Shown here piece after piece: positions 1-64,000 of a DNA stretch of 64,000 nt. The stretch comes from Acidobacteriota bacterium (GTDB lineage Bacteria > Acidobacteriota > Vicinamibacteria > Vicinamibacterales > 2-12-FULL-66-21): positions 53,548 to 117,547 of the forward strand of contig QHWT01000044.1 of the NCBI GenBank assembly GCA_003222675.1. Reading direction: 5' to 3'. Both the position numbers and the translations under genes were made by a program. The notes beneath the pieces were generated by a model, which did not search any database, was not told where the DNA came from, and saw only the letters and a program-made list of their open reading frames with translations. How positions within the stretch are numbered: the stretch's first letter is position 1; each line of letters starts with the position of its first letter.

Positions 1-57
1 GCGTGGACCGTCGCGGACTCGAACGCATGACGACAACGAAGTGCCGGCGTCATCACC

Positions 58-1050
58 TCACCGACGCGGCAGCAGCGCCTTCCGCATCTTCGCAACCACG
101 GTGAAGCTCGGATCGACGACGTTGGCGATCTCGTACTCGAGGGCTTGCCCCATGAACGTGGAGGCGCCGCGCTCGGAGAACCCGTAGTCGGCCATCAGCC
201 ACTTCTGCATGTCCGCCGTGGCGTGCTGGAAGGCTTCGAGCAGCGGCCGCGCACTGCCGAGCACCATGATGTGCGTGTCGTTCTCGAGCCGCGGCCAGGC
301 AATCGGCTTCTTCTTGACGAGCGCGACGGTGAACTCGACGTCCATCGAGGTCTCGACGCCCGTACCTGCCGCCTCCGCTTCTCCCATCCGCGCGTGCCCA
401 TCGCCGATGAAGAGGAGCGCACCAGGCTCATTGACCGGCAGCATCAGTTTCACTCCGGCGTTGAGTCCTGCGTAATCCATGTTTCCGCCGAATGCGCCCG
501 GCGCGATCGCGGCGATCGCTTCCTTGCGGGCCGGGGCGACCGCCACACATCCGAGCATTGGCTTGAGCGGCAGCTCCAGATGTGACGGCGTGAGATCCGG
601 TGAATCGAGCCACACGATCCCCCTGACCTTATCGATGTTCCAGGTCATTCGCTTCGGATCGCGATCGGCGCGCGCCGCGATCGCCTGCGGCGTGACGGCA
701 TACGGCGCCATGAGGCTGCCTGAATAACCAGTCGCGCGGTTCGGCTCGATCTTGTCGAACGTCACCACGAGCGTGTCGTCAGGCTCGGCTCCCTCAATGA
801 AGAACGGTCCCGTCTGCGGATTGCCTCCCGGCGATACCGACTTGCCGTCCCAATCGGTGCCGGCGGCATCAATCGTTCTGGTGATGACGCGATCGCCTGG
901 CTTGATGCGCAGCGCCGGCGGATGCGCGAACGAATACGTCGTGTAGAACTGGGTAGGGGTGAATCGGTGTGTCGCCGGAGCTTGCGAACCGATCGCGGCT
1001 GGCGCGAGGGCGAGCAGGACGACCGCGAATCGCCGGACGCATGTGCGCAT
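58..1050 (-). CDS. Acetamidase/formamidase family protein with N-terminal signal peptide
   Basis: Motifs 'NPQTGPFFIEGAEPDDTL', 'GGNMD', 'LLFIGDGHARMGEAE..GTGVE' typical of the FmdA/AmdA family; hydrophobic N-terminus. Confidence 0.85.
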   Translation of the reverse strand: MRTCVRRFAVVLLALAPAAIGSQAPATHRFTPTQFYTTYSFAHPPALRIKPGDRVITRTIDAAGTDWDGKSVSPGGNPQTGPFFIEGAEPDDTLVVTFDKIEPNRATGYSGSLMAPYAVTPQAIAARADRDPKRMTWNIDKVRGIVWLDSPDLTPSHLELPLKPMLGCVAVAPARKEAIAAIAPGAFGGNMDYAGLNAGVKLMLPVNEPGALLFIGDGHARMGEAEAAGTGVETSMDVEFTVALVKKKPIAWPRLENDTHIMVLGSARPLLEAFQHATADMQKWLMADYGFSERGASTFMGQALEYEIANVVDPSFTVVAKMRKALLPRR

Positions 1051-1073
1051 CGAGACCCTCCTGTCGCGGAATC

Positions 1074-1401
1074 CTACCCCGCGCGCACACCATTGGGCAC
1101 CGCCGATTCCGGCACGGCGAGCACCGGACGGATGCCGTCGGCAGACCCGATGTCGAACAACATCCCTTCGGATCGCAGGCCCATCATCTCCCCTTCAATC
1201 CTCTTTCGGATCTGTCCGCTCCTGTTTGAGACCCGCGAGAATCGAACGCCGGTGATCGCCGAAATCGACCGTCAGCTGCACGAGGCGCGAGGACTTCGGC
1301 ACGTCAGCGACCGAGACGATCGTGCCGACGCGGATATCGAGCTGTTCGAGGACAGAGATGTCGGCAAGCGGCTTGATCGGCTTCTGAGTGAAGTCGGGCA
1401 T
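1074..1401 (-). pseudogene. tRNA-binding OB-fold protein (CsaA/Trbp111-like), frameshifted near 1200
   Basis: N-part 'LDIRVGTIVSVADVPKSSRLVQLTVDFGDHRRSILAG' stops at 1195. The C-part 'MMGLRSEGMLFDIG...VPNGVRAG*' continues in another frame to a TAG at 1074. The usual 'VVNL.PR' segment appears to be missing. Confidence 0.7.
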
Positions 1402-1496
1402 CCCGGTGGATCCTATCAGGACGGTCAGGATGAAGTCAGGTTGTCTGAGATGCGGCTCCACTCGCCGACGCGAGTGGAGCCACGATGGAAGAACGA

Positions 1497-1589
1497 TCAA
1501 GCTGCGCGGGGACTCATGGGCGTGCCGCCAATCGCGCGTGTCATCTCCGCACGAATCTCCGTCGCGGTCAGGACGCGACGATAGATCCG
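1497..1589 (-). pseudogene. Possible C-terminal remnant of a LamG-like domain gene
   Basis: Minus strand reads 'RIYRRVLTATEIRAEMTRAIGG...*', resembling the LamG_3 terminal motif 'RIYNRALTxxEI'; no upstream domain body. Confidence 0.35.
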
Positions 1590-1862
1590 CGCGGTCACCA
1601 CAGCGGCAGGGTTCTATTGCCGCGTCGTGAGGCTGTCAATCACAAAGCATGCGCTGTAACAGGATGTTTTTAGGGCAAATCCCACATGCGAGTTGCCTAG
1701 ACTTCTAATGCAAAGTCTGCGTGGGCTGGGCTCGCACCGCCTCCGATACCGGTGGCAACGCAGCCTGATCGCGTTGCAGCACCTTCCCGCTTCACGACGA
1801 GTACGCTCGATGCTCGGAGATCGCATTTGAACATTTCACATTTAGCATTGAACATTGACACC

Positions 1863-3008
1863 ATGAATCCGTTCGACTTTATCCTGCGCACCCGGATCGT
1901 GTTCGGCGAAGACGCGCTCGCGCAGATCGGTCGGCTGGCCAGCCAACTCGATTTCGGGCGGACCCTGGTCGTTGCTGACCGGGGGATCGTGGCGACAGGC
2001 CAGGTGGCGCGCGTGGCGAACCTGCTGAACAGCGCGGGGATCACTCCCAGCTTCTTCCACGACTTCGATGCGAACCCCGACACGCGCATGATCGAAGCGG
2101 GGCGCGACCATGCCGCGGCAAGTGGAATTGATTCCATCATCGCGCTCGGCGGCGGCAGTTCCCTCGACTGCGCGAAGGGAATCAATTTCATCCTGACTAA
2201 TGGCGGGTCGATGCGCGATTATCAGGGGCACGGCAAGGCGACGCGTCCCATGTTGCCGTCAATCGGCGTACCGATGACGGCTGGCACCGGCAGCGAGGCA
2301 CAGTCCTACGCGGTGATCTCCGACGCCGAGACGCACGCCAAGATGGCGTGCGGCGACGCGAAGGCAGCGTTTCGCGTCGCAATCCTGGACCCGGCGTTGA
2401 CGGTGTCGCAGCCGCGTACGGTTACCGCGATCGCGGGTTACGACGCCATCTCTCACGCGGTTGAATCCTACGTGACGGCGCGTCACACAATCCTTTCGAG
2501 TCTTTTTGCACGCGATGCCTGGCGCTTGCTGCACGAGCATTACGAGCGGGTGCTCGCGTGCCCCGGCGACCTCGCCGCGCGCGGGGCGATGCTGCTCGGC
2601 GCCCATGAGGCGGGCATCGCAATCGAAGCATCGATGCTGGGCGCGGCGCACGCGTGCGCGAACCCGCTGACGGCGCGATACGCGACGACCCACGGTATCG
2701 CCATTGCCGTGATGCTGCCGCACGTCGTCAGATGGAATGGAGAAGACGCGTCCACGCGCGAACGCTACCGGGAACTGCTCGGCGTCGCGGGATTGCGCGA
2801 TCGCGGCGAGCCGGGCGCGGTTCTCGCGGCAGGTCTCGAGGAGCTCGCGCGCGCCGGCGACCTGCCGCGCACGTTGCGCGAGATCGGCGTCAGCGCAAAC
2901 GACCTGCCCGCGCTCGCACAGGACGCGGCGACGCAGTGGACGGGAACGTTCAATCCGCGCCGATTCGATGAACCCGCGGCGCTGGCATTGTACGAGCGGG
3001 CACTCTGA
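1863..3008 (+). CDS. Iron-containing (group III) alcohol dehydrogenase
   Basis: 'ALGGGSSLDCAK', 'TAGTGSE', 'DAISHAVESY', 'AHACA', 'HGIA' NAD- and metal-binding motifs; ATG at 1863. Confidence 0.92.
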   Translation: MNPFDFILRTRIVFGEDALAQIGRLASQLDFGRTLVVADRGIVATGQVARVANLLNSAGITPSFFHDFDANPDTRMIEAGRDHAAASGIDSIIALGGGSSLDCAKGINFILTNGGSMRDYQGHGKATRPMLPSIGVPMTAGTGSEAQSYAVISDAETHAKMACGDAKAAFRVAILDPALTVSQPRTVTAIAGYDAISHAVESYVTARHTILSSLFARDAWRLLHEHYERVLACPGDLAARGAMLLGAHEAGIAIEASMLGAAHACANPLTARYATTHGIAIAVMLPHVVRWNGEDASTRERYRELLGVAGLRDRGEPGAVLAAGLEELARAGDLPRTLREIGVSANDLPALAQDAATQWTGTFNPRRFDEPAALALYERAL

Positions 3009-3147
3009 ACGGGGACACTCACACTTCGTCCCACAAGCGCAGGGTCTGCGGACAGAAACGGTGACAGTCACAGTTCCAACCTGTGACTGTCACACTTTCA
3101 GTGGCTGCAGTGTCCGAAACCGGGAAGAACTGTGAGTGTCCCCGTTC
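3007..3147. repeat. MITE-like element with 21-bp terminal inverted repeats between convergent genes
   Basis: GAACGGGGACACTCACACTTC (3007-3027) versus GAACTGTGAGTGTCCCCGTTC (3127-3147), 20/21 complementary; internal GTGACAGTCAC and GTGACTGTCAC palindromes. Confidence 0.7.
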
Positions 3148-4490
3148 TATTCGGGCAGCTGCTCTTGCTTGGGTTCCGGCAGCCAGAAGCTCGCAATAAA
3201 ACCGATCACGTATGCCGCTGTGCCGACGAGCGCGGCCGCGTGCGCAAGCTTGATCGGCGGCATCGCGCCGGGCATCGACGCAACGAGGTTCGTCGTCACC
3301 AGCGCCGCGGACGTGCCGATCATCCGGCCGCCCACATTCGCCGCAAAGCTCTCGCCGGTTCCCCGTAAGAACGTTGGATACACGCGCGGCAGGTAGTTGC
3401 CCCAGAAACTGAACTGCGCGATCGTCATGAACCCGACGAGCCCAATACCCCACTCGAGCAGCGCGAGGCTACTCGTCGCCGGAATCAGGAACACGAGCGG
3501 CAACAGGATGAGTCCTGGAATCTGGAAGACGTGCAGCAGCTTGCGCCGCGAGAAGATGCGGACTGCCAGAAACGCGAGGACGATCCGCCCGGCAAGACCG
3601 CCGAATTCCTGGAACGACTGCACCGCGCTGACCGTTTGCTCCTGCGCCGGCCGCGGCAGCGCGCGCACTTCCGCAAGGCCGGGGACGATGCGCGGCACCT
3701 GCTGAATCGCGCCGAACGCAGCGGCGTACGCACAGGCCATCATCACGGTTGTCACGATCGTCGTCCGGCGGAACTCGGGCTGGAACAATTCCGCGAAGCT
3801 CGGGCGCTTCAACGTGCCCGCCTTCTTCTTTTCCTGCCATGCGGGAGATTCCGGCAGAAACGGCCGGATGAGAATGAGCGGGATAGCGGGAATGACGCCG
3901 GAGATGAGCGTGTAGCGCCACGCCTCGTGACCACCGCGCACGAGCGGCAGGTGATCTCCGTATGTGACGGACAGGTAGTACCCCACGGTCACCATCAATC
4001 CGCCGAGCGATCCAAATGCCTGCGTGTAGCCCACGATGGCTTCGCGCCGTTTGGGATCCGGGAACAATTCCGACAGCCAGGCAACAGCAGCGACAAACTC
4101 CACGCACACGCCGACGAACGTGCAGCAGCGCCAGAACAGCAACCACTGCACCGACGTCGCGTAGCCGGATGCGAGCGCGGAGAACGCAAAGAGGAGGATG
4201 CTCCACACGAGCACGCGACGTCTGCCGAACAGGTCGGTGAGATACCCGCCGAGCAACCCGAAAATCCCGCCGGCGACGGCGGGTACATAAAAGAGGTAGC
4301 CCACCCACTGATTGATCGACGGGTGCGTTCCAGGCACGCCAAGGAGCTCGATGAGCGCCGGCCGGACGATCAACGGCAGCATCAGCAGCACGTAGGAGTC
4401 GAACGCGAAGCCGATCGCTGCAACGATGGCGATCAGCCATGTGAGCCGTTCGACGCGCTTTGCCGCAGCCGGGGACTGGCCAGTCGCCAT
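3147..4490 (-). CDS. MFS transporter
   Basis: Motif A 'GYLTDLFGRRRVL', about 12 hydrophobic segments, 'YPTFLRGTGESF'. Likely start is ATG 4490; the longer ORF extension overlaps the upstream gene. Confidence 0.9.
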   Translation of the reverse strand: MATGQSPAAAKRVERLTWLIAIVAAIGFAFDSYVLLMLPLIVRPALIELLGVPGTHPSINQWVGYLFYVPAVAGGIFGLLGGYLTDLFGRRRVLVWSILLFAFSALASGYATSVQWLLFWRCCTFVGVCVEFVAAVAWLSELFPDPKRREAIVGYTQAFGSLGGLMVTVGYYLSVTYGDHLPLVRGGHEAWRYTLISGVIPAIPLILIRPFLPESPAWQEKKKAGTLKRPSFAELFQPEFRRTTIVTTVMMACAYAAAFGAIQQVPRIVPGLAEVRALPRPAQEQTVSAVQSFQEFGGLAGRIVLAFLAVRIFSRRKLLHVFQIPGLILLPLVFLIPATSSLALLEWGIGLVGFMTIAQFSFWGNYLPRVYPTFLRGTGESFAANVGGRMIGTSAALVTTNLVASMPGAMPPIKLAHAAALVGTAAYVIGFIASFWLPEPKQEQLPE

Positions 4491-4492
4491 CT

Positions 4493-6112
4493 CTACACCT
4501 CGTATTTCGCGAGCGTAGCCGCCGCCGGGACCGACGCGGCTGTTGCGCGCGACACGATGAACATCAGGAACGCCGACATCAACGTCATCGGCACCACCGG
4601 CAGAAAACCAAGTACCGTCGTCCCCGCAGCCACACGGGCGATCACATGGAGACTGCCGATCGACCAGACCGGCACCGTCACGCCGGGCGGCGGCGCCGCG
4701 ACAATCGATTGCAGCATCGCGACGGCGGCAACAGCAGCCGCGGTCCAGACCGCCACGGCGAGCGCGCCCCACTTCGTGCTCTGCTTCCAGAACAACGCGG
4801 CGACGAGCAACGGCGCGAGCGCTGAGTACCCAGCAAACGCGTACTGGCTGGCGATATCGAAGATCGATTGCGGCGCGCTCAGCGCGATCGCGTAGGCCAC
4901 AATCGTCAGCGCGACGACGAACATCCGTCCCGTCTGGACCTGCACGGCAGGTCCGAAACGTGCCTGCCCTCCGTAGTAGGCAAACACGTCTTCGGTGAAC
5001 ATCGTGGAAAGCGCGAGTATCTGCGAGTCGCTCGCCATGACCGCCGCCATCACGGCCGCGCCAAGCAGCGACGCGAGCCACAGCGGCGCGTACGCGTCCA
5101 CCAGCCGCAGAATCACATCATCCCCACTTGCCTCAGCACGCAGTTGGGTGCGCCGCTCCGGCGACAGCGTGGATCCGATCGAGGCAAGCGTCGCGCGCGC
5201 CTCGAGCTTCGTCCTGATCGACGGCACGTCGACGGCGCGATTCGCGACGACCCCGAGAAGGACCGATGGTAGCCAGATCGCAAGCATGCACACCGGGTAC
5301 AGGATCACCGTCCTCCTGAAGTGTCCGAGCCGTCGCGCCGTCAGGCAGAAGATGCCGATGTGGGGAAAGGCAATCGACGAGAGCGGGATGAACGTGTAGC
5401 TGAAGAAATACAACGGCGAGACCCGCTCGCGCGTGAGGAGCGGGGCGGACGGCGATGCCAGCATCCCCTCGATTGCGGTGCGAAACCCTCCCATGCCTGC
5501 GGCGATCACCGCAACCGCGATTGCACCGAACGACAGGAACAGGATCGTCTGAAAGGTGTTCACCCAGGCCGTGCCGCGCATACCACCGAAGAACACGTAG
5601 CCCATCACGACCAGCGACACGACGGCGCCGCCGAGCCAGTACGGCACCAGGCCGTCGCTGACGGCGCGGAGCGTCGTCCCTCCGCCCATGACCGCGATCA
5701 CGACATAGGGCACGAGCAGCACCGCCTGCACGGCAAAGATCACCGTGCCGATGTGGCCGCATTCCCAGCGGTCGCGGAACATCTGCACGGGCGTCATGAA
5801 GCCGTGGCGCTTTCCCAGCGCCCAGAGCCGCGTGCCGATCACGAAGATGCCGAGCGGGATGATCAGCGCCGACGAGGACGCCATCAACCCGTACGTCACG
5901 ATCCCGTTGGCAAACGCGTGGCCTGATGCACCGAGGATCGAGAACGCCGTCATGTTGGTGCCGAACAAGGAGAGCAAGAAGACGACGGGCCCGATTGCGC
6001 GGCCGGCGAGAAAGTAATCCTCGGCGTCAGGCCGCTCGGCCGTGCGCCCGGCAAACAGGCCGATCCCCAGCACGACTGCGAGATACGCGAAGACGACGAC
6101 CGCGGGAATCAT
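4493..6112 (-). CDS. Sodium:solute symporter (SSS) family transporter
   Basis: 'DYFLAGR', '[13 protein letters not shown]', 'AAVMA..DSQIL'; many TM helices. Confidence 0.9.
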
Positions 6113-6318
6113 TCGGAGCGGCCGCGCGGGTCGTCGAGATGCGAGGGCCAGTAGCGGCGAACGATGAGCCAGAGCAACGCGGACGCGCCGAGCGTGTAAG
6201 CCGCGTGATAGAAGAGCCCGATCGGAAGAAAGCCGAACACGAGCGGCCGGGCACTCCGCCAGAACCAGAAATCCTGGTGCAGCAGGTACACGACGGCGGT
6301 AATAAGCGCAAGTGGCAA
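6109..6318 (-). CDS. Small 2-TM membrane protein (DUF3311-like, SSS-associated)
   Basis: 'HQDFWFW...[13 protein letters not shown]'; stop overlaps the SSS start by 4 bp; start uncertain (TTG 6318 proposed). Confidence 0.7.
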
Positions 6319-6324
6319 CGACGC

Positions 6325-6330
6325 TATACT
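6325..6330 (+). promoter_or_regulatory. Putative -10 box (TATACT) 8 nt upstream of ATG 6339; leaderless or very short-leader transcript
   Basis: TATACT-acgatgcc-ATG with no Shine-Dalgarno, in a ~20 bp divergent gap. Confidence 0.45.
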
Positions 6331-6338
6331 ACGATGCC

Positions 6339-7466
6339 ATGTCGCCGTCGCCAACCGGCCGCGCCGGTCCATCCGCACCACCGTTGGCCCCATCGGCCGC
6401 TGCTGCACGCGAAACCCTCGATGCGTGGGTGCGCGAGGTCATCGACTGGCATTTCGATCCGGCGAGCGGCTGTCCGTTCTGGCTCGAGTTCGCACAGAAG
6501 AGCGGCTGGGATCCGCGACGCGAGATCAGGACGTTCACCGATCTGAAACGCTTCGGCGAATTTCAGGACGAATGGTTGCGTGGCGGGCCCGTGCAGCGGT
6601 GGATTCCCAAAGGGCTCGCGGGAGAACCGGTCTTCGTCTTCGAGACCGGCGGCACGACCGGAGTCCCGAAGACGCGCGTCGCGTGCGACGACTTTCGGAT
6701 TGACTATGAGTTGTTCAGCACGACGCTCCCTGACGAATACTTTCCAAAGGGATCCAACTGGCTGATGCTCGGTCCATCGGGACCGCGCCGCCTTCGCCTG
6801 GCGGTCGAACACCTCGCGCAATATCGAGGGGGGATCTGCTTCTGCGTCGATCTTGATCCGCGCTGGGTGATCAAGCTCATTAAGAAAGGATGGAGCGAGC
6901 ACCTGCAGGCCTACAAGGATCACGTCATCGATCAGGCCGTCACCATCCTGCGGGCGGGACACGACATCCGCTGCATGTTCACGACGCCGAAGCTGCTCGA
7001 AGCGCTCGCCGTCCGGCTCGAATCAATGGGGACGACAATCCGCCAGGCGGGGATCACCGGGATCTTCTCGGGCGGCACGGAGTTCACGCCACAGTGGAAC
7101 CGCTTCGCGCACGAGGAGCTGCTCGACGGCGCCTACATGACGCCGACGTACGGCAACACGTTGATGGGTCTTGCCGCGAGCGCGCCGAGCGGTCCGCACA
7201 ACCAATACAAGATCGCTTACTACGCCCCGCAGCCGCGGGCCGTCATCGAGGTCGTGGAGTTCGACGACCAGAACCGTCTCGTGGATTACGGCCAGACCGG
7301 CCGCGTCAAGCTGACGACGCTGACGAAAGAATTTTTCATGCCGGGCTTTCTCGAACGCGACGAGGGTGAACGCGAGCCCGCGTGCGATCGGTTCGCGTGG
7401 GACGGCATCAGCGGCGTGCGCCCGTACCGCGGCTTCGCGTCGACGACGACGGTGGGAGTGTATTGA
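6339..7466 (+). CDS. EhpF/GriC-like adenylate-forming protein (truncated ANL / LuxE-like fold)
   Basis: 'WHFDPASGCPFWL', P-loop 'FETGGTTGVPK', 'DLDPRWV', 'GGTE', 'YGNT' and C-terminal 'GVY' match, as recalled, motifs of Pantoea EhpF. Confidence 0.8.
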   Translation: MSPSPTGRAGPSAPPLAPSAAAARETLDAWVREVIDWHFDPASGCPFWLEFAQKSGWDPRREIRTFTDLKRFGEFQDEWLRGGPVQRWIPKGLAGEPVFVFETGGTTGVPKTRVACDDFRIDYELFSTTLPDEYFPKGSNWLMLGPSGPRRLRLAVEHLAQYRGGICFCVDLDPRWVIKLIKKGWSEHLQAYKDHVIDQAVTILRAGHDIRCMFTTPKLLEALAVRLESMGTTIRQAGITGIFSGGTEFTPQWNRFAHEELLDGAYMTPTYGNTLMGLAASAPSGPHNQYKIAYYAPQPRAVIEVVEFDDQNRLVDYGQTGRVKLTTLTKEFFMPGFLERDEGEREPACDRFAWDGISGVRPYRGFASTTTVGVY

Positions 7467-7473
7467 ACGGCTC

Positions 7474-7530
7474 GTAGCGCAGCCCTTGAGGGCTGCTCGT
7501 GTCACGAGCAGGGCTAAAGCCCTGCGCTAC
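7474..7530. repeat. Inverted doublet of GTAG-type REP-like palindromes
   Basis: GTAGCGCAGCCCTTGAGGGCTGC - TCGTGTCACGA - GCAGGGCTAAAGCCCTGCGCTAC. Confidence 0.8.
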
Positions 7531-7565
7531 GGATGCTTCGTAACCCTGCGTTACGTATAAACGAC

Positions 7566-8993
7566 ATGCTTCATCTTCCCGTTCTCCGCTGGGGCCAGCC
7601 CTACGAGAGCCTCGACATCGATCAGGTGGTGCACTTCGCGACCGGCGAACCGATCGCGAAGGTCAGCCGCGCGAACGGCGGCCTGATCCAGCGCGATGCG
7701 CGCAAGGCACCGCGCGCGCGCGCGGTGCTGCGCGAGTTCTCGATCGACGATCTGATCACGCGTGTCGGCAACGCCGGCGACTTCTATATGAACGCGACGC
7801 TGCCGATGGGCGACCGCACGCAGACGCCGGACGAGTTCGTCCGCGCGCAGTCGGCCAGCACGGGACTCCCTGAGCGGCTCGCGCGCGCGAACATGCAGAA
7901 GAACGCATTCGTGCTCACCGAGATGCGCAACATTCTCGCGTCGCTGACCCGCGGCTTGTCGTTCGACATCCTGTCGCGCGGCCACGGCGAGGAGCGCGGC
8001 GTGCCCCTCAGCTACCAGGTGCAAAGCCCGGTCGTCGGCCTCGTGCTCCCCTCGAACTCGCCGGGCGTGCACACGCTGTGGCTGCCGATCATTCCGCTGC
8101 AGGTCGGCCTCGTGCTCAAGCCGGGGCCGCAGGAGCCGTGGACGCCCTTCCGCATGACGGAGGCGTTCTTCCAGGCGGGCATCCCGCGCGAGGCAGTCTC
8201 AATTTATCCGGGAGAAGGCGACGTGGGCGCCGCGGTGCTCGAGAACTGCGGGCGCACGATGATCTTCGGCGGCACGCCGACCGTCGATCGTTATCGCGGC
8301 AATCCGAAAGTGCAGGCGCACGGGCCCGGCTTCTCGAAGATCGTGATCGGGGACGACCAGGTCGACCGATGGGAACGGCATCTGGACGTGATGGTCGACA
8401 GCGTATTCGCGAACAGCGGACGCGGGTGCATCAACGCGTCCGGCATCTGGGCGAGCCGCCACACCCGCGACATCGCGGAGGCCATCGCGCGTCGATTCGC
8501 CGCGGTGCGGCCGCTGCCTCCTGAGCATGCGGACGCGAGCCTTGCGGCATTCACCGTTCCCGGTGTCGCGGATGCAATCTCCACGTCAATCGATGCGGAC
8601 CTGCAGACGCCGGGCGTGACAGACGTCACGTCGAAGCACCGCGACAACGAGCCGCGCCTGGTCAAGCAGGGCCGGGCGGATTACCTGCTCCCGACGGTCG
8701 TGCACTGCGATTCGCCGGAGGCGGCGATTGCAAGGAAGGAATACATGTTCCCCTTCGTCACGGTTGTCGAGTGCCCCGAGGCGAAGATGATTGACGCGAT
8801 CGGTCCCACGCTCGTGTGCTCGGCCATCACGTGCAATACGGAGCTCCGCCGGAAGCTGCTCGATGCCGTCAACATCGATCGGCTGAACCTGGGTCCGGTG
8901 AGGACGACGCAATTGAACTGGCTGCAGCCGCACGAGGGAAACCTGATCGATTTCCTCTTCCGCGCCCGCGCGTTCCAGACCGCGGAGCTATAG
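7566..8993 (+). CDS. Aldehyde dehydrogenase-fold protein (GriD/EhpG/LuxC-like acyl reductase candidate)
   Basis: 'LPSNSPG', 'LKPG', catalytic-Cys region 'NSGRGCINAS', 'EYMFPF'; 'HGPGFSK' replaces the usual ALDH 'ELGGK'. Confidence 0.8.
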   Translation: MLHLPVLRWGQPYESLDIDQVVHFATGEPIAKVSRANGGLIQRDARKAPRARAVLREFSIDDLITRVGNAGDFYMNATLPMGDRTQTPDEFVRAQSASTGLPERLARANMQKNAFVLTEMRNILASLTRGLSFDILSRGHGEERGVPLSYQVQSPVVGLVLPSNSPGVHTLWLPIIPLQVGLVLKPGPQEPWTPFRMTEAFFQAGIPREAVSIYPGEGDVGAAVLENCGRTMIFGGTPTVDRYRGNPKVQAHGPGFSKIVIGDDQVDRWERHLDVMVDSVFANSGRGCINASGIWASRHTRDIAEAIARRFAAVRPLPPEHADASLAAFTVPGVADAISTSIDADLQTPGVTDVTSKHRDNEPRLVKQGRADYLLPTVVHCDSPEAAIARKEYMFPFVTVVECPEAKMIDAIGPTLVCSAITCNTELRRKLLDAVNIDRLNLGPVRTTQLNWLQPHEGNLIDFLFRARAFQTAEL

Positions 8994-10325
8994 GTGCGGA
9001 TTCTGTCGATCACGGCGGGTGCGGCCGGGATGTATTGCGGCAGCTGCCTGCGCGACAATGCGCTCGCGGTGGAGCTGCTCGCGCGTGGACATCACGTGAC
9101 GCTGCTGCCGCTCTACACGCCCACGAACCCGGACGAAGCGAACGTCAGCCGCGATCGCGTGCTGTTCGGCGGCATCAGCATCTACTTGCAGCAGTATTCC
9201 AAGCTGTTCCGGAAAACGCCGCGATTCCTGGATCGTCTGTGGGACTCGCCCCGGGTCATCAAGGCGTTCGCAAGCCGGTCGCTCTCGACGGATCCGCGGC
9301 TGTTGGGCGATCTCACGATCTCGATGCTCGAAGGCGACCGCGGCGTGCTGCGCAAGGAGTTCGACAAGCTGCTCGACTGGATGTCGGCCGAACCGGTGCC
9401 TGACGTCATCAACCTGCCGAACTCGCTGCTGATCGGTCTCGCGCGCCCGCTGCGTAATGCCGTGCAGCGACCGATCGTCTGCGATCTGTTTCTTGAAGGC
9501 CTGACGGAGCCGTATCACGATCGCGCTCTCGCGCTCATCCAGCAGCGCGTGCCGGACGTCGACATGTTCATTGCGGTCAGCGACTACTACGCGCCGATGA
9601 TGTCGCAGCTGCTGAAGATTCCGTCGCAGAAGATGGCAGTAGTACCGCTTGGAATAAATCTGTCCGGTTACAAGCGACGGGTTCCGCCCCAAGGCATGAG
9701 TGGCGATCGTGTATTCCGCGTTGGCTACTTCGCTCGCATTGCACCTGAAAAGGGCCTGCACGTGCTCGCGGACGCGTATGTCAGGTTGCGCAAACGGACG
9801 GGAGCCGCGTCGGTGGCGCTCGAAGCGGCGGGTTATCTCGCACCTGCGCAGCAGAAGTACCTTGACGAGATACGCCGCACGCTGGAGACGGCGGGGCTCG
9901 CGCGAGAATTCACATATCACGGCGCGGTCGATCGCGACGCAAAGCTCGCGTTCCTGCAGACGCTCGACGTGTTCTCGGTGCCTGCGCCGTACGATGAGCC
10001 GAAGGGAGTGTTCCTGCTGGAAGCGATGGCGAGCGGCGTGCCGGTCGTCCAGCCGCGACGGGGCGCGTTCACCGAGATCGTGGAGAACACCGGCGGCGGC
10101 GTGCTCGTTGCGCCTGATGATCCCGCCGCGCTCGCCGATGGACTCTATTCCCTCTGGGCCGATCGCGGACGAGCGGCTGCGCTCGGCGATCGCGGGATCG
10201 AGGGAGTCCGGCGACACTACAGCATCGCGCGTTCGACAGATCGGCTGCTCGCCGTCTACGACACACTGGTTGGCGGCGGTGCGCATTCACCTGGCGAAGA
10301 CCGCCGCCTTGCTTCACGTCACTGA
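8994..10325 (+). CDS. GT4 family glycosyltransferase
   Basis: 'YFARIAPEKG', E-X7-E motif 'EPKGVFLLEAMASGVPVV'; GTG immediately follows the reductase stop. Confidence 0.9.
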   Translation: MRILSITAGAAGMYCGSCLRDNALAVELLARGHHVTLLPLYTPTNPDEANVSRDRVLFGGISIYLQQYSKLFRKTPRFLDRLWDSPRVIKAFASRSLSTDPRLLGDLTISMLEGDRGVLRKEFDKLLDWMSAEPVPDVINLPNSLLIGLARPLRNAVQRPIVCDLFLEGLTEPYHDRALALIQQRVPDVDMFIAVSDYYAPMMSQLLKIPSQKMAVVPLGINLSGYKRRVPPQGMSGDRVFRVGYFARIAPEKGLHVLADAYVRLRKRTGAASVALEAAGYLAPAQQKYLDEIRRTLETAGLAREFTYHGAVDRDAKLAFLQTLDVFSVPAPYDEPKGVFLLEAMASGVPVVQPRRGAFTEIVENTGGGVLVAPDDPAALADGLYSLWADRGRAAALGDRGIEGVRRHYSIARSTDRLLAVYDTLVGGGAHSPGEDRRLASRH

Positions 10326-10983
10326 TCTCACCAAGGCGTATCCGACCGCGCGCGGCCCGCTGACGGTCCTGGCCGGCGTCTCGTTCACGCTGGCGCCCGG
10401 CGACGCCGCCGCCGTGATGGGTCCGTCGGGCAGCGGCAAGAGCTCGCTTCTGTACGTGCTCGGCGCGCTGGAGCCGCCGACGAGCGGAACGGTGACGCTC
10501 GACGGCCGCAACCCATTCGAGCTCGCGGCGCCGGCCCTTGCCGCGTTCCGCAATACGTCGATTGGATTCGTCTTCCAGGATCACTGTCTCCTCCCGCAGT
10601 GCACGGTGCTCGAGAACGTCCTCGTGCCAACGCTGGTTGCGTCCCACGGCGCCGAGGACATCGATCGCGCGCGCGAGCTGATCGCGCAGGTCGGCCTCAT
10701 CGATCGCATCGATCATCGTCCCGCGGAACTGTCGGGCGGCGAGCGCCAGCGCGTCGCGCTCGCCCGCGCGCTGATTCGCAAGCCGCGGCTGCTGCTCTGC
10801 GACGAGCCAACCGGGAACCTCGATCGCGCGTCAGCCGACAGCGTCGCCGCGCTGTTGCTGGACCTGCACCGGCGCCAGCAGACGATGCTCGTCGTCGTCA
10901 CGCACAGCACAGCACTGGCAGAACGATTCCCGATCAGGTTTGAGCTGATCGACCGGAAGTTGCATCGCGCCGTTGAGCATTGA
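10309..10983 (+). CDS. ABC transporter ATP-binding protein (LolD/MacB type)
   Basis: Walker A 'GPSGSGKS', 'LSGGERQRV', 'CDEPTGNLD', 'VTH'; proposed TTG start at 10309. Confidence 0.92.
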   Translation: MLHVTDLTKAYPTARGPLTVLAGVSFTLAPGDAAAVMGPSGSGKSSLLYVLGALEPPTSGTVTLDGRNPFELAAPALAAFRNTSIGFVFQDHCLLPQCTVLENVLVPTLVASHGAEDIDRARELIAQVGLIDRIDHRPAELSGGERQRVALARALIRKPRLLLCDEPTGNLDRASADSVAALLLDLHRRQQTMLVVVTHSTALAERFPIRFELIDRKLHRAVEH

Positions 10984-10986
10984 CCA

Positions 10987-13900
10987 TTGACACCGAAACG
11001 TCTCGTCATCGCCGGCGTTCGTCATTACTGGCGCACCAACATCGCTGTGGTTGCAGGCGTCGCGACCGCGGTCGCGGTGCTTGCCGGCGCGCTGCTCGTT
11101 GGCGACTCGGTTCGCGGAAGCCTGCGCGATCTCGTGCTGCAACGGCTCGGCCGGACAGATCGCGTAGTCGTGTCGACGACGTTCTTCCGCGAAGCGCTTG
11201 TCGATGATCTTCAGCGGGATTCCGTCTTCGCTGCCTCGTTCAGCGCCATCGTCCCGATGGTCGCCATGGAGGGACTCGTCAGCGTGCAGACCAGCGGCCG
11301 CCGGGCGTCCCGCGTGCAGGTTTACGGCGTTGACGATCGCTTCTGGCGCTTTCACCAGCTCACGCCGCCGCCAGCCACCGATGCGCGCGGGGCGTTCCTG
11401 AGCGCAGCGCTCGCGAGGGATCTCGGCGCAAGGCGCGGGGACACGATCCTTACGCGCATCGAGCGTCCATCGGCGCTCCCGATCGAATCGGTGCATGGGC
11501 GCAAAGACGATCTCGGCCGCACCCTGCGGCTGACCGTGCGGGATGTGCTCGCCCCCTCCGCGCTCGGCGAGTTCTCGCTTCGCCCGCAACAGGGAGATGT
11601 CCGCGCGATTTTCGTGTCGCTGCGGCAGCTTCAAGATGAGGTGGAGCAGCGAGCGCGCGTCAACGTGCTCCTCATTTCGGATGGCCCGCAGGCCCTGTCC
11701 GAATCCCTGTCGACCCTGCTCAAACGCCACGCGACACCGGAAGACGTGGGCTTGACGGTGCGTGTGCTGGAGCCACAACGCGCGCTCGCGATCGAATCCC
11801 CCACGGGGCTGATCGACGCGTCCCATGCGGTTTACGTCGACGAAGTCGCGGCAGCGACCGGCATGACGGCAAAGCCGGTGTTCACGTATCTCGCGAACGC
11901 GATCCGCAGCGGCGATCGCGAGGTGCCCTACTCGCTCGTGACAGCAGTCGATCTCACGCTGATCGTCCCGTCGACTGCGAACCTGAGGATGCGATCACGG
12001 CCCCCGATCGTGCTGAACGACTGGGCGGCGCGCGAGGTGCACGCGCAGCCTGGCAGTCCGGTGACGCTCGATTACTACGTGTGGGAAGACCCCGGCATCC
12101 TGCGTACGCGCAGCGCCGAATTCGAAGTTGCCGCGATCGTGCCGATCGCAGGCGCAGCGGCGGATCGCACTCTCGCGCCCGTCTATCCGGGCATCACGGA
12201 GGCGGAGAACTTCAGCGACTGGGATCCGCCGTTTCCGATCGATCTCCGGAAGGTGCGCCCCGTGGACGAGGCGTATTGGAAGACGTATCGAACGACGTCC
12301 AAGGCCTTCGTTCCGATCGAGGAAGGACAGGCGCTCTGGCGATCGCGCTACGGCGATCGCACGTCAGTGCGCGTCCTCCTGCGCAACGGACAATCGACAC
12401 GTGACGCGGCCGAACGCTTCTCGACGCGTCTTCGCGCGGCCATCGATCCGATGGCGCTGGGATTTTCCGTCCGCAACGTGCGCACTGAGGGGCTGGCTGC
12501 GTCGCGCGGCGCAACGGATTTCGGTGAGTACTTCACCTATTTCAGCTTCTTCCTGGTCGTCTCGGCGCTGCTTCTCGCCTCGCTGTTCTTCAAGCTGGGC
12601 GTCGAGCAGCGCGCGCGCGAGGTCGGGTTGTTGCGCGCGGTGGGTTTCACGACCGCGCGCGTCGCCCGATTGTTTGCACTCGAAGGACTCCTGCTCGCCG
12701 GCCTCGGCAGCCTCGCCGGCCTGGCGGGCGCGGTGGCCTATGGCGCCTTGATGATGGAGGGCCTGCGGACGTGGTGGTCCGGCGCAGTCGGCACGTCCTC
12801 GTTGACGCTGCACGTGTCGGCCACGTCGCTGGCCGCCGGCGCGGCCGGCGTGGTTGTTGTGGCGGTCGTCTGTCTCTGGTGGACGCTGCAAGGCCTCGCC
12901 CGGATCTCGGAGCGCAGCCTTCTGGCTGGGACTATCGCAGAGGACGTGCGCGGCCGATCGACGCGCGCCTCGCTGTTTCTGGCGGGCGCTCTCGCCTTCG
13001 GTGCGACCGGGACGATCCTGCCCATCATCGCCGCAGCCGGCAGAGTCGATCGCACCGGCGCTTTTTTTGCGGCGGGCTCGTCGATGCTGCTCGCGGGCCT
13101 GTGCGCGGTCGCGTTCGTCCTGCGCCGCGCGCCGCGCGAGGCGATCACCGGGGCATCACGGTGGCCCACCGGCCGCGTGGGCCTTCGAAACACCGCGAGT
13201 CGTCCAGGGCGCAGCGTGCTCGCGATCGCGGTGATCGCCTCCGCAACCTTTATCCTGATCTCTGTCGATGCGTTCCGGCGCGGCGCGCCAGCCAGCACCG
13301 GCCGTCATTCGGGCGTGGGTGGATATCAGCTGCTCGTGAACCTGATGGTGCCGCTCGCGCACGACCCGAATGCGCCGGCCGGACGTGAAGCGATCGGGCT
13401 CGAAACCGCCGGCGACGTCGCCATCGATCCATTCCGCGTACTGCCCGGCGACGAAACGAGCTGCCTCAATCTCTATCAGCCCACCAACCCGAGGATTCTG
13501 GCCGTGACGCAACGGTTCATTGAATCCGGACGGTTCGCGTTCCAGGACGTTCCGGGCGCAACCGAGGCGGAACGCGCGAACCCCTGGCTGACGCTGAACC
13601 GCGAACTCGGCAGCGGTACGGTGCCGATCATCGCTGATGCGAGCTCGATGACCTACGTGCTGCACAAGAGTCTCGGCGACGAGATCGTCATCACGCGAGG
13701 GAACGCGACGATTCGACTCCGGCTGGTCGCGGCGCTGAACGACAGCCTCTTCCAGGGGGAGCTTTTGATGTCCGAGACGAATTTCCTGAAACTGTTCCCC
13801 GACCAGGAGGGATACCGTTTCCTTCTGATCGACGCGCCGGGCGCACGGGCATCCCGGATCTCCGCCGCAATCGAAGACCGCGGATCGGATCTCGGCGCGG

Positions 13901-14334
13901 ACGTGACATCAACCGTCGAACGTCTCGCGGAGTTCCACCGCGTCGAGAACACGTATCTGGCGACCTTCCAGGCGCTCGGCGGCCTGGGCCTGCTCGTCGG
14001 CACGATCGGCCTCGCGGCGGTGCTGCTGCGGAACGTGCTCGAACGCCGCCGCGAGCTCGCGCTGCTGCGCGCGGTTGGTTACGCGCCGCGAGATCTGTTC
14101 GCAATCGTGCTGGCGGAGAACGCGGCGCTGCTCGCGTGCGGCCTGCTCGTCGGCGCGCTCAGCGCGCTGGTCGCGATCGCACCGGCCGCCGCCGATCGCG
14201 GCGTGCGCCTTCCGCTCTCCATGCCGGGCGGCCTCCTGCTGGTTGCGGTGCTCGCGGCCGGGCTGCTATCGTCCGTGATCGCGACGCGCGTGGCGCTGCG
14301 CGCATCGCTGGTTGGAGCTCTGCGGTCGGAGTGA
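10987..14334 (+). CDS. Large FtsX/MacB-family ABC permease with two permease domains (1115 aa)
   Basis: Two FtsX signatures, 'QRAREVGLLRAVGF' and 'ERRRELALLRAVGY'; large periplasmic loops. Confidence 0.88.
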   Translation: MTPKRLVIAGVRHYWRTNIAVVAGVATAVAVLAGALLVGDSVRGSLRDLVLQRLGRTDRVVVSTTFFREALVDDLQRDSVFAASFSAIVPMVAMEGLVSVQTSGRRASRVQVYGVDDRFWRFHQLTPPPATDARGAFLSAALARDLGARRGDTILTRIERPSALPIESVHGRKDDLGRTLRLTVRDVLAPSALGEFSLRPQQGDVRAIFVSLRQLQDEVEQRARVNVLLISDGPQALSESLSTLLKRHATPEDVGLTVRVLEPQRALAIESPTGLIDASHAVYVDEVAAATGMTAKPVFTYLANAIRSGDREVPYSLVTAVDLTLIVPSTANLRMRSRPPIVLNDWAAREVHAQPGSPVTLDYYVWEDPGILRTRSAEFEVAAIVPIAGAAADRTLAPVYPGITEAENFSDWDPPFPIDLRKVRPVDEAYWKTYRTTSKAFVPIEEGQALWRSRYGDRTSVRVLLRNGQSTRDAAERFSTRLRAAIDPMALGFSVRNVRTEGLAASRGATDFGEYFTYFSFFLVVSALLLASLFFKLGVEQRAREVGLLRAVGFTTARVARLFALEGLLLAGLGSLAGLAGAVAYGALMMEGLRTWWSGAVGTSSLTLHVSATSLAAGAAGVVVVAVVCLWWTLQGLARISERSLLAGTIAEDVRGRSTRASLFLAGALAFGATGTILPIIAAAGRVDRTGAFFAAGSSMLLAGLCAVAFVLRRAPREAITGASRWPTGRVGLRNTASRPGRSVLAIAVIASATFILISVDAFRRGAPASTGRHSGVGGYQLLVNLMVPLAHDPNAPAGREAIGLETAGDVAIDPFRVLPGDETSCLNLYQPTNPRILAVTQRFIESGRFAFQDVPGATEAERANPWLTLNRELGSGTVPIIADASSMTYVLHKSLGDEIVITRGNATIRLRLVAALNDSLFQGELLMSETNFLKLFPDQEGYRFLLIDAPGARASRISAAIEDRGSDLGADVTSTVERLAEFHRVENTYLATFQALGGLGLLVGTIGLAAVLLRNVLERRRELALLRAVGYAPRDLFAIVLAENAALLACGLLVGALSALVAIAPAAADRGVRLPLSMPGGLLLVAVLAAGLLSSVIATRVALRASLVGALRSE

Positions 14335-14344
14335 CGGCTGACGG

Positions 14345-14766
14345 CTTCATCACGAAGACCACGAAGTTACGAAGATTACGAAGGCAGAATGACATCGCAA
14401 TCCGCTTTGGAACGCTGACAGAGTGACTGGATGTTGTGTGCCCGCGGAGAAGACGATCTCTCGCAGAGAAAATTCAAGAGGCACAGAGAGCGCCGAAAAG
14501 GCTGCGGTGCCGCTCCGCCGACCCGCGCTTCGCGCGTGACCTCAAGACGCCGGCCGAAGGCCGCGTCGGCGGAGCGCATGCGCTTCCTCAATTGTCTTCT
14601 CCGCGCATGCGCGTGGCAGGGACCTGCGTGACCCGCGGGCGGTTTTCGTGCGTGCTCTGCGCGCTCGGCGTGCTCTGCGTGAATTCGTACGTGGCAAGCG
14701 AATCCGTGTTCGTCCGGGTTATTCCGTGGCCATCAAGTCACAGTAGTCTTCGTCGCCTCGTGAATC
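14345..14766. repeat. Nested inverted-repeat intergenic element built from 9-mer repeats around a structured core
   Basis: Outer CACGAAG units versus CTTCGT/CTCGTG; middle CGCAGAG/CACAGAG versus CTCTGCG; inner CGCTCCGCCGAC (~14511) versus GTCGGCGGAGCG (~14565). Confidence 0.55.
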
Positions 14767-14802
14767 AGCCGTGGGCCGTCACACGACAAGCCGGTGACTG
14801 AC

Positions 14803-16107
14803 ATGCGATCTCGAGTCTTCGCCGTCACAATAGCCGCGATTGTCATGCATGTCGCTCCTCGTGCAGACAACTGGCCGCAGTGGCGCGGACCGTCGATGAA
14901 TGGCCTCAGCGCGGAGAAGAACCTTCCGGTCAGGTGGAACCACGCCGAGAACATCACGTGGAAGCTGCCGCTGCCGGCGTGGTCCGGATCCACGCCGATC
15001 GTGTGGGGCGATCGCCTCTTCCTGAACGTCGCCGACGATCTGAAGGTCGCGCACGGCGACAACCTGCACGTCTGGTGCATCGACCGGACGAAGGGAACCA
15101 TTGCCTGGCAGCGTCCATTGGGCAGCGGCAATCACCAGGAGCGCAAGCAGAACATGTCGACGCCATCGCCGGTCACCGATGGCACGCGCGTCTGGGTGAT
15201 GACGGGCACCGGCATCCTGAAGGCGTTCGACTTCGATGGCAAGGAACTCTGGATGCGCGACATCCAGAAAGACTACGGGCGCTTCGGCCTCAACTGGGGA
15301 TACGGGTCGTCACCGTTGCTGCACGCAGACTCGCTCTACGTGCAGGTGCTGCACGGCATGCGCACCGACGATCCGTCGTATCTGCTCCGCATCGACAAAA
15401 CGACGGGCACGACCGTGTGGAGAGTGGAACGCCCGACGCGCGCGCGCATGGAATCCCCCGACGCCTACACGACCCCGGCGCTCCTCCGCTACGGCAACAA
15501 CACCGAAATCGTCGTCACGGGCGGTGATGTCGTTACGGGCCACGATCCTGAGACTGGCAAGGAGCTCTGGCGCGCCGACGGACTGAATCCCGACAACGAC
15601 GCGAATTACCGCATCGTCGCGTCGCCGGTGACGCACGGCGACCTGATCATCGCGCCGACACGAGAACGCCCGATGCTCGTGCTGAAAGCCGGCGGCCGCG
15701 GCGACATCAGCCGCTCCCACGTGCTCTGGACCTTCGGCAACGGCCCCGACGTCCCGACGCCGGTCACCGACGGCACCTACGTCTACGTCGTCAACGACCG
15801 CGGGATCATGTTCTGTCTCGAGGCGAGGAGCGGCAAGGAAATCTACGGGCGCCAGCGACTGCGTCCCGGCACGTACAGCGCCTCGCCGGTGCTCGCGGAC
15901 GGGAAGATCTACGTCACGAACGAAGACGGCGTCACGAGCGTTGTGAAGGCGGGACCGGCATTCGAGGTGCTCGCCGAGAACGATCTCAACGACTACACGC
16001 TCAGCTCGCCCGCGATCTCCGACGGGCAGATCTTCATCCGCACCGCGAAGGCGCTGTGGTGCATCGGCGACCACAGACAGCCACAGAAGAACACAGACAA
16101 ACACTGA
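14803..16107 (+). CDS. Secreted PQQ-like (BamB-like) beta-propeller protein #1
   Basis: Signal peptide, 'NWPQWRGP', repeated S/T-P-V and 'GKELW' Trp-docking motifs. Confidence 0.88.
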
Positions 16108-16262
16108 AACCCAGATATCGAAATACGGCAAGCACGGAACAAACAGAACACATCAGAAACCCCGGAAGGGCAGTGTTCTTCTGTGTTTGTGTTGTGTTGG
16201 TCCGCGTTGTTCTGTGTTCTTCCGTGTTGTTCTGTGGCCCTTATCTGTGGTCCTCTGTGGCG
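16070..16262. repeat. Inverted arrays of ~9-nt CACAGA/TCTGTG repeats between convergent genes (hairpin or terminator-like)
   Basis: ccacagacag ccacagaag aacacagac ... ttctgtgttc ... ttctgtggc ... tctgtggtcc tctgtgg. Confidence 0.65.
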
Positions 16263-17584
16263 CCGATGGCGTAGACGTTCTTCAACCCTCGCACGATCAG
16301 CAGGCCGTCGGACACGGCGGGCGTCGCCATGATCACTTCGCCGATGGAATTCTTCGCGAGGAGCTCGTATGTCGGGCCTGCCTTCACGACGAACACGTCG
16401 CCGTCTTCGCTCGAAAGATACAGCTTCCCATCGGCCGCGATCGGCGACGCGCTGAATGCGCCGCCGGTGCCGCCGAGACGCTCCTGGTAGATGCGTTCGC
16501 CGGTCGTGACGTTGTACGAGGCGAGCACGCCGTTGTTCAGAGTGTAGAGCTGCCCGCCGTATATCAGGGGCGTGGGGATGTACGGACCGCCGGGCTTGGT
16601 GCTCCAGGCGATGAAGTCACTCTTCGTTTCATCCCCCTTCAGCGTGATATCGCCGCTCGCGCCCGGCTTGATTGCGAATATCGGCTGCACGCCGCGATAC
16701 CCGTTCGTGACCACGACGAAGCCCGGACCCACGACTGGCGTGGGAATCGTGATTTCGGAATTGCCCGAGAGGCGCCAGAGCTCCTTGCCGGTATCGGGAT
16801 CGTAACCCCGGGTGAACGTGGTCGCCTGCGTGACGAGCTCAGCGCGGCCGTTCGATTGGAAGATGGTCGGCGTCGACCACGAGGGGATCTCTTCACGATT
16901 CGTACGCCACACCTGCTTGCCAGTCTCCACGTCGAACGCCGCGAGATACGAATTCTTCTGGATGTCGCACTGCACGATCGCCATGTTCTTGTAGATGATC
17001 GGCGAGCTGCCGACGCCCCACTCGTAGTCGGGATCGAAGAACCATCCGGCATTGAGCACGCCGAGATCCTGCTTCCAGAGCTGTTCGCCGTCGAAGTCGT
17101 AGGCGTAGAGTCCCTCCGAGCCGAACGACACGATCACGTGGCGCCCGTCGGTCACAGGTGTCGGCGACGCCTGGCTCGATTTCGGATGCCGCTTCGTCTT
17201 CGGCGTCCCCTCGTGGGCGATGCGGTCCCACAGCACCTTGCCGGTCTTTTTGTCGAGCGCGATCAGTCGCCACGTGTGTTTCGACTGATCCGAAGCCGGC
17301 TCGACATCGCCATACAAGCCGGTGCGAATCCCCTGGGTCGGGTCGCTGCTGACCGCGGTCGAGATGAACACGCGATCGCCCCACACGATCGGGCTCGAAA
17401 CGGCAATGCCGGGAACCGGTGCCTTCCACACCACGTTCTCTCCCGTCGATACATTCCATTTCGTCGCGGTCGGCCGGCCGTCGGCCACGCCGGCCGCATT
17501 GGCGCCGCGGAACGACGGCCAGTGCTGCGCGGAAAGAGACGCCGTAGCGAGCATGCAGATGACGAGCGGCAGACATCGCCTCAT
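16241..17584 (-). CDS. Secreted PQQ-like beta-propeller protein #2
   Basis: Signal peptide, 'HWPSFRG', 'SSPIVWGDRVF', 'TGKELW'. Confidence 0.88.
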   Translation of the reverse strand: MRRCLPLVICMLATASLSAQHWPSFRGANAAGVADGRPTATKWNVSTGENVVWKAPVPGIAVSSPIVWGDRVFISTAVSSDPTQGIRTGLYGDVEPASDQSKHTWRLIALDKKTGKVLWDRIAHEGTPKTKRHPKSSQASPTPVTDGRHVIVSFGSEGLYAYDFDGEQLWKQDLGVLNAGWFFDPDYEWGVGSSPIIYKNMAIVQCDIQKNSYLAAFDVETGKQVWRTNREEIPSWSTPTIFQSNGRAELVTQATTFTRGYDPDTGKELWRLSGNSEITIPTPVVGPGFVVVTNGYRGVQPIFAIKPGASGDITLKGDETKSDFIAWSTKPGGPYIPTPLIYGGQLYTLNNGVLASYNVTTGERIYQERLGGTGGAFSASPIAADGKLYLSSEDGDVFVVKAGPTYELLAKNSIGEVIMATPAVSDGLLIVRGLKNVYAIGATEDHR

Positions 17585-17586
17585 GA

Positions 17587-18433
17587 CTATTTCTCCGCCA
17601 CACGGGTGAAAGGCGTCGTGTTGCTCCCCTGCGTCAACGACAGGCCGGTGACCTTGCCGTCGGCAACCTGGAACGTGATCGTGACGCCGGGTGCGCCGAT
17701 CACGCGAAACTTCGTCGCGTCCATCGACGACAGAACGAACTTCTGCCCGGGCGGGCCGCCCGTCAGCCGCGAACCGGCGACCGTGAACACGAGCGGAAGA
17801 CCGCCGGCACTCTGATACGAACCTGCATACCGCGCGAGCTGCGCCTCGTCGATCTTGAAGTCGTCGTAGGGCTTTGCGCCAGCCTGCTCGAGCAGCGTCA
17901 CCATTGCGGGCTTGTTCTTCGCTCTCGCGTTTTCGAGCGCATCGGACAGTGTCGCGGCTGGAAGGCCGCCGCTGTCGAGAATGATTTTGGCGAGCGCGGT
18001 GTCACCGTCCGAAACCGCGCTCGACAGCGCCTGGTCCTTGCCCTGCGCTCCCTTCGCGATCAGCAGCTTGACGATCTCGGTGTGATCCGGCTTCTTCTTC
18101 TGTGGGGCTGATGGCCAGCATGAGCGGTGTCGAGCCGTAGAACGTGTCCTTCACGTTGATGTCCGCCCCGTGATCGAGCAGCACCTTGACCACATCGAGA
18201 TGGCCGTGATCGCAGGCATATATCAGCGCCGTCACCTCGTAGCGGAACTTCGTGTTAGGGTCCACGCCGTCATCGAGGAGCTTCTTCACCGCGGCCGCAT
18301 CGCCCCGGCGAGCGGCGGCCGACAGTTCTTCCGCCTTCGTTGACGGCGGCGCTGCCTGCGCGGTGGCGAGTGCTGAACTGAGAATTACGAAGAGAGCGCC
18401 GAAAGCCGTATTTCTGAAGCGGGAGCGTGACAT
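17587..18433 (-). CDS. Secreted ankyrin-repeat protein with a C-terminal beta domain (DUF3471-like); frameshift near 18105
   Basis: 'TALIYACDHGHLDVVKVLLDHGADIN..D..GSTPL'. A second frame continues 'HTEIVKLLIAKGA...' without a stop into ORF 17587..17904 ('LARYAGSY'). Confidence 0.75.
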
Positions 18434-18449
18434 TGGAGGTCCTTTGTTT

Positions 18450-18510
18450 CTTCCGCCTAGAGGCGGAAGCCACGGGTCGTGATTTTGTGGCTTTCGCCTT
18501 TAGGCGGAAG
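18450..18510. repeat. Inverted doublet of CTTCCGCCT-NN-AGGCGGAAG-CCAC REP-like palindromes
   Basis: Copies at 18450-18473 and, inverted, 18487-18510. Confidence 0.8.
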
Positions 18511-18529
18511 TCACGCGTCGTGGTTCGGC

Positions 18530-18979
18530 TCACGCGGTGGGCCGGAAGTACAGCACCATCGCCGCTCCGAGGGATGCGAGCAGGAAACCGACGTACAGCA
18601 TGGGGTTGATCGCTGATTTCGGCGGATGGAGGGCCATGGTGATCAGCACGTTCACAATCGGCGCGCCGCCGAAGACGAGCGGCATCACGTAAACCGGCAG
18701 GCCACCGGCCTTGAATGCCCAGATGATGCACGCGGCGCCCGCCGCGCCGAGCGCGCCGGCAATTGTGGCCATCACCAGACCGCGACTGTTGAACCTCGCG
18801 AGATTCCCCTGCGCGGAGAGGGCCGCAGCTGGAATGAGGACGCCGATCAGAAAGTACGCGACCCCGACGCACAGCAGCGCCTTCAACGGATTCCCGAGTT
18901 GGACCTGCCCCTGGTGCAGCAGCGCGCCATACGCGCCCCACGACAGCACGGCGCCGGCCACGAAAATCACCCACCCCAT
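18530..18979 (-). CDS. Small multi-pass membrane protein (DMT/EamA-like half transporter)
   Basis: About 5 hydrophobic helices, 'VMPLVFGGAPIVN'; GAGGAG RBS before ATG 18979. Confidence 0.7.
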   Translation of the reverse strand: MGWVIFVAGAVLSWGAYGALLHQGQVQLGNPLKALLCVGVAYFLIGVLIPAAALSAQGNLARFNSRGLVMATIAGALGAAGAACIIWAFKAGGLPVYVMPLVFGGAPIVNVLITMALHPPKSAINPMLYVGFLLASLGAAMVLYFRPTA

Positions 18980-19002
18980 ACGGCTCCTCATCATCAAGGT
19001 TG

Positions 19003-20283
19003 TCAGGTTGCGCGTCGCGATTGTAGTCCAGACTTGGCTCCGCCGAGCGCGTCGAGGATGGGCGTCGTGGCGATTGTTGTGACGAGCGCCATAATCACCA
19101 TCATCGTGAACAGCGTCGGGGAGATCACGTCCAGATCGCGGCCGACGTTGAGCACGATCAGCTCCATCAGGCCGCGCGTGTTCATCAGGATCCCCAGCCT
19201 GGCCGAGGTCCGCGCGTCCATGCCGTTCAGCCGCGCGCCGGCAAACGTCCCGCCGAATTTCCCCAGTGTCGCCACGAGGACGATCAGTCCGCACAACATC
19301 CAGGCGCGGGCGCCAGAGACGAGGCCGATCTCGGTGCGCATGCCGGTGAACGCGAAGAACGCGGGCAGAAGAAGGATCGTCACGAGGTCGTGCATTTTGT
19401 CGTTCAACGCGTCCGGGAGCGGACCCCCGCGCGGAAGAACCGCGCCGTAGAGGAACGCGCCGAAGATCGCGTGGATGCCAATCCACTCCGCCGCGAGCGC
19501 CGACAGCAGCAAGCCAGCGAGCACAATTGCGATCTGATCGCGTGGGACATCCTTCCGCCTAAAGGCGGAAGCCACGCGAGTGGAAGAGGACGCGGAAGCC
19601 ACAAGAATGCGAGCGAGCAGGGGCCGCACGACGAACAACATCAGGCCGGCGAAGAATGCGGTCATCGCGACGACGAGCACGGCGCTCTCGACACTTCCCT
19701 GCGCGATCCCCACGATCAATGCCAGCAGACACCACGCCGTCACATCGTCGACCGCCGCGCACGCGAGCGCGAGCGTACCGAGCGGCGTCGCGGCCAGGCC
19801 ACGGTCGTTGACGATGCGTGCAAGGACAGGGAACGCGGTGATCGACATGGCGACGCCCATGAACAGCGCGAAGCTCGTGAACGGGACGTCCGGCTGCGAG
19901 AGCCGCGGATAGAGATAGGCCGCCAGTGCCGCGCCGAGCAGAAACGGCGCGACGATACTGGCGTTCGAGGTGAGCACGACGCCGCGCGCGTGCCCGCGCA
20001 GCAGGTCGGCCCGCAGATCGAGACCGACGATGAACATGTAGAGAATCACGCTCAGCTCCGCGACGAGGCGGAGTTCGGGCGCGGTTGATGGAGGAAGAAT
20101 CGCAGCCGCGACACCCGGTGCGAATCGGCCGAGGAGCGACGGGCCGAGAACGATGCCGGCGAGCACTTCACCGATCACCGGCGGCTGACGGACTTTCGCG
20201 AGCAGCGCGCCGAGCACGCGGCCGGTGACGAGCACCGCCGCGAGCGTCAACAGCACGTGGAACAGGGCGGTGGGTTGCGCTAT
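19003..20283 (-). CDS. Cation:proton antiporter (CPA2 family); start codon unclear
   Basis: 'QPPVIGEVLAGIVLGPSLLG', 'SITAFPVLARI', 'AAVDDVTAW', 'MNTRGLMEL'; no ATG at the expected junction (ATA 20283 or GTG 20256). Confidence 0.85.
   Translation of the reverse strand: MAQPTALFHVLLTLAAVLVTGRVLGALLAKVRQPPVIGEVLAGIVLGPSLLGRFAPGVAAAILPPSTAPELRLVAELSVILYMFIVGLDLRADLLRGHARGVVLTSNASIVAPFLLGAALAAYLYPRLSQPDVPFTSFALFMGVAMSITAFPVLARIVNDRGLAATPLGTLALACAAVDDVTAWCLLALIVGIAQGSVESAVLVVAMTAFFAGLMLFVVRPLLARILVASASSSTRVASAFRRKDVPRDQIAIVLAGLLLSALAAEWIGIHAIFGAFLYGAVLPRGGPLPDALNDKMHDLVTILLLPAFFAFTGMRTEIGLVSGARAWMLCGLIVLVATLGKFGGTFAGARLNGMDARTSARLGILMNTRGLMELIVLNVGRDLDVISPTLFTMMVIMALVTTIATTPILDALGGAKSGLQSRRAT
19552..19575. 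repeat. REP-like palindrome inside the antiporter coding frame (encodes VASAFRRK)
   Basis: CTTCCGCCTAAAGGCGGAAGCCAC, same family as 18450-18510; partial copy at 19592-19602. Confidence 0.8.
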
Positions 20284-21584
20284 CGTGTTCGTCCTTCCGG
20301 CAGGAACAGCTCGTTCGCTTTGCCCGGCGCGTCCGCCACCGGGATACCCGCGTCCCACCGTGGGATGGGCGCCTTGTCGTCCGGGTAGAGCGATTCCATC
20401 GCGCCCCAGACCTGGTCGACGCGATCCGTGAAGAGATCGCCGATCAGCAGATCCGTGACGGTGCCGCGCAGTTCAGGGTAGTGCCGGATGAAGTTGCCGA
20501 AGCTGAACCCGTCGTAATACTCGCAGACGAGCCGCCGCATGCGATCGACGCCCTCGTTGAACACGTCGCCCCATTTCCCGAGCTGCGCCGCGCTCGTGTC
20601 CCCCTTCTTCAATCCCTCCACAATGGCGTCGGCCGCCATCTCTCCCGAGCGCAACGCCAGCAGTACGCCGGACGAATAGAGCGGATCGAGAAAGCCCCAC
20701 GCGTCGCCGACGAGGACCCAGCCGTCGCCGGATGCTTTCGTCGCGCGATACGAATAATCCTTCGTCGCGAAATAACCCGTATGCCGGCGAGCGGAGCCGA
20801 TGCGCCGCTTCACGGCCGCGCAGCGATCCACTTCCTCCTGGTAAGTCTGTTCGAAGCCCGCGCGGTTCTTGAACAGGTAATCGAACGGCGCCACGATGCC
20901 GACGCTGACGATGTCGTCGTGCTGCGGGATGTACCAGAACCATCCTTTCCTGTCGGCGGTCTGCAGCACCATCGTCGCGCCTTCGTCCTTGCCCGTATCG
21001 CGATAGGCGCCCTGCCAATACGTCCAGATCGCCCCCTTGTTCAGGATCGGATCCCACACTCGGAGCCGCAGGCGATTCGAGATGAGGCCGTTCTGTCCGC
21101 TGGCATCGACGACGACGGTCGCGCGCACGTCGCGCAGCGTGCCGTCGGGCTCTTTGATCCTGACACCGATGGCGCGGTCACCCTCGAACAGCAGGTCCAT
21201 CACCCGCACGGCCTCGCGGACGTCCACGCCGTGCTCGCGCGCGTGGTCGAGCATCATCTGATCGAATTCGCTGCGCACCACCTGCCACGTCTGCGAGCAC
21301 TCGTGCGGCTTGTTGTCCCAGAAATAGAACGGCGCCGACTCCTTGCCGCTCGCGTTGACGAACTGGACGCTGTATTTCTTGACGAAATGACTCTGATGCA
21401 TCTTCGGCAGCATGCCGATCCGCTTGAGTACCCAATAGGTCTCAGGGATCAGCGACTCGCCGATGTGAAAGCGCGGGAATTTTTCGCGCTCGAACAACTG
21501 CACGCGGAGTCCCTGCTGGGCCATCAATGTCGAAACGGTGGCGCCCGCGGGGCCTCCGCCGATCACGACTACGTCTGGAGTCAT
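20280..21584 (-). CDS. FAD-dependent oxidoreductase of the flavin-dependent halogenase family
   Basis: 'IGGGPAG', 'IGESL', 'FVKKY' (catalytic Lys position), WxWxIP 'GWFWYIP', 'GDAWGFLDPLYSSGV'. Confidence 0.85.
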   Translation of the reverse strand: MTPDVVVIGGGPAGATVSTLMAQQGLRVQLFEREKFPRFHIGESLIPETYWVLKRIGMLPKMHQSHFVKKYSVQFVNASGKESAPFYFWDNKPHECSQTWQVVRSEFDQMMLDHAREHGVDVREAVRVMDLLFEGDRAIGVRIKEPDGTLRDVRATVVVDASGQNGLISNRLRLRVWDPILNKGAIWTYWQGAYRDTGKDEGATMVLQTADRKGWFWYIPQHDDIVSVGIVAPFDYLFKNRAGFEQTYQEEVDRCAAVKRRIGSARRHTGYFATKDYSYRATKASGDGWVLVGDAWGFLDPLYSSGVLLALRSGEMAADAIVEGLKKGDTSAAQLGKWGDVFNEGVDRMRRLVCEYYDGFSFGNFIRHYPELRGTVTDLLIGDLFTDRVDQVWGAMESLYPDDKAPIPRWDAGIPVADAPGKANELFLPEGRTR

Positions 21585-21602
21585 ATATCCCGTGGTTGGT
21601 TG

Positions 21603-21748
21603 TCAGTTCCCAGTTGCCAGTTGCCAGTCGCCAGTTCCCCGGTTGCCGATTCCAGTTCCCAGTTAGCAGTTACCGGTTCCCAGTTTTCAGGATCGCTCGT
21701 GACTGGTTACTGGCTACTGGCTACCGGCTACTGGCTACCGGCTACTGG
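21603..21748. repeat. Heptamer tandem arrays in inverted arrangement (CCAGTTN... / ...ACTGGCT)
   Basis: ccagttg/ccagttc units followed by ctggcta/ccggcta units. Confidence 0.8.
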
Positions 21749-22148
21749 TCCGAAACCGTGCTGCGATGTCTTCAGGAATTTCGATCGAGCGCATGGGTTC
21801 GCCATTACCCTTGGCGACGCAGGCGATCTTCATCGAGCCGGTCGCGATCCGTTCCTCTCCCTGTTGAATGATGCACTTGTACGCGATCGTCCGGCGGGTG
21901 ATCTCAGAGATTCGGATGGCGATCTCAAACTCGTCCTCGAATCGGAGCGCGCGGTGGAACTCGCACGAGGCCGCCACGCGCGGCCAACCGATCTCCGACG
22001 CGGGTGGATGGATGCTCAACCCGGCTTCGCGCCAGAGCGCATGCTCCGCTTCCTCCATGTACCGGAAGAACCAGCTGAAGTGCACGATCCCGGCCACGTC
22101 AGTCTCGTAGAAGTGGACGCGGCGCTTGATTCGCAATTCGGTCGGCAA
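21735..22148 (-). CDS. Hotdog-fold acyl-CoA thioesterase (4HBT/YbgC family)
   Basis: 'RVHFYETDVAGIVHFSWFFRYMEEAE', 'CEFHRALRFED'. Confidence 0.88.
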   Translation of the reverse strand: MPTELRIKRRVHFYETDVAGIVHFSWFFRYMEEAEHALWREAGLSIHPPASEIGWPRVAASCEFHRALRFEDEFEIAIRISEITRRTIAYKCIIQQGEERIATGSMKIACVAKGNGEPMRSIEIPEDIAARFRTSSR

Positions 22149-22161
22149 GCGTTCTCTCGAC

Positions 22162-23496
22162 CTACGTGTAGCGGATTCCTGAGTGCTGTGGAAGGAAGAA
22201 GCGCGGCAGCAGGGCGTCGACGCGCAGCAGCCCTTCGCGCGTCAGGCGCACGACGTGTTCGTCAGCCTGGGCGACGTAGCCCTCATGCCGCAAGGTGGTG
22301 AACTGTTGTTCGAAGTGCTGCAGGATTTCGACGCCGTACTTGTCCCTGAAGTACATGGGACTGATGTGCCCGAGCTTCAACTGCAGCACCAGCTCGCGCC
22401 GCATGCGCTCCTCGGCGGTCGGACGATACGCGCGCGCCAGCGGCAGCTCGCCGCGGTCGATCGCTTCGCTGTATCCCTCCCACGTGTCGTGGTTCTGCAT
22501 GTGCACGCCGTTCATATGGCCGAACGACGCGACGCCGAGCGCCGCCATGTCCGCGCCTTGCCACAAACGGTCGCGGTAAATAAAGCGCGTGCGCGACGGG
22601 TCTTTGACCGCCGTGTAGGCGCTCCCGACGTGATAGCCCGCGCGTTCGAGCGCCTCGAACGCCTCGCTCACCCAGCGCCGCTTCGTCGGCCAGTCCGCGA
22701 GCGAGCCCGTCATCTGGCCCGCGCCCTTGAGCAGGTCCTTGCTGATCGTGGTGTTGTAGGGCAGCTCCATCTGATAGATGGTGACGCTGTCCGGATCCAG
22801 ATCGATCGTCTTCCGGATGCAGTCCTGCCAGTTCGCTTCCGTCTCGCCAAGCATCCCCGCGATCAGATCGATGTTGATCTGCGCAAAGTCGAGCGCGCGC
22901 GCGAACGCGTACGACTGGCCGATCTCGGGGGAGCGATGCGCGCGGCCGTTGATCTCGAGGATGCGATCGTCGAAGTTCTCGATGCCCAGGCTGAGGCGCG
23001 TCACGCCGATGCGGCGAATCGCCGTGAGCTTGTGCTCCGTCAGCGTGCCGGGCTCGCACTCGAACGTGATCTCCTCCGCCTGATTCCACGGCGTAACAGC
23101 CGTCACGCGCTTCACCAGGCCATCGAGCTGCTGCGTGGACAGAAACGACGGCGTGCCGCCTCCGAAATAGACGAAATTCAGCGCACGTCCGGCGATCGCC
23201 GGCTGCTCGGCGTAGATCTCCCACTCGCGCCCGAGCACGTCGAGATACCGTCCGATCTCCTGCGCGTTCTTGTCGGTGTAGACCCTGAAGTAACAGAAGT
23301 GACACCGCTTCCGGCAGAACGGGATGTGGAGGTAGAGGCCAAGCGGCACCGCCGGATCCGGACGCTGCTGTAACGCCGGCTTGGCATCGCGCTCGACCGC
23401 CTCGCGTGACCAGACGGAGAACGGCGGATAGGTGGCAACGAAATAACTGCCGACCTCTGGCTGATCAACGAGCGCGGCGCGCGGGGTCTCGGACAT
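22162..23496 (-). CDS. HemN-like (class C) radical SAM protein
   Basis: 'LYLHIPFCRKRCHFCYF' (CxxxCxxC), 'FGGGTPS', 'INIDLIAG'; lacks the HemN RNFQGY and HemW HNxxYW motifs. Confidence 0.88.
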   Translation of the reverse strand: MSETPRAALVDQPEVGSYFVATYPPFSVWSREAVERDAKPALQQRPDPAVPLGLYLHIPFCRKRCHFCYFRVYTDKNAQEIGRYLDVLGREWEIYAEQPAIAGRALNFVYFGGGTPSFLSTQQLDGLVKRVTAVTPWNQAEEITFECEPGTLTEHKLTAIRRIGVTRLSLGIENFDDRILEINGRAHRSPEIGQSYAFARALDFAQINIDLIAGMLGETEANWQDCIRKTIDLDPDSVTIYQMELPYNTTISKDLLKGAGQMTGSLADWPTKRRWVSEAFEALERAGYHVGSAYTAVKDPSRTRFIYRDRLWQGADMAALGVASFGHMNGVHMQNHDTWEGYSEAIDRGELPLARAYRPTAEERMRRELVLQLKLGHISPMYFRDKYGVEILQHFEQQFTTLRHEGYVAQADEHVVRLTREGLLRVDALLPRFFLPQHSGIRYT

Positions 23497-23506
23497 GGGT
23501 CGTTTA

Positions 23507-23515
23507 ACTATACCA
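23507..23515 (-). promoter_or_regulatory. Putative extended -10 (TGGTATAGT) 10 nt upstream of the radical SAM ATG
   Basis: Minus strand reads TGGTATAGT-taaacgaccc-ATG. Confidence 0.4.
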
Positions 23516-23523
23516 AGCGGCTC

Positions 23524-23633
23524 TCACTGATCACGGATCTCACTCAGAGGGCACAGAGGCGAAAATCAAAAACCCAACATTAAATGCCTCCGTGGCCCCC
23601 GTGGCCTCTGAGAGTAGAGTCTCCGTGGCCTCC
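23524..23633. repeat. 9-mer repeat element in inverted arrangement (CACGGA/CACAGA versus TCCGTG)
   Basis: tcacggatc...gcacagaggc ... gcctccgtgg cccccgtgg cctctgag ... ctccgtggcc. Confidence 0.55.
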
Positions 23634-23634
23634 T

Positions 23635-24840
23635 TCACCCGAAGCAATACAACCGACCATCCTGCGCGCCCACGACCAAACGTCCCTGGCCGATCGCCGG
23701 GGACGCGGTGATGGCATCTCCCGCGTCGAACTCCCATCGCTTCCGGCCTGTCGCCGCATCCAGCACGTACAGGCGGCCGTCGCTCGAGCCGACGTAGATG
23801 CGCCCCCCTGCGAATGCGGGAGACGAGTCCACACGCGCGCGCGTCGCAAACTTCCACACGCGCCTGCCGCTCGCGGCATCGATCGCGTGGACCGACTTGT
23901 CGCGCCCGCCGACGATTACCCGGCCGTTCACCAGCGCCGCGGACGAGTAATAGGGAAATTCGCGCTCCGGATCCCGGTAGCGCCACACGATGCGTCGCGC
24001 ACGCAGATCGATTGCGACGACGTCATGGTTGAACGTGCCGACGAACGCGCGCGTGGCGTCCACGGCCGCCGATGCGCCCGTATAGGCGCCGAGCGGCAGC
24101 GCGAACAGGACCTTGCCGTCAGCGAGACGGATCGCGCGGAACTGCTCGTCGCATCCTCCCAGGTAGATGGTTCCGTTGTTGATCGCCGGCGTGGCGTGCA
24201 CCGGGCCAGATGTCTGAAGCTTCCACCGCACGTCGCCCGAACGCGCGTCGAGCGCGTACAGGTTCATGTCGTACGACCCGATCAGCACCAGGTTGCCGGC
24301 AATCACCGGTGAGGACTTCACCTCGCCGCCCGTCTTGAACGTCCACCGGCGCGCGCCGTCACGCACGCTGACGGCATGCACGACGCCGGCGAGGTCGCCG
24401 ATGTAGACGAGATCGCCCGAGACCGCCGGCGACGACTCCCCCAGCTCGTTGCCCGTCGCGTACTTCCACCGCAGCTTGCCGGTCCCGAGATCGATGGCCA
24501 GCAGATCGCCGTTGCCGGCGCCGACATAGACGACCCCGTCCGCGATGGCCGCAGACGATTCGATCGACTCCGGCGCTTCGTAAGTCCACTTGAGGCTCAA
24601 CGTTTCCGGAAGAGCATCGTTCGTGACCGCCGTCAACTGCGCGTTGCCGCGAAACTGGGGCCACGAAGAAGCCGCGCCCTGCGCCGACAGAGCAGCGCAC
24701 AAAGCCGTGACCGCCAACGGGCTACTCACGAAACGCGCGTAGCGCAGGCCTTGAGGCCTGCTCGTGTGAGCCGATGCAGCCCTGAAGGGCTGCGCTACGA
24801 GACCGTATATGAGCCGCGGCCGGTCCGCGTTACTTCCCAT
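23635..24840 (-). CDS. PQQ-like beta-propeller protein #3 (most BamB-like, regular blades)
   Basis: 'WPQFRGN'; eight blades of the form 'SSPA..G..VYVG..DG.LYA.D..TG...W.F'. Confidence 0.88.
   Translation of the reverse strand: MGSNADRPRLIYGLVAQPFRAASAHTSRPQGLRYARFVSSPLAVTALCAALSAQGAASSWPQFRGNAQLTAVTNDALPETLSLKWTYEAPESIESSAAIADGVVYVGAGNGDLLAIDLGTGKLRWKYATGNELGESSPAVSGDLVYIGDLAGVVHAVSVRDGARRWTFKTGGEVKSSPVIAGNLVLIGSYDMNLYALDARSGDVRWKLQTSGPVHATPAINNGTIYLGGCDEQFRAIRLADGKVLFALPLGAYTGASAAVDATRAFVGTFNHDVVAIDLRARRIVWRYRDPEREFPYYSSAALVNGRVIVGGRDKSVHAIDAASGRRVWKFATRARVDSSPAFAGGRIYVGSSDGRLYVLDAATGRKRWEFDAGDAITASPAIGQGRLVVGAQDGRLYCFG
24739..24798. repeat. GTAG REP-like doublet within the N-terminus of PQQ-like ORF #3
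   Basis: GTAGCGCAGGCCTTGAGGCCTGC ... GCAGCCCTGAAGGGCTGCGCTAC, same family as 7474-7530. Confidence 0.8.
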
Positions 24841-26293
24841 TGATCGATAGCGCGAACAACTGGTTCCGGTTGTTCAGGAACAGCGCGCCGTGGGCGGGCA
24901 CCGGCGTCGCGTAGACGGCGCTTCCCATGTTCATCTCGGCGAGCACCTTCTTGGTCTTCCCCGCCTGCAGCACCACGACGTCGCCGTCTTCGTCGCCCAG
25001 GTACACCTTCCCGTCAATCACCATCGTCGATCCCCAGACGGCGGCGAGGACGTCGTGCGTCCAGTACGGCTGGCCGGTCTTCGCGTCGAGGCAATGCAGG
25101 AACCCGCTGAAGTCCGCGCTGTAGAGCAGCCCGTCGGCGATCGACGCGGTCGAAATCGAGCGCCGGATCTTGTCGTACTGCCAGACGAGACCCGTCTTCG
25201 TGATGTCGCCCCGCTTCGTCGCATCGATGGCGTACATGTGGCCGACGCCCTCGCCGTGCTCGGGATCCTGCCCGTTCGCGATGTAGATCTTGTCGTCGTA
25301 GATGACCGGCGTCGAGATCACTTCATTGCGCGTCTTCGGCCAGACGGCCTCTTTCGGATTCGTGTCGAACTCCCAGAGTTTCTTGCCCATCGCGGTTTCG
25401 TAGCCGCGCACCCAGCCGTCCCCCTGCGCGCTGACCACCTGGTCGACGCCGCCGATCTTGCCGACCGCCGGCGTGGACCACTGCCCATGGAGAATCCGGT
25501 CCTCGACGGAGTTGTCTTCCCACACCAGCTTTCCGGTGTTCTTGTTGAGCGCGATGATTGACGGCGCCTTCGGTGACGGAATGTGGACGTGGCTTTCGTC
25601 CTGGCCGTTCGACGTGCTCACGAACACGAGGTCGCCCCAGATCACCGGCGATGAGTTCGACATGTTGTGCGGATAGGAGCCGACCTCCTCCATCATGTCG
25701 AACGACCAGATCGCGTCCGCGTCGTGCTCACCCGTCAGCTTCTCGTCGGTGATCGGGCCGTCGTTCTTACCGTCGCGAAAGCCGTTGACGTCGAGGCACC
25801 AGACGACCCCGCGGTTGCTCGTGTAATAGAGCTTCGTGCCTTCGACGAGCGGCGATGAGGCGACGCCCTGGAAGGGCCAGTCGTTCGCGCGTCCCGACGA
25901 CAGCTTCTCGTGCGTCTGCTGCCAGAGGAACTCACCGTTCGATTCGCGAAACGCCATCAGCACGCCGCGATCGCCCGCCTGATTCTTGTCGCGGAGCCCC
26001 TCATTATTCGTCCCCACGAACACCATGCCGCCGGCGACGACCGGATTGCCGTAGCTTTGCGAGCCGAGGTTGGCAACCCACTTCACGTTCTTCTTCGTCT
26101 TGACGTCCCATTCGGTGGGCAGCCCTTTCATGTTCGATACCATGTTGCGATCGGGCGTGCCCCCCCACATCGGCCAGTCGCCGGATCCTGGATCGCTCAG
26201 TTCTTCCGCCTGTAGGCGGAAGTTCCCGGACGGTCGCTCGGGTAGACACAATGCCCCGGCCGCGAACAGCGATACGACGAACAGTTTTCTCAT
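24830..26293 (-). CDS. Secreted PQQ-like beta-propeller protein #4
   Basis: Signal peptide, 'DWPMWGGTPDRN', 'SSPLV', 'GQDPEHGEG'. Confidence 0.88.
   Translation of the reverse strand: MRKLFVVSLFAAGALCLPERPSGNFRLQAEELSDPGSGDWPMWGGTPDRNMVSNMKGLPTEWDVKTKKNVKWVANLGSQSYGNPVVAGGMVFVGTNNEGLRDKNQAGDRGVLMAFRESNGEFLWQQTHEKLSSGRANDWPFQGVASSPLVEGTKLYYTSNRGVVWCLDVNGFRDGKNDGPITDEKLTGEHDADAIWSFDMMEEVGSYPHNMSNSSPVIWGDLVFVSTSNGQDESHVHIPSPKAPSIIALNKNTGKLVWEDNSVEDRILHGQWSTPAVGKIGGVDQVVSAQGDGWVRGYETAMGKKLWEFDTNPKEAVWPKTRNEVISTPVIYDDKIYIANGQDPEHGEGVGHMYAIDATKRGDITKTGLVWQYDKIRRSISTASIADGLLYSADFSGFLHCLDAKTGQPYWTHDVLAAVWGSTMVIDGKVYLGDEDGDVVVLQAGKTKKVLAEMNMGSAVYATPVPAHGALFLNNRNQLFALSINGK
26203..26222. repeat. REP-like palindrome in coding frame (encodes NFRLQAEE)
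   Basis: CTTCCGCCTGTAGGCGGAAG. Confidence 0.7.
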
Positions 26294-28500
26294 TGGTTTG
26301 CCGTCAGCTTCAGATTATCGAGATACGCGCCGAACTCCGCATCGACGAAGAGTCCCGGCGCTCCCTTGTGATTGCCGATCGGATCGACCTTCTCGATCGT
26401 CCACGCGGCGGGCTCCGGCTGGCCGACAGCCCACGCCTTGCCGCGCGCGCGCACCTTGCCGTCCGGCATGTTCTCCACGCGAAGCTTCACGTGGTACCAC
26501 GCATCGGCCTGCCATTCGAACGGCGCCTCCACCGAGCGCGCCGTCTCCGGCTCCCATGATTCGATCTTGAGCCTCTGCGCGTTGCCGTACAACACGAGCG
26601 AGTAGCGCTGCGCGGTGATCCCGATGTCGGTCATCTGGCGGCGCCGTGTGGTACCGCGCACGTCCGCCTCGAACGTGTAATCCGCGAGATCGACGGGCCC
26701 GACGAACACGCGGATGCGCTTGAAAATGGTCTGGTCGGGCGCCTTCTGCAGGACTTTTTGTCCATCCAGCGTGACGACGGAGAATTTCCCGGCCGTGGCG
26801 TTGATCCAGCCGGGAGGCACCGCGCCGTCCCCGTACGAATCAAACGTCTCGGTCCATGGCAGCGGACGCAGCACGCGCGCGCGGGCTTCGCCACCGACCG
26901 TCCCGACGTTCGCCTTGATCGTGCCGGCCTGATCGACCGGGTCCGGCGCGCTGGTGAACGTCCCGTGCGTCACGGTCCCTTTCAATCCCTGGAGCGACCA
27001 TGTGGCGCCGGCCTCCTCTCGCAGGAAGCGTCCCTTCGCGTCGAACAGGCGCGCGTGCAGCGTCACCGATTGCCCGGGTTTCAGCACCAGCTCCGTCGGT
27101 GAGACCTGCACCCACGCCGGCTCCCCCTCGCCTTTTTCCGGCGCCTCGTCCACGGTTGTGCCGCTGGTGACTTTCGGCGCCTTCGAACCGAGCGCGTAGA
27201 CGCCACCGGTCGAGACGAAGAAGATGCGGCCGCGCGAAATCGCTGCGCCCGCAAACACTGGTTCCGGGAGACCCGCCGACTGACCGGCGTTGTCGTCCTT
27301 GCTGAGCGGCAACTCGACGGACGGACGGACGATGAAGAACCTGCCGCTTTCGGTGCCGACATAAAGCTTGCCGTCCGCGAGCACGAGCGGCGCCTTCTGG
27401 ATCGTCCCGAGCGTCTGCGTCCACAGCGAATGGCCCGTTTCGAGATCGTACGCCTTGAGCCGCGAACCGTTCTCGACCTGATACACGCGCGTGCCATCGA
27501 TCACGGGAGAGGAGAAGCCGAACTGATCCCCCTTGTTGGCCCACCTGGTCGTCTTGATGTCTCCCCTCTGCGACCCATCGATCGCGGCAATCATCCCGAG
27601 CTCGTTCGTGTCGAGGTTCTCGTCACCGTGCGAGATGATCACCGTGCTGCCTGAGACCGCAACCGCCGTGTTGATCGCGCGCTTCGCGGCGACGAAGCTC
27701 CACACCTTCTCGCCCGTCTGCGGCTTGATTGCGTGCACGCCTCCGTCACCGAGACCGCAGATGAGGAGCCGCTGTCCGTTGATCGTCGCGATCACCGGCG
27801 CCGCATACGCGGTGTCGTAGGGGCGTCCGCCCGGGCTCGCGACCCACATGATGTCGCCCGTCCGCTTGTCGAGCGCGATGAACCGGTGCGCGCGATTGGC
27901 CTGCGTGCCCCAGCTCGAGATCGCCGCGCTGACGATCACGAGATCCCCATCCACGATCGGAGACATGGTACGGCCGCCGTGCGTGGTGAACGCGGCAAAC
28001 TCTTCGCCGACGGATCGCTGCCACAGCAGCTTGCCGTCGTTGGTCAGCGCGACGACCTCGGCGCCGACGGTGAGGCCGTAGATATTCCCCGTTTCGGGAT
28101 CCGCGGTCGGCGATGCCCAACCCACGCGATGCGGCGGCACATCGCTCTGGTAGATGCTGAACTTCTGTTCCCAGATCACCTTTCCGGTGTCGGCGTCGAG
28201 CGCCATGATCCGCTCCTGCAGATCGGCGCCGTGCCCGGAGGGGTTCTGCACGATGACGCGGTTGCCCATGACGATCGGCGCGGAGCGGCCACCGTAAGGC
28301 GCGCGCCACAGGAAATTGCGGCCGTTGAGCTCCCAGGTGTCGATCAGACCCTTTTCGTCCGACACGCCGCTCCGGTGAGGCCCGCGCGCATCCGGCCAGT
28401 CGCCCAGCGCGACATGCCGTCCGCCGTCCGCCGCGGTGACCACCGTCACGGCCGCAACGAGTACCGTCAGAACGCAAAGTCGTTTCAACATAGAGATCAT
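26290..28500 (-). CDS. Secreted PQQ-like beta-propeller protein #5 with C-terminal Ig-like and jelly-roll (ConA/LamG-like) domains
   Basis: 'DWPDARGP', propeller repeats, then 'DYTFEADV', 'WYHVKLRV', 'GKAW....EP..W', 'YLDNLKL'. Confidence 0.82.
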   Translation of the reverse strand: MISMLKRLCVLTVLVAAVTVVTAADGGRHVALGDWPDARGPHRSGVSDEKGLIDTWELNGRNFLWRAPYGGRSAPIVMGNRVIVQNPSGHGADLQERIMALDADTGKVIWEQKFSIYQSDVPPHRVGWASPTADPETGNIYGLTVGAEVVALTNDGKLLWQRSVGEEFAAFTTHGGRTMSPIVDGDLVIVSAAISSWGTQANRAHRFIALDKRTGDIMWVASPGGRPYDTAYAAPVIATINGQRLLICGLGDGGVHAIKPQTGEKVWSFVAAKRAINTAVAVSGSTVIISHGDENLDTNELGMIAAIDGSQRGDIKTTRWANKGDQFGFSSPVIDGTRVYQVENGSRLKAYDLETGHSLWTQTLGTIQKAPLVLADGKLYVGTESGRFFIVRPSVELPLSKDDNAGQSAGLPEPVFAGAAISRGRIFFVSTGGVYALGSKAPKVTSGTTVDEAPEKGEGEPAWVQVSPTELVLKPGQSVTLHARLFDAKGRFLREEAGATWSLQGLKGTVTHGTFTSAPDPVDQAGTIKANVGTVGGEARARVLRPLPWTETFDSYGDGAVPPGWINATAGKFSVVTLDGQKVLQKAPDQTIFKRIRVFVGPVDLADYTFEADVRGTTRRRQMTDIGITAQRYSLVLYGNAQRLKIESWEPETARSVEAPFEWQADAWYHVKLRVENMPDGKVRARGKAWAVGQPEPAAWTIEKVDPIGNHKGAPGLFVDAEFGAYLDNLKLTANQ

Positions 28501-28584
28501 CTTCGTTCTACGCCATGCCGCGGGACGATGTTTCAGCTGGCCGAGGTCCGAGATCCGAGGTCCGAAGACTAACGCGTGAAGCTC

Positions 28585-31500
28585 TCAGAAAAGGACCTTT
28601 ACGCCGAGCTGTAACCTCCGGGGACTGCCGGCCGACAGGATCTGACCGAACGTCGGCGAGAGGAGGACGTTGTCCGGCAGGTTGTAGTTAACGCGATTGA
28701 ACAGGTTGAACGCCTCCAGACGGAGCTGGAGCCGTGTATCGCCGTTCAAGCGCACATGCTTCAACACGCCGAGATTGAAGTTGGCGTATCCCGGCCCTTC
28801 CAGAATGTTGCGTCCGGCGTTCCCGAACGTGCCGAAGGGCGGAATCGAGAACGCCTTCGTGTTGAACCACTGCGCGGCGCTCGGATTCGCGACGCTGGTG
28901 GCGCCGCTGACGTTCGGCCGATCGTTCGCGCCGAACCCAAGCGATCCGCGGCCCGTGTTGCTGTTGTCGAAATCGGGCGACAACAGCACGGTGAACGGCC
29001 GGCCGCTCTGCAGCGTGAGGATCCCGGTGACGGCCCAGTCCGCGAGAAGATTCGACGCCCAGCCGTGATTTGCGAACCGGTTGCTGCCGGAGCCGAACGG
29101 CATGTCGCACGTGAACCCGAACGTCAGCCGCTGACGCAGATCGAAATTCGATCGTCCCCACTCCGCGTCAGGATTGTTGCTGTCCTGCGGGAAGTTCGGA
29201 TCGCCGGTGCTCGTAAACAATCCCGAGGCATCGTCGTGCGACGACGACCATGTGTACGATGCGAGCGCCGTCACGCCCATCGACAGGCGCTGGGTGAACG
29301 ACATCTGCAGGCTGTCGTAGTCGGATCGCGCCTGCGACTCGAGGGCGGTGATATCGGCCAACAAGGGATTCGGCCGCAGGTTCAGCGGTTGAGGACTCGC
29401 GTTCGCCTGGTTGGCGTCGCGTCCGCGCAGCAGGTCGCGTCCCTTCGATCCGACGTACGCGACGTCGACCAGACGCGAGGGACCGAGCTGACGCTGCACC
29501 GTGATGTTCCACTGGTGCGCGTGGGCCGTCTGGAAATCGCGTTGATACGTCGTCGCCGACGGCGGAATGAAGATTGGAAACTGCTGCGGGTACGGATCGT
29601 TGATGAACAGAAGCGACCCTGGTAGCGGAAAGAAGATGCGCAGATCGAAGAGCGGCGGATTGAAGTAGATCCCCTCGCCCGGCGCGAGCGCCGACTGATC
29701 GTAATAGATCCCGTAACCGGCGCGGACGACGGTCTTTCCCGATTCGTCGACGCTCCACGCGGCACCGACGCGCGGCGCCCAGTTGTTCCGATCCGGTTCG
29801 TAGCCACCGCGCGGAACACCGTTGGTGCCGACCTGCACGACCGATCCGGCGGACGGATCGTATACAGCGGCGCGATCGTGAGCGTCGTAGGGCGGGGCGT
29901 TGTACTCGTAGCGCAGGCCGGCCGACAGCGTCAGCCGCGAGCTCACCGCAACGCTGTCCTGCACGAATGCGCCGTAGCCGTGCGTGCGCAGGTGCTGTGC
30001 ATTGTCGAGACGCGCGACCCCGGTCGTGACCGGCAGGCCGAGCAGGAGATCGGCCAGCGCGTTGCCCGTCAGCTGCGCCTGGTCCGCAAAGCTGAGGAAG
30101 CCCCGCGCCTGTATGTCACGAAACGCGCCCTGCTGAACCATGCGCACGTCCACGCCGGTTCGCACCAGGTGCCGGCCGCGCGCATATGTGATCGAGTCGG
30201 TAACCTGGAGCTGGTCCGTGTGGCTCTTCTGCGGCGCGTTATAGTCGTCGCCGATCGGTGAATATCCCGTCAAGGTGATGAGGCTCAGTCCGGAATCGCG
30301 CGGATCGGCCGACACAGTGGGCAATCCAACCTGCTGATTGACGTTGGTTCTGCTTTCCTGGAAGGCGCCGGCGTTGATTCGCGTGTATCCAATGCGTACT
30401 TCGTTGAGCAGGGCATTCGAGAACACGCGGCGCTCGCCGGCCATCGCATTCTGCGCCCGCCGCGGGGCGCTCGTGCCGAACCCGGGCACGAGCGAGAAGC
30501 CGGCGCCGGAGAACGGCTCGAAGAAATCACGATCGCTGAAGCTGTAGCGCAGCGTGAGCGTCGCGCGCGGAGGTCTGGTCGAGTGATCGACGCGCAGATC
30601 GTACTGATCGCGACGGTCGGTCGAGACCGGTGACGACACGTAGTTCTGAAACGGAACCCCCCGGTTCGGCAGCGGATACAGCGCGGCGATCGCACGGCCG
30701 ACCGGATTGATGAAGGCCGGCGGGATGACGCCGTTGGCGAATGGCTGCTGCGTGAACAGGTTGAACGGCCGCGGCGAAAGGCTCTGCGAGAAATCCCCGC
30801 TGCGCTCGGCCGTCGTCGGCACGTTGGTGACCGTCGTGATCCCCTCGCGCGTGCGCGTCCCCTCATAGTCGCCGAAGAAGAACGTGCGATTCTTCACGAT
30901 CGGTCCGCCGAATGCCGCGCCGAACTGGTGACGGCTGTACGCGGGATCCGGTTCGTTCTTCGGCGCGAACGCGTTCGTCGCGTTCAGCGCGCGATCCCGG
31001 AAGAACTCGTACGCGGTCTCATGAAGCCGGTTCGCGCCCGACTGGACGACGACGTTCACCTGGCCGGCGCTGTTGCGTCCGAACGACGCGTCAGCCGTGC
31101 TCGTGACGAGCTCGAATTCCTGCACCGCATCCACCGGCGGCGACACGCCGAGCGTGTTCAACTTCGGATCGACGTTGAGCACACCATCGAGCAGATATCC
31201 GTTCGAGTCTTCGCGGCCGCCATTGACGTGAAACGCAAAGTCGCCGCGCACCGAGGATGCCGATCCTGGGGCCTCGGGCGCGGTACCGGGCGCGAGCAGG
31301 CTGAGCTCGAGGAAGTTGCGGCCGTCGAGCGGCAGCCCGCGAATCTGTTCGCCGTCGATTGCCGTCGCGCGCGCGGGACGGAGCCGTTCGATTGACGCGG
31401 CGGGTGCCGTCACCGTAACGCTCTCGTCGCGTTGGCCGAGCGTCAGCTGGATGTCGACGCGCCGCTCTTCGCCAACTTGCAAGCGGATCTGCTGTGTGTA

Positions 31501-31755
31501 GGCCTTGTATCCCGCCTGCTCGATCTGGATCGTATGCGTGCCGGACGGAATCGCGGCGACGACAAACCGGCCGGTGCCGTCGGCCGTGACGGTCCGCCGT
31601 TCACCGGTGTCGACCTGCACGATCGTCACCTGCACACCGGGAATCGGCATCGCCGACGGATCGAGGACGACGCCACGGATGGATGCGAGTGGAGTCTGAG
31701 CTGCGGCGGGTAGCGCCAGCGCCGCCGCCATCGCGAGCGCGAGGAAAGCCGTCAT
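28585..31755 (-). CDS. TonB-dependent receptor with carboxypeptidase-regulatory-like N-domain (Oar-like)
   Basis: 'IRGVVLDPS..PIPGVQVT', 'LPLDGRNFLEL', 'DAVQEF', 'NNWAPRVG', C-terminal 'QLGVKVLF'; ATG 31755. Confidence 0.92.
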   Translation of the reverse strand: MTAFLALAMAAALALPAAAQTPLASIRGVVLDPSAMPIPGVQVTIVQVDTGERRTVTADGTGRFVVAAIPSGTHTIQIEQAGYKAYTQQIRLQVGEERRVDIQLTLGQRDESVTVTAPAASIERLRPARATAIDGEQIRGLPLDGRNFLELSLLAPGTAPEAPGSASSVRGDFAFHVNGGREDSNGYLLDGVLNVDPKLNTLGVSPPVDAVQEFELVTSTADASFGRNSAGQVNVVVQSGANRLHETAYEFFRDRALNATNAFAPKNEPDPAYSRHQFGAAFGGPIVKNRTFFFGDYEGTRTREGITTVTNVPTTAERSGDFSQSLSPRPFNLFTQQPFANGVIPPAFINPVGRAIAALYPLPNRGVPFQNYVSSPVSTDRRDQYDLRVDHSTRPPRATLTLRYSFSDRDFFEPFSGAGFSLVPGFGTSAPRRAQNAMAGERRVFSNALLNEVRIGYTRINAGAFQESRTNVNQQVGLPTVSADPRDSGLSLITLTGYSPIGDDYNAPQKSHTDQLQVTDSITYARGRHLVRTGVDVRMVQQGAFRDIQARGFLSFADQAQLTGNALADLLLGLPVTTGVARLDNAQHLRTHGYGAFVQDSVAVSSRLTLSAGLRYEYNAPPYDAHDRAAVYDPSAGSVVQVGTNGVPRGGYEPDRNNWAPRVGAAWSVDESGKTVVRAGYGIYYDQSALAPGEGIYFNPPLFDLRIFFPLPGSLLFINDPYPQQFPIFIPPSATTYQRDFQTAHAHQWNITVQRQLGPSRLVDVAYVGSKGRDLLRGRDANQANASPQPLNLRPNPLLADITALESQARSDYDSLQMSFTQRLSMGVTALASYTWSSSHDDASGLFTSTGDPNFPQDSNNPDAEWGRSNFDLRQRLTFGFTCDMPFGSGSNRFANHGWASNLLADWAVTGILTLQSGRPFTVLLSPDFDNSNTGRGSLGFGANDRPNVSGATSVANPSAAQWFNTKAFSIPPFGTFGNAGRNILEGPGYANFNLGVLKHVRLNGDTRLQLRLEAFNLFNRVNYNLPDNVLLSPTFGQILSAGSPRRLQLGVKVLF

Positions 31756-31856
31756 AGTATTTTGTTCGTCAAAAGGACGCGGTGTCCGGGTGGTCATTCT
31801 ATCGCAGCGCAGAGGCTCGTCCGTTGCGGCTCGGCGCGCAATTGAAGGAGTCCCCA

Positions 31857-32126
31857 CGCGCAATCGAAGGAGCGCCTGCGGCCAGCGCGAGCGGCCGGAG
31901 GGTAGCGCCGCGAAGCGGCGCCCGCGAGCGCGAGCGCGTGAGAGCCGTCAGCCGCCGCGGAGCCCGAATGGGCGGAGCGGCAAGCGTCGGGGGTGGGGCC
32001 CCGACGCATTTGAAAGATGTGGGGCCCCGCGCGCAATCGAAGGAGCGCCTGCGGCCAGCGCGAGCGGCCGGAGGGTAGCGCCGCGAAGCGGCGCCCGCGA
32101 GCGCGAGCGCGTGGGGGTGGGGCCCC
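31857..32126. repeat. 84-bp exact direct repeat (x2) plus GGGGGTGGGGCCCC motifs in a divergent intergenic region
   Basis: 31857-31940 identical to 32030-32113; GGGGTGGGGCCCC at ~31990 and ~32114. Confidence 0.85.
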
Positions 32127-32152
32127 ACGCGCAAATTAAGTAAGGAGCTTCT

Positions 32153-33391
32153 ATGAAGACCGCGCGCTCTCTGTTCGCGATCGGAATAGTCCTTGGGATG
32201 AGTGTCGTGACGGGCGGTCAGTCGGCGCCGGGCGACTGGCCCCAGTGGCAGGGGCCCGACCGTAACGGCTCGTCGAAAGAGACGGGCCTCCTCAAGGAAT
32301 GGCCATCATCGGGTCCGCCGCTCGTCTGGTCCGCGTCGAACCTCGGCGGCGGGTACGGTTCGATTGCCGTAAAAGCCGATCGGATTTATGTGCAGGGGAT
32401 GAAAGGGTCGACGAGCATCGTATCCGCGCTCAATCGCGCGGACGGCAAACCGCTCTGGTCGAAATCAGTCGGACCGTCTGCCGGTAGCGACCAGGGCGAC
32501 GGGCCGCGCGGGACGCCGACCCTCGACGCCGATCGACTGTACGTGCTGACGGAGAACGGAGATCTCGCCTGCCTCAAGACTGACGGCAGCGCCGTATGGC
32601 AGCGCAACATTCTCAAGGACTTCAATGGCCGCAACCTGCGATGGCTCATCAGCGAATCACCACTCGTCGACGGCAGCAACGTGATCGTCACGCCGGGCGG
32701 TGCCAATGCCGGTATGGTGGCGCTCGACAAGATGACGGGAAAGACCATCTGGACCAGCAAGGAGCTGAGCGATCCCGCAGGCTACGCATCGCCCGTGGTT
32801 GCGGAGGTCGGCGGCGTCCGCACCTACACGACGCTGACGTCGAGTGCCGGTGTCGGCGTGCGCGCGTCCGATGGAAAGTTGATGTGGCGATACGATCGCG
32901 CCGCGAACAACGTCGCCAACATCGCCACGCCACTCTTTTCCGACAACAAGGTGTTCTACACGTCCGCCTACGATACGGGGGCGGCGCTGCTCGGCCTGAC
33001 CGCGCAGAACGGCGAGGTGAAGGCCAACGAAATCTACTTCACGCGCAACATGAAAAACCATCATGGCGGCGTCGTGCTGGTGAACGGCTACGTGTACGGC
33101 TTCACCGATTCGATCCTGACGTGCCTGGAATTCGCGACGGGCAAGCAGGTGTGGCGCGACCGCAGCGTCGGCAAGGGTACCGTGACCTACGCCGACGGCA
33201 ACCTTTATGTACAGGGGGAGAACAACACCGTCGGCCTCGCGGAGGCGACGCCGAACGGTTACAACGAGAAGGGACGGTTCAAGATTGCCGACCAGGGTCT
33301 TCCGAGCTGGGCCCATCCTGTCGTAAGCGGCGGCCGGCTCTACGTGCGCAATCAAGGCACCCTGGCGGCGTACGATATCAAGGCGAAGTAG
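32153..33391 (+). CDS. Secreted PQQ-like beta-propeller protein #6
   Basis: TAAGGAG RBS, signal peptide, 'DWPQWQGPDRNG', 'GPRGTP', 'WAHPVVSGGRLYVR'. Confidence 0.9.
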   Translation: MKTARSLFAIGIVLGMSVVTGGQSAPGDWPQWQGPDRNGSSKETGLLKEWPSSGPPLVWSASNLGGGYGSIAVKADRIYVQGMKGSTSIVSALNRADGKPLWSKSVGPSAGSDQGDGPRGTPTLDADRLYVLTENGDLACLKTDGSAVWQRNILKDFNGRNLRWLISESPLVDGSNVIVTPGGANAGMVALDKMTGKTIWTSKELSDPAGYASPVVAEVGGVRTYTTLTSSAGVGVRASDGKLMWRYDRAANNVANIATPLFSDNKVFYTSAYDTGAALLGLTAQNGEVKANEIYFTRNMKNHHGGVVLVNGYVYGFTDSILTCLEFATGKQVWRDRSVGKGTVTYADGNLYVQGENNTVGLAEATPNGYNEKGRFKIADQGLPSWAHPVVSGGRLYVRNQGTLAAYDIKAK

Positions 33392-33445
33392 CCGCCAGCC
33401 ACCAGCCACCAGCTGCGAGCTGGAAGCTGGAAGCTGGAAGCTGGA
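33392..33445. repeat. Inverted heptamer arrays (CCAGCCA / GCTGGAA) between convergent genes; possible bidirectional terminator
   Basis: ccagcca ccagcca ccagct gcga gctggaa gctggaa gctggaa gctgg. Confidence 0.65.
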
Positions 33446-33448
33446 GAC

Positions 33449-34144
33449 TCAGTTCTTCGTCATCTTCAGATTGGACACCGTCAGATCCATGTTGTGGCTG
33501 ACGCGGATGCCGTAAATTCCGTCGGTCGACTCCAGTTTGCCGGGACCAACGATATCCGCCTTCTCGAAGGAGGCGACTGACGCGCCGTTGATCTGGCACT
33601 CGGCCTTCCCACTCTTGACGACCCACGCGACTTCCTGTGTGACGCTTTCGTCCGGGCTCGCGGCTTTCTTGATCGCCGCGTTCGGAGACTTGCGCATGAC
33701 CTGTGTCACGTTGTTGCCGTTGAAGCGGCGCACGATGAACGTGCCGTCGCGATAGGCGGTGCAATACATCAAGCTGTGGTCGGGGGTGCCGAGCTTGCTG
33801 CCGCCGATGAAAAGACCCATCGGGTGCGGGTGGCCCGAGGTCATCTTCGCCTCGGTGAACGTCGCCTTCACGGTGTAATCCCCGCTGGCGGTGTTCGACG
33901 GGTTCCAGTACACCGCCGCGGGCCCGATCGCGAGATGGTACGTGTCGCCCTTCTGCTCGAACTTCGAGTCCTTGATGCTTCGGCCCTGAGAAGCGGACTG
34001 CGCGTCGACTTCCCCCTTCCACCCCGGCGCCGTGATCCCGCCGCCCGCGACGGCGCGGTCGGCATCCTGCTGTCCGGCAATAGAAAGCACGGGCGCGAGC
34101 ACGGCCAGACCAATGACGAACGCTGTCCTGCAAAACACGCGCAT
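33449..34144 (-). CDS. Secreted hypothetical protein, probable jelly-roll (DUF1080-like) fold
   Basis: Signal peptide, 'GDYTVKATF', 'DGIYGIRVSH'; GGAGGA RBS. Confidence 0.7.
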   Translation of the reverse strand: MRVFCRTAFVIGLAVLAPVLSIAGQQDADRAVAGGGITAPGWKGEVDAQSASQGRSIKDSKFEQKGDTYHLAIGPAAVYWNPSNTASGDYTVKATFTEAKMTSGHPHPMGLFIGGSKLGTPDHSLMYCTAYRDGTFIVRRFNGNNVTQVMRKSPNAAIKKAASPDESVTQEVAWVVKSGKAECQINGASVASFEKADIVGPGKLESTDGIYGIRVSHNMDLTVSNLKMTKN

Positions 34145-34163
34145 ATACAGTCCTCCAGAGATT

Positions 34164-34187
34164 GTGGCTTCCGCTTTCAGGTGGAAG
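34164..34187. repeat. REP-like palindrome copy (GTGG-CTTCCGC..GTGGAAG)
   Basis: GTGGCTTCCGCTTTCAGGTGGAAG, degenerate member of the 18450 family. Confidence 0.65.
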
Positions 34188-34193
34188 TCGTGG

Positions 34194-34904
34194 TCACTTC
34201 AGCTCTCGAATGCGGATGTTGCGGAAGGCGAGCGTGCCCTCATGATCGCCCTGGAGCGCGATGTGCCCCTTTTTCGCACGGCCGTAGTTCGACCAGTCCT
34301 TGAACTTGCTGGCCTTCACCTTGGCCTCCCAGTCCGGACTCCACAACTCGTAGTCGACCGCCTTCGCCCCATTGAGCCAGTGCTCGACGTGTGCGCCCTT
34401 CGCGAGGATGCGAGTCATGTTCCACTGGCCGACCGGCTTGGGTTTGGCGTTCGCGGCGGGAGGATAGAGCGCGTAGGCGGACGCCGCGAGCGTCAGCGGC
34501 GAATTGTTGTCGTCGGCCTTCTCGTTGTCGAGCAACTGGTATTCCGGCCCGCTCCAGTAGATGTGATCGTATTCCTCGGTGCCCCGATAGAAGATGCCGG
34601 CGTTGCCACCTGCGCTGATCTTCCATTCGAGTGACAGCTCGAAGTCCCCGAACTCGTCCTTCGTCACGAGGTCGGCCACGCGTGTGTCCTTGAAGAGCGT
34701 GCCGTCGACGATCTTCCACCCTTCGGGGACTTTATCGGCCTTGTAGCCGCGCCACGCGTCGAGCGATGTCCCGTCGAACAGCGTCTTCCATTCGCCGCCG
34801 TTCGCTGTCGTGGGTTTGTCAGTCTGCGCGCCCGCGCTGGTGAACGCCATCGCGCACAGCGCGCCGGTCGCCAACGCGCTGACCCACCGTCTCCACTCCC
34901 TCAT
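34194..34904 (-). CDS. DUF1080 (3-keto-disaccharide hydrolase-like) secreted protein
   Basis: 'WKTLFDG.SLDAW', 'GNAGIF', 'EYQLLD', 'GHIALQGDH...FRNIRIREL'; ATG 34904. Confidence 0.88.
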   Translation of the reverse strand: MREWRRWVSALATGALCAMAFTSAGAQTDKPTTANGGEWKTLFDGTSLDAWRGYKADKVPEGWKIVDGTLFKDTRVADLVTKDEFGDFELSLEWKISAGGNAGIFYRGTEEYDHIYWSGPEYQLLDNEKADDNNSPLTLAASAYALYPPAANAKPKPVGQWNMTRILAKGAHVEHWLNGAKAVDYELWSPDWEAKVKASKFKDWSNYGRAKKGHIALQGDHEGTLAFRNIRIRELK

Positions 34905-37467
34905 GAGTGATCTCCCTTCCGCACCGCGGGCTCCAACACCCTGATGCGTCGAAACACTATATCCACGAACCACGCGCACAAGGCGATTGTGACGAATGCC
35001 AGCCAGAGGGGCCGCCGATCGGTCCGCCGATCGGCGGCGCCGTTCGCGAGCGCGGCGGCCGGCGGGCGCCACTGACCACCCGTCGCGAGCGCCATCGACT
35101 TCAAGAGGCGCTCGTCGGGCGCCTTGAACCGATATTCTGCGGCGGCGTCGGGCAGCACAACGCGCGACGTGATGCCGCCGATCTTACCCGTTTCGTCGGC
35201 GGGTTGTGATGCGGCGCTCACGGCAAGCTGATCGGCCGCAGCGGCGACGACCGTCGCTTCGTAGCGTCCGGGCGCCACCTGGTGAAGCGGCACATCAATC
35301 GCGCGAGCGGCCGTGTTCGGCGCGACGCGAGACACTCGCACCGACGGGTGCAGCAGATCGCGATACTGACCTTGCGGGTCCCGCGCTTCGATCGCGATCG
35401 CGATCGATCGCACGCGGCCCTTGATCGGTCCCGGCGTGACGTCGAGCGCGAGCGGCAGCGGACGGTGCCGCGCAAGCGTCCGCACGATGGACGTGAAGAA
35501 AGGACCATACCCGCGCCACCGCACCCAGTTCGCTGCCCATCGATCTTTCACGTCCGACGCGAAAACCGCCGAGCGCCCGAGGCCGATCGGCCAGAACGCG
35601 AGCAGCGGTTCCTCATCGCCGGTCGCCGCCACTTCGAGCGCCGTGTCCTTCAACACAGTGGCGGTCCGTCCCTTCAGGTGCGGCAGGCGCGCGAGGTCCA
35701 CGCCCGTCAGGAACGCCGGCGCCTTGACGAGGGGAACGATGTCCTTTTCCTCGAATGACGGGTCGGCGGCATTCTTCGCCTCGGTCACGAAGATCTGCGG
35801 CAGCTGGCGCGCATCTTCGGATACGTACGAACGTCCCTTACCCCAGTTCGCAAAGCTGCGGAGGAGCTCCGGGTTCGCGGACGGGCCAATGGCGACGGTT
35901 GACAGCGTAATCCGCGCCTCGACCATCTTCTCGATCAGCGACTCGTAGTCTGCCGGGTACGAGCGTCCGTCGGAGAGCATCACGACGTGCTTGGCGCGCG
36001 CCTTGGCGGCGCGCAGCGCGAGGTAGGCCTGCTCCATCGCGGGGTAGAACAACGTGTTGCCGCCCGGCTCAATGGCGGCGATCCGTTTGCGGATCTCGTC
36101 GCGGTTGCCGGCGATCGTCCGAAGCGTCACCGCCCACTCGAACTTGTCATTGAACGTGAGGATGCCAATCGCCTGCTCGTCCTTCATTACGTCCACGGCC
36201 GCCTGCGCGGCGGTCTTGCACAGGTCTATCGAGCGCCCCGACATGCTGAGCGATCGATCGAGCACGAGCACCAGCGCGACCTCCGGCTCGTCCTTCCGCT
36301 CGAACGTCACCGGCGTCAGCCGCTCGAGCGTCGTCTTTCGGTAGCCCTTCTCGCCGAACACCGCCTCCCCGCCGGCGACGAGCAGTCCTCCGCCTCCTTG
36401 TTCGACCCATTGCGAGATCGCCGTCATCGATGTATCGGGCAGCGCGGACCGCGGCACGTCGCTCAGCACCAGCACGTCGAACGGGTCGAGTGCCGCGGTG
36501 CTCGATGGAAGGGCCGCCGGACTCCTGAGGGTGACGTCGAAGCCGGACGTCCTGAGCGCATTGGAGAGATACCGCGCGCTCGCAGGCGTGCGCTCGATGT
36601 ACAGCACTTTCACGCTTGGATCCGTCCACACGTCGCGGGCAAGACTGTTGTTGGCGGCGAGCGGATCGCCAGGCACCACCACCGACGCTTCCAGGACGTG
36701 CGATCCGGGCGCGTCGATCTTGGCGTCGATCGTCACGTGCGTGACGCCTTTCGATACCGTCACCGCTCGCCCGGCCAACCGCTGGCCTTCCGCTCGCAGC
36801 GCGACGCGCGCGTCACCCGCGCGCTGGCTGCCGATGGCGATGGTCGCGGTGAATGCCGAGCCCGCACTGATGCGATCCGGGACATCGATGGTTGGACTGA
36901 CACTGGAATGTGCGCCGCAGCCATCCGCTCGACCGCCAGCGTGGTGTCGCCGGCAGTCGACCGCCCATCGGTGAAGAGAACGATCCGCGGCACGTGACCG
37001 GCGGCAAGCTCCGCCCGTGCCGCGTCGAGCGCGGCTTCGAGGTCGGTGCCCCGGCGGTCGACGCGCTCGGCTGTAGCGCTCGCGGGATCCTCCCGCGCGA
37101 TTCCTCTGAGCGCGTCTGTGCTGTCGACACGCATCGTGGTGACGCCGAACGCGACAATTCGCGTGTGCGCCGGCTGGAGTGCGCGATTGAGATCATCAAT
37201 CGCCTGCGCCGCTGCTTCGATCCCCGGCGTGCCGATGCTGTAGGAGACGTCTACCGCATAGACGATTGACTGACGCGACGATCCGAACGACAGCACGGGA
37301 CGCGCCAGCGAGCATGCAAGCGCCGCGAGCATCATCGATCGCACACCGGACTGCAGGACGCTTTGCCGCCGGTTGAAGTTCGTCCGCCCGACGCGAGGCG
37401 CAATCCACACGAGCGGCAGCGCCAGCAGCAGCCAGAGCGCCGATGGTGCGATAAAGGTCAACGACAT
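34901..37467 (-). CDS. Membrane-anchored double-vWA protein with GATase-like (DUF1355) domain; split by a frameshift near 36890
   Basis: N-part MIDAS 'VDVSYS', 'FTDG'; C-part 'FDVLVLSDVP', 'LDRSLSM', 'LSDG', C-terminal TM; the two ORFs join out of frame. Confidence 0.75.
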
Positions 37468-37468
37468 G

Positions 37469-39235
37469 TCACACCGTGATCCGCCGCTGCCACGTCCACC
37501 ACTCCGCGAAAGCAAGTGCGAACGCCACCGCGACCGAATACATCCACCATGGCCGCTGAGAGACACCGGCGGCGACGTGACGTCGCTGGTCTTCTGCCGT
37601 CAGCGTCGTCTGCAACAGGTTCGATACCTGCGCGTCTCCCGCATTGACCGCGATGGCGGTCCGCGCCGCGGCGCCATCGGCGATGTACAGGCCGGGCGAG
37701 CGCAGCAGGCCTACGGCCGCGTGATTGAACCGCGTCAACGGCACGTCCGCGCCGCGCGGATCCTTCACGTCGACGACCGCCTCGTCGAAGGTCATTGGTC
37801 CAGGCCGATGTGAACCCGCTGAAGACACACGTCCGAGCCAGTCGAGCGCATTTCCGATGAGCACGGGAAATGCCGGCGCCGACGCCAGGTTCGACTCTGT
37901 CGGGCCGAACGTTACGATGACCATCCGGTGATTGCCCGATTCTCCCGCGTACACCAACGGCGTACCGCGGCCGCTCTGTGCGATGACGCTCAGCTTCGGT
38001 AGTGGGTACGCGCGCGCCTTATCAATCGACAGCGTAAACGGATCGACACCGCTGAGGACGGGATGCGAGCCGGCGGCATTCCAGGCCGGGCGCAGTTCCT
38101 CGCTCGTGGTCTCTAATGGCGGCGCAAACGATAGCGACGGTCGCTGCGGCGGCTCCTCCGGCGTCCATCGATCGAAGATGATGACGTCTTCGCCATCCGG
38201 ACGAACATCCGACGAAGGATCGACGAACGTCGGCCGGACGTCGGGATCACGGGCGAGCAGGCCAGCCAGCCACGACGTGTGCTGTCCGACGATGGTCACG
38301 AGCAGCGGGCGCGCGTGCTCGATCCACGCGACCGCTTCGTTGTCGATGGCCAGTGCATCTGTTGGCGCCTCGATCCGTGCGCGCAATGCGGGTTCGCCGC
38401 CGCGCGAGAGCGGAAGGATCTGCCGCAGCGCCTCGCCGGCGCGCATGTCCAGCTGTCGATCGAGGACGTCCGTCCTGCCGCGCGCGACCGTCAGGTGCAC
38501 GGTCTGCGCGGCCGCGGCGTAATTCGCGAGCTCGAGATACGCGTCCCCCGCGTGGTCACTGGCGAGAGACGGCCGCACATCGAACGCGGTAATCGCGACA
38601 TTGCCCGCAGGCTCGTACACCGAATGTATCGTGACAGGGGAATCGGAGGTCCGAGGTCCGAGGTCCGACGCAATCGCGCCGTCGGTAATGAAATGGATCG
38701 AGTCCGCGTCGCCACTCCTCGGCCACCACGAGGCCTCGCCCGCCGGGGCGATGCGATCGAGCGCCGCGTCAATCACGCCGACGTCCGTGGTCGGTCCTTC
38801 GACCAGCCCGTCCGCCGTGGTCGCCAGCGACACGGCATCGGCGGCTGCGGCAGCAATGCGGCGCGCTTCGGCAATCGCGCGCGCCCAACGTGTCTCTCCG
38901 CTCTTCGTCCGCGCGAGCATCGACGAGGAGGCGTCGATGACGATGAGCGTCCGCCCGCGAGGGACGGCCACGCCGCGCGTAGCGCAAGAAGGACGGGTGA
39001 TGGCAAACGCCAGGGCAAGCGCAATCATCACGGTCGCGCCGAGTGACGCCGCACGGCGCACGCGCTCCCAGAACGTCACCTCTCGCACGTCGTCAAGCAC
39101 GCGCCGCCACAGCAGCAACGACGGAAGAATCACGCGCGGCGGACGGACCTTCAGACGAAACAACCCCGCGGCGAGCGCGCCGGCCGCTGCGAGCAACAGC
39201 CCCGCCTGCCACGCCGCCATTGCGCCGAACGTCAC
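37469..39235 (-). CDS. BatA-like N-terminal TM plus vWA domain protein
   Basis: 'PSLLLWRRV' BatA-like start, MIDAS 'IDASSSM', 'FITDG', C-terminal TM 'AEWW'. Confidence 0.82.
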   Translation of the reverse strand: MTFGAMAAWQAGLLLAAAGALAAGLFRLKVRPPRVILPSLLLWRRVLDDVREVTFWERVRRAASLGATVMIALALAFAITRPSCATRGVAVPRGRTLIVIDASSSMLARTKSGETRWARAIAEARRIAAAAADAVSLATTADGLVEGPTTDVGVIDAALDRIAPAGEASWWPRSGDADSIHFITDGAIASDLGPRTSDSPVTIHSVYEPAGNVAITAFDVRPSLASDHAGDAYLELANYAAAAQTVHLTVARGRTDVLDRQLDMRAGEALRQILPLSRGGEPALRARIEAPTDALAIDNEAVAWIEHARPLLVTIVGQHTSWLAGLLARDPDVRPTFVDPSSDVRPDGEDVIIFDRWTPEEPPQRPSLSFAPPLETTSEELRPAWNAAGSHPVLSGVDPFTLSIDKARAYPLPKLSVIAQSGRGTPLVYAGESGNHRMVIVTFGPTESNLASAPAFPVLIGNALDWLGRVSSAGSHRPGPMTFDEAVVDVKDPRGADVPLTRFNHAAVGLLRSPGLYIADGAAARTAIAVNAGDAQVSNLLQTTLTAEDQRRHVAAGVSQRPWWMYSVAVAFALAFAEWWTWQRRITV

Positions 39236-40101
39236 GCCAGGAACCGTCCGAGACGAAAGGCCTTGAGGATGATTTCGTCGAACGGCCGATCCGCGTCAGC
39301 CCGCACGCAACCGATGTCGTAGCGTACGCAGAATCGATCGAGCTCCGTCGCGTGCGCATCCCACGCCTGCGCGTACATCGCGGCAAGGCGCGGCGTGACG
39401 TCGACGTCACGCATCTCGCCCGTCTCAGCGTCCACGAACCGCGCGTCGCCAAAGCCACCGGCGTCGCGATCGCGAGGTGACGTGACGTGCACGACGAACA
39501 CGTCGTGTCCGAGCGTGCGCAGCATCTTGAGTCCTGCCTCGAACCCGCCGGGATCGAGAAAGTCGGAGATCACGACGACGAGGCCCGGGTGACGCGGACG
39601 AGTGGCGAACGCCTGGAACGACGCGCGTAGATCGGTCGTCCCATCCGCCTCGAGCCGCTCCAGCCGCTCGAACACGCGAAAGATGCGCGCCTTGCCCCGT
39701 CCCACCATCTCCTGGCCGAGGCCCTGCGTAAACGGCAGAAGCGTGAGGCGATCGAGGTGCGCGAGTCCGATGTAACAGATCGCCGCCGCGACGCGACGGG
39801 CCATGTCGAATTTCGCGGGCTCCGCCATCGAGCGGCTGACGTCGAGCAGCAGGTACATCGGAAGATCGCGCTCTTCATCGAAGAGCCGCAGCAGCAATCG
39901 GTTCAGGCGTTTGTATGCCTTCCAGTCGATGTGGCGGAAATCGTCCCCGGCCGCATACGGCCGATGATCGGCGAACTCGAGCCCCCTGCCGCGCATCGGC
40001 GTGATCCGATCCGCGCGGTTCTGCCCCGCAAGCGCCCTCCGCGACACCACGTGCAGGTATTCGAGCTTGCGAAGGAAATCGTCGTCAAAGCGCAGAGCCA
40101 C
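39232..40101 (-). CDS. DUF58 domain protein
   Basis: 'GLEFADHRPYAAGDDFRHIDWKAY', 'LDVSRSM', 'ISDF'. Confidence 0.92.
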   Translation of the reverse strand: MALRFDDDFLRKLEYLHVVSRRALAGQNRADRITPMRGRGLEFADHRPYAAGDDFRHIDWKAYKRLNRLLLRLFDEERDLPMYLLLDVSRSMAEPAKFDMARRVAAAICYIGLAHLDRLTLLPFTQGLGQEMVGRGKARIFRVFERLERLEADGTTDLRASFQAFATRPRHPGLVVVISDFLDPGGFEAGLKMLRTLGHDVFVVHVTSPRDRDAGGFGDARFVDAETGEMRDVDVTPRLAAMYAQAWDAHATELDRFCVRYDIGCVRADADRPFDEIILKAFRLGRFLA

Positions 40102-40105
40102 AGGA

Positions 40106-40180
40106 TGAACCGTGAAACTTAACCGTGAACCGCGAACCGTGAACCGTGAACCGTGAACCGTGAACCGTGAACCGTGAACC
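40106..40180. repeat. Heptamer tandem repeat (TGAACCG)n, ~10 units
   Basis: Read directly; fills the MoxR-DUF58 spacer. Confidence 0.9.
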
Positions 40181-41172
40181 TATTCAGTTGCCACCGTTCC
40201 AAGCAACTCGGTGACGATGGCGTCCGTGCTGACTTCGTCGGCATCCCCTTCGAAATTGAGGAGCAGACGATGCCGCAGCGCGGCAAGCGCCACGTTGCGG
40301 ATGTCATCGACGGACACGAACGCGCGTCCATGCGTGAGCGCCTGGATCTTTCCGGCGAGGACCAGCGCCTGCGCCGCGCGCGGGCTCGCGCCATAGCGCA
40401 CGTATCGTTTGACCAGTGCCGTCGCGTACGGCGACGCGGGATGCGATCCCATCGTGAGGCGGACGGCGTACGCCTGCACCGGGCGGGCGATGGGAACGGA
40501 ACGGGCTAAGTGCCGCATTTCGAGAATCTGCCCGGCGTCCAGGACGCGCGTCACCGTTGTCTGCGTCTCGGTCGTCGTGCGCTCCAGGATCTCGTGCATC
40601 GCCGCTTCTCCTGGATAGCAGACCTTGAGTTTGAAGAAGAAGCGATCGAGTTGCGCCTCGGGCAGCGGATACGTCCCTTCCATCTCGAGCGGGTTCTGCG
40701 TGGCGAGCACGAGGAACGGCTGTTCGAGCGGATACGTCGTCTTGCCCACCGAGACGCTGACGTCCTGCATGGCCTCGAGGAGCGCGGACTGCGTCTTCGG
40801 CGTCGCGCGATTGATTTCGTCGGCGAGCACGACGTTCGCGAAGATCGGCCCCGGCTGGAACTCGAAAAACGTTCCGCCGTGCGCGTGCTCCTGCACGATG
40901 TTGGTGCCGACGATGTCGGCCGGCATGAGATCCGGAGTGAACTGGATGCGCGAAAACCCGAGGTGCAGCACGTCGGCAAGGGTGTGCACGAGGCTGGTCT
41001 TGCCGACGCCGGGAATGCCTTCGAGCAGCACGTGACCGCCTGCGAGAAGACTCGTGACCGTCAGGTTGACGATCTCCTCGTGTCCGACGATCCGGCGTCC
41101 GACCTCCTCGGTGATCCGGGTGAAGCGCTCGCGGAACTGATCGATGGACTGCGCGACGGCGGTGGAGGTCAT
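40180..41172 (-). CDS. moxR: MoxR family AAA+ ATPase
   Basis: 'EGIPGVGKT', 'RIQFTPDLMPADI', 'DEINRATPKTQSALLEAM', 'ATQNPLEMEGTYPLPEAQLDRF'. Confidence 0.95.
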   Translation of the reverse strand: MTSTAVAQSIDQFRERFTRITEEVGRRIVGHEEIVNLTVTSLLAGGHVLLEGIPGVGKTSLVHTLADVLHLGFSRIQFTPDLMPADIVGTNIVQEHAHGGTFFEFQPGPIFANVVLADEINRATPKTQSALLEAMQDVSVSVGKTTYPLEQPFLVLATQNPLEMEGTYPLPEAQLDRFFFKLKVCYPGEAAMHEILERTTTETQTTVTRVLDAGQILEMRHLARSVPIARPVQAYAVRLTMGSHPASPYATALVKRYVRYGASPRAAQALVLAGKIQALTHGRAFVSVDDIRNVALAALRHRLLLNFEGDADEVSTDAIVTELLGTVATE

Positions 41173-42542
41173 TGCTTGCGTACGAAGTAGCTCTGAATCG
41201 CCGCGCGCCGGGCTTCGGGTACTGGCGGCGGCGCGGCCGCGGACCCCTGGTCGAACGCGCGTGTGGCGCTGCGGGTGAAGGACACGGCGGCATGACCGCG
41301 CTCGCTCTTGCGGCGAAGATCCGTCAGAGCATCTGAACCTTCGCTGTTCGCGCTGGCTTCCACGGTTTCGCGGCGAAGCGCCGGCGCGATGTCGGCCATG
41401 CGACCCTGCTGCGCATCGACGCCCGATCCGCCGCCGAGGCCAGTTCCCGGATCCGTTCCGCTCGCATTCGGATCCGTCACCATCAGGATGGCCGGGCCGC
41501 CTCTGGCATCCGTGTCCCGTACCAGCTGGATCGATAATTCCTCCGCCTTCGCGGAGGCATTGGTTTGAACGGCGTCGCCGTTCTGCGGCATTTGTGCGGA
41601 TGTCGCATCCCGCGGATCACGATTCGCGGCGCGCTCCGTCTGCGCCACCTGCGACAAGTCGTCGGCAAGGTTCTCGAGCGCGTCTCGCATCGGCGGAGGG
41701 ACGGCGGCGCTCTCAGCCGCGCGTTGGGCGCGCTCGGCCAGCGCCTTCATGATCGCGTCGGTGGATTGCGGGTGCGCGGCATCCGTCGCCGGCGCCATCG
41801 CGCGCGCGAGTTGTTTCAGCGAATCGGCGCCGTGCAGTTGCGCAAGCGTGTCGATCAGATCGCGCAGCGCGGCAGCGTTTGCGGGGATCTCCGTCCCGAG
41901 CGTTCCACGCTCCACTGCGGTCAGCAAGGCCTCGAGATCCTTGGGGAGGCCGACCGGTAGACCCGCAACTGGCGGTGTTTTCGCAGCGATTCGGTCCACG
42001 CGATGCGCATCCGTATTACGAGGCGCGACGCCGGACGATTCCGGCACTGCCAGGGCCAACAGCAGCGTGGCAATCGCGATCCCGCCGGTCGTCAGTTTTG
42101 CGCGACGGTCAGTTGGCGGCGGATAGACAGTCGACCAGTCGATTGACGCCGTGCGATCGGCCGCGCGATCGACGTGGAAGTCCGCCCACGCATCGTGCGT
42201 ATCGCGCGCGGCAAACCAGTGCGCGCTGCGCAACTCGCCGTGCAGGCCTGCGTCCGCATCGATGGCCGCAGCCACGCTGTCAGAGATGTTTCGCGTACGT
42301 CGCGCGAGGCATCCGTACGCTGCCAAGAGACAGAGACCTGCGCCAAGCAGGGTCAGCGGCAGGACGACAGGCCAGCTTTTGAGACCACCAATGAGGCCGG
42401 CGCACAAGGCGAACGCGGCCACATACGGCGCGGCGCGCCATGCGCGTCGCCTCCGGCCGCGCAATCGGCGCAGGCGATCGGCGGTCGCGAGGCCCGCGCG
42501 GAGGCGCGTGCCCGCCGTGTCGAGTGACGTGGAATCGTGCAC
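41169..42542 (-). CDS. Membrane-anchored hypothetical protein heading the MoxR operon
   Basis: Three TM segments, helical/coiled region, C-terminal 'VPEARRAAIQSYF'; 4-bp overlap with moxR; GTG 42542 proposed. Confidence 0.7.
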   Translation of the reverse strand: MHDSTSLDTAGTRLRAGLATADRLRRLRGRRRRAWRAAPYVAAFALCAGLIGGLKSWPVVLPLTLLGAGLCLLAAYGCLARRTRNISDSVAAAIDADAGLHGELRSAHWFAARDTHDAWADFHVDRAADRTASIDWSTVYPPPTDRRAKLTTGGIAIATLLLALAVPESSGVAPRNTDAHRVDRIAAKTPPVAGLPVGLPKDLEALLTAVERGTLGTEIPANAAALRDLIDTLAQLHGADSLKQLARAMAPATDAAHPQSTDAIMKALAERAQRAAESAAVPPPMRDALENLADDLSQVAQTERAANRDPRDATSAQMPQNGDAVQTNASAKAEELSIQLVRDTDARGGPAILMVTDPNASGTDPGTGLGGGSGVDAQQGRMADIAPALRRETVEASANSEGSDALTDLRRKSERGHAAVSFTRSATRAFDQGSAAAPPPVPEARRAAIQSYFVRKQ

Positions 42543-42625
42543 GACCTGCCTACGATATCTCAAAGAGAAGCCTCTCCCCGCGCGGACGGGCCGCGTCAGC
42601 TCACGTCGCCATTCATCCCGCCAGG

Positions 42626-42727
42626 AAGGTGTTGAACGGTCCGATGGACGTGCCCGGCGGCGATCGGATCGCGCAGTGTCTCGATCCGCAGGGCGGCGCC
42701 TTCGCGGTGCACTCGCGAAAGAGCTGA
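42626..42727 (+). pseudogene. C-terminal remnant of a VOC/glyoxalase family gene
   Basis: 'KVLNGPMDVPGGDRIAQCLDPQGGAFAVHS' is a characteristic VOC C-terminus; no matching upstream body. Confidence 0.65.
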
Positions 42728-42732
42728 ATAGG

Positions 42733-42758
42733 ATATGTATATGATATCGTATACGTAT
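42733..42758. promoter_or_regulatory. 26-bp AT-rich near-palindrome overlapping the antitoxin start codon (putative TA operator/promoter)
   Basis: ATATGTATATGATATCGTATACGTAT, centred on GATATC. Confidence 0.65.
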
Positions 42759-43071
42759 GCGGAAACCGATCTCCATCACGATTGAGGCGGACAACCTGCT
42801 CTGGCTGAAGGCGCAGGCTGCGGCCACGTCGAAGGGCAGCGTCAGCGACGTGGTCGATCGCCTGGTGCGCGATGCGCGGCTGGAGGGGCGCACCGGCGCG
42901 ATCAGATCCGTGGTCGGGACCGTGGACCTGCCGCACGGCGATCTCGATCGAGCGGACGGGTATGTCCGGTCCCTGTTCGATCGATCGCTCAGCAGGCCGA
43001 TGCTCGTGAAGGAGCGGCCGCCCGCCGCAACGCGGGCGGGCCGCGGGCGCGGCCGCAAGCGGCGTGGCTGA
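42757..43071 (+). CDS. Putative antitoxin, ribbon-helix-helix-like
   Basis: 'RKPISITIEADNLLWLKAQA....SVSDVVDRLV' beta-alpha-alpha pattern; overlaps the PIN gene. Confidence 0.7.
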   Translation: MRKPISITIEADNLLWLKAQAAATSKGSVSDVVDRLVRDARLEGRTGAIRSVVGTVDLPHGDLDRADGYVRSLFDRSLSRPMLVKERPPAATRAGRGRGRKRRG

Positions 43072-43471
43072 CGTCGAGGCGGCGGTCACCGATACGCACG
43101 CGCTGCTCTGTCATGCTGCCGCGAGCTCGCGCCTCGGGAAACGCGCCGCCGCGCACTTCAGCGCATGTGAACAGCGCACGGCGCTGCTGTATGTGCCCGC
43201 GGCGGTGATCTGGGAAACGGCGCTGCTGGCCCGCAGCGGACACGCGAACCTGCGAAGGACCGTTGAAGGGTTCTTCGAGGATCTCTTCAGCAACCCTGCG
43301 TATCAGCCGTATGATCTGTCGGCGTCGCAGATCTACGACGCCGACGGGCTCCGCTTCAATCGCGATCCGTTCGACGCGCTGATCTGCGCCGCGGCGCGCG
43401 ATCTGGGGTTGCCGCTGCTGACACGCGACAGCGACATCGCGGAGTCCGGCGCCGTCCGCGTACTATGGTGA
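43064..43471 (+). CDS. vapC: PIN-domain toxin (VapC family)
   Basis: 'VTDTHAL', 'IWE', 'RDPFDALICAAA...LPLLTRD'. Confidence 0.85.
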   Translation: MADVEAAVTDTHALLCHAAASSRLGKRAAAHFSACEQRTALLYVPAAVIWETALLARSGHANLRRTVEGFFEDLFSNPAYQPYDLSASQIYDADGLRFNRDPFDALICAAARDLGLPLLTRDSDIAESGAVRVLW

Positions 43472-43530
43472 GAACCCGTACTGAATGTTCCCGCTCAGAG
43501 CAGCGCGTCCCGGAGGTCGCAAGGAATATC

Positions 43531-44391
43531 ATGGGAGCGGTTCTGAACTTTTTCACGCTCACGTACATCGTCAGCTGGATCTTCTTCATCGCGTGGGCAG
43601 TCGTCTCCGGGCCGACCGCCTCGATGACGTCCGAGCGGGCGGTACTTGCCACACCACTCTTGCTCATCGGGGTCTTCGCTCCGGCCCTCGTTGCTCTCGC
43701 GCTCACCTTCCGCGCCGACGGACGGGCGGGAACGGAGGCGCTGATTCGCCGCGCGGTCGAGTGGCCGGGCGGCGCGCGGTGGTACCTGTTTGCGCTCGGC
43801 TACATGGCCGCGATCAAGCTCGCCGCAGCCGCTCTGCATCGCATCGTGACAGGCGCATGGCCGCCGTTCGGTCAGGAAACTGTGCTCATCATGGCCGGCG
43901 CCATCGTCGTCTCGACGCCGGTGCAGGCCGGTGAAGAGATCGGGTGGCGCGGATATGCGCTTCCACGCCTTGCGAATCGCGTTGGACTTCCCGTCGCGAG
44001 CATCGTGCTCGGCGTGATCTGGGCGTCCTGGCACCTGCCGTTCTTCTTCATTCCAAGGGCCGACACGTTTGGCCAGTCATTCCCGCTCTATCTGCTGAGC
44101 GTGACGGCGATCTCCGTCGCGATGGCATGGCTCTACTGGCGCAGCAACGGAAGCCTGCTGCTCACGATGATGCTGCACGCTGCGATCAACAACACCAAGG
44201 ACATCGTGCCGTCGGCGGCGTCGCCGACAACCAGTTCCTTCGCGCTGAACGGGTCGCTGGTCGCGTGGCTCACGGCCGCGCTGCTGTGGATCTGCGCTGT
44301 ATACTTCCTCATCCAAATGCGCGGCGCGAGACTGGAGCACGGCTCCCGAGCCGTCGAGGTGCGCGAGATTCCGACTTCCGCCGCCGTTTAA
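43531..44391 (+). CDS. CPBP intramembrane metalloprotease (type II CAAX protease/Rce1-like)
   Basis: 'GEEIGWRG', 'WASWHLP', 'LHAAIN'. Confidence 0.9.
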   Translation: MGAVLNFFTLTYIVSWIFFIAWAVVSGPTASMTSERAVLATPLLLIGVFAPALVALALTFRADGRAGTEALIRRAVEWPGGARWYLFALGYMAAIKLAAAALHRIVTGAWPPFGQETVLIMAGAIVVSTPVQAGEEIGWRGYALPRLANRVGLPVASIVLGVIWASWHLPFFFIPRADTFGQSFPLYLLSVTAISVAMAWLYWRSNGSLLLTMMLHAAINNTKDIVPSAASPTTSSFALNGSLVAWLTAALLWICAVYFLIQMRGARLEHGSRAVEVREIPTSAAV

Positions 44392-44421
44392 CTCGTCAAA
44401 GATCCTGGGGCGGCGTGATCG

Positions 44422-44901
44422 ATGCTCGCCATTCTGATCCGCGCACTGACGTACGCGACGCTCTTCATCGGCTTCGTGCTCGTCTACCTGCCCGCGCGGA
44501 CACTTGCGTGGGCAGGAGTAGTCCGTCCATCGCGATTCGGATCGCCACAAGCGCTCGGCGCCATCGTCGCCGTGAGTGGGGCCATGTTGGCGGCGTGGTG
44601 CATTGCCAGCTTCGTCGTTCTGGGTCGCGGAACTCCCGCCCCATTTGACCCGCCGCGTCGACTCGTCGTCCGCGGACCTTACCGGTACGTGCGCAATCCG
44701 ATGTATCTGGGCGCGGGCCTGGCTGTCGCCGGCGCCGCGCTCTTTTATCAGTCAGGCGCACTGCTGGCGTACGCCGCCGCGTTCCTTCTCGTCATGCACG
44801 TTTTCGTCGTCTTGTACGAGGAATCAGTTCTGCGGCAGACTTTCGGGAACGACTACGACGCGTACTGCAGGCAAGTACGGCGATGGCTGCCAACGCTATG
44901 A
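44422..44901 (+). CDS. Isoprenylcysteine carboxyl methyltransferase/PEMT family membrane protein
   Basis: 'LVVRGPYRYVRNPMY', 'EESVLRQTFGNDYDAYCRQVRRW'. Confidence 0.88.
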   Translation: MLAILIRALTYATLFIGFVLVYLPARTLAWAGVVRPSRFGSPQALGAIVAVSGAMLAAWCIASFVVLGRGTPAPFDPPRRLVVRGPYRYVRNPMYLGAGLAVAGAALFYQSGALLAYAAAFLLVMHVFVVLYEESVLRQTFGNDYDAYCRQVRRWLPTL

Positions 44902-44956
44902 ATGTTGCTTTGACGGATTGACGAACGCGCTTCAGCGTTTCCCGTCGTTTCACATC

Positions 44957-47632
44957 TCAGTCCACGCGCAGCGCGGCGACCGGCTCGATCTTCGTCGCGC
45001 GGCGGGCCGGAAAGTAGCTCGCGCCAAGCGCGATGAGCGCGAGACCCGCGACGGCGCCGAACAGCGTCAACGGATCGTGCGGCCGCACGCCGAAGAGGAG
45101 TGACGCCGCGGCGCGCCCGCCCGCCAGCGCGAGCACGATGCCCGCGGCGATCCCGACGACCAGCAGCACGCCCGTCTCGTGGACGATTAACCGCGCGATA
45201 TCGGAGCCGCGCGCGCCGAGCGCCAGGCGGATGCCGATCTCGTTCGTGCGCCGCGCGACCGTGTAAGCCACGAGGCCGTACAGGCCCACGAGCGTGAGGA
45301 TTGCCGCGAGCACGCCGAAGCCGCCCGACAAGGTGGCCAGCAGACGTTCGCGCACCAGCGTGCCCTGAATATCCGCCGTCATGACGCTGTAGGTGACCCC
45401 GATGCGCGAGTCGACGTCAGCGAGCGTCCGCGTAATCGCGGCGGTCAACGGACCGGCGGGCAGGCCCGACCGTACCATCATCTGCATGGACGCGGGCCCG
45501 GTCGATTGCGCATCCGCGAGAAACGCCACAGGCGAGAGATCTTCCCTGAGGTCCATGTACGTCGAGTTCTTCACCACGCCGATGATCTCGAAGGTCTTCT
45601 CCGGGCTCGACGGCGTCGCCTGTCGTGTGAACCTCGCGCCGACAACGGAACGCCCGGGCAGCAGCTTTGCGGCGAACGCCTCGCTGACGATGGCGACGGG
45701 CGTGGACTGCGGCGCGTCGCGCTCGTCGAAATCGCGCCCGCCGACGAGCGGAATCCCGAGCGTCGCGAAGTAGCCGGGGCCCGCGGTGTTGAACCGCGAG
45801 TTGAACTCGCGCGGTCGATCCCCTTCGGGCCACACGTCGTTGCCGATAGCATCGCCGCCGAGCGGTACGATCCTGACGGTCGCGGCCGCCTGTACGCCGG
45901 GCAGCCCGCGCAGGCGTTCCACAAGCCCGCGACGGAACGACGGGCGCTGATCCGCGGGTACATCGAGCCGGCGGAACGTGAGGCCGGCGATCACGATGCC
46001 TCTCGGGTTGAAGCCGGGATCGGCCGTCGTCAGGTTGTGCAACGTGCGGGCGAACAGCAGCGATCCGAACAACAGCACCACCGACAGCGCAATCTGCGCC
46101 ACGACGAGCGCGCGTCGGAGGCCGATCACGTCGCGCCCCGATGTCGTGCTCCGCGTGGTGGCGCGCATGACCGAGCTCGCGCTCACGCGCGTCGCGTTCA
46201 TCGCGGGCGCCAGGCCGAAGAGCGCGCACGTCGTGAAGGCGAGAGCGGCCGTGAATCCGAGCACGCGCCAGTCGAGGCCAAGCGCAAGCGACGTTGCATC
46301 CGATTGCGTGTCGAGCAGCGTGACGAAGAATCCGCTGAGCGTATGTGCCAGCAAAAGGCCGAGCGCGCCGCCAATCACTGCGAGCAAGAGGCTCTCGGTC
46401 AGCAACTGACGAATCACGCGACCGCGTGCGGCGCCAAGACTGAGGCGCACGGCGATCTCGCGCCGGCGCGCCGTCGCGCGCGCGAGCAGCAGGTTGGCGA
46501 GGTTCGCGCAGGCAATCACCAGCACGAGCCCGGCGGTCCCGAGGAGCAGCCACAGCGGCGACTCGTATGTTTCGCGCAGATGCGAGAGTCCCGAGCCGCC
46601 CGCGTAGGCGGCCAGCTTGAAGTTGACGTATTTAGTCACGCTTTCAGCCGGATACGTCGGCGGCAGCGTCGTGTGAAACAGATCGGACGAGATCGCCTGG
46701 AGGTGCGCCGTCGCGCGCTCGACCGACCATCCAGGTTTCAGACGACCGAACACGCTCAGCCACCAGTCCGTGCCGACCGGCAGCCTGCCCTTCCCGTCGT
46801 CGCTGAACACGGGGTCCGCGCACACGGGCAGCGCGACATCGAACGTGCGTCCGACCTCCAGGCCGTGAAATGCGGCGGGCGCGACGCCGACGATCTCTAC
46901 CGGGCGCGAGCTCAGCGCCAGGCTCTGTCCGATGACGGTGGGACTCCCGCCGTAGGCACGCTGCCAGAACGCGTAGCTGAGGACCGCGCGCGGCGCACAC
47001 CCCGGGCGATCGTCGGCGGCGGCCAACACGCGCCCGATCACCGGGCGCACGCCGAGCACGCCGAAGAAATCTCCCGTCACCCACAGGCCCTGCGCGACGC
47101 GCACCTCTCCCCCATTCGTCAGGTTGAACCTGTCGGCTGCCCATGCGAACACGCCGGAGAATGCCTGCTGACGGGCCTGGATCTCCCGCCAGATCGGATA
47201 CGTGACGGCAGCATGCCACGTCTCGAAATTGCCGCGCGCGCCTTCCGTGTCGACGATGCGGACTTCGACGAGCGAGGAGGGATCGGCAACAGGAAGCGAC
47301 TGGAGACGGACGGCGTCGACGACCTGGAAGAGCGCCGCGTTCGCGCCAATGCCGAGCGCCAGTGAGACGACGGCGACGAGCGCAAAGCTGCGGTTCCTGC
47401 GGAAGACGCGAGCGGCGTAGCGCAGATCCTGCGCGAGCGCCTCGAGCCACCGGCCGCCCCAGACATCACGCGTGGCCTCCTGAATCTGCGAGATGTTGCC
47501 CAGCTCGCGGCGCGCATCGGCTGCCGCTTCGTCGGGGCGCATGCCGCGCTCGATGCGGTCGTGGATCGCCATCCGCAGGTGCGACGCGATTTCCTCCCGC
47601 AACTCCTTGTCGCGCCGTCGCGAGGGACTCAT
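44957..47632 (-). CDS. ADOP family duplicated orphan ABC permease
   Basis: 'EEIASHL..A..', 'QDLRYAAR', 'LALGIGAN', 'IACANLANLLLAR...RRREIAVRLSLGA', 'RRTNEIGIRLALGA'. Confidence 0.92.
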   Translation of the reverse strand: MSPSRRRDKELREEIASHLRMAIHDRIERGMRPDEAAADARRELGNISQIQEATRDVWGGRWLEALAQDLRYAARVFRRNRSFALVAVVSLALGIGANAALFQVVDAVRLQSLPVADPSSLVEVRIVDTEGARGNFETWHAAVTYPIWREIQARQQAFSGVFAWAADRFNLTNGGEVRVAQGLWVTGDFFGVLGVRPVIGRVLAAADDRPGCAPRAVLSYAFWQRAYGGSPTVIGQSLALSSRPVEIVGVAPAAFHGLEVGRTFDVALPVCADPVFSDDGKGRLPVGTDWWLSVFGRLKPGWSVERATAHLQAISSDLFHTTLPPTYPAESVTKYVNFKLAAYAGGSGLSHLRETYESPLWLLLGTAGLVLVIACANLANLLLARATARRREIAVRLSLGAARGRVIRQLLTESLLLAVIGGALGLLLAHTLSGFFVTLLDTQSDATSLALGLDWRVLGFTAALAFTTCALFGLAPAMNATRVSASSVMRATTRSTTSGRDVIGLRRALVVAQIALSVVLLFGSLLFARTLHNLTTADPGFNPRGIVIAGLTFRRLDVPADQRPSFRRGLVERLRGLPGVQAAATVRIVPLGGDAIGNDVWPEGDRPREFNSRFNTAGPGYFATLGIPLVGGRDFDERDAPQSTPVAIVSEAFAAKLLPGRSVVGARFTRQATPSSPEKTFEIIGVVKNSTYMDLREDLSPVAFLADAQSTGPASMQMMVRSGLPAGPLTAAITRTLADVDSRIGVTYSVMTADIQGTLVRERLLATLSGGFGVLAAILTLVGLYGLVAYTVARRTNEIGIRLALGARGSDIARLIVHETGVLLVVGIAAGIVLALAGGRAAASLLFGVRPHDPLTLFGAVAGLALIALGASYFPARRATKIEPVAALRVD

Positions 47633-47991
47633 GCTTCGCCCCTCTCGGCTTTCGCGAGCACGCCGGCCATCGCGTCGACGAGCATCTCCCACCGCGAGCG
47701 TTCAGAAGCGAGCTGGCGGCGGCCCGCGGCGGTCAGGCGGTAGACGCGGGTGCGCTGCTTGTTCGCGGACACCTTCCACGTCGCGGCAATCCATTTCTGC
47801 CGCTCGAGCCGATGGAGCGCGGGATAGAGCGACCCCGTATCGACCTGCAGCACGTCGCTCGAGCCCGCGCGGATCGCCTGCGCGATGCCGTAGCCGTGCT
47901 GCGGGCCCCACTGGAGCGTCTGGAGGATGAGGAGATCGAGCGTCCCCTGCAGCAGCTCGATCCGGTTCTGGTACCGCGTCGCCTTCGCCAT
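47629..47991 (-). CDS. PadR family transcriptional regulator (acidobacterial type)
   Basis: 'LLQGTLDLLIL', 'HGYGI', 'GSLYPALHRLE', 'YRLTAAGRRQL'. Confidence 0.92.
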   Translation of the reverse strand: MAKATRYQNRIELLQGTLDLLILQTLQWGPQHGYGIAQAIRAGSSDVLQVDTGSLYPALHRLERQKWIAATWKVSANKQRTRVYRLTAAGRRQLASERSRWEMLVDAMAGVLAKAERGEA

Positions 47992-48033
47992 AGGATGTAG
48001 ACATCCTACATCCGAGGATGGAGGATGTCTACA
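47991..48033. promoter_or_regulatory. Overlapping inverted repeats at the PadR start (putative autoregulatory operator)
   Basis: TGTAGACATCCT (47996-48007) / AGGATGTCTACA (48022-48033) perfect 12-bp IR; TAGGATGT-AG-ACATCCTA at 47991-48008. Confidence 0.7.
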
Positions 48034-48038
48034 CCCAT

Positions 48039-48150
48039 CGGTTCACGGTTCACGGTTCACGGTTCACGGTTCACGGTTCACGGTTCACGGTTCATGGTTC
48101 ATGGTTCATGGTTCATGGTTCATGGTTCACGGTTCACGGTTCAGGGTTCA
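48039..48150. repeat. Heptamer tandem repeat (YGGTTCA) x16
   Basis: 8x CGGTTCA, 5x TGGTTCA, 2x CGGTTCA, 1x GGGTTCA; reverse complement of the 40106-40180 unit. Confidence 0.92.
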
Positions 48151-48349
48151 GGAGGTAACAAGGATGGTTTGAAACCTGTTGCCGTCACGCCGATCGTAAC
48201 CTCTGCGGCAACGCCCGGGTTGCTCGTCGATGCGTGCCGCCGCCCCGCATGCTGTTGTGCTGAAAGCAGGATCCCCGGGTGATGTGGCGGTCGTGAAGAC
48301 ATCAGGCCCACCGCACCGCAGAATTTACGGTAGCTTTTTTCCGCCCCGG

Positions 48350-51280
48350 ATGCAGAATAGCGCCTCAGAGGGCCAGGTGCGAGAGAGGCACGTGCTGCGC
48401 GCCGGAGGATCCGCACTGCTCGGCGGTTTGATTGGCGTTCTCTTGATCGCCGGTCCGGCGTACGCTCAGGCGCCTGCCTCTCCAGGGGCCTTGTCTGAGA
48501 TGACGCTGCCCGGCGGCATCCGCGCCGCGCTGGCGATCTTCGACGATCCCGTCGCGCCCGACCGCAGCCAGTTCCTCCTCGAGATCATCCGCCGAACATA
48601 CCGATCGTCGGTCGCGACGAAGGAGGATCCGCGTGAAGCCGCCCTTCGGCCGCTGCTCGCGCGTCTCGACTCGGCGGCACGCGAGGCAACCGACACGTCG
48701 ACCGACACATTGCCGCTGCCGCTCCCCGCGCCGATCTGGATAGACGCCGTCTTCGACGGCCACGCGACGGCGCGTACGCTGGCTGGGGCGATCCTCGGCT
48801 CGCGCGGCGCGTCGCTCCTCTACTGCGGGCTGCTCTCGCTCGATGACGAGACGCGCGCGTGGTTCGCCGGCAAGCCGCGCCTGATTGCGGACCTCGCGTC
48901 GCGACATGCCGCCGCATTCATGACGGCCGCCCCGGGGCTCCGCATCGCGGACGGCACCATGCGCGTTCCCGGCGGCAAGGATGCGGAACCCGCATGGGCG
49001 GCGCTCGTCGGCCGCAACGCGACGGACCCCGAAGCATTCGTGCGCGCGCTGGTCTCGCAGCGCGACGGGATACTCGCGTATTTTTTCGCCACCGTCGCAC
49101 AGCTCACGCCCGCGGAAATCCGTCGCATGCTCGACCTCGATTCTCCGGACGGCGCTCGCCGCGTCGAGGCGACCCGCCGCATGTACGCGGTGTACGAACG
49201 GCTGGCCCCCGGATGGAAGATCGACGAGCGGACGTTCTGGCGGCCGGCGCTCGATCCGGCCTTGCTCGTCGCGGATCTTCCCGTCGACGATCGGAACGTC
49301 CCGGTCATTGTCGGCACGCGCCGCTTCTGGAGTGTCGTGTTCGCCGATCCGTATCCGGGTCGGCCAAAACCGGGGCGGAACGAGGACGATGAAACGCTCG
49401 GCGATGGCCAGCCTGTCGATCTGGCGTGGATCTCCGAGCAGGTGTTCCAGGGCGATCAAGCGGAGCGCCGGCGCCGCTACGAGATGGTCCTCTTCGCGTC
49501 GCGCATGTGCAAGCCCGCGTCGCCCGACCTTTCACGCCAAGCCATCGATGCGGTGCGCGCCGCCGGGATGTACCCGGCGCTGGTCGCGACACTCGAGCGG
49601 GCCGGGCTCACCGACGTGGCGGTCTACGCGAAGGCGGCGGATCGTGCGGCACGGCTGTCATCTATTAATGACGAGGGACGCGCCGTCCGCGCGCTGACGC
49701 AATTCCAGGGTGCGCTCGCGCTTTCAGCGCGCGCCGCGCTTCGCGGCAACCTCACTGCCGACGCGCTCGCCACGCTCGTCACGTCGCTCTCGACTGTCGA
49801 CACCAGCGAACGCGGAGACTACGAAGGGCGCCTGGTGCGGTGGCTCGAAACGCAGCTGCTCGGTCACCTGACGCCGTCCTCCACGCTTCCACCGGCCGCG
49901 GCCGACGGCGGCGACGCGCAGGAAAGCGCCGCCGGCCCGGTCGAGCGCGACATGCTCCGCCTCATCGCGGGCGCCGGTCCAAGCGCAGATGCGCGGCTGG
50001 TCGAGTGGGAGGGGACGCGATATCGCGTCGACATCGCATCGGCGGAAGCCGTGCGCATGTCGCGCTTAATCGGCGAGAATCCCCGCCCCTATCTTTCGTC
50101 AGCCCGTACGATCGCCGGCATCGCTGACACGATCGCCGAAGCGCGCGTGACGCGTGAGTCGCTGCGGCGCGACGCCGAGACGATGGAGCGCGTGGCGCAG
50201 ACGGTCGCCTGGGACCGGTGCCGCGACGTCGCCGGCGATCTGCAGCGCGCCGCGCGCGACGGCGATGTCGGGGCTGCGCCGCACCTTGTTTCCGCGCTGC
50301 GTCTGCTCGCCGACGATCTGCTCGCGCGTGGACTGAAGGAGCTCACGTATGCGGCCGCGATGGGACAACCCGAGCGCGCGCCGATCTCCGCCGACGCTGC
50401 GGCAAGCCGGCATGACTTCGGCCTGCAATCCCTCGCAACGCGCCACACGGGACCGTGGCGCCTGCCGGTTGCCGGCGGCGACCCCTTGCGCGGATGGCGG
50501 GCGACGGGATCGCTCCTCGGCCTCGACGTGCGCCTCTCGGAGTTCGCCCTCGTGCGACTCTCCACGAAGCCGCCAAAGCGCCGGCCTACATTGAACGACG
50601 AAGATCGACGCGCGTTCGTCGAGACCGTGGCGCTCGTCGACCCCACGTTGCTGACCGACGGCACTCGCGACGCGATTGCAACCGCGATTCGCGCAGGACG
50701 CGCGCGGCTCGCCGCCCTGCGGACGCCGAAGGACGCCGTGGCGCTCGCCGACGAGATCCGACTCAGTCCGATCCGCCGCACGCTGCTCCCGTGGATTGTT
50801 GCGCACGAGTCCGCGCGCGTGGCGATGTTCCTCTCGCCGAGCGAGTTGGTGTGGGTCGGCCTGCACGGCACGCCAATCGCACCGGCGCTCCAGCCCTGGG
50901 GCGCACACGGCGAAGGACGCCTTGGGTGCCTCTGCCTGCGACTCATGGATCGGCGTCCATTCGAGGCGCTAACGGGCCGATGGGGCTCCGGCATCTTCGC
51001 CAGCGGATTCCCCGATCTGAACCTGCGTCTCGCCGAGCTGCTCGCAGACATGCAGATGCCGGCCGCGTTGCTCGGACCGGTGCTCGCGTCGGCGACGCTC
51101 GACTTCATCAACTCCGCGCCCAGCCGCGACGAGGACGATCGCCGCGGCCTCGTGGAGTTCGTGCAGGCGCTCGGTCCCGAACGGCTGGAGCAATATCTTG
51201 CGTTGCTGACGACCGATGGCCCGCTCGTCCCGGTGAGGGAGACCATGGGACGGACGGCACATCCCGGGGTGTCGCGATGA
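48350..51280 (+). CDS. Large secreted hypothetical protein (~980 aa)
   Basis: Long ORF with GC3-biased codons, signal peptide ending 'AYA-QA'; no recognised domain; start uncertain. Confidence 0.75.
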   Translation: MQNSASEGQVRERHVLRAGGSALLGGLIGVLLIAGPAYAQAPASPGALSEMTLPGGIRAALAIFDDPVAPDRSQFLLEIIRRTYRSSVATKEDPREAALRPLLARLDSAAREATDTSTDTLPLPLPAPIWIDAVFDGHATARTLAGAILGSRGASLLYCGLLSLDDETRAWFAGKPRLIADLASRHAAAFMTAAPGLRIADGTMRVPGGKDAEPAWAALVGRNATDPEAFVRALVSQRDGILAYFFATVAQLTPAEIRRMLDLDSPDGARRVEATRRMYAVYERLAPGWKIDERTFWRPALDPALLVADLPVDDRNVPVIVGTRRFWSVVFADPYPGRPKPGRNEDDETLGDGQPVDLAWISEQVFQGDQAERRRRYEMVLFASRMCKPASPDLSRQAIDAVRAAGMYPALVATLERAGLTDVAVYAKAADRAARLSSINDEGRAVRALTQFQGALALSARAALRGNLTADALATLVTSLSTVDTSERGDYEGRLVRWLETQLLGHLTPSSTLPPAAADGGDAQESAAGPVERDMLRLIAGAGPSADARLVEWEGTRYRVDIASAEAVRMSRLIGENPRPYLSSARTIAGIADTIAEARVTRESLRRDAETMERVAQTVAWDRCRDVAGDLQRAARDGDVGAAPHLVSALRLLADDLLARGLKELTYAAAMGQPERAPISADAAASRHDFGLQSLATRHTGPWRLPVAGGDPLRGWRATGSLLGLDVRLSEFALVRLSTKPPKRRPTLNDEDRRAFVETVALVDPTLLTDGTRDAIATAIRAGRARLAALRTPKDAVALADEIRLSPIRRTLLPWIVAHESARVAMFLSPSELVWVGLHGTPIAPALQPWGAHGEGRLGCLCLRLMDRRPFEALTGRWGSGIFASGFPDLNLRLAELLADMQMPAALLGPVLASATLDFINSAPSRDEDDRRGLVEFVQALGPERLEQYLALLTTDGPLVPVRETMGRTAHPGVSR

Positions 51281-51405
51281 TGGAGGTTGTTGAAAATGCC
51301 GCTGTCAATGCCGAATGCTCAATGCCCACTACCGGAAAACCATTGAAACGTCAGCCTTCAGCGTTCGGCCTTGGGCGTTCAGGGGGCGTTTTTCATCCGC
51401 CTGTG

Positions 51406-52551
51406 ATGAGAGCGTGGCTCAACACGTTGACCATGCTGGCCGGTCTGTCGATTGCCGTCAGCGCGCAGGCGCCGCAGCTCGCGATCTCGTCGCCCGAGCG
51501 CGACGCGATCGTCAGCGGCCAGACATGGCTCGAGGCGACGATTACGCCGCAGATCGACGTCGAGTCGGTCAGCTTTTTCGTGGATGGCCGGCTCGCGTGC
51601 ACGATTGAGCGTCCGCCATTCGGCTGCAGCTGGCAGGCGGGCGAAGTGGTGCGCGGCCATCACGTCCGGGTCGTCGCGACGCTCCCGGACGGCCGCCGGC
51701 TCATCGACAACGTGCGCACGAAGGATCTCGGTTTCACCGAGCGCGTCCGCACGGAAGCGGTGCTCGTGCCGGTGATCGTGACCGAGAGCGGCCAGTTCGT
51801 CCGCGGGTTGAAGCGGCAGGATTTCGAGGTGTTCGAGGACGGCGTGGCGCAGCGCGTCGCCAGCATGGTCAGCGAGGATGCGCCGCTCGATCTGGTGCTG
51901 GCCATCGATATCAGCGGCAGCATGGAACGCGCACTGCCGGAAGTGAAGAGTGCCGTCAAGCAGCTCCTCGGCAAACTTCGGCCGGGAGACGCCGCGACGC
52001 TCGTTGGTTTCAACGACACGATGTTCCTGCTCGCCGAGCGCGAGAAGGACCAGCGCGCGCGCGAGGCCGCCGTCGATCTGCTGACCTCATGGGGCGGCAC
52101 CGCGTTGTACGACGCGACGGTGCGCGCGCTCGATCTGGTCGGCCGCGAGTGGGGCCGCAAAGGGGTCGTCATCTTCTCCGACGGCGACGATCGTAACAGC
52201 CTCACGCAGCGCGAGACGGCGATGGCGCGTGTGCAGTCGAGCGACGCGATGCTCTATACGATCGGGTTCGGCGGAGGCGCCACGGTGCCGCAGCTGCGCA
52301 AGAGCCTCGAGAACTACGCGCACTCAACCGGCGGCCGCGCGTTTTTTCCCCGCCAGGCCAGGGAGCTCGATGGCATCTTCGACGACATCGTCGCGGAGCT
52401 GGCCAACCAGTACGTGCTCTCGTATTCGTCGACCAATCTCAAGCAAGACAGCAGCTGGCGCAACATCAAGGTCCAGGTGCGCACCGGCAAATATGACATC
52501 CGGGCCCGGCGAGGCTACCGCGCGAACGGACCGCAGCGCGCGGGGAGGTGA
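51406..52551 (+). CDS. Ig-like plus VWFA-related (acidobacterial) domain protein
   Basis: 'VSFFVDG' Ig-like; 'GLKRQDFEVFEDG', MIDAS 'DISGSM', 'GGTALYDA', 'FSDGDD', 'TGGRAF', 'QYVLSY'. Confidence 0.88.
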   Translation: MRAWLNTLTMLAGLSIAVSAQAPQLAISSPERDAIVSGQTWLEATITPQIDVESVSFFVDGRLACTIERPPFGCSWQAGEVVRGHHVRVVATLPDGRRLIDNVRTKDLGFTERVRTEAVLVPVIVTESGQFVRGLKRQDFEVFEDGVAQRVASMVSEDAPLDLVLAIDISGSMERALPEVKSAVKQLLGKLRPGDAATLVGFNDTMFLLAEREKDQRAREAAVDLLTSWGGTALYDATVRALDLVGREWGRKGVVIFSDGDDRNSLTQRETAMARVQSSDAMLYTIGFGGGATVPQLRKSLENYAHSTGGRAFFPRQARELDGIFDDIVAELANQYVLSYSSTNLKQDSSWRNIKVQVRTGKYDIRARRGYRANGPQRAGR

Positions 52552-52554
52552 GTG

Positions 52555-55500
52555 ATGAAAGCACCGAGCATGGTCACGGCATCGGTCCTGCTGCTCTGCG
52601 GCGGTCCCGTGCTGTCGGCGCAACAGGCCGTCCCCGATCCGCCGCCGCAGTTCCGCAGCGGCGTCGAGGTCGTCAACATCGACGTCAACGTCCTCGACAA
52701 ACAGGGACTTCCGTTGCGCGGTCTCGCGGCCTCGGATTTCACGGTGACGGTCGGCGGACAGCCGCGTCGTGTCGTGACGGCGGAGTACGTCGATGCCTCG
52801 GCGGCGCCGGCAGATCAGCCGAAGCCGCCGGAGGACAGCATCGTGAGCACGAATGAAGGCGGAGGCGGCGGGCGACTGTTCGCGTTCATCGTCGATCAGA
52901 ACACGCTGGAGCCGGGTAACGCACGCCACGTCGCGACGGCCGCGTCACGCTTCTTCACGCGGCTCACCTACGCGGATCGATCCGCGCTGATGTTGTTGCC
53001 GGTCGGTCCCAACGTCCCCTTCACCTGGGCGCATGAGCGCGTGCGCGAAGGATTGCAGCGCGTGACGGGCCTCGCGGGGCCCATGAGCACGTGGGAGTTC
53101 GGCAGCTTGAGCGAGGCGCGCGACATCGCGAACCGCAACCTGCTCACGGTGCGCTCGGTCGGCGAGCGCGAATGCCGTAGCTCGATCTTCGCGGGCGGCG
53201 GCGGTGGCGCGCCGGGCGGCGGAGGCACCGGCGGCGCACCTTCGTCAACTCCGTCGCCGACACCCCCGCCGTCCGGTGGTACAGGCGGTGATTCGGGCAA
53301 CTCCGGGTCCGCGCCCACCGGCGGTTCCAGCGGCAGCGGCAGCGGCGGCGGTGGTGGTGGCGGCGGCGGGCCGGTCCCGGCGCCCCGCGGGTCGGGCGGC
53401 TTCGGCGGCTTTGCGGCCGACGCGTGCTTGCGCGGCATCCAGATGCAGGCCGAGACCGCCTGGCGCGATGCGCAGATGACGTCGCTCTCGAGCATCGCTG
53501 CCCTGCGGCAGATCCTCACCGCGCTCGGACGCGTGCGCGGCGACAAGACGGTGATCCTCATCTCGGGCGGCTGGCCGATGGACGATCGCGAGGAGATGTC
53601 CGTGATTTCCGGGGTTGCCGCTGAAGCCGCGGCCGCGCGCGCGACGGTCTACACGGTCTTCGTGCCCGCGGCGATGTTCTCCGCGGATCGCCGCGGCCTG
53701 AGCTCCACGCCCGCGCGCGATCAATACATGCGATTGGGTCCGCTCGAGACGCTCGCCGGGATGACCGGCGGCGGCACGTTCCGCGCCGACGTGAACGCGG
53801 AGACCACATTCCAGCGGCTGGGCCGCGAGCTCTCCGGCTACTACCGCATCGGCGTCGAGAAGGATCCGCTCGACGGCACCAGCAAGGCGCGCCGCATGAA
53901 AGTGCAGATCTCGCGCAGCGGGACGACGGTGCGGGCGCGCGATATGTTCGACGTGAGGACGTATGAGGATCGCGACTGGGTCGCGCGGCTCGCGTCCGCG
54001 CTCGATTCGCCGATCCTCGCCACCGGCGTGGGCCTCAAGATGACGAGCTACATCGCCTCGGATCCCGAGAATTCCTCACAGCTGAAGCTCGTGCTCACCG
54101 GCGAGGGGTCGCGATTGCAGAACGGCGAAGCCAGCTTCCAGATGCTGGTCCGCAATCTCGATGGCAACAAGATGGTGACGACCGAGCAGCCGCTCGGCGA
54201 CGCCGTCAACGGCGTGCTGCCGTTCTCGACCAACATCAGCGTGCCACCCGGCGTCTACATCGTCCGCTTCGCGGTCATCGACAGTGCCGGACACGTCGGC
54301 GCAGTCGAACGTCGCGTCGAAGCGCGCGAAACCGAGTTCGGTCCGATCTCCGCGACCGGTCCTCTCCTCGTACGCGTGCCGAACCACACGGTTGGCGATC
54401 CGCGTCTCGCACTCGACGGCGTGCGGCAGGACGAACGGCTGGCGCTCGAAGTCGACATCGAAGCGGAGGCCGCGCGAGCCGAGAACGCGGTCGTCAAGTT
54501 CGAGATCGCGTCGAAGGCCGATGGTCCCGCGCTCGTGCACGCCGACGCGGCGGTCTCGGCGGGGCCGCGGACGGGCTCATACCTCGCGCAGGCGGTCGCG
54601 GACATGCGCGTGCTGCCCCCGGGACAGTACGTGGTGCGCGCGAAACTGCGTTCGGGAAACGAACAGCTCGGCGAGATGCGCCGCGCCTTTCTGGTCGTGG
54701 GCGCCCCGCGGACGGCGGCGGAAGTCATCGCCAAATCGGACTCCGGCGTGTCGGTCGCCGTACCCCGATCGCTCGCATCCCGCATCGTCGGTGTGGCGCC
54801 GCCATTCGCGATCGATCAGGTCCTGGCGCCGCCGATGCTCGAGGTGTTTCTGTCTCGCGTTTCAGCACGGCCGGACGCCAGTTCGCCGGTCGTCCGTGAT
54901 CTGCTCGATCGCGCGCGCACCGTCGAGATCAGCGAATTGAAAGTCTCGGATGCGGAGGCGGCGCAGACGCCGATCGCGGCGTTCCTGCAGGGCCTGACGC
55001 TGCTCGCGCAGAACAAGCTCGATCCCGCGGCGAACGCGTTCCGTAGCGCCATGCGCGCATCACCGGATTTCTATCCCGCGATGGTGTATCTCGGCGCCTG
55101 TTACGCGGCCGCCGGCAACGACAAGGAGGCGGCGGGCGCGTGGCGCACGGCGCTCATCAGGGAAGGGGACACCGCTCCGCTTCACCTGCTGCTCGCTGAC
55201 GCCTTCCTGCGGCAAGGGCGCGGCGATCTCGCGCTCGAGTCGCTCCAGGATGCGCGCACCCGCTGGCCGCAGGACATCGCTGTGAAGCAGCGCTTCGTGA
55301 TGGCGGCGCTGGAGGCGGGCAAGTACGCCGACGGACTGCAGGCGGTCGACGAGCTGCTCGACACGCACGTCGAGGACGAGCCGTCGCTGGCGCTCGCGCT
55401 GCTCGTGCTGTACGAATCGATCGTGAACGAGCGGCCGGTGCAGAGCGCCGAGCAGGACCGCGCGCGCATGACGCGTCTCGCCGACGCGTATCGCGCGCGT

Positions 55501-55560
55501 GGCGGGCCGTCGCTCGCGCTCGTGGACACCTGGGTCACGGCGGCGACGCGGAAACGGTGA
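52555..55560 (+). CDS. VWFA-related domain protein with Gly/Ser/Pro-rich insert and C-terminal TPR-like repeats
   Basis: 'QFRSGVEVVNIDVNVLDKQG.P.RGL..SDF', 'KTVILISGG', 'YYRIG'; helical C-terminal 'AANAFRSAMRASPDF..A..YLG'. Confidence 0.82.
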   Translation: MKAPSMVTASVLLLCGGPVLSAQQAVPDPPPQFRSGVEVVNIDVNVLDKQGLPLRGLAASDFTVTVGGQPRRVVTAEYVDASAAPADQPKPPEDSIVSTNEGGGGGRLFAFIVDQNTLEPGNARHVATAASRFFTRLTYADRSALMLLPVGPNVPFTWAHERVREGLQRVTGLAGPMSTWEFGSLSEARDIANRNLLTVRSVGERECRSSIFAGGGGGAPGGGGTGGAPSSTPSPTPPPSGGTGGDSGNSGSAPTGGSSGSGSGGGGGGGGGPVPAPRGSGGFGGFAADACLRGIQMQAETAWRDAQMTSLSSIAALRQILTALGRVRGDKTVILISGGWPMDDREEMSVISGVAAEAAAARATVYTVFVPAAMFSADRRGLSSTPARDQYMRLGPLETLAGMTGGGTFRADVNAETTFQRLGRELSGYYRIGVEKDPLDGTSKARRMKVQISRSGTTVRARDMFDVRTYEDRDWVARLASALDSPILATGVGLKMTSYIASDPENSSQLKLVLTGEGSRLQNGEASFQMLVRNLDGNKMVTTEQPLGDAVNGVLPFSTNISVPPGVYIVRFAVIDSAGHVGAVERRVEARETEFGPISATGPLLVRVPNHTVGDPRLALDGVRQDERLALEVDIEAEAARAENAVVKFEIASKADGPALVHADAAVSAGPRTGSYLAQAVADMRVLPPGQYVVRAKLRSGNEQLGEMRRAFLVVGAPRTAAEVIAKSDSGVSVAVPRSLASRIVGVAPPFAIDQVLAPPMLEVFLSRVSARPDASSPVVRDLLDRARTVEISELKVSDAEAAQTPIAAFLQGLTLLAQNKLDPAANAFRSAMRASPDFYPAMVYLGACYAAAGNDKEAAGAWRTALIREGDTAPLHLLLADAFLRQGRGDLALESLQDARTRWPQDIAVKQRFVMAALEAGKYADGLQAVDELLDTHVEDEPSLALALLVLYESIVNERPVQSAEQDRARMTRLADAYRARGGPSLALVDTWVTAATRKR

Positions 55561-55563
55561 TCG

Positions 55564-57972
55564 ATGCGCCGCGACATCCAGGTTGGCCTGCGGAGCCTCG
55601 CGGCGAGCCCCGCGTTTGCGCTCGTCTCGATCCTGTCCCTGGCGCTCGGCATCATGGCGACGACGGCCATCTACAGCGTCCTGCACGCCGTCGTGATCGA
55701 TCCGTTTCCTTATAAGGATGTCGACCGCCTGATGAGCGTGCGCGTCTCGAGCACGAGGCCGGGCGGCGGACGCCTGGGCTACTCCGTCGATCAGTTTCTC
55801 GAGATTGCCGAGCGGAACACCATCTTCGAGGGGGTCGTCGCGTCCACGATCAGCGACGTGGTCTGGACCGGTGAGGGCGACCCGCAACGGCTTCGCGGGA
55901 ATCATGGCACGTTCAACACGTTCGCCGTGATGGGCGTTCGTCCCCTGATCGGGCGGACGCCGGCGGCAGAAGACGCGCGGCCCGGCGCGCCACCGGTGGT
56001 GGTGCTCGGCTACCGTTTCTGGCAGCGCCAGTTCGGCGGCGATCCGACGGTGCTCGGCCGCCAGTTGCGCCTCAACGACACGAGTCGCACCGTCATCGGC
56101 GTGATGCCCAAGCGGTTCATGTGGCGCGGCGCCGATGTGTATCTGCCGCTGGCGTTCCAACGCGGCCAAACGCTCGAAGGCGTGCGGAACGTTCACCTGC
56201 TCGGCCGGTTGAAGCCCGGCGTCACGGAAGCGCAGGCAGCGGCGGATCTCACGCCGATCGTCAAGGATCTGAAGGCGCGCGAGCCCGACCAGTTTCCCGA
56301 CGAGTGGCGCGTGGGGCTCCTGTCGTTCAAGGAGACGTTCCGGAGCGGCATCCGCGGCGATCTCTGGGTGCTGTTCGGCGCCGTGGCCCTGCTGCTCTTC
56401 ATCGCGTGCGCAAACGTCTCGAACCTCCTGCTGTCGCGAGCCAGCGCACGCCAGCGGGAGATGACCGTCCGCGCCGCGCTCGGTGCGAGCCGCTGGCGTC
56501 TCGTGCGGCAGTTGCTCACGGAGAGCCTGATGCTCGCGCTCGCGGGAGGGCTTGTCGGCACCGCGCTCGCGCATGCGGGCCTCCCGGCGATTCTCTCGAT
56601 CGTCCCGCCGGGCACAATTCCCGACGAATCGGAAATCTCGCTGAATCGATCCGTGCTGATCTTCACCCTCATGGTGTCGGCGCTGACGAGCATCCTCTGC
56701 GGTCTTGCACCGGCGCTGCACAGCAGCGGACGCGATCTGGCGGGCGCGATGCGGGAAGCGAGCCGCGGCCTGGCGGGAAGTACGAAGCAGGCATGGCTGC
56801 GCAAGATTCTCGTGGTCGGCGAAGTGGCGCTGTCGCTGATGCTGCTCGCCGGTTCGAGTCTGCTGGTGCGCACGTATATGGCGATCCAGGACGCCGACCT
56901 CGGCTTCCGCGCGGACCGCGTGTTGACGCTGCGCGTGCCGCTGGCGGCGCGGAATTACCCGGACGCCGCGCGCCGCGTGGCGTTTTTCCAGGACGTGCTC
57001 GGACGCGTATCTCGTCTGCCCGGAGTCACGGCCGTCGGGTTGAACAGCGGCCTGCATCCGTTCGGCAACATGCGGACGCGCGCGGACGTCACGGGCGCGC
57101 CTCCGAGTGATGAACCGGTCGAGGTGCACCACGTGAACGCCGGTTACACGGCGGCGCTCGGAATCCGACTCGCGTCGGGCCGCACCTTCACGGATGCTGA
57201 CGTCAACGCCGCGGCGCCCGTCGCGCTCGTCAACGATCGATTCGTGCGGACGCGCCTCGAAGGACGTCAGCCGCTCGGACAGTTCGTCCGCCTCCCGCGG
57301 CTGAAGCAGCCGCCGTTCGGGATGAAGGAGGATGCGTTTCAGATCGTCGGCGTCGTGCACGACGTTCTGAACCGCGGTGTCGCCGACCCGGCGATGCCTG
57401 AGATCTACGTGCCCTTCACCGCAGTCGGTATTGCGAACCTGCTGGTGGTCCGCACCGAGAACGATCCGTCAACCGTCACCCGCGCCGTCATCAGCCAGAT
57501 CTACGGCGTCGACCCGGGCCAGCCCGTGACGGAGGTGAAGCCGCTGGACGTGATTCTGCGCGAAGAAGAGTTCGCGACGCCGCGATTCAACCTGACGCTG
57601 CTGTCGGTGTTCGCCGGAATCGGCCTGGCGCTCGCGATCGTGGGTGTCTATGGTGTGATGTCGACGGTGGTGGCGCAGCAGCGGCACGAGATCGGCGTCC
57701 GCATGGCGCTCGGCGCGAGCGCCGGCACCATCGCACGCATGATCATCGGGCGTGGCTCGCGATTGCTGGTTGTCGGCATCGTGCTGGGCCTGGCCGGCAG
57801 CATCCTGGCCGCGCGTTCGCTCGCGCAACAGGTGTGGAAGGTGTCCCCCTTCGATCCCGTCGCGTTCGGTCTGGTGTCGCTGATCCTTCTCGCCGCCGGC
57901 CTGCAGGCGTGCGTGTGGCCCGCGCGCCGCGCCGCGCGGATCGATCCGCTCGTCGCGCTGCGGCAGGACTGA
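55564..57972 (+). CDS. ADOP family duplicated orphan ABC permease
   Basis: 'SLALGI', 'IACANVSNLLLSRASARQREMTVRAALGA', 'EIGVRMALGA', 'RRAARIDPLVALR'. Confidence 0.92.
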   Translation: MRRDIQVGLRSLAASPAFALVSILSLALGIMATTAIYSVLHAVVIDPFPYKDVDRLMSVRVSSTRPGGGRLGYSVDQFLEIAERNTIFEGVVASTISDVVWTGEGDPQRLRGNHGTFNTFAVMGVRPLIGRTPAAEDARPGAPPVVVLGYRFWQRQFGGDPTVLGRQLRLNDTSRTVIGVMPKRFMWRGADVYLPLAFQRGQTLEGVRNVHLLGRLKPGVTEAQAAADLTPIVKDLKAREPDQFPDEWRVGLLSFKETFRSGIRGDLWVLFGAVALLLFIACANVSNLLLSRASARQREMTVRAALGASRWRLVRQLLTESLMLALAGGLVGTALAHAGLPAILSIVPPGTIPDESEISLNRSVLIFTLMVSALTSILCGLAPALHSSGRDLAGAMREASRGLAGSTKQAWLRKILVVGEVALSLMLLAGSSLLVRTYMAIQDADLGFRADRVLTLRVPLAARNYPDAARRVAFFQDVLGRVSRLPGVTAVGLNSGLHPFGNMRTRADVTGAPPSDEPVEVHHVNAGYTAALGIRLASGRTFTDADVNAAAPVALVNDRFVRTRLEGRQPLGQFVRLPRLKQPPFGMKEDAFQIVGVVHDVLNRGVADPAMPEIYVPFTAVGIANLLVVRTENDPSTVTRAVISQIYGVDPGQPVTEVKPLDVILREEEFATPRFNLTLLSVFAGIGLALAIVGVYGVMSTVVAQQRHEIGVRMALGASAGTIARMIIGRGSRLLVVGIVLGLAGSILAARSLAQQVWKVSPFDPVAFGLVSLILLAAGLQACVWPARRAARIDPLVALRQD

Positions 57973-57978
57973 CCGGCT

Positions 57979-58536
57979 TCAGGACGACTCCGCACCTGCG
58001 TGCAGCCGGCGCAGCCCCTGCGTGCGGTAGTTCTGCTCCAGGAACTCGACGCCATCGGCGGTGATGAGCAGGCGCGAGTTGTCATCGCGCGTGACGAACT
58101 TCTTCTGCTGCAGATACCACATCGTGAATTGCAGCTGCTCGCGCGCGCGGCCCAGGAGTGATTCCAGATCCCCGGAGAAGATTGCGGGCTCGCCGGGTTC
58201 GAGCCGGCGTTTGGTGTAGAGCGCCTCGAGCATCATCAGCCGAATCGATTGTTCCAGCTCGAAGTCGTTCTCCGACTGCGCGCCTGCGGCAACAAGCCGC
58301 CAGCGTTCCTTTCGATGCTGCTGGTAGCTGATGTCGTACCGCGCGCGCTGCTCGGCATCACTGATGACGGTGTAGGCCTGGTGGATCTCGCGAAACCGTG
58401 CCTCGTTCCCCGTCTCCGCGTTATCAGGATGAAATCGCTGCGCGAGAAATCTATAGACCCGATGAATCGTCTCCGGGTCTGCACTCTGGCTGACCTGAAG
58501 GATTTCGTAGTAGTCGACGTTGTTGGTGTCCGCCAT
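57979..58536 (-). CDS. J-domain (DnaJ-like) protein with putative C-terminal winged helix
   Basis: 'DYYEILQV', 'RFHPDN', 'AYTVISDAEQRARYD'; C-terminal 'LLITADGVEFLE'. Confidence 0.85.
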   Translation of the reverse strand: MADTNNVDYYEILQVSQSADPETIHRVYRFLAQRFHPDNAETGNEARFREIHQAYTVISDAEQRARYDISYQQHRKERWRLVAAGAQSENDFELEQSIRLMMLEALYTKRRLEPGEPAIFSGDLESLLGRAREQLQFTMWYLQQKKFVTRDDNSRLLITADGVEFLEQNYRTQGLRRLHAGAESS

Positions 58537-58654
58537 TTGGATGTGTCGGTAGATTATCGGCGGGACTGGCGCCGAAGGCAACCGGATCGTGCCGCGGTCG
58601 CTCATGAAGGTCCGTTAGGTTGTAAGCTCTCCCCGGGGAGGATGCGTGAACCAC

Positions 58655-59653
58655 ATGGATCGACGTGACGTCCTCAGGCTGGGTGGTCTCACGTCACTGA
58701 CGCCGCTCTCGTCTTTCGCTGTCGAAACCCTGCGCACACTCTCGCGGCAGCGCGCGACGGATCGGCGCGCGGAGCTCTATGGCCTGCTTGGAGCGCTGCC
58801 GGATCGCAAGCGGGCGATCAGCGGCAGGAAGCACGCCGAAGAAGAGCGTAACGGCTACGTGCTCGAGTCCTGGGATCTCGATCTCAATGGGATCGAGACG
58901 GTGCCTGCGTACCTCGCGCGGCCTCGATCGATGTCCGGGCGTGCCCCCGCGGTGCTGTTCAACCACTCGCACGGCGGCGGGTACACGATAGGCAAGAAGG
59001 AGTTCGTCGAGGGACGCAGCTATCTGCAGCCCGTGCCTTACGCGAAGGTGCTCACGGACCTGGGCTACGTGGCGCTCTGCATCGATGCCTGGATCTTCGG
59101 CGCGCGCAGCCACACCTCCGAGTCGGACATGTTCAAAGCGATGCTGTGGCGCGGCCAGGTGCTGTGGGGCATGATGGTGTACGACAGCCTGCGCGCGCTC
59201 GATTTCCTGATCGAGCGGCCGAATGTCGACGCGCGCCGCATCGGCACATTGGGGATGTCGATGGGCAGCACGATGGCATGGTGGCTCGCGGCGCTCGACT
59301 CGCGCATCAAGGTCACCGTCGACATCAACTGTCTCACCGATTTCCACACGCTCCTCGCGAAGAAGGCGCTGTCACTTCACGGCCTGTACTACTTCGTGCC
59401 GGGGCTCCTCAACCGCTTCACCACAGCCCAGATCAATGCGCTCATCGCGCCACGCGCGCACCTTGGCCTGGCGGGACTCCAGGACAAGCTGACGCCGGTC
59501 GAAGGGCTCGACATCATCGATCGCGAGCTGCAGCAGGTGTACGCGCAGGCGGGACATCCGGAACGGTGGAAGCTGCTGCGCTATGACGTCGCGCACGTGG
59601 AAACGCCCGAGGGCCGCCAGGAGATCATCGCGTTCCTGAAGCGTTTCATGTGA
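58655..59653 (+). CDS. Alpha/beta hydrolase (dienelactone hydrolase/YtaP-like) with twin-arginine-like N-terminus
   Basis: 'MDRRDVLRLGG', nucleophile elbow 'GMSMG', 'QDKLTP', 'AHVET'. Confidence 0.82.
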   Translation: MDRRDVLRLGGLTSLTPLSSFAVETLRTLSRQRATDRRAELYGLLGALPDRKRAISGRKHAEEERNGYVLESWDLDLNGIETVPAYLARPRSMSGRAPAVLFNHSHGGGYTIGKKEFVEGRSYLQPVPYAKVLTDLGYVALCIDAWIFGARSHTSESDMFKAMLWRGQVLWGMMVYDSLRALDFLIERPNVDARRIGTLGMSMGSTMAWWLAALDSRIKVTVDINCLTDFHTLLAKKALSLHGLYYFVPGLLNRFTTAQINALIAPRAHLGLAGLQDKLTPVEGLDIIDRELQQVYAQAGHPERWKLLRYDVAHVETPEGRQEIIAFLKRFM

Positions 59654-61053
59654 CGCGCGTTCCTGCCTGGCGCTGGCTCGCGCCCGCCAGCGTCGCCGTC
59701 GTGATCTGGTTCTGCCCACATGCGGGTTTCAGTCCGCGAGCCTGGGGCTTGTTGTGTCTCTATGCCGCCGTGGTGTGCGGGCTGATCACACGCCCGATGC
59801 CGTCAGGCGCCCTCATGGTGATCGCGTCGACAGCCGGGACCCTGCTGGGCCTGTTCAGCCTGCAAGATGCGTTGTCTGGATATGCGAACGTGACGGTCTG
59901 GTTGATCGTCGCCGCTTTTCTGTTCTCGCGCGCGTTCGTGAAGACACGCCTCGGCGAGCGCATCGCGTACAACATTGTGAACCGCATCGGCAGCAGTCCC
60001 CTCAGGCTCGGCTACTCCATCGTCCTGGCGGATCTCGTCGTGGCGCCGATGACGCCGTCGAATACGGCGCGCGCCGGCGGCATCCTGTTTCCGATCACGT
60101 TGAATGTGGCGCGCGCGTTCGGATCGGAGCCGGGCCCGACGGCGACGCGCATGGGAGCGTTCCTGATGAAGACGCTCTACCAGGGAGACCTCGTCGTGTC
60201 GGCAATGTTCCTCACGGCCACGGCCCCGAATCCGCTCGTGGCCGAGTTCGCGCGACAGGGCGCGGGCATAGGGATCTCGTGGATGACGTGGGCCGTCGCC
60301 GCATCGGTTCCCGGCGCCGTCGCACTGGTGATCGTGCCTTACGCGGTCTATCGCCTCTGCCCGCCGGATCTGCTGGAGACGGAGACCGCTCGATTGCTCG
60401 CGGCCGAACGGCTGGTGGAAATGGGACCGCTCACTCGTCGCGAACGCGCGCTGCTCGCCGTGTTCCTGGTCGTGCTGGTGTTGTGGTTGTCCGGCGAGTG
60501 GCACGGCATCTCGGCGACAACCGTCGCCTACATAGGATTGAGTCTCCTGCTCCTCACGCGCGTGCTCGACTGGCAGGATCTGCTCGACGAGCAAGGCGCG
60601 TGGGATGCGTTGATCTGGTTTGGCGGTCTCGTGATGCTTGCGGGACAGTTCGAGAAGGCGGGATTTGCGAAAGCGTTTGCGCAGGCCGCGGCCGGACTCG
60701 TTGTCGGATGGCCGTGGTGGTGGGCGCTCGCCGCGCTCGTGCTGGTGTACCTGTATGCACATTACGCGTTCGCCAGCCTGGTCGCGCACGTGACCGCGAT
60801 GTTTCCGGCATTCTTCGCGGTCGCGATTGGTCTGGGCGCGCCGCCGCTGGTCGCGGCGCTCGCGTTCGGCGTTTTCTCCAGCCTGAATGCGGCGACGACG
60901 CATTACGGGACCGGACCGGCGCCGATCGTGTTCGGCGCCGGCTATCTCAGTCAGGCGCGATGGTGGCGCATCGGTTTCATTCTCTCGCTCGTGCACCTCG
61001 CGATCTGGCTGCCGCTGGGATTTCTCTGGTGGAAACTGATCCGGTTATGGTGA
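59650..61053 (+). CDS. DASS family dicarboxylate transporter (CitT/TtdT-like)
   Basis: 'KTRLGERIA', 'TPSNTARAGG', 'SAMFLTA.APN', 'THYGTGPAP'. Confidence 0.9.
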   Translation: MTRVPAWRWLAPASVAVVIWFCPHAGFSPRAWGLLCLYAAVVCGLITRPMPSGALMVIASTAGTLLGLFSLQDALSGYANVTVWLIVAAFLFSRAFVKTRLGERIAYNIVNRIGSSPLRLGYSIVLADLVVAPMTPSNTARAGGILFPITLNVARAFGSEPGPTATRMGAFLMKTLYQGDLVVSAMFLTATAPNPLVAEFARQGAGIGISWMTWAVAASVPGAVALVIVPYAVYRLCPPDLLETETARLLAAERLVEMGPLTRRERALLAVFLVVLVLWLSGEWHGISATTVAYIGLSLLLLTRVLDWQDLLDEQGAWDALIWFGGLVMLAGQFEKAGFAKAFAQAAAGLVVGWPWWWALAALVLVYLYAHYAFASLVAHVTAMFPAFFAVAIGLGAPPLVAALAFGVFSSLNAATTHYGTGPAPIVFGAGYLSQARWWRIGFILSLVHLAIWLPLGFLWWKLIRLW

Positions 61054-61056
61054 AAC

Positions 61057-61105
61057 ACCGGTAACCGGTAACCGGCAACCGGCAACCGGCAACTGACAAC
61101 TGGCA
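61057..61105. repeat. Heptamer tandem repeat (ACYGGYA) x7
   Basis: accggta accggta accggca accggca accggca actgaca actggca. Confidence 0.85.
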
Positions 61106-61111
61106 ACACTG

Positions 61112-62185
61112 ATGAAGACGTATCGCATCGCCGTCATTCCTGGTGACGGCATTGGAAACGAGGTGACGCCGGCGGCGATTCGCGTCCTCGACGCCGCGGC
61201 CTCGCGTTTCGAGGCGCGGTTCGCGTGGGAGTCGTTTCCGTGGGGCTCAGCCTACTACTTCGAGCACGGTCGCATGATGCCGCCGGATGCGCTCGATCGC
61301 CTGCGTCCCTTCGACGCCATTTTCTTCGGCGCGGTCGGCGATCCGCGGGTTGAGGACAATGTCACGCTGAACGGGCTTCTCCTGCCCATCCGCCGCGGAT
61401 TCGATCAGTACGCCTGCGTGCGGCCCGCGGTTCTCTATCCTGGCGTACGCGCGCCGCTCGCCGGACGAAAGCCGGGCGACATCGATTTCGTTGTCGTGCG
61501 CGAGAACACCGAAGGAGAGTACGCGCAGATCGGCGGCGCCCTGCATTCCGGGGGCCTGCACGAAGTCGCCGTGCAATCGGCGATCTTCACGCGTCACGGG
61601 ACCGAACGGGTCATCCGCTTTGCGTTCGATCTCGTGCGGCAGCGCAATCGGAAACGTCTACTGACGTCGGTGACGAAGTCGAACGCCCAGGGCTTCAGCA
61701 TGGGCTTCTGGGACCGGGTCTTCAGCGAGGTCTCGCGCGAGTATCCCGAGATCCGGACCGAGTCGCTGCTCGTCGACGCGGCGTGCATGGATCTCGTCAG
61801 GCGGCCGCAGGACTTCGACGTCATCGTTGCGTCGAACCTTTTTGGCGACATCCTCACCGATCTGAGCGCAGCCATCACCGGAAGCCTGGGCCTCGCGCCG
61901 AGCGGGAACCTCAATCCTGCCCGCACGTCCCCATCGATGTTCGAGCCGGTCCACGGCTCGGCCCCCGACATCGCGGGCCGCGGAATTGCGAACCCGATGG
62001 CCGCGATGCTCGCCGGCGCCATGATGCTGGACTTCCTCGGCGAGGGCGCGGCGGCGAAGCTGATGGAGAGCGCCGTGCTGCGCGTGCTCGCCGATCAGCG
62101 CGACCTCACCCCCGATCTCGGCGGAACCGGAACGACCGAGAGCGTCAGCGCCGCAGTGCTCGCTGTCATCTCGAGCGGGCGGTGA
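61112..62185 (+). CDS. Tartrate/D-malate dehydrogenase (decarboxylating), ICDH/IPMDH family
   Basis: 'IPGDGIG.EV', 'IRRGFDQY', 'RENTEGEY', 'TKSN', 'NLFGDILTD', 'FEPVHGSAPDIAG'. Confidence 0.85.
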   Translation: MKTYRIAVIPGDGIGNEVTPAAIRVLDAAASRFEARFAWESFPWGSAYYFEHGRMMPPDALDRLRPFDAIFFGAVGDPRVEDNVTLNGLLLPIRRGFDQYACVRPAVLYPGVRAPLAGRKPGDIDFVVVRENTEGEYAQIGGALHSGGLHEVAVQSAIFTRHGTERVIRFAFDLVRQRNRKRLLTSVTKSNAQGFSMGFWDRVFSEVSREYPEIRTESLLVDAACMDLVRRPQDFDVIVASNLFGDILTDLSAAITGSLGLAPSGNLNPARTSPSMFEPVHGSAPDIAGRGIANPMAAMLAGAMMLDFLGEGAAAKLMESAVLRVLADQRDLTPDLGGTGTTESVSAAVLAVISSGR

Positions 62186-62580
62186 GCGTCATCGCCCAGA
62201 CGATCACCACGAGTGCTGCACGTAACACCCGGAGTCTCGACGCGCGCGCGCGCGACACACGACAGCCACGTGTCCACGTACGAGCTTACGCGGAGGCGCC
62301 AAGGCGCAAAGGAATGCGCGAACAGGCCGCGCGGACAATTGAAGAGGCGGCCGCTCACGCCACGTTTTGCGGTAGCCGGCCTTTTCAGCCGCGCGAAGCG
62401 CGGCACCGCAAAACGTGGCGCACCGGCGGCCTTTTCCGCGGCCTCTGCCCCTCGAGACAAGGGTCAGCTCTACGTGAGATCGTCCGCGCGGCGCGCTCGC
62501 CCACGCCGCCTGATACAGAAGTATTACAGTCGCCGCATCTGCCCGCTGCTATCGTCGCCTCGAAGAGCGAGGAGCGGACG

Positions 62581-63453
62581 ATGGATTCGGCGACGCTGAA
62601 GTACGGACGGAAGTATCAGAGAGGCCTGAACGGCATCACCACGATCGCGATGACCGGCTTCCACGCCGGCGCCCTCGCTGCATTCTTCTTCATCGACGGC
62701 GGCGCGATCCTCTCCGCACTCATTCTGTATTGTGTGGCCGGCATGCTGGGCATCGGGATGGGCTATCACCGCCTGCTGACCCACAGGGGCTACAAGACGT
62801 ACAAGTGCGTCGAATACTTCCTGACGTGGTGCGGCACGCTGGCGCTCGAAGGGGGCGCAATTTTCTGGGTCGCGACGCATCGCATTCACCATCAGCACTC
62901 GGATCAAGAGGGCGACCCGCATACGCCGCGCGAAGGCACGTGGTGGGCGCACGCGGGCTGGATCATGAGCGGCGAAGGGCTGCATCACGACCGATCAGTG
63001 CTCGCGCGCTACGCGCCCGATCTCGTTCGCGATCCTGTACAGGTGTGGCTGGCGCAATGGCACTGGACGTCGAACGTGTTCGTCGGCCTCGCGCTGCTGG
63101 CCTATGGCGGCGTCCCCTACGTGCTCTGGGGAATCTTCCTGCGTACGACCGTCGGCCTGCACGCGACGTGGCTGGTGAACTCGGCGACACACAAGTGGGG
63201 AACGCGCCGGTTCGAGACGCGCGATGATTCCACGAACAACTGGTGGGTCGCGCTGCTGACGTTCGGCGAAGGCTGGCACAACAACCACCACGCGCAGCCG
63301 ACGAGCGCCCGCCATGGTTTCGCGTGGTACGAAGTGGATTTCAACTGGATGGGCATCCGCGCGCTGCAGTTCCTCGGGCTCGCATGGGACATCAAGCGTC
63401 CGCGCCTCACGCACGCCCTCCACGCGCACCGCGAACATCACGACGCCGCGTAG
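62581..63453 (+). CDS. Delta-9-type membrane fatty acid desaturase
   Basis: His boxes 'YHRLLTH', 'HRIHH', 'GEGWHNNHH'; GAGGAG RBS before ATG 62581. Confidence 0.92.
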   Translation: MDSATLKYGRKYQRGLNGITTIAMTGFHAGALAAFFFIDGGAILSALILYCVAGMLGIGMGYHRLLTHRGYKTYKCVEYFLTWCGTLALEGGAIFWVATHRIHHQHSDQEGDPHTPREGTWWAHAGWIMSGEGLHHDRSVLARYAPDLVRDPVQVWLAQWHWTSNVFVGLALLAYGGVPYVLWGIFLRTTVGLHATWLVNSATHKWGTRRFETRDDSTNNWWVALLTFGEGWHNNHHAQPTSARHGFAWYEVDFNWMGIRALQFLGLAWDIKRPRLTHALHAHREHHDAA

Positions 63454-63627
63454 AAGTCTCGTCCGACGGGCCTTCCGCCTTCGCGCGGGGCGCTTTTGTG
63501 CGACTCGTCGCACCCTTGCCGGAGCCGGTCAGGGCTGCCATCACGGATGTTGCGTCCGGGACGACGGAATTGGTGGGTCGTCGCAACACACGAGTGCCGA
63601 ACTGCTGATAATTGGCGCCTTTTTGCC

Positions 63628-63643
63628 GGGCACTGCCCTTGCT
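63628..63643 (+). promoter_or_regulatory. Putative sigma-54 promoter
   Basis: GGGCAC-TGCCC-TTGCT with GG-N10-GC spacing, ~35 nt before ATG 63679. Confidence 0.5.
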
Positions 63644-63678
63644 CTGGCAGATTCGAGGGTCTCCAGGAGGAGGACACG

Positions 63679-64000
63679 ATGCCCTTGAAGAAGTCCGTAC
63701 GCTCGAAGACGTCGGCTGGCGCGAAGAAGTCGCCGCGTGCGAAAGGCAAGAGCGGCACGCTTGGCGCGGGCGTGGTTCTGCTGGCACTCCTCGCCGTCGC
63801 AGCCGCCGCGATTCTGGTGGCCGCGCACGAGTCTTCGGACAGGCCGGAGATCACCACGGCAGACGCACAGCTGCAGATGACTGCCGACAGAACGGGCGCG
63901 AAGAAGGCCGCGGCCTCGATGTCGTCCGCGGCGGTCCCCAAGGCGACGCCGACCACCGGCATCGTAACAGCCGACGATCCTGAGATGGAGTCGGCGGCTC
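63679..64000 (+). CDS. Membrane-anchored hypothetical protein, runs off the window
   Basis: AGGAGGAGG RBS, ATG, Lys-rich N-terminus then TM 'VVLLALLAVAAAAILVAA'; open to the window end. Confidence 0.65.
   Translation, partial: MPLKKSVRSKTSAGAKKSPRAKGKSGTLGAGVVLLALLAVAAAAILVAAHESSDRPEITTADAQLQMTADRTGAKKAAASMSSAAVPKATPTTGIVTADDPEMESAA

Follow-up and report, generated by a model that had tools for sequence, protein, structure and literature searches.

Positions 1863 to 33391 of the DNA analysed here (the window, 64,000 nucleotides from a soil bacterium of the Acidobacteriota) carry closely packed enzyme, transporter and propeller genes, raising the question of whether they form one inherited system and, if so, what it might make. 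Pfam and NCBIfam profile searches recover every gene class that an earlier note had listed for this region, including six PQQ_2 propellers, and the genes lie in several short operons with intergenic gaps of -43 to +468 nt. A DUF3311 gene and an ankyrin + DUF3471 gene are additions to that list. The grouping is not due to chance, as linkage and co-occurrence hold across phyla.

Gene content of the locus

Fifteen of the 17 genes of the co-inherited cluster are present in the window, their order rearranged relative to that in Planctomycetota. Counts in the list refer to 27 GriC neighbourhoods (20 Acidobacteriota, 7 Planctomycetota).

1863..3008, +: Fe-ADH, core; PF00465, E 8.8e-44; likely aldehyde to alcohol; <20 kb from GriC in 14/27 (Planctomycetota 7/7)
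3147..4490, -: MFS transporter, accessory; PF07690; 5/27, Vicinamibacterales only in the sample
4493..6112, -: sodium:solute symporter (SSS), core; PF00474; likely precursor import
6109..6318, -: DUF3311 small membrane partner of SSS; PF11755, E 2.1e-9; 16/27
6339..7466, +: EhpF/GriC-type adenylating protein, core; EhpF in PDB, E 2.6e-43
7566..8993, +: EhpG/GriD-type ALDH-fold reductase, core; PF00171
8994..10325, +: GT4 glycosyltransferase, core; PF00534; invariant N-terminal C-G-x-C
~10309..10983, +: LolD/MacB-type ABC ATPase, core; TIGR02211, E 5.5e-70, under cut-off; 19/27
10987..14334, +: duplicated FtsX-type (type VII ABC) permease of 1115 aa, core; PF02687; 11 predicted TM; 19/27
14803..16107, +: exported propeller PQ1, kept in Acidobacteriota; PF13360
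16241..17584, -: exported propeller PQ2, accessory; PF13360; 1/27 at >=50%
17587..18433, -: ankyrin + DUF3471 gene, accessory; PF00023, PF11954; split by a frameshift near 18123
18530..18991, -: small membrane protein (5 predicted TM), weakly EamA-like, core; 14/27
19003..~20322, -: CPA2 cation/proton antiporter, accessory, start approximate; PF00999, E 2.4e-55; 2/27
20280..21584, -: flavin-dependent halogenase-type enzyme (Trp_halogenase family), module B
21735..22148, -: 4HBT/YbgC-type thioesterase, core; PF13279, PF03061; 9/27
22162..23496, -: HemN-like radical SAM enzyme, module B; PF04055 + PF06969
23635..24840, -: exported propeller PQ3, ACSF4-type, core; PF13570 at 260 bits, over cut-off
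24830..26293, -: exported 8-bladed propeller PQ4, core
26290..28500, -: exported propeller PQ5 with C-terminal Ig-like and lectin/CBM-like domains, core; PF13360
28585..31755, -: carboxypeptidase-regulatory-domain TonB-type barrel, accessory; PF25183; 1/27 at >=45%
32153..33391, +: exported propeller PQ6, accessory; PF13360; 0/27 at >=50%

The neighbourhood count makes the TonB receptor, the CPA2 antiporter, the MFS transporter, PQ2 and PQ6 accessory genes, whereas the earlier note had counted them in the set. The TonB-type barrel is one of many paralogues (90 tblastn segments across the genome), and looser relatives of PQ6 (27-38% identity) recur near the cluster. PQ1 is found at >=50% identity in 12 of the 20 Acidobacteriota neighbourhoods and in none of the seven from Planctomycetota. 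The SSS, MFS, CPA2 and FtsX ABC assignments stand, but the label 'DMT-like' for the gene at 18530-18991 is weak: there was no Pfam match, and EamA was matched under cut-off (E 0.013) in one of six orthologues. One base is missing near 18123 in contigs of runs X2 and X3, at the frameshift in the ankyrin + DUF3471 gene. The window's GT4 lacks five motif residues that 21/21 orthologues keep; as one contig of run X1 contains the 15 absent bases, the gap is probably an artefact of assembly or strain.

Co-inheritance and gene order across phyla

A GriC orthologue is present in 65 of 251 Acidobacteriota genomes, accompanied by PQ4 in 65/65, the HemN-like enzyme in 55/65 and the halogenase in 52/65; conversely, GriC occurs in 55/56 genomes with the HemN-like enzyme, which itself occurs in 53/53 genomes with the halogenase. 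The halogenase lies <=6 kb from the HemN-like gene in 47/48 cases on one contig, and GriC and the HemN-like gene are <=35 kb apart in only 18/40 same-contig cases. Among 151 Planctomycetota genomes, GriC-type and HemN-like orthologues are found in the same 30. The orthologues are near-universally single copy, share 50-90% identity and are co-inherited even where the genes are megabases apart. The proposal of a co-inherited system with no PKS/NRPS core is thus borne out by linkage and co-occurrence, orthologues being clustered and not scattered among genomes.

Two Planctomycetota genomes (G357 and G391) share one co-directional 17-gene order, PQ5-PQ4-DUF3311-SSS-GriC-GriD-FeADH-PQ3-HemN-ChorL-HAL-GT4-TE-DMT-PaaK-ABC-FtsX. 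A similar gene run is found in an acidobacterium of 44% GC (G078), and an Opitutaceae locus has a divergent version. The inheritance pattern is that of three modules: A, which is always present; B, the halogenase and HemN-like enzyme; and C, a chorismate-lyase-like protein (ChorL) and a PaaK-like CoA ligase, which is absent from the window's genome. Module B is absent from 10 of the 65 GriC-positive genomes and the halogenase alone from three more, so module A does not need halogenation.

Candidate enzymes, precursor supply and export

For the adenylating protein, EhpF (PDB 3hgu/3l2k) is the sole significant PDB match. The reductase adjoins GriC in 76/80 GTDB loci and has an invariant Cys289 (26/26), with His replacing the general-base Glu in 26/26; it shares 24% identity with an EhpG-like protein (E 2.8e-28). 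A truncated adenylating protein adjoining an ALDH-fold reductase is likewise seen in GriC/GriD (grixazone, Streptomyces griseus) and in EhpF/EhpG of phenazine ehp clusters, and GriC/GriD convert 3-amino-4-hydroxybenzoate to its aldehyde (PMC10179220, in the text available). An acid-to-aldehyde step by predicted GriC adenylation and GriD reduction is accordingly well supported by sequence, as the earlier note had proposed. Unlike the gri and ehp pairs, the window pair is accompanied by no phenazine or 3,4-AHBA genes and is coupled to Fe-ADH, GT4, an ABC exporter, a halogenase, a radical SAM enzyme and propellers. As GriC and EhpF-like proteins share only ~34% identity and GriC falls in its own clade (support 100/100, separate from EhpF-like and Streptomyces rows), substrate specificity is not transferable.

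The best PDB matches of the module B flavoenzyme are all halogenases (E to 1.6e-64), of the PltA/CndH/ChlB4 type, and K70, W-x-W-x-I-P and F-x-D-P-x-x-S-x-G are invariant in 8/8. HemN and NocN are the sole PDB matches of the HemN-like enzyme, in which CxxxCxxC is invariant (14/14) and HNxxYW is absent. It has the HemN fold, CxxxCxxC and HemN_C domain in common with the class C radical SAM C1-transfer enzymes NosN/NocN, MenK and ChuW but, unlike these, falls under every NCBIfam cut-off and has no known substrate context. HemN-like class C enzymes are described as placing a SAM-derived methylene on aromatic rings (PMC10114718, in the text available).

The linked ChorL protein of other genomes matches chorismate-lyase/Rv2949c clusters in features (0.97) and structure (TM 0.85-0.88), and the linked ligase is AMP-binding/PaaK-like, with close orthologues confined to ChorL-positive genomes (16/16). 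Together they indicate an aromatic hydroxybenzoate and not any carboxylic acid, which narrows the substrate first suggested. Searches of the window's genome detected neither a chorismate-lyase-like gene nor a PaaK-like or close aryl-CoA ligase; the aromatic substrate is therefore deduced from relatives, and uptake by the SSS symporter is the likely source of the precursor here. The symporter is present in 53/65 GriC-positive Acidobacteriota and, among module B genomes, in 35/37 without ChorL versus 13/18 with it (p 0.03), the genomes being related and many SSS matches near cut-off. A thioester tether for the halogenase, as proposed below, has against it that 39/55 module B genomes have no close CoA ligase.

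In GT4, C15, C18, R248, K253, E335 and E343 are invariant and the donor motifs are kept (both 22/22). The cluster resembles two known systems, the mycobacterial p-HBAD glycosides (chorismate lyase and glycosyltransferase) and heterocyst glycolipid export by HglT and DevBCA (GT4 and FtsX-type ABC exporter), but differs from what is generally known of them in having no PKS. We know of no counterpart in either to its acid reduction, halogenase, radical SAM enzyme or propellers. The usual cargo of type VII ABC permeases is lipid-linked, and the gene set contains no lipid-attaching enzyme, which counts against the reading favoured below.

Propellers and the predicted product

Signal-like hydrophobic leaders are found in 44/45 PQ3, PQ4 and PQ5 orthologues. 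The PQ5 C-terminal model (pLDDT 94.3) matches galactocerebrosidase C-terminal domains (Z 20.1) and CBM66 (Z 16.7). PQ4 (pLDDT 88.9) has the fold of the 8-bladed BamB, YxaL and PQQ-type propellers at 17-22% identity; unlike them, it is one of several propellers that a biosynthetic operon encodes together, that are at times fused and whose polar loops are conserved. Among its best 150 relatives, 17 are fusions with another propeller of the set.

We tentatively favour a PKS/NRPS-free 17-gene system that turns a hydroxybenzoate-type acid into a halogenated, C1-modified benzyl-alcohol glycoside delivered to periplasmic propellers. We infer substrate, step order, product and fate as follows. Module C would supply the precursor, and genomes without it may import the acid via SSS/DUF3311. 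Module B would decorate the ring, probably while the acid is tethered as a thioester, from which the thioesterase may then free it. In module A, GriC-type adenylation and GriD-type reduction would give the aldehyde, which Fe-ADH would take to the alcohol; GT4 would glycosylate it and the type VII ABC transporter export it to PQ3, PQ4 and PQ5, the last with its lectin-like domain, as putative receivers.

It is doubtful that the product is a new propeller cofactor, as PQQ is for quinoproteins, made by genomes with modules B and C and scavenged by others via the TonB receptor and SSS. The ten genomes without module B fit a producer/scavenger-like pattern, an FhuA-type TonB receptor lies within the cluster in 3/10 non-Vicinamibacterales neighbourhoods, and the conserved polar loops of PQ4 and the invariant C174-D175 of PQ3 (24/24) also speak for it. 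PQ4 also aligns with PedH over 383 residues (Z 31.1), but YxaL (Z 38.4) and BamB (Z 35.8) rank above the quinoproteins as its closest solved folds, and the label 'PQQ-like' does not imply a quinoprotein; no PQQ dehydrogenase is among the Foldseek matches listed (ranks to 50, with gaps), SSS is kept in only 5/10 genomes without module B, and the operon has no electron-acceptor genes. A LuxE/LuxC-like fatty acid reductase, yielding a long-chain alcohol for a GT4 glycolipid exported by a DevBCA/LolCDE-like transporter, is improbable: the transporter's best NCBIfam matches are DevC and LolD (both under cut-off), GT4, ABC and FtsX directly follow GriC/GriD in Vicinamibacterales and module A occurs without B, but the PDB match is EhpF, not LuxE, the conserved operon includes chorismate-lyase-like and PaaK-like genes, and the flavoenzyme carries aromatic-halogenase motifs. 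That the genes merely take up aromatic acids from the environment to detoxify or recycle them, by import, reduction, glycosylation and efflux with no dedicated product, is very improbable given the biosynthetic additions of chorismate lyase, halogenase and radical SAM enzyme, even though a haloarchaeal plasmid also carries SSS-GriC-GriD as a unit of three genes and the MFS transporter most resembles aromatic acid symporters (TIGR00895 aromatic acid/H+ symporter, best NCBIfam match, under cut-off).

Also rather unlikely is a diffusible secondary metabolite or signal, such as a bmp-type halogenated aromatic or a product with the barettin link that has been proposed for sponge 'Halo_AMP' clusters. 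Chorismate lyase, halogenase, ligase and thioesterase resemble the logic of the bmp/baa halogenated phenol clusters, in which a chorismate lyase-like gene adjoins a flavin halogenase with no megasynthase; the available text mentions no genes beyond baaA, baaB and baaC, the last of them unlinked, and describes BaaB as 44% similar to Bmp5, a description from which the PltA/CndH/ChlB4-type window enzyme differs (10.1101/723874). G357 has an upstream MarR-type regulator, PQ4-like domains are the outer domains of BlaR1/M56 receptors in 14/32 long relatives scanned, and phyla are intermixed on the GriC tree, as expected from transfer. Against this, single copies at such identity co-inherited over megabases are unusual for such clusters, a diffusible product would not need three dedicated periplasmic propellers, and a diketopiperazine would call for an amino-acid-coupling enzyme, which the set lacks. 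The Halo_AMP pseudoclass is a computational list of sponge clusters, none characterised, in which an aryl-CoA-ligase-like A domain occurs with a halogenase, radical SAM, TonB receptors and, frequently, PQQ-like domains; its connected component A is acidobacteriotal and, unlike the window cluster, has P450s and a speculative tie to barettins (bioRxiv 10.64898/2026.08.03.742642). The words 'aldehyde', 'dehydrogenase', 'chorismate' and 'symporter' are absent from the available preprint text; compared by that description, component A may plausibly be the same system as the window cluster.

The literature searched yielded no characterised pathway with this gene set, in agreement with the earlier note. 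Several little-studied bacterial phyla inherit these genes as a set, which can be described as a conserved orphan cluster predicted to make and export a halo-aryl glycoside. Co-inheritance this strict, at 50-90% identity, is more suggestive of a permanent role in the envelope than of an occasional antibiotic.

Gene content of the locus

The window is part of contig C145 of a 7.16-Mb genome (G000) that is 99.9% complete; where close homologues of its marker gene carry names, these are Acidobacteria/Vicinamibacterales. The sequencing runs that contain the stretch are soil metagenomes, with no RNA run among those listed. Pfam and NCBIfam matches, together with the reading frames, placed every gene class that an earlier note had listed for the locus (1863–33391) where that note had put it. 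The gene that it called DMT-like does encode a protein with five transmembrane segments (5-TM protein), but the label is weak, with no Pfam match and a weak EamA match in one of six orthologues. Beyond that list are DUF3311, a small partner gene ahead of the sodium:solute symporter, and an ankyrin and DUF3471 gene with a frameshift near 18123. The main features are:

4493–6112, minus strand: sodium:solute symporter (SSS)
6339–7466, plus strand: EhpF/GriC-type adenylating protein (GriC)
7566–8993, plus strand: ALDH-fold reductase (GriD)
8994–10325, plus strand: GT4 enzyme
10309–14334, plus strand: ABC ATPase and FtsX-type permease
18530–18991, minus strand: 5-TM protein
20280–21584, minus strand: halogenase-type flavoenzyme
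22162–23496, minus strand: HemN-like radical SAM enzyme
23635–24840, minus strand: exported PQQ-like propeller PQ3
24830–26293, minus strand: exported PQQ-like propeller PQ4
26290–28500, minus strand: exported PQQ-like propeller PQ5
32153–33391, plus strand: exported PQQ-like propeller PQ6

GC content is even throughout the locus, and the window holds neither a GC anomaly marking an island nor tRNA genes; no P450 was found among the 30 window proteins scanned. Two local defects were compared with contigs from four sequencing runs. Five residues of a conserved GT4 motif are missing in the window. The best-holding run has a contig in which 15 additional bases supply them and which differs from the window at 18 further letters, so an assembly or strain artefact probably explains the gap. 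The ankyrin frameshift recurs in the main contig of the best-holding run and is absent from contigs of two other studies.

Several smaller elements were also observed. The starts of DUF3311 (minus) and GriC (plus) are separated by only 20 nt (6319–6338), where TATACT (plus) and TAGTAT (minus) each end about 7–10 nt ahead of a start codon and look like overlapping −10 boxes of putative leaderless divergent transcripts. The halogenase-thioesterase spacer (21585–21734) consists of 7-base repeats arranged as two inverted blocks, and a GC-rich repeated element in two near-identical copies lies at about 31830–32130, between the TonB receptor and PQ6 genes. A small, apparently frameshifted gene for a tRNA-binding domain (CsaA-like; PF01588, E 9.4e-5, under the cut-off) lies at about 1056–1443 on the minus strand. 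At 33449–41172 (minus) two secreted DUF1080-like proteins (one with PF06439, E 2.5e-51) are followed by an apparent VWA/DUF58/MoxR operon, labelled by eye; these genes showed no linkage to the cluster in 27 windows from other genomes. A seventh propeller paralogue is encoded at 118598–119926 of contig C145, just past the end of the window.

Conservation and modular inheritance

An estimated 4500 or so stored stretches of the GTDB collection match GriC, and an ALDH-fold gene lies beside the GriC relative in 76 of 80 sampled loci, a set that spans Planctomycetota, an Opitutaceae and records under the labels Chitinophagaceae and Clostridia. The 49 loci of at least 20 kb all carry the ALDH-fold gene; 32 of them also have the ABC ATPase, 28 the permease and 20 the GT4 gene. 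No GriC relative was found in viral contigs, and plasmid matches are distant (31–39%). Variant arrangements were seen in a Halalkalicoccus jeotgali plasmid (L240:4511–8569), which has a haloarchaeal three-gene SSS-GriC-GriD unit with the rest of the cluster absent; in four loci (L086, L143, L146, L154) where the GT4 gene is flanked by two GriC paralogues of different subclades; and in three Planctomycetota genomes (L217, L218, L219) that share an unannotated gene context around a separate GriC-like clade of 35% identity lacking a GriD neighbour.

Gene content was compared across 27 windows, each about 40 kb long: 10 from Vicinamibacterales, 10 from other Acidobacteriota and 7 from Planctomycetota, the last a biased group picked because their GriC and HemN-like genes are near each other. 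At the identity bars used, GriC and the reductase are present in all 27; GT4, ABC and permease in 19; SSS and DUF3311 in 16; PQ4 in 15; PQ5, Fe-ADH and the 5-TM protein in 14; PQ3 in 13; the HemN-like gene in 11; the thioesterase in 9; the halogenase in 8; and MFS in 5. CPA2 was found in 2, the window's TonB receptor, PQ2 and ankyrin gene in 1 each, and PQ6 in none. On this comparison the TonB receptor, CPA2 and ankyrin genes were rejected as core members, as were the flanking formamidase, DUF1080 and MoxR genes. Two Planctomycetota genomes (G357 and G391) carry a single co-directional run of PQ5, PQ4, DUF3311, SSS, GriC, GriD, Fe-ADH, PQ3, HemN-like, chorismate-lyase-like, halogenase, GT4, thioesterase, 5-TM protein, PaaK-like ligase, ABC and permease genes, of which the window has 15 of 17 in rearranged order. 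A similar run, with CPA2 and an FhuA-type receptor inside it, occurs in an acidobacterium of 44% GC (G078).

Among 251 Acidobacteriota genomes, 67 have GriC matches; dropping two distant rows (33% and 39%) leaves 65, whose identity is at least 58%. PQ4 occurs in 69, among them all 65 GriC-positive genomes; a HemN-like orthologue in 56, of which 55 are GriC-positive; and the halogenase (E under 1e-100; 4 of 57 rows, at 38–40%, dropped) in 53, all HemN-positive. The halogenase and HemN-like genes lie within 6 kb of each other in 47 of 48 same-contig cases, whereas GriC and the HemN-like gene are no more than 35 kb apart in only 18 of 40. For Planctomycetota, 14 of 44 GriC rows (31–39%) were removed; GriC at no less than 49% identity then remains in 30 of 151 genomes, and the identical 30 carry a HemN-like orthologue.

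A set of 80 genomes comprised the 65 GriC-positive ones, 4 partial carriers, 3 same-genus genomes and 8 GriC-negative controls; the counts take in two unpublished genomes (G085 and G181), and the conclusions are independent of both. Among the GriC-positive genomes, strong matches to the chorismate-lyase-like protein (ChorL) occur in 18 (4 weak rows of 22 dropped), a close CoA ligase in only 16 of 65, each within those 18 (14 of 30 genomes, at 38–52%, dropped), and SSS in 53; none of the three was detected in the 8 controls or the 4 partial carriers. This pattern of co-inheritance defines module A (reduction, glycosylation, export and propellers), module B (halogenase and radical SAM) and module C (chorismate lyase and ligase). 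Module A occurs without module B in 10 GriC-positive genomes. Neither G000, where two tblastn queries, two Pfam families and a profile found no chorismate lyase, nor its three same-genus relatives yielded a detectable module C. SSS is present in 35 of 37 module-B genomes without ChorL, 13 of 18 with ChorL and 5 of 10 without module B, a contrast that is only a hint because the genomes are related rather than independent and many SSS matches lie near the cut-off.

Enzymes and exported propellers

EhpF is the sole significant PDB match of GriC (E 2.6e-43, residues 26–364), a truncated ANL adenylating protein about 34% identical to EhpF-like proteins. In a tree of 41 rows, the cluster-linked proteins form one 32-row clade (support 100/100) in which phyla are intermixed, apart from the EhpF-like, Streptomyces and haloarchaeal rows; outgroup branches are long. 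GriD is 24% identical to an EhpG-like protein from a phenazine cluster. Its catalytic Cys289 and a histidine (His253) in the position of the general-base glutamate are invariant in 26 of 26 sequences, and HGPG aligns with the ELGG of a solved ALDH. Retention of the cysteine with loss of the general-base glutamate is the pattern expected of a thioester reductase. The namesake GriC and GriD of the grixazone cluster have been described as adenylating 3-amino-4-hydroxybenzoate and then reducing it to the aldehyde (PMC10179220). By likeness to GriC/GriD and EhpF/EhpG, the window's pair is predicted to work alike, in an ATP- and NADPH-dependent aryl-acid reduction. A phenazine (ehp) or grixazone cluster was rejected, as no phz core genes, griH or griI were found among the genes annotated at positions 58–34144 or among the conserved neighbours.

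Below E 1e-15 the flavoenzyme has 14 PDB matches, each of them a halogenase or a related flavoprotein. It has GxGxxG, and none of the 8 sequences compared departs from its Lys, WxWxIP and FxDPxxSxG motifs; the lysine, matched in position to CndH by alignment, is presumably the catalytic one. These motifs make it a candidate flavin-dependent halogenase of the PltA/CndH type. The conserved operon includes no carrier protein. The HemN-like protein matches HemN and NocN in the PDB and has CxxxCxxC in 14 of 14 sequences; the HemN fold and intact motif would fit a putative class C radical SAM C1-transferase. It is not HemW, since the HNxxYW motif of that protein (PMC10114718) is missing in 14 of 14 and a distinct 26% paralogue is encoded elsewhere in the genome, nor a true HemN coproporphyrinogen dehydrogenase (TIGR00538, 184.7 bits versus a cut-off of 324.95). 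HemN-like enzymes are described as commonly delivering a SAM-derived methylene (PMC10114718). In the C-terminal nucleotide-sugar domain of the GT4 enzyme, donor-site residues R248, K253, E335 and E343 (R..K, E-x7-E) are invariant in 22 of 22; 41 GT4-type PDB sequences match it, none across profile positions 1–129, and this N-terminal part, unmatched by solved GT4s, bears an invariant C-G-x-C. ChorL has no direct Pfam match; features and structure matched it to chorismate-lyase/Rv2949c clusters in the Atlas, those families being carried by only 11–30% of members of the nearest clusters.

Signal-like leaders are present in 44 of 45 orthologues of PQ3, PQ4 and PQ5. The PQ4 model (pLDDT 88.9) is an 8-bladed propeller that has conserved loops, polar and rich in His. 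It most resembles YxaL (Z 38.4, rmsd 2.3, 341 aligned) and, next, BamB (Z 35.8), ahead of tetrathionate hydrolase (Z 31.2) and PedH (Z 31.1, 383 aligned). A Cys-Asp pair is invariant in 24 of 24 PQ3 sequences. The C-terminal model of PQ5 (pLDDT 94.3) resembles the sandwich and lectin domains of galactocerebrosidase (Z 20.1, rmsd 2.6, 177 aligned) and CBM66 (Z 16.7), a modelled fold that would fit a glycoside ligand, although fold likeness itself shows no function. Seventeen of the best 150 PQ4 relatives are fused to a second propeller of the set (PQ6-like 8, PQ3-like 5, PQ1/PQ2-like 3, PQ5 1), which suggests joint action, and a BlaR1/M56 domain in 14 of 32 long relatives picked for scanning suggests that the propeller can serve as a ligand-binding module. 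In P0134, P0137, P0141, P0142, P0148 and other relatives, the outer domain of a BlaR1/M56 receptor is a PQ4-like propeller of 40–50% identity; further fusions are to kinases and to caspase-like and methyltransferase domains.

Two known propeller types were rejected on family score: the six propellers reach at most 100.5 bits against 480 for canonical PQQ quinoprotein dehydrogenases (TIGR03075), and 55–172 against 285 for BamB (TIGR03300); a lipobox occurs in 3 of the 45 orthologues of PQ3, PQ4 and PQ5. A PqqC search of five genomes gave no match, and neither did the control genomes. A predicted complex of the PQ4 and PQ5 propellers scored 0.00 in two runs, from which no verdict is drawn.

A proposed route and its implications

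The cluster is a real, widespread and uncharacterised pathway that combines known enzyme types in an undescribed way with a dedicated set of periplasmic propellers. Because it lacks a PKS/NRPS core, it would probably escape standard cluster finders. The literature searched, which took in a minority of subscription journals, yielded no characterised pathway with such a gene set. The baa locus, in which a chorismate lyase is paired with a Bmp5-like brominase and the available text names no further linked gene (10.1101/723874), was rejected as the same system; the bmp/baa trait of a chorismate lyase beside a halogenase was not found in G000 and is present in other cluster members. Halo_AMP sponge clusters contain aryl-CoA ligase, halogenase, radical SAM, PQQ-like and TonB genes, and the accessible part of that preprint mentions no reductase pair and characterises no system (10.64898/2026.08.03.742642); compared by description alone, they may include modules B and C. 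Their component A has P450s, a gene type not seen among the window proteins scanned.

From the genes, motifs, linkage, co-occurrence and folds observed, we infer a substrate, order of steps, product and fate. A hydroxybenzoate, derived from chorismate or, in G000, imported through SSS/DUF3311, would be tethered as a thioester, halogenated, modified by one carbon and released. The released acid would be reduced by GriC/GriD and then by Fe-ADH, glycosylated by the GT4 enzyme, and passed by a type VII ABC transporter to PQ3, PQ4 and PQ5 in the periplasm. This whole sequence, from hydroxybenzoate to propeller-delivered glycoside, is the most likely reading, held at slightly less than even confidence. 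Against it stand the absence of a close tether ligase from 39 of 55 module-B genomes, the 10 genomes with module A alone, and the low identity of GriC to EhpF-like proteins (34%). That the product is a new cofactor for the propellers is unlikely, a diffusible metabolite or signal slightly more so; a fatty-alcohol glycolipid is improbable, and a detoxification cluster very improbable.

The hydroxybenzoate route also admits a bolder statement, which is rather doubtful: that a halogenated hydroxybenzyl glycoside, made or scavenged, exported sugar-protected and captured by a multi-propeller assembly with the PQ5 lectin domain and the invariant PQ3 cysteine, represents a new kind of cofactor for the periplasm or of building block for the envelope.

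Of the genomes sampled, 65 of 251 from Acidobacteriota and 30 of 151 from Planctomycetota carry the system. Little is known of the chemistry of these bacteria, which abound in soil, freshwater and sponges. The three modules supply natural controls in the form of producers, importers and strains without module B. The identity of the product would give functions together to an orphan halogenase, an orphan HemN-like enzyme, an unusual GT4 that bears Cys residues and the exported propellers, a large family, and could indicate a common bacterial source of soil halogenated aromatics. If the cofactor or envelope reading is true, the glycoside would be the missing ligand of the large orphan 'PQQ-like' propeller family of Acidobacteriota and Planctomycetota, made or scavenged by a quarter of the former and a fifth of the latter, and would add a widespread bacterial source of soil organohalogens.
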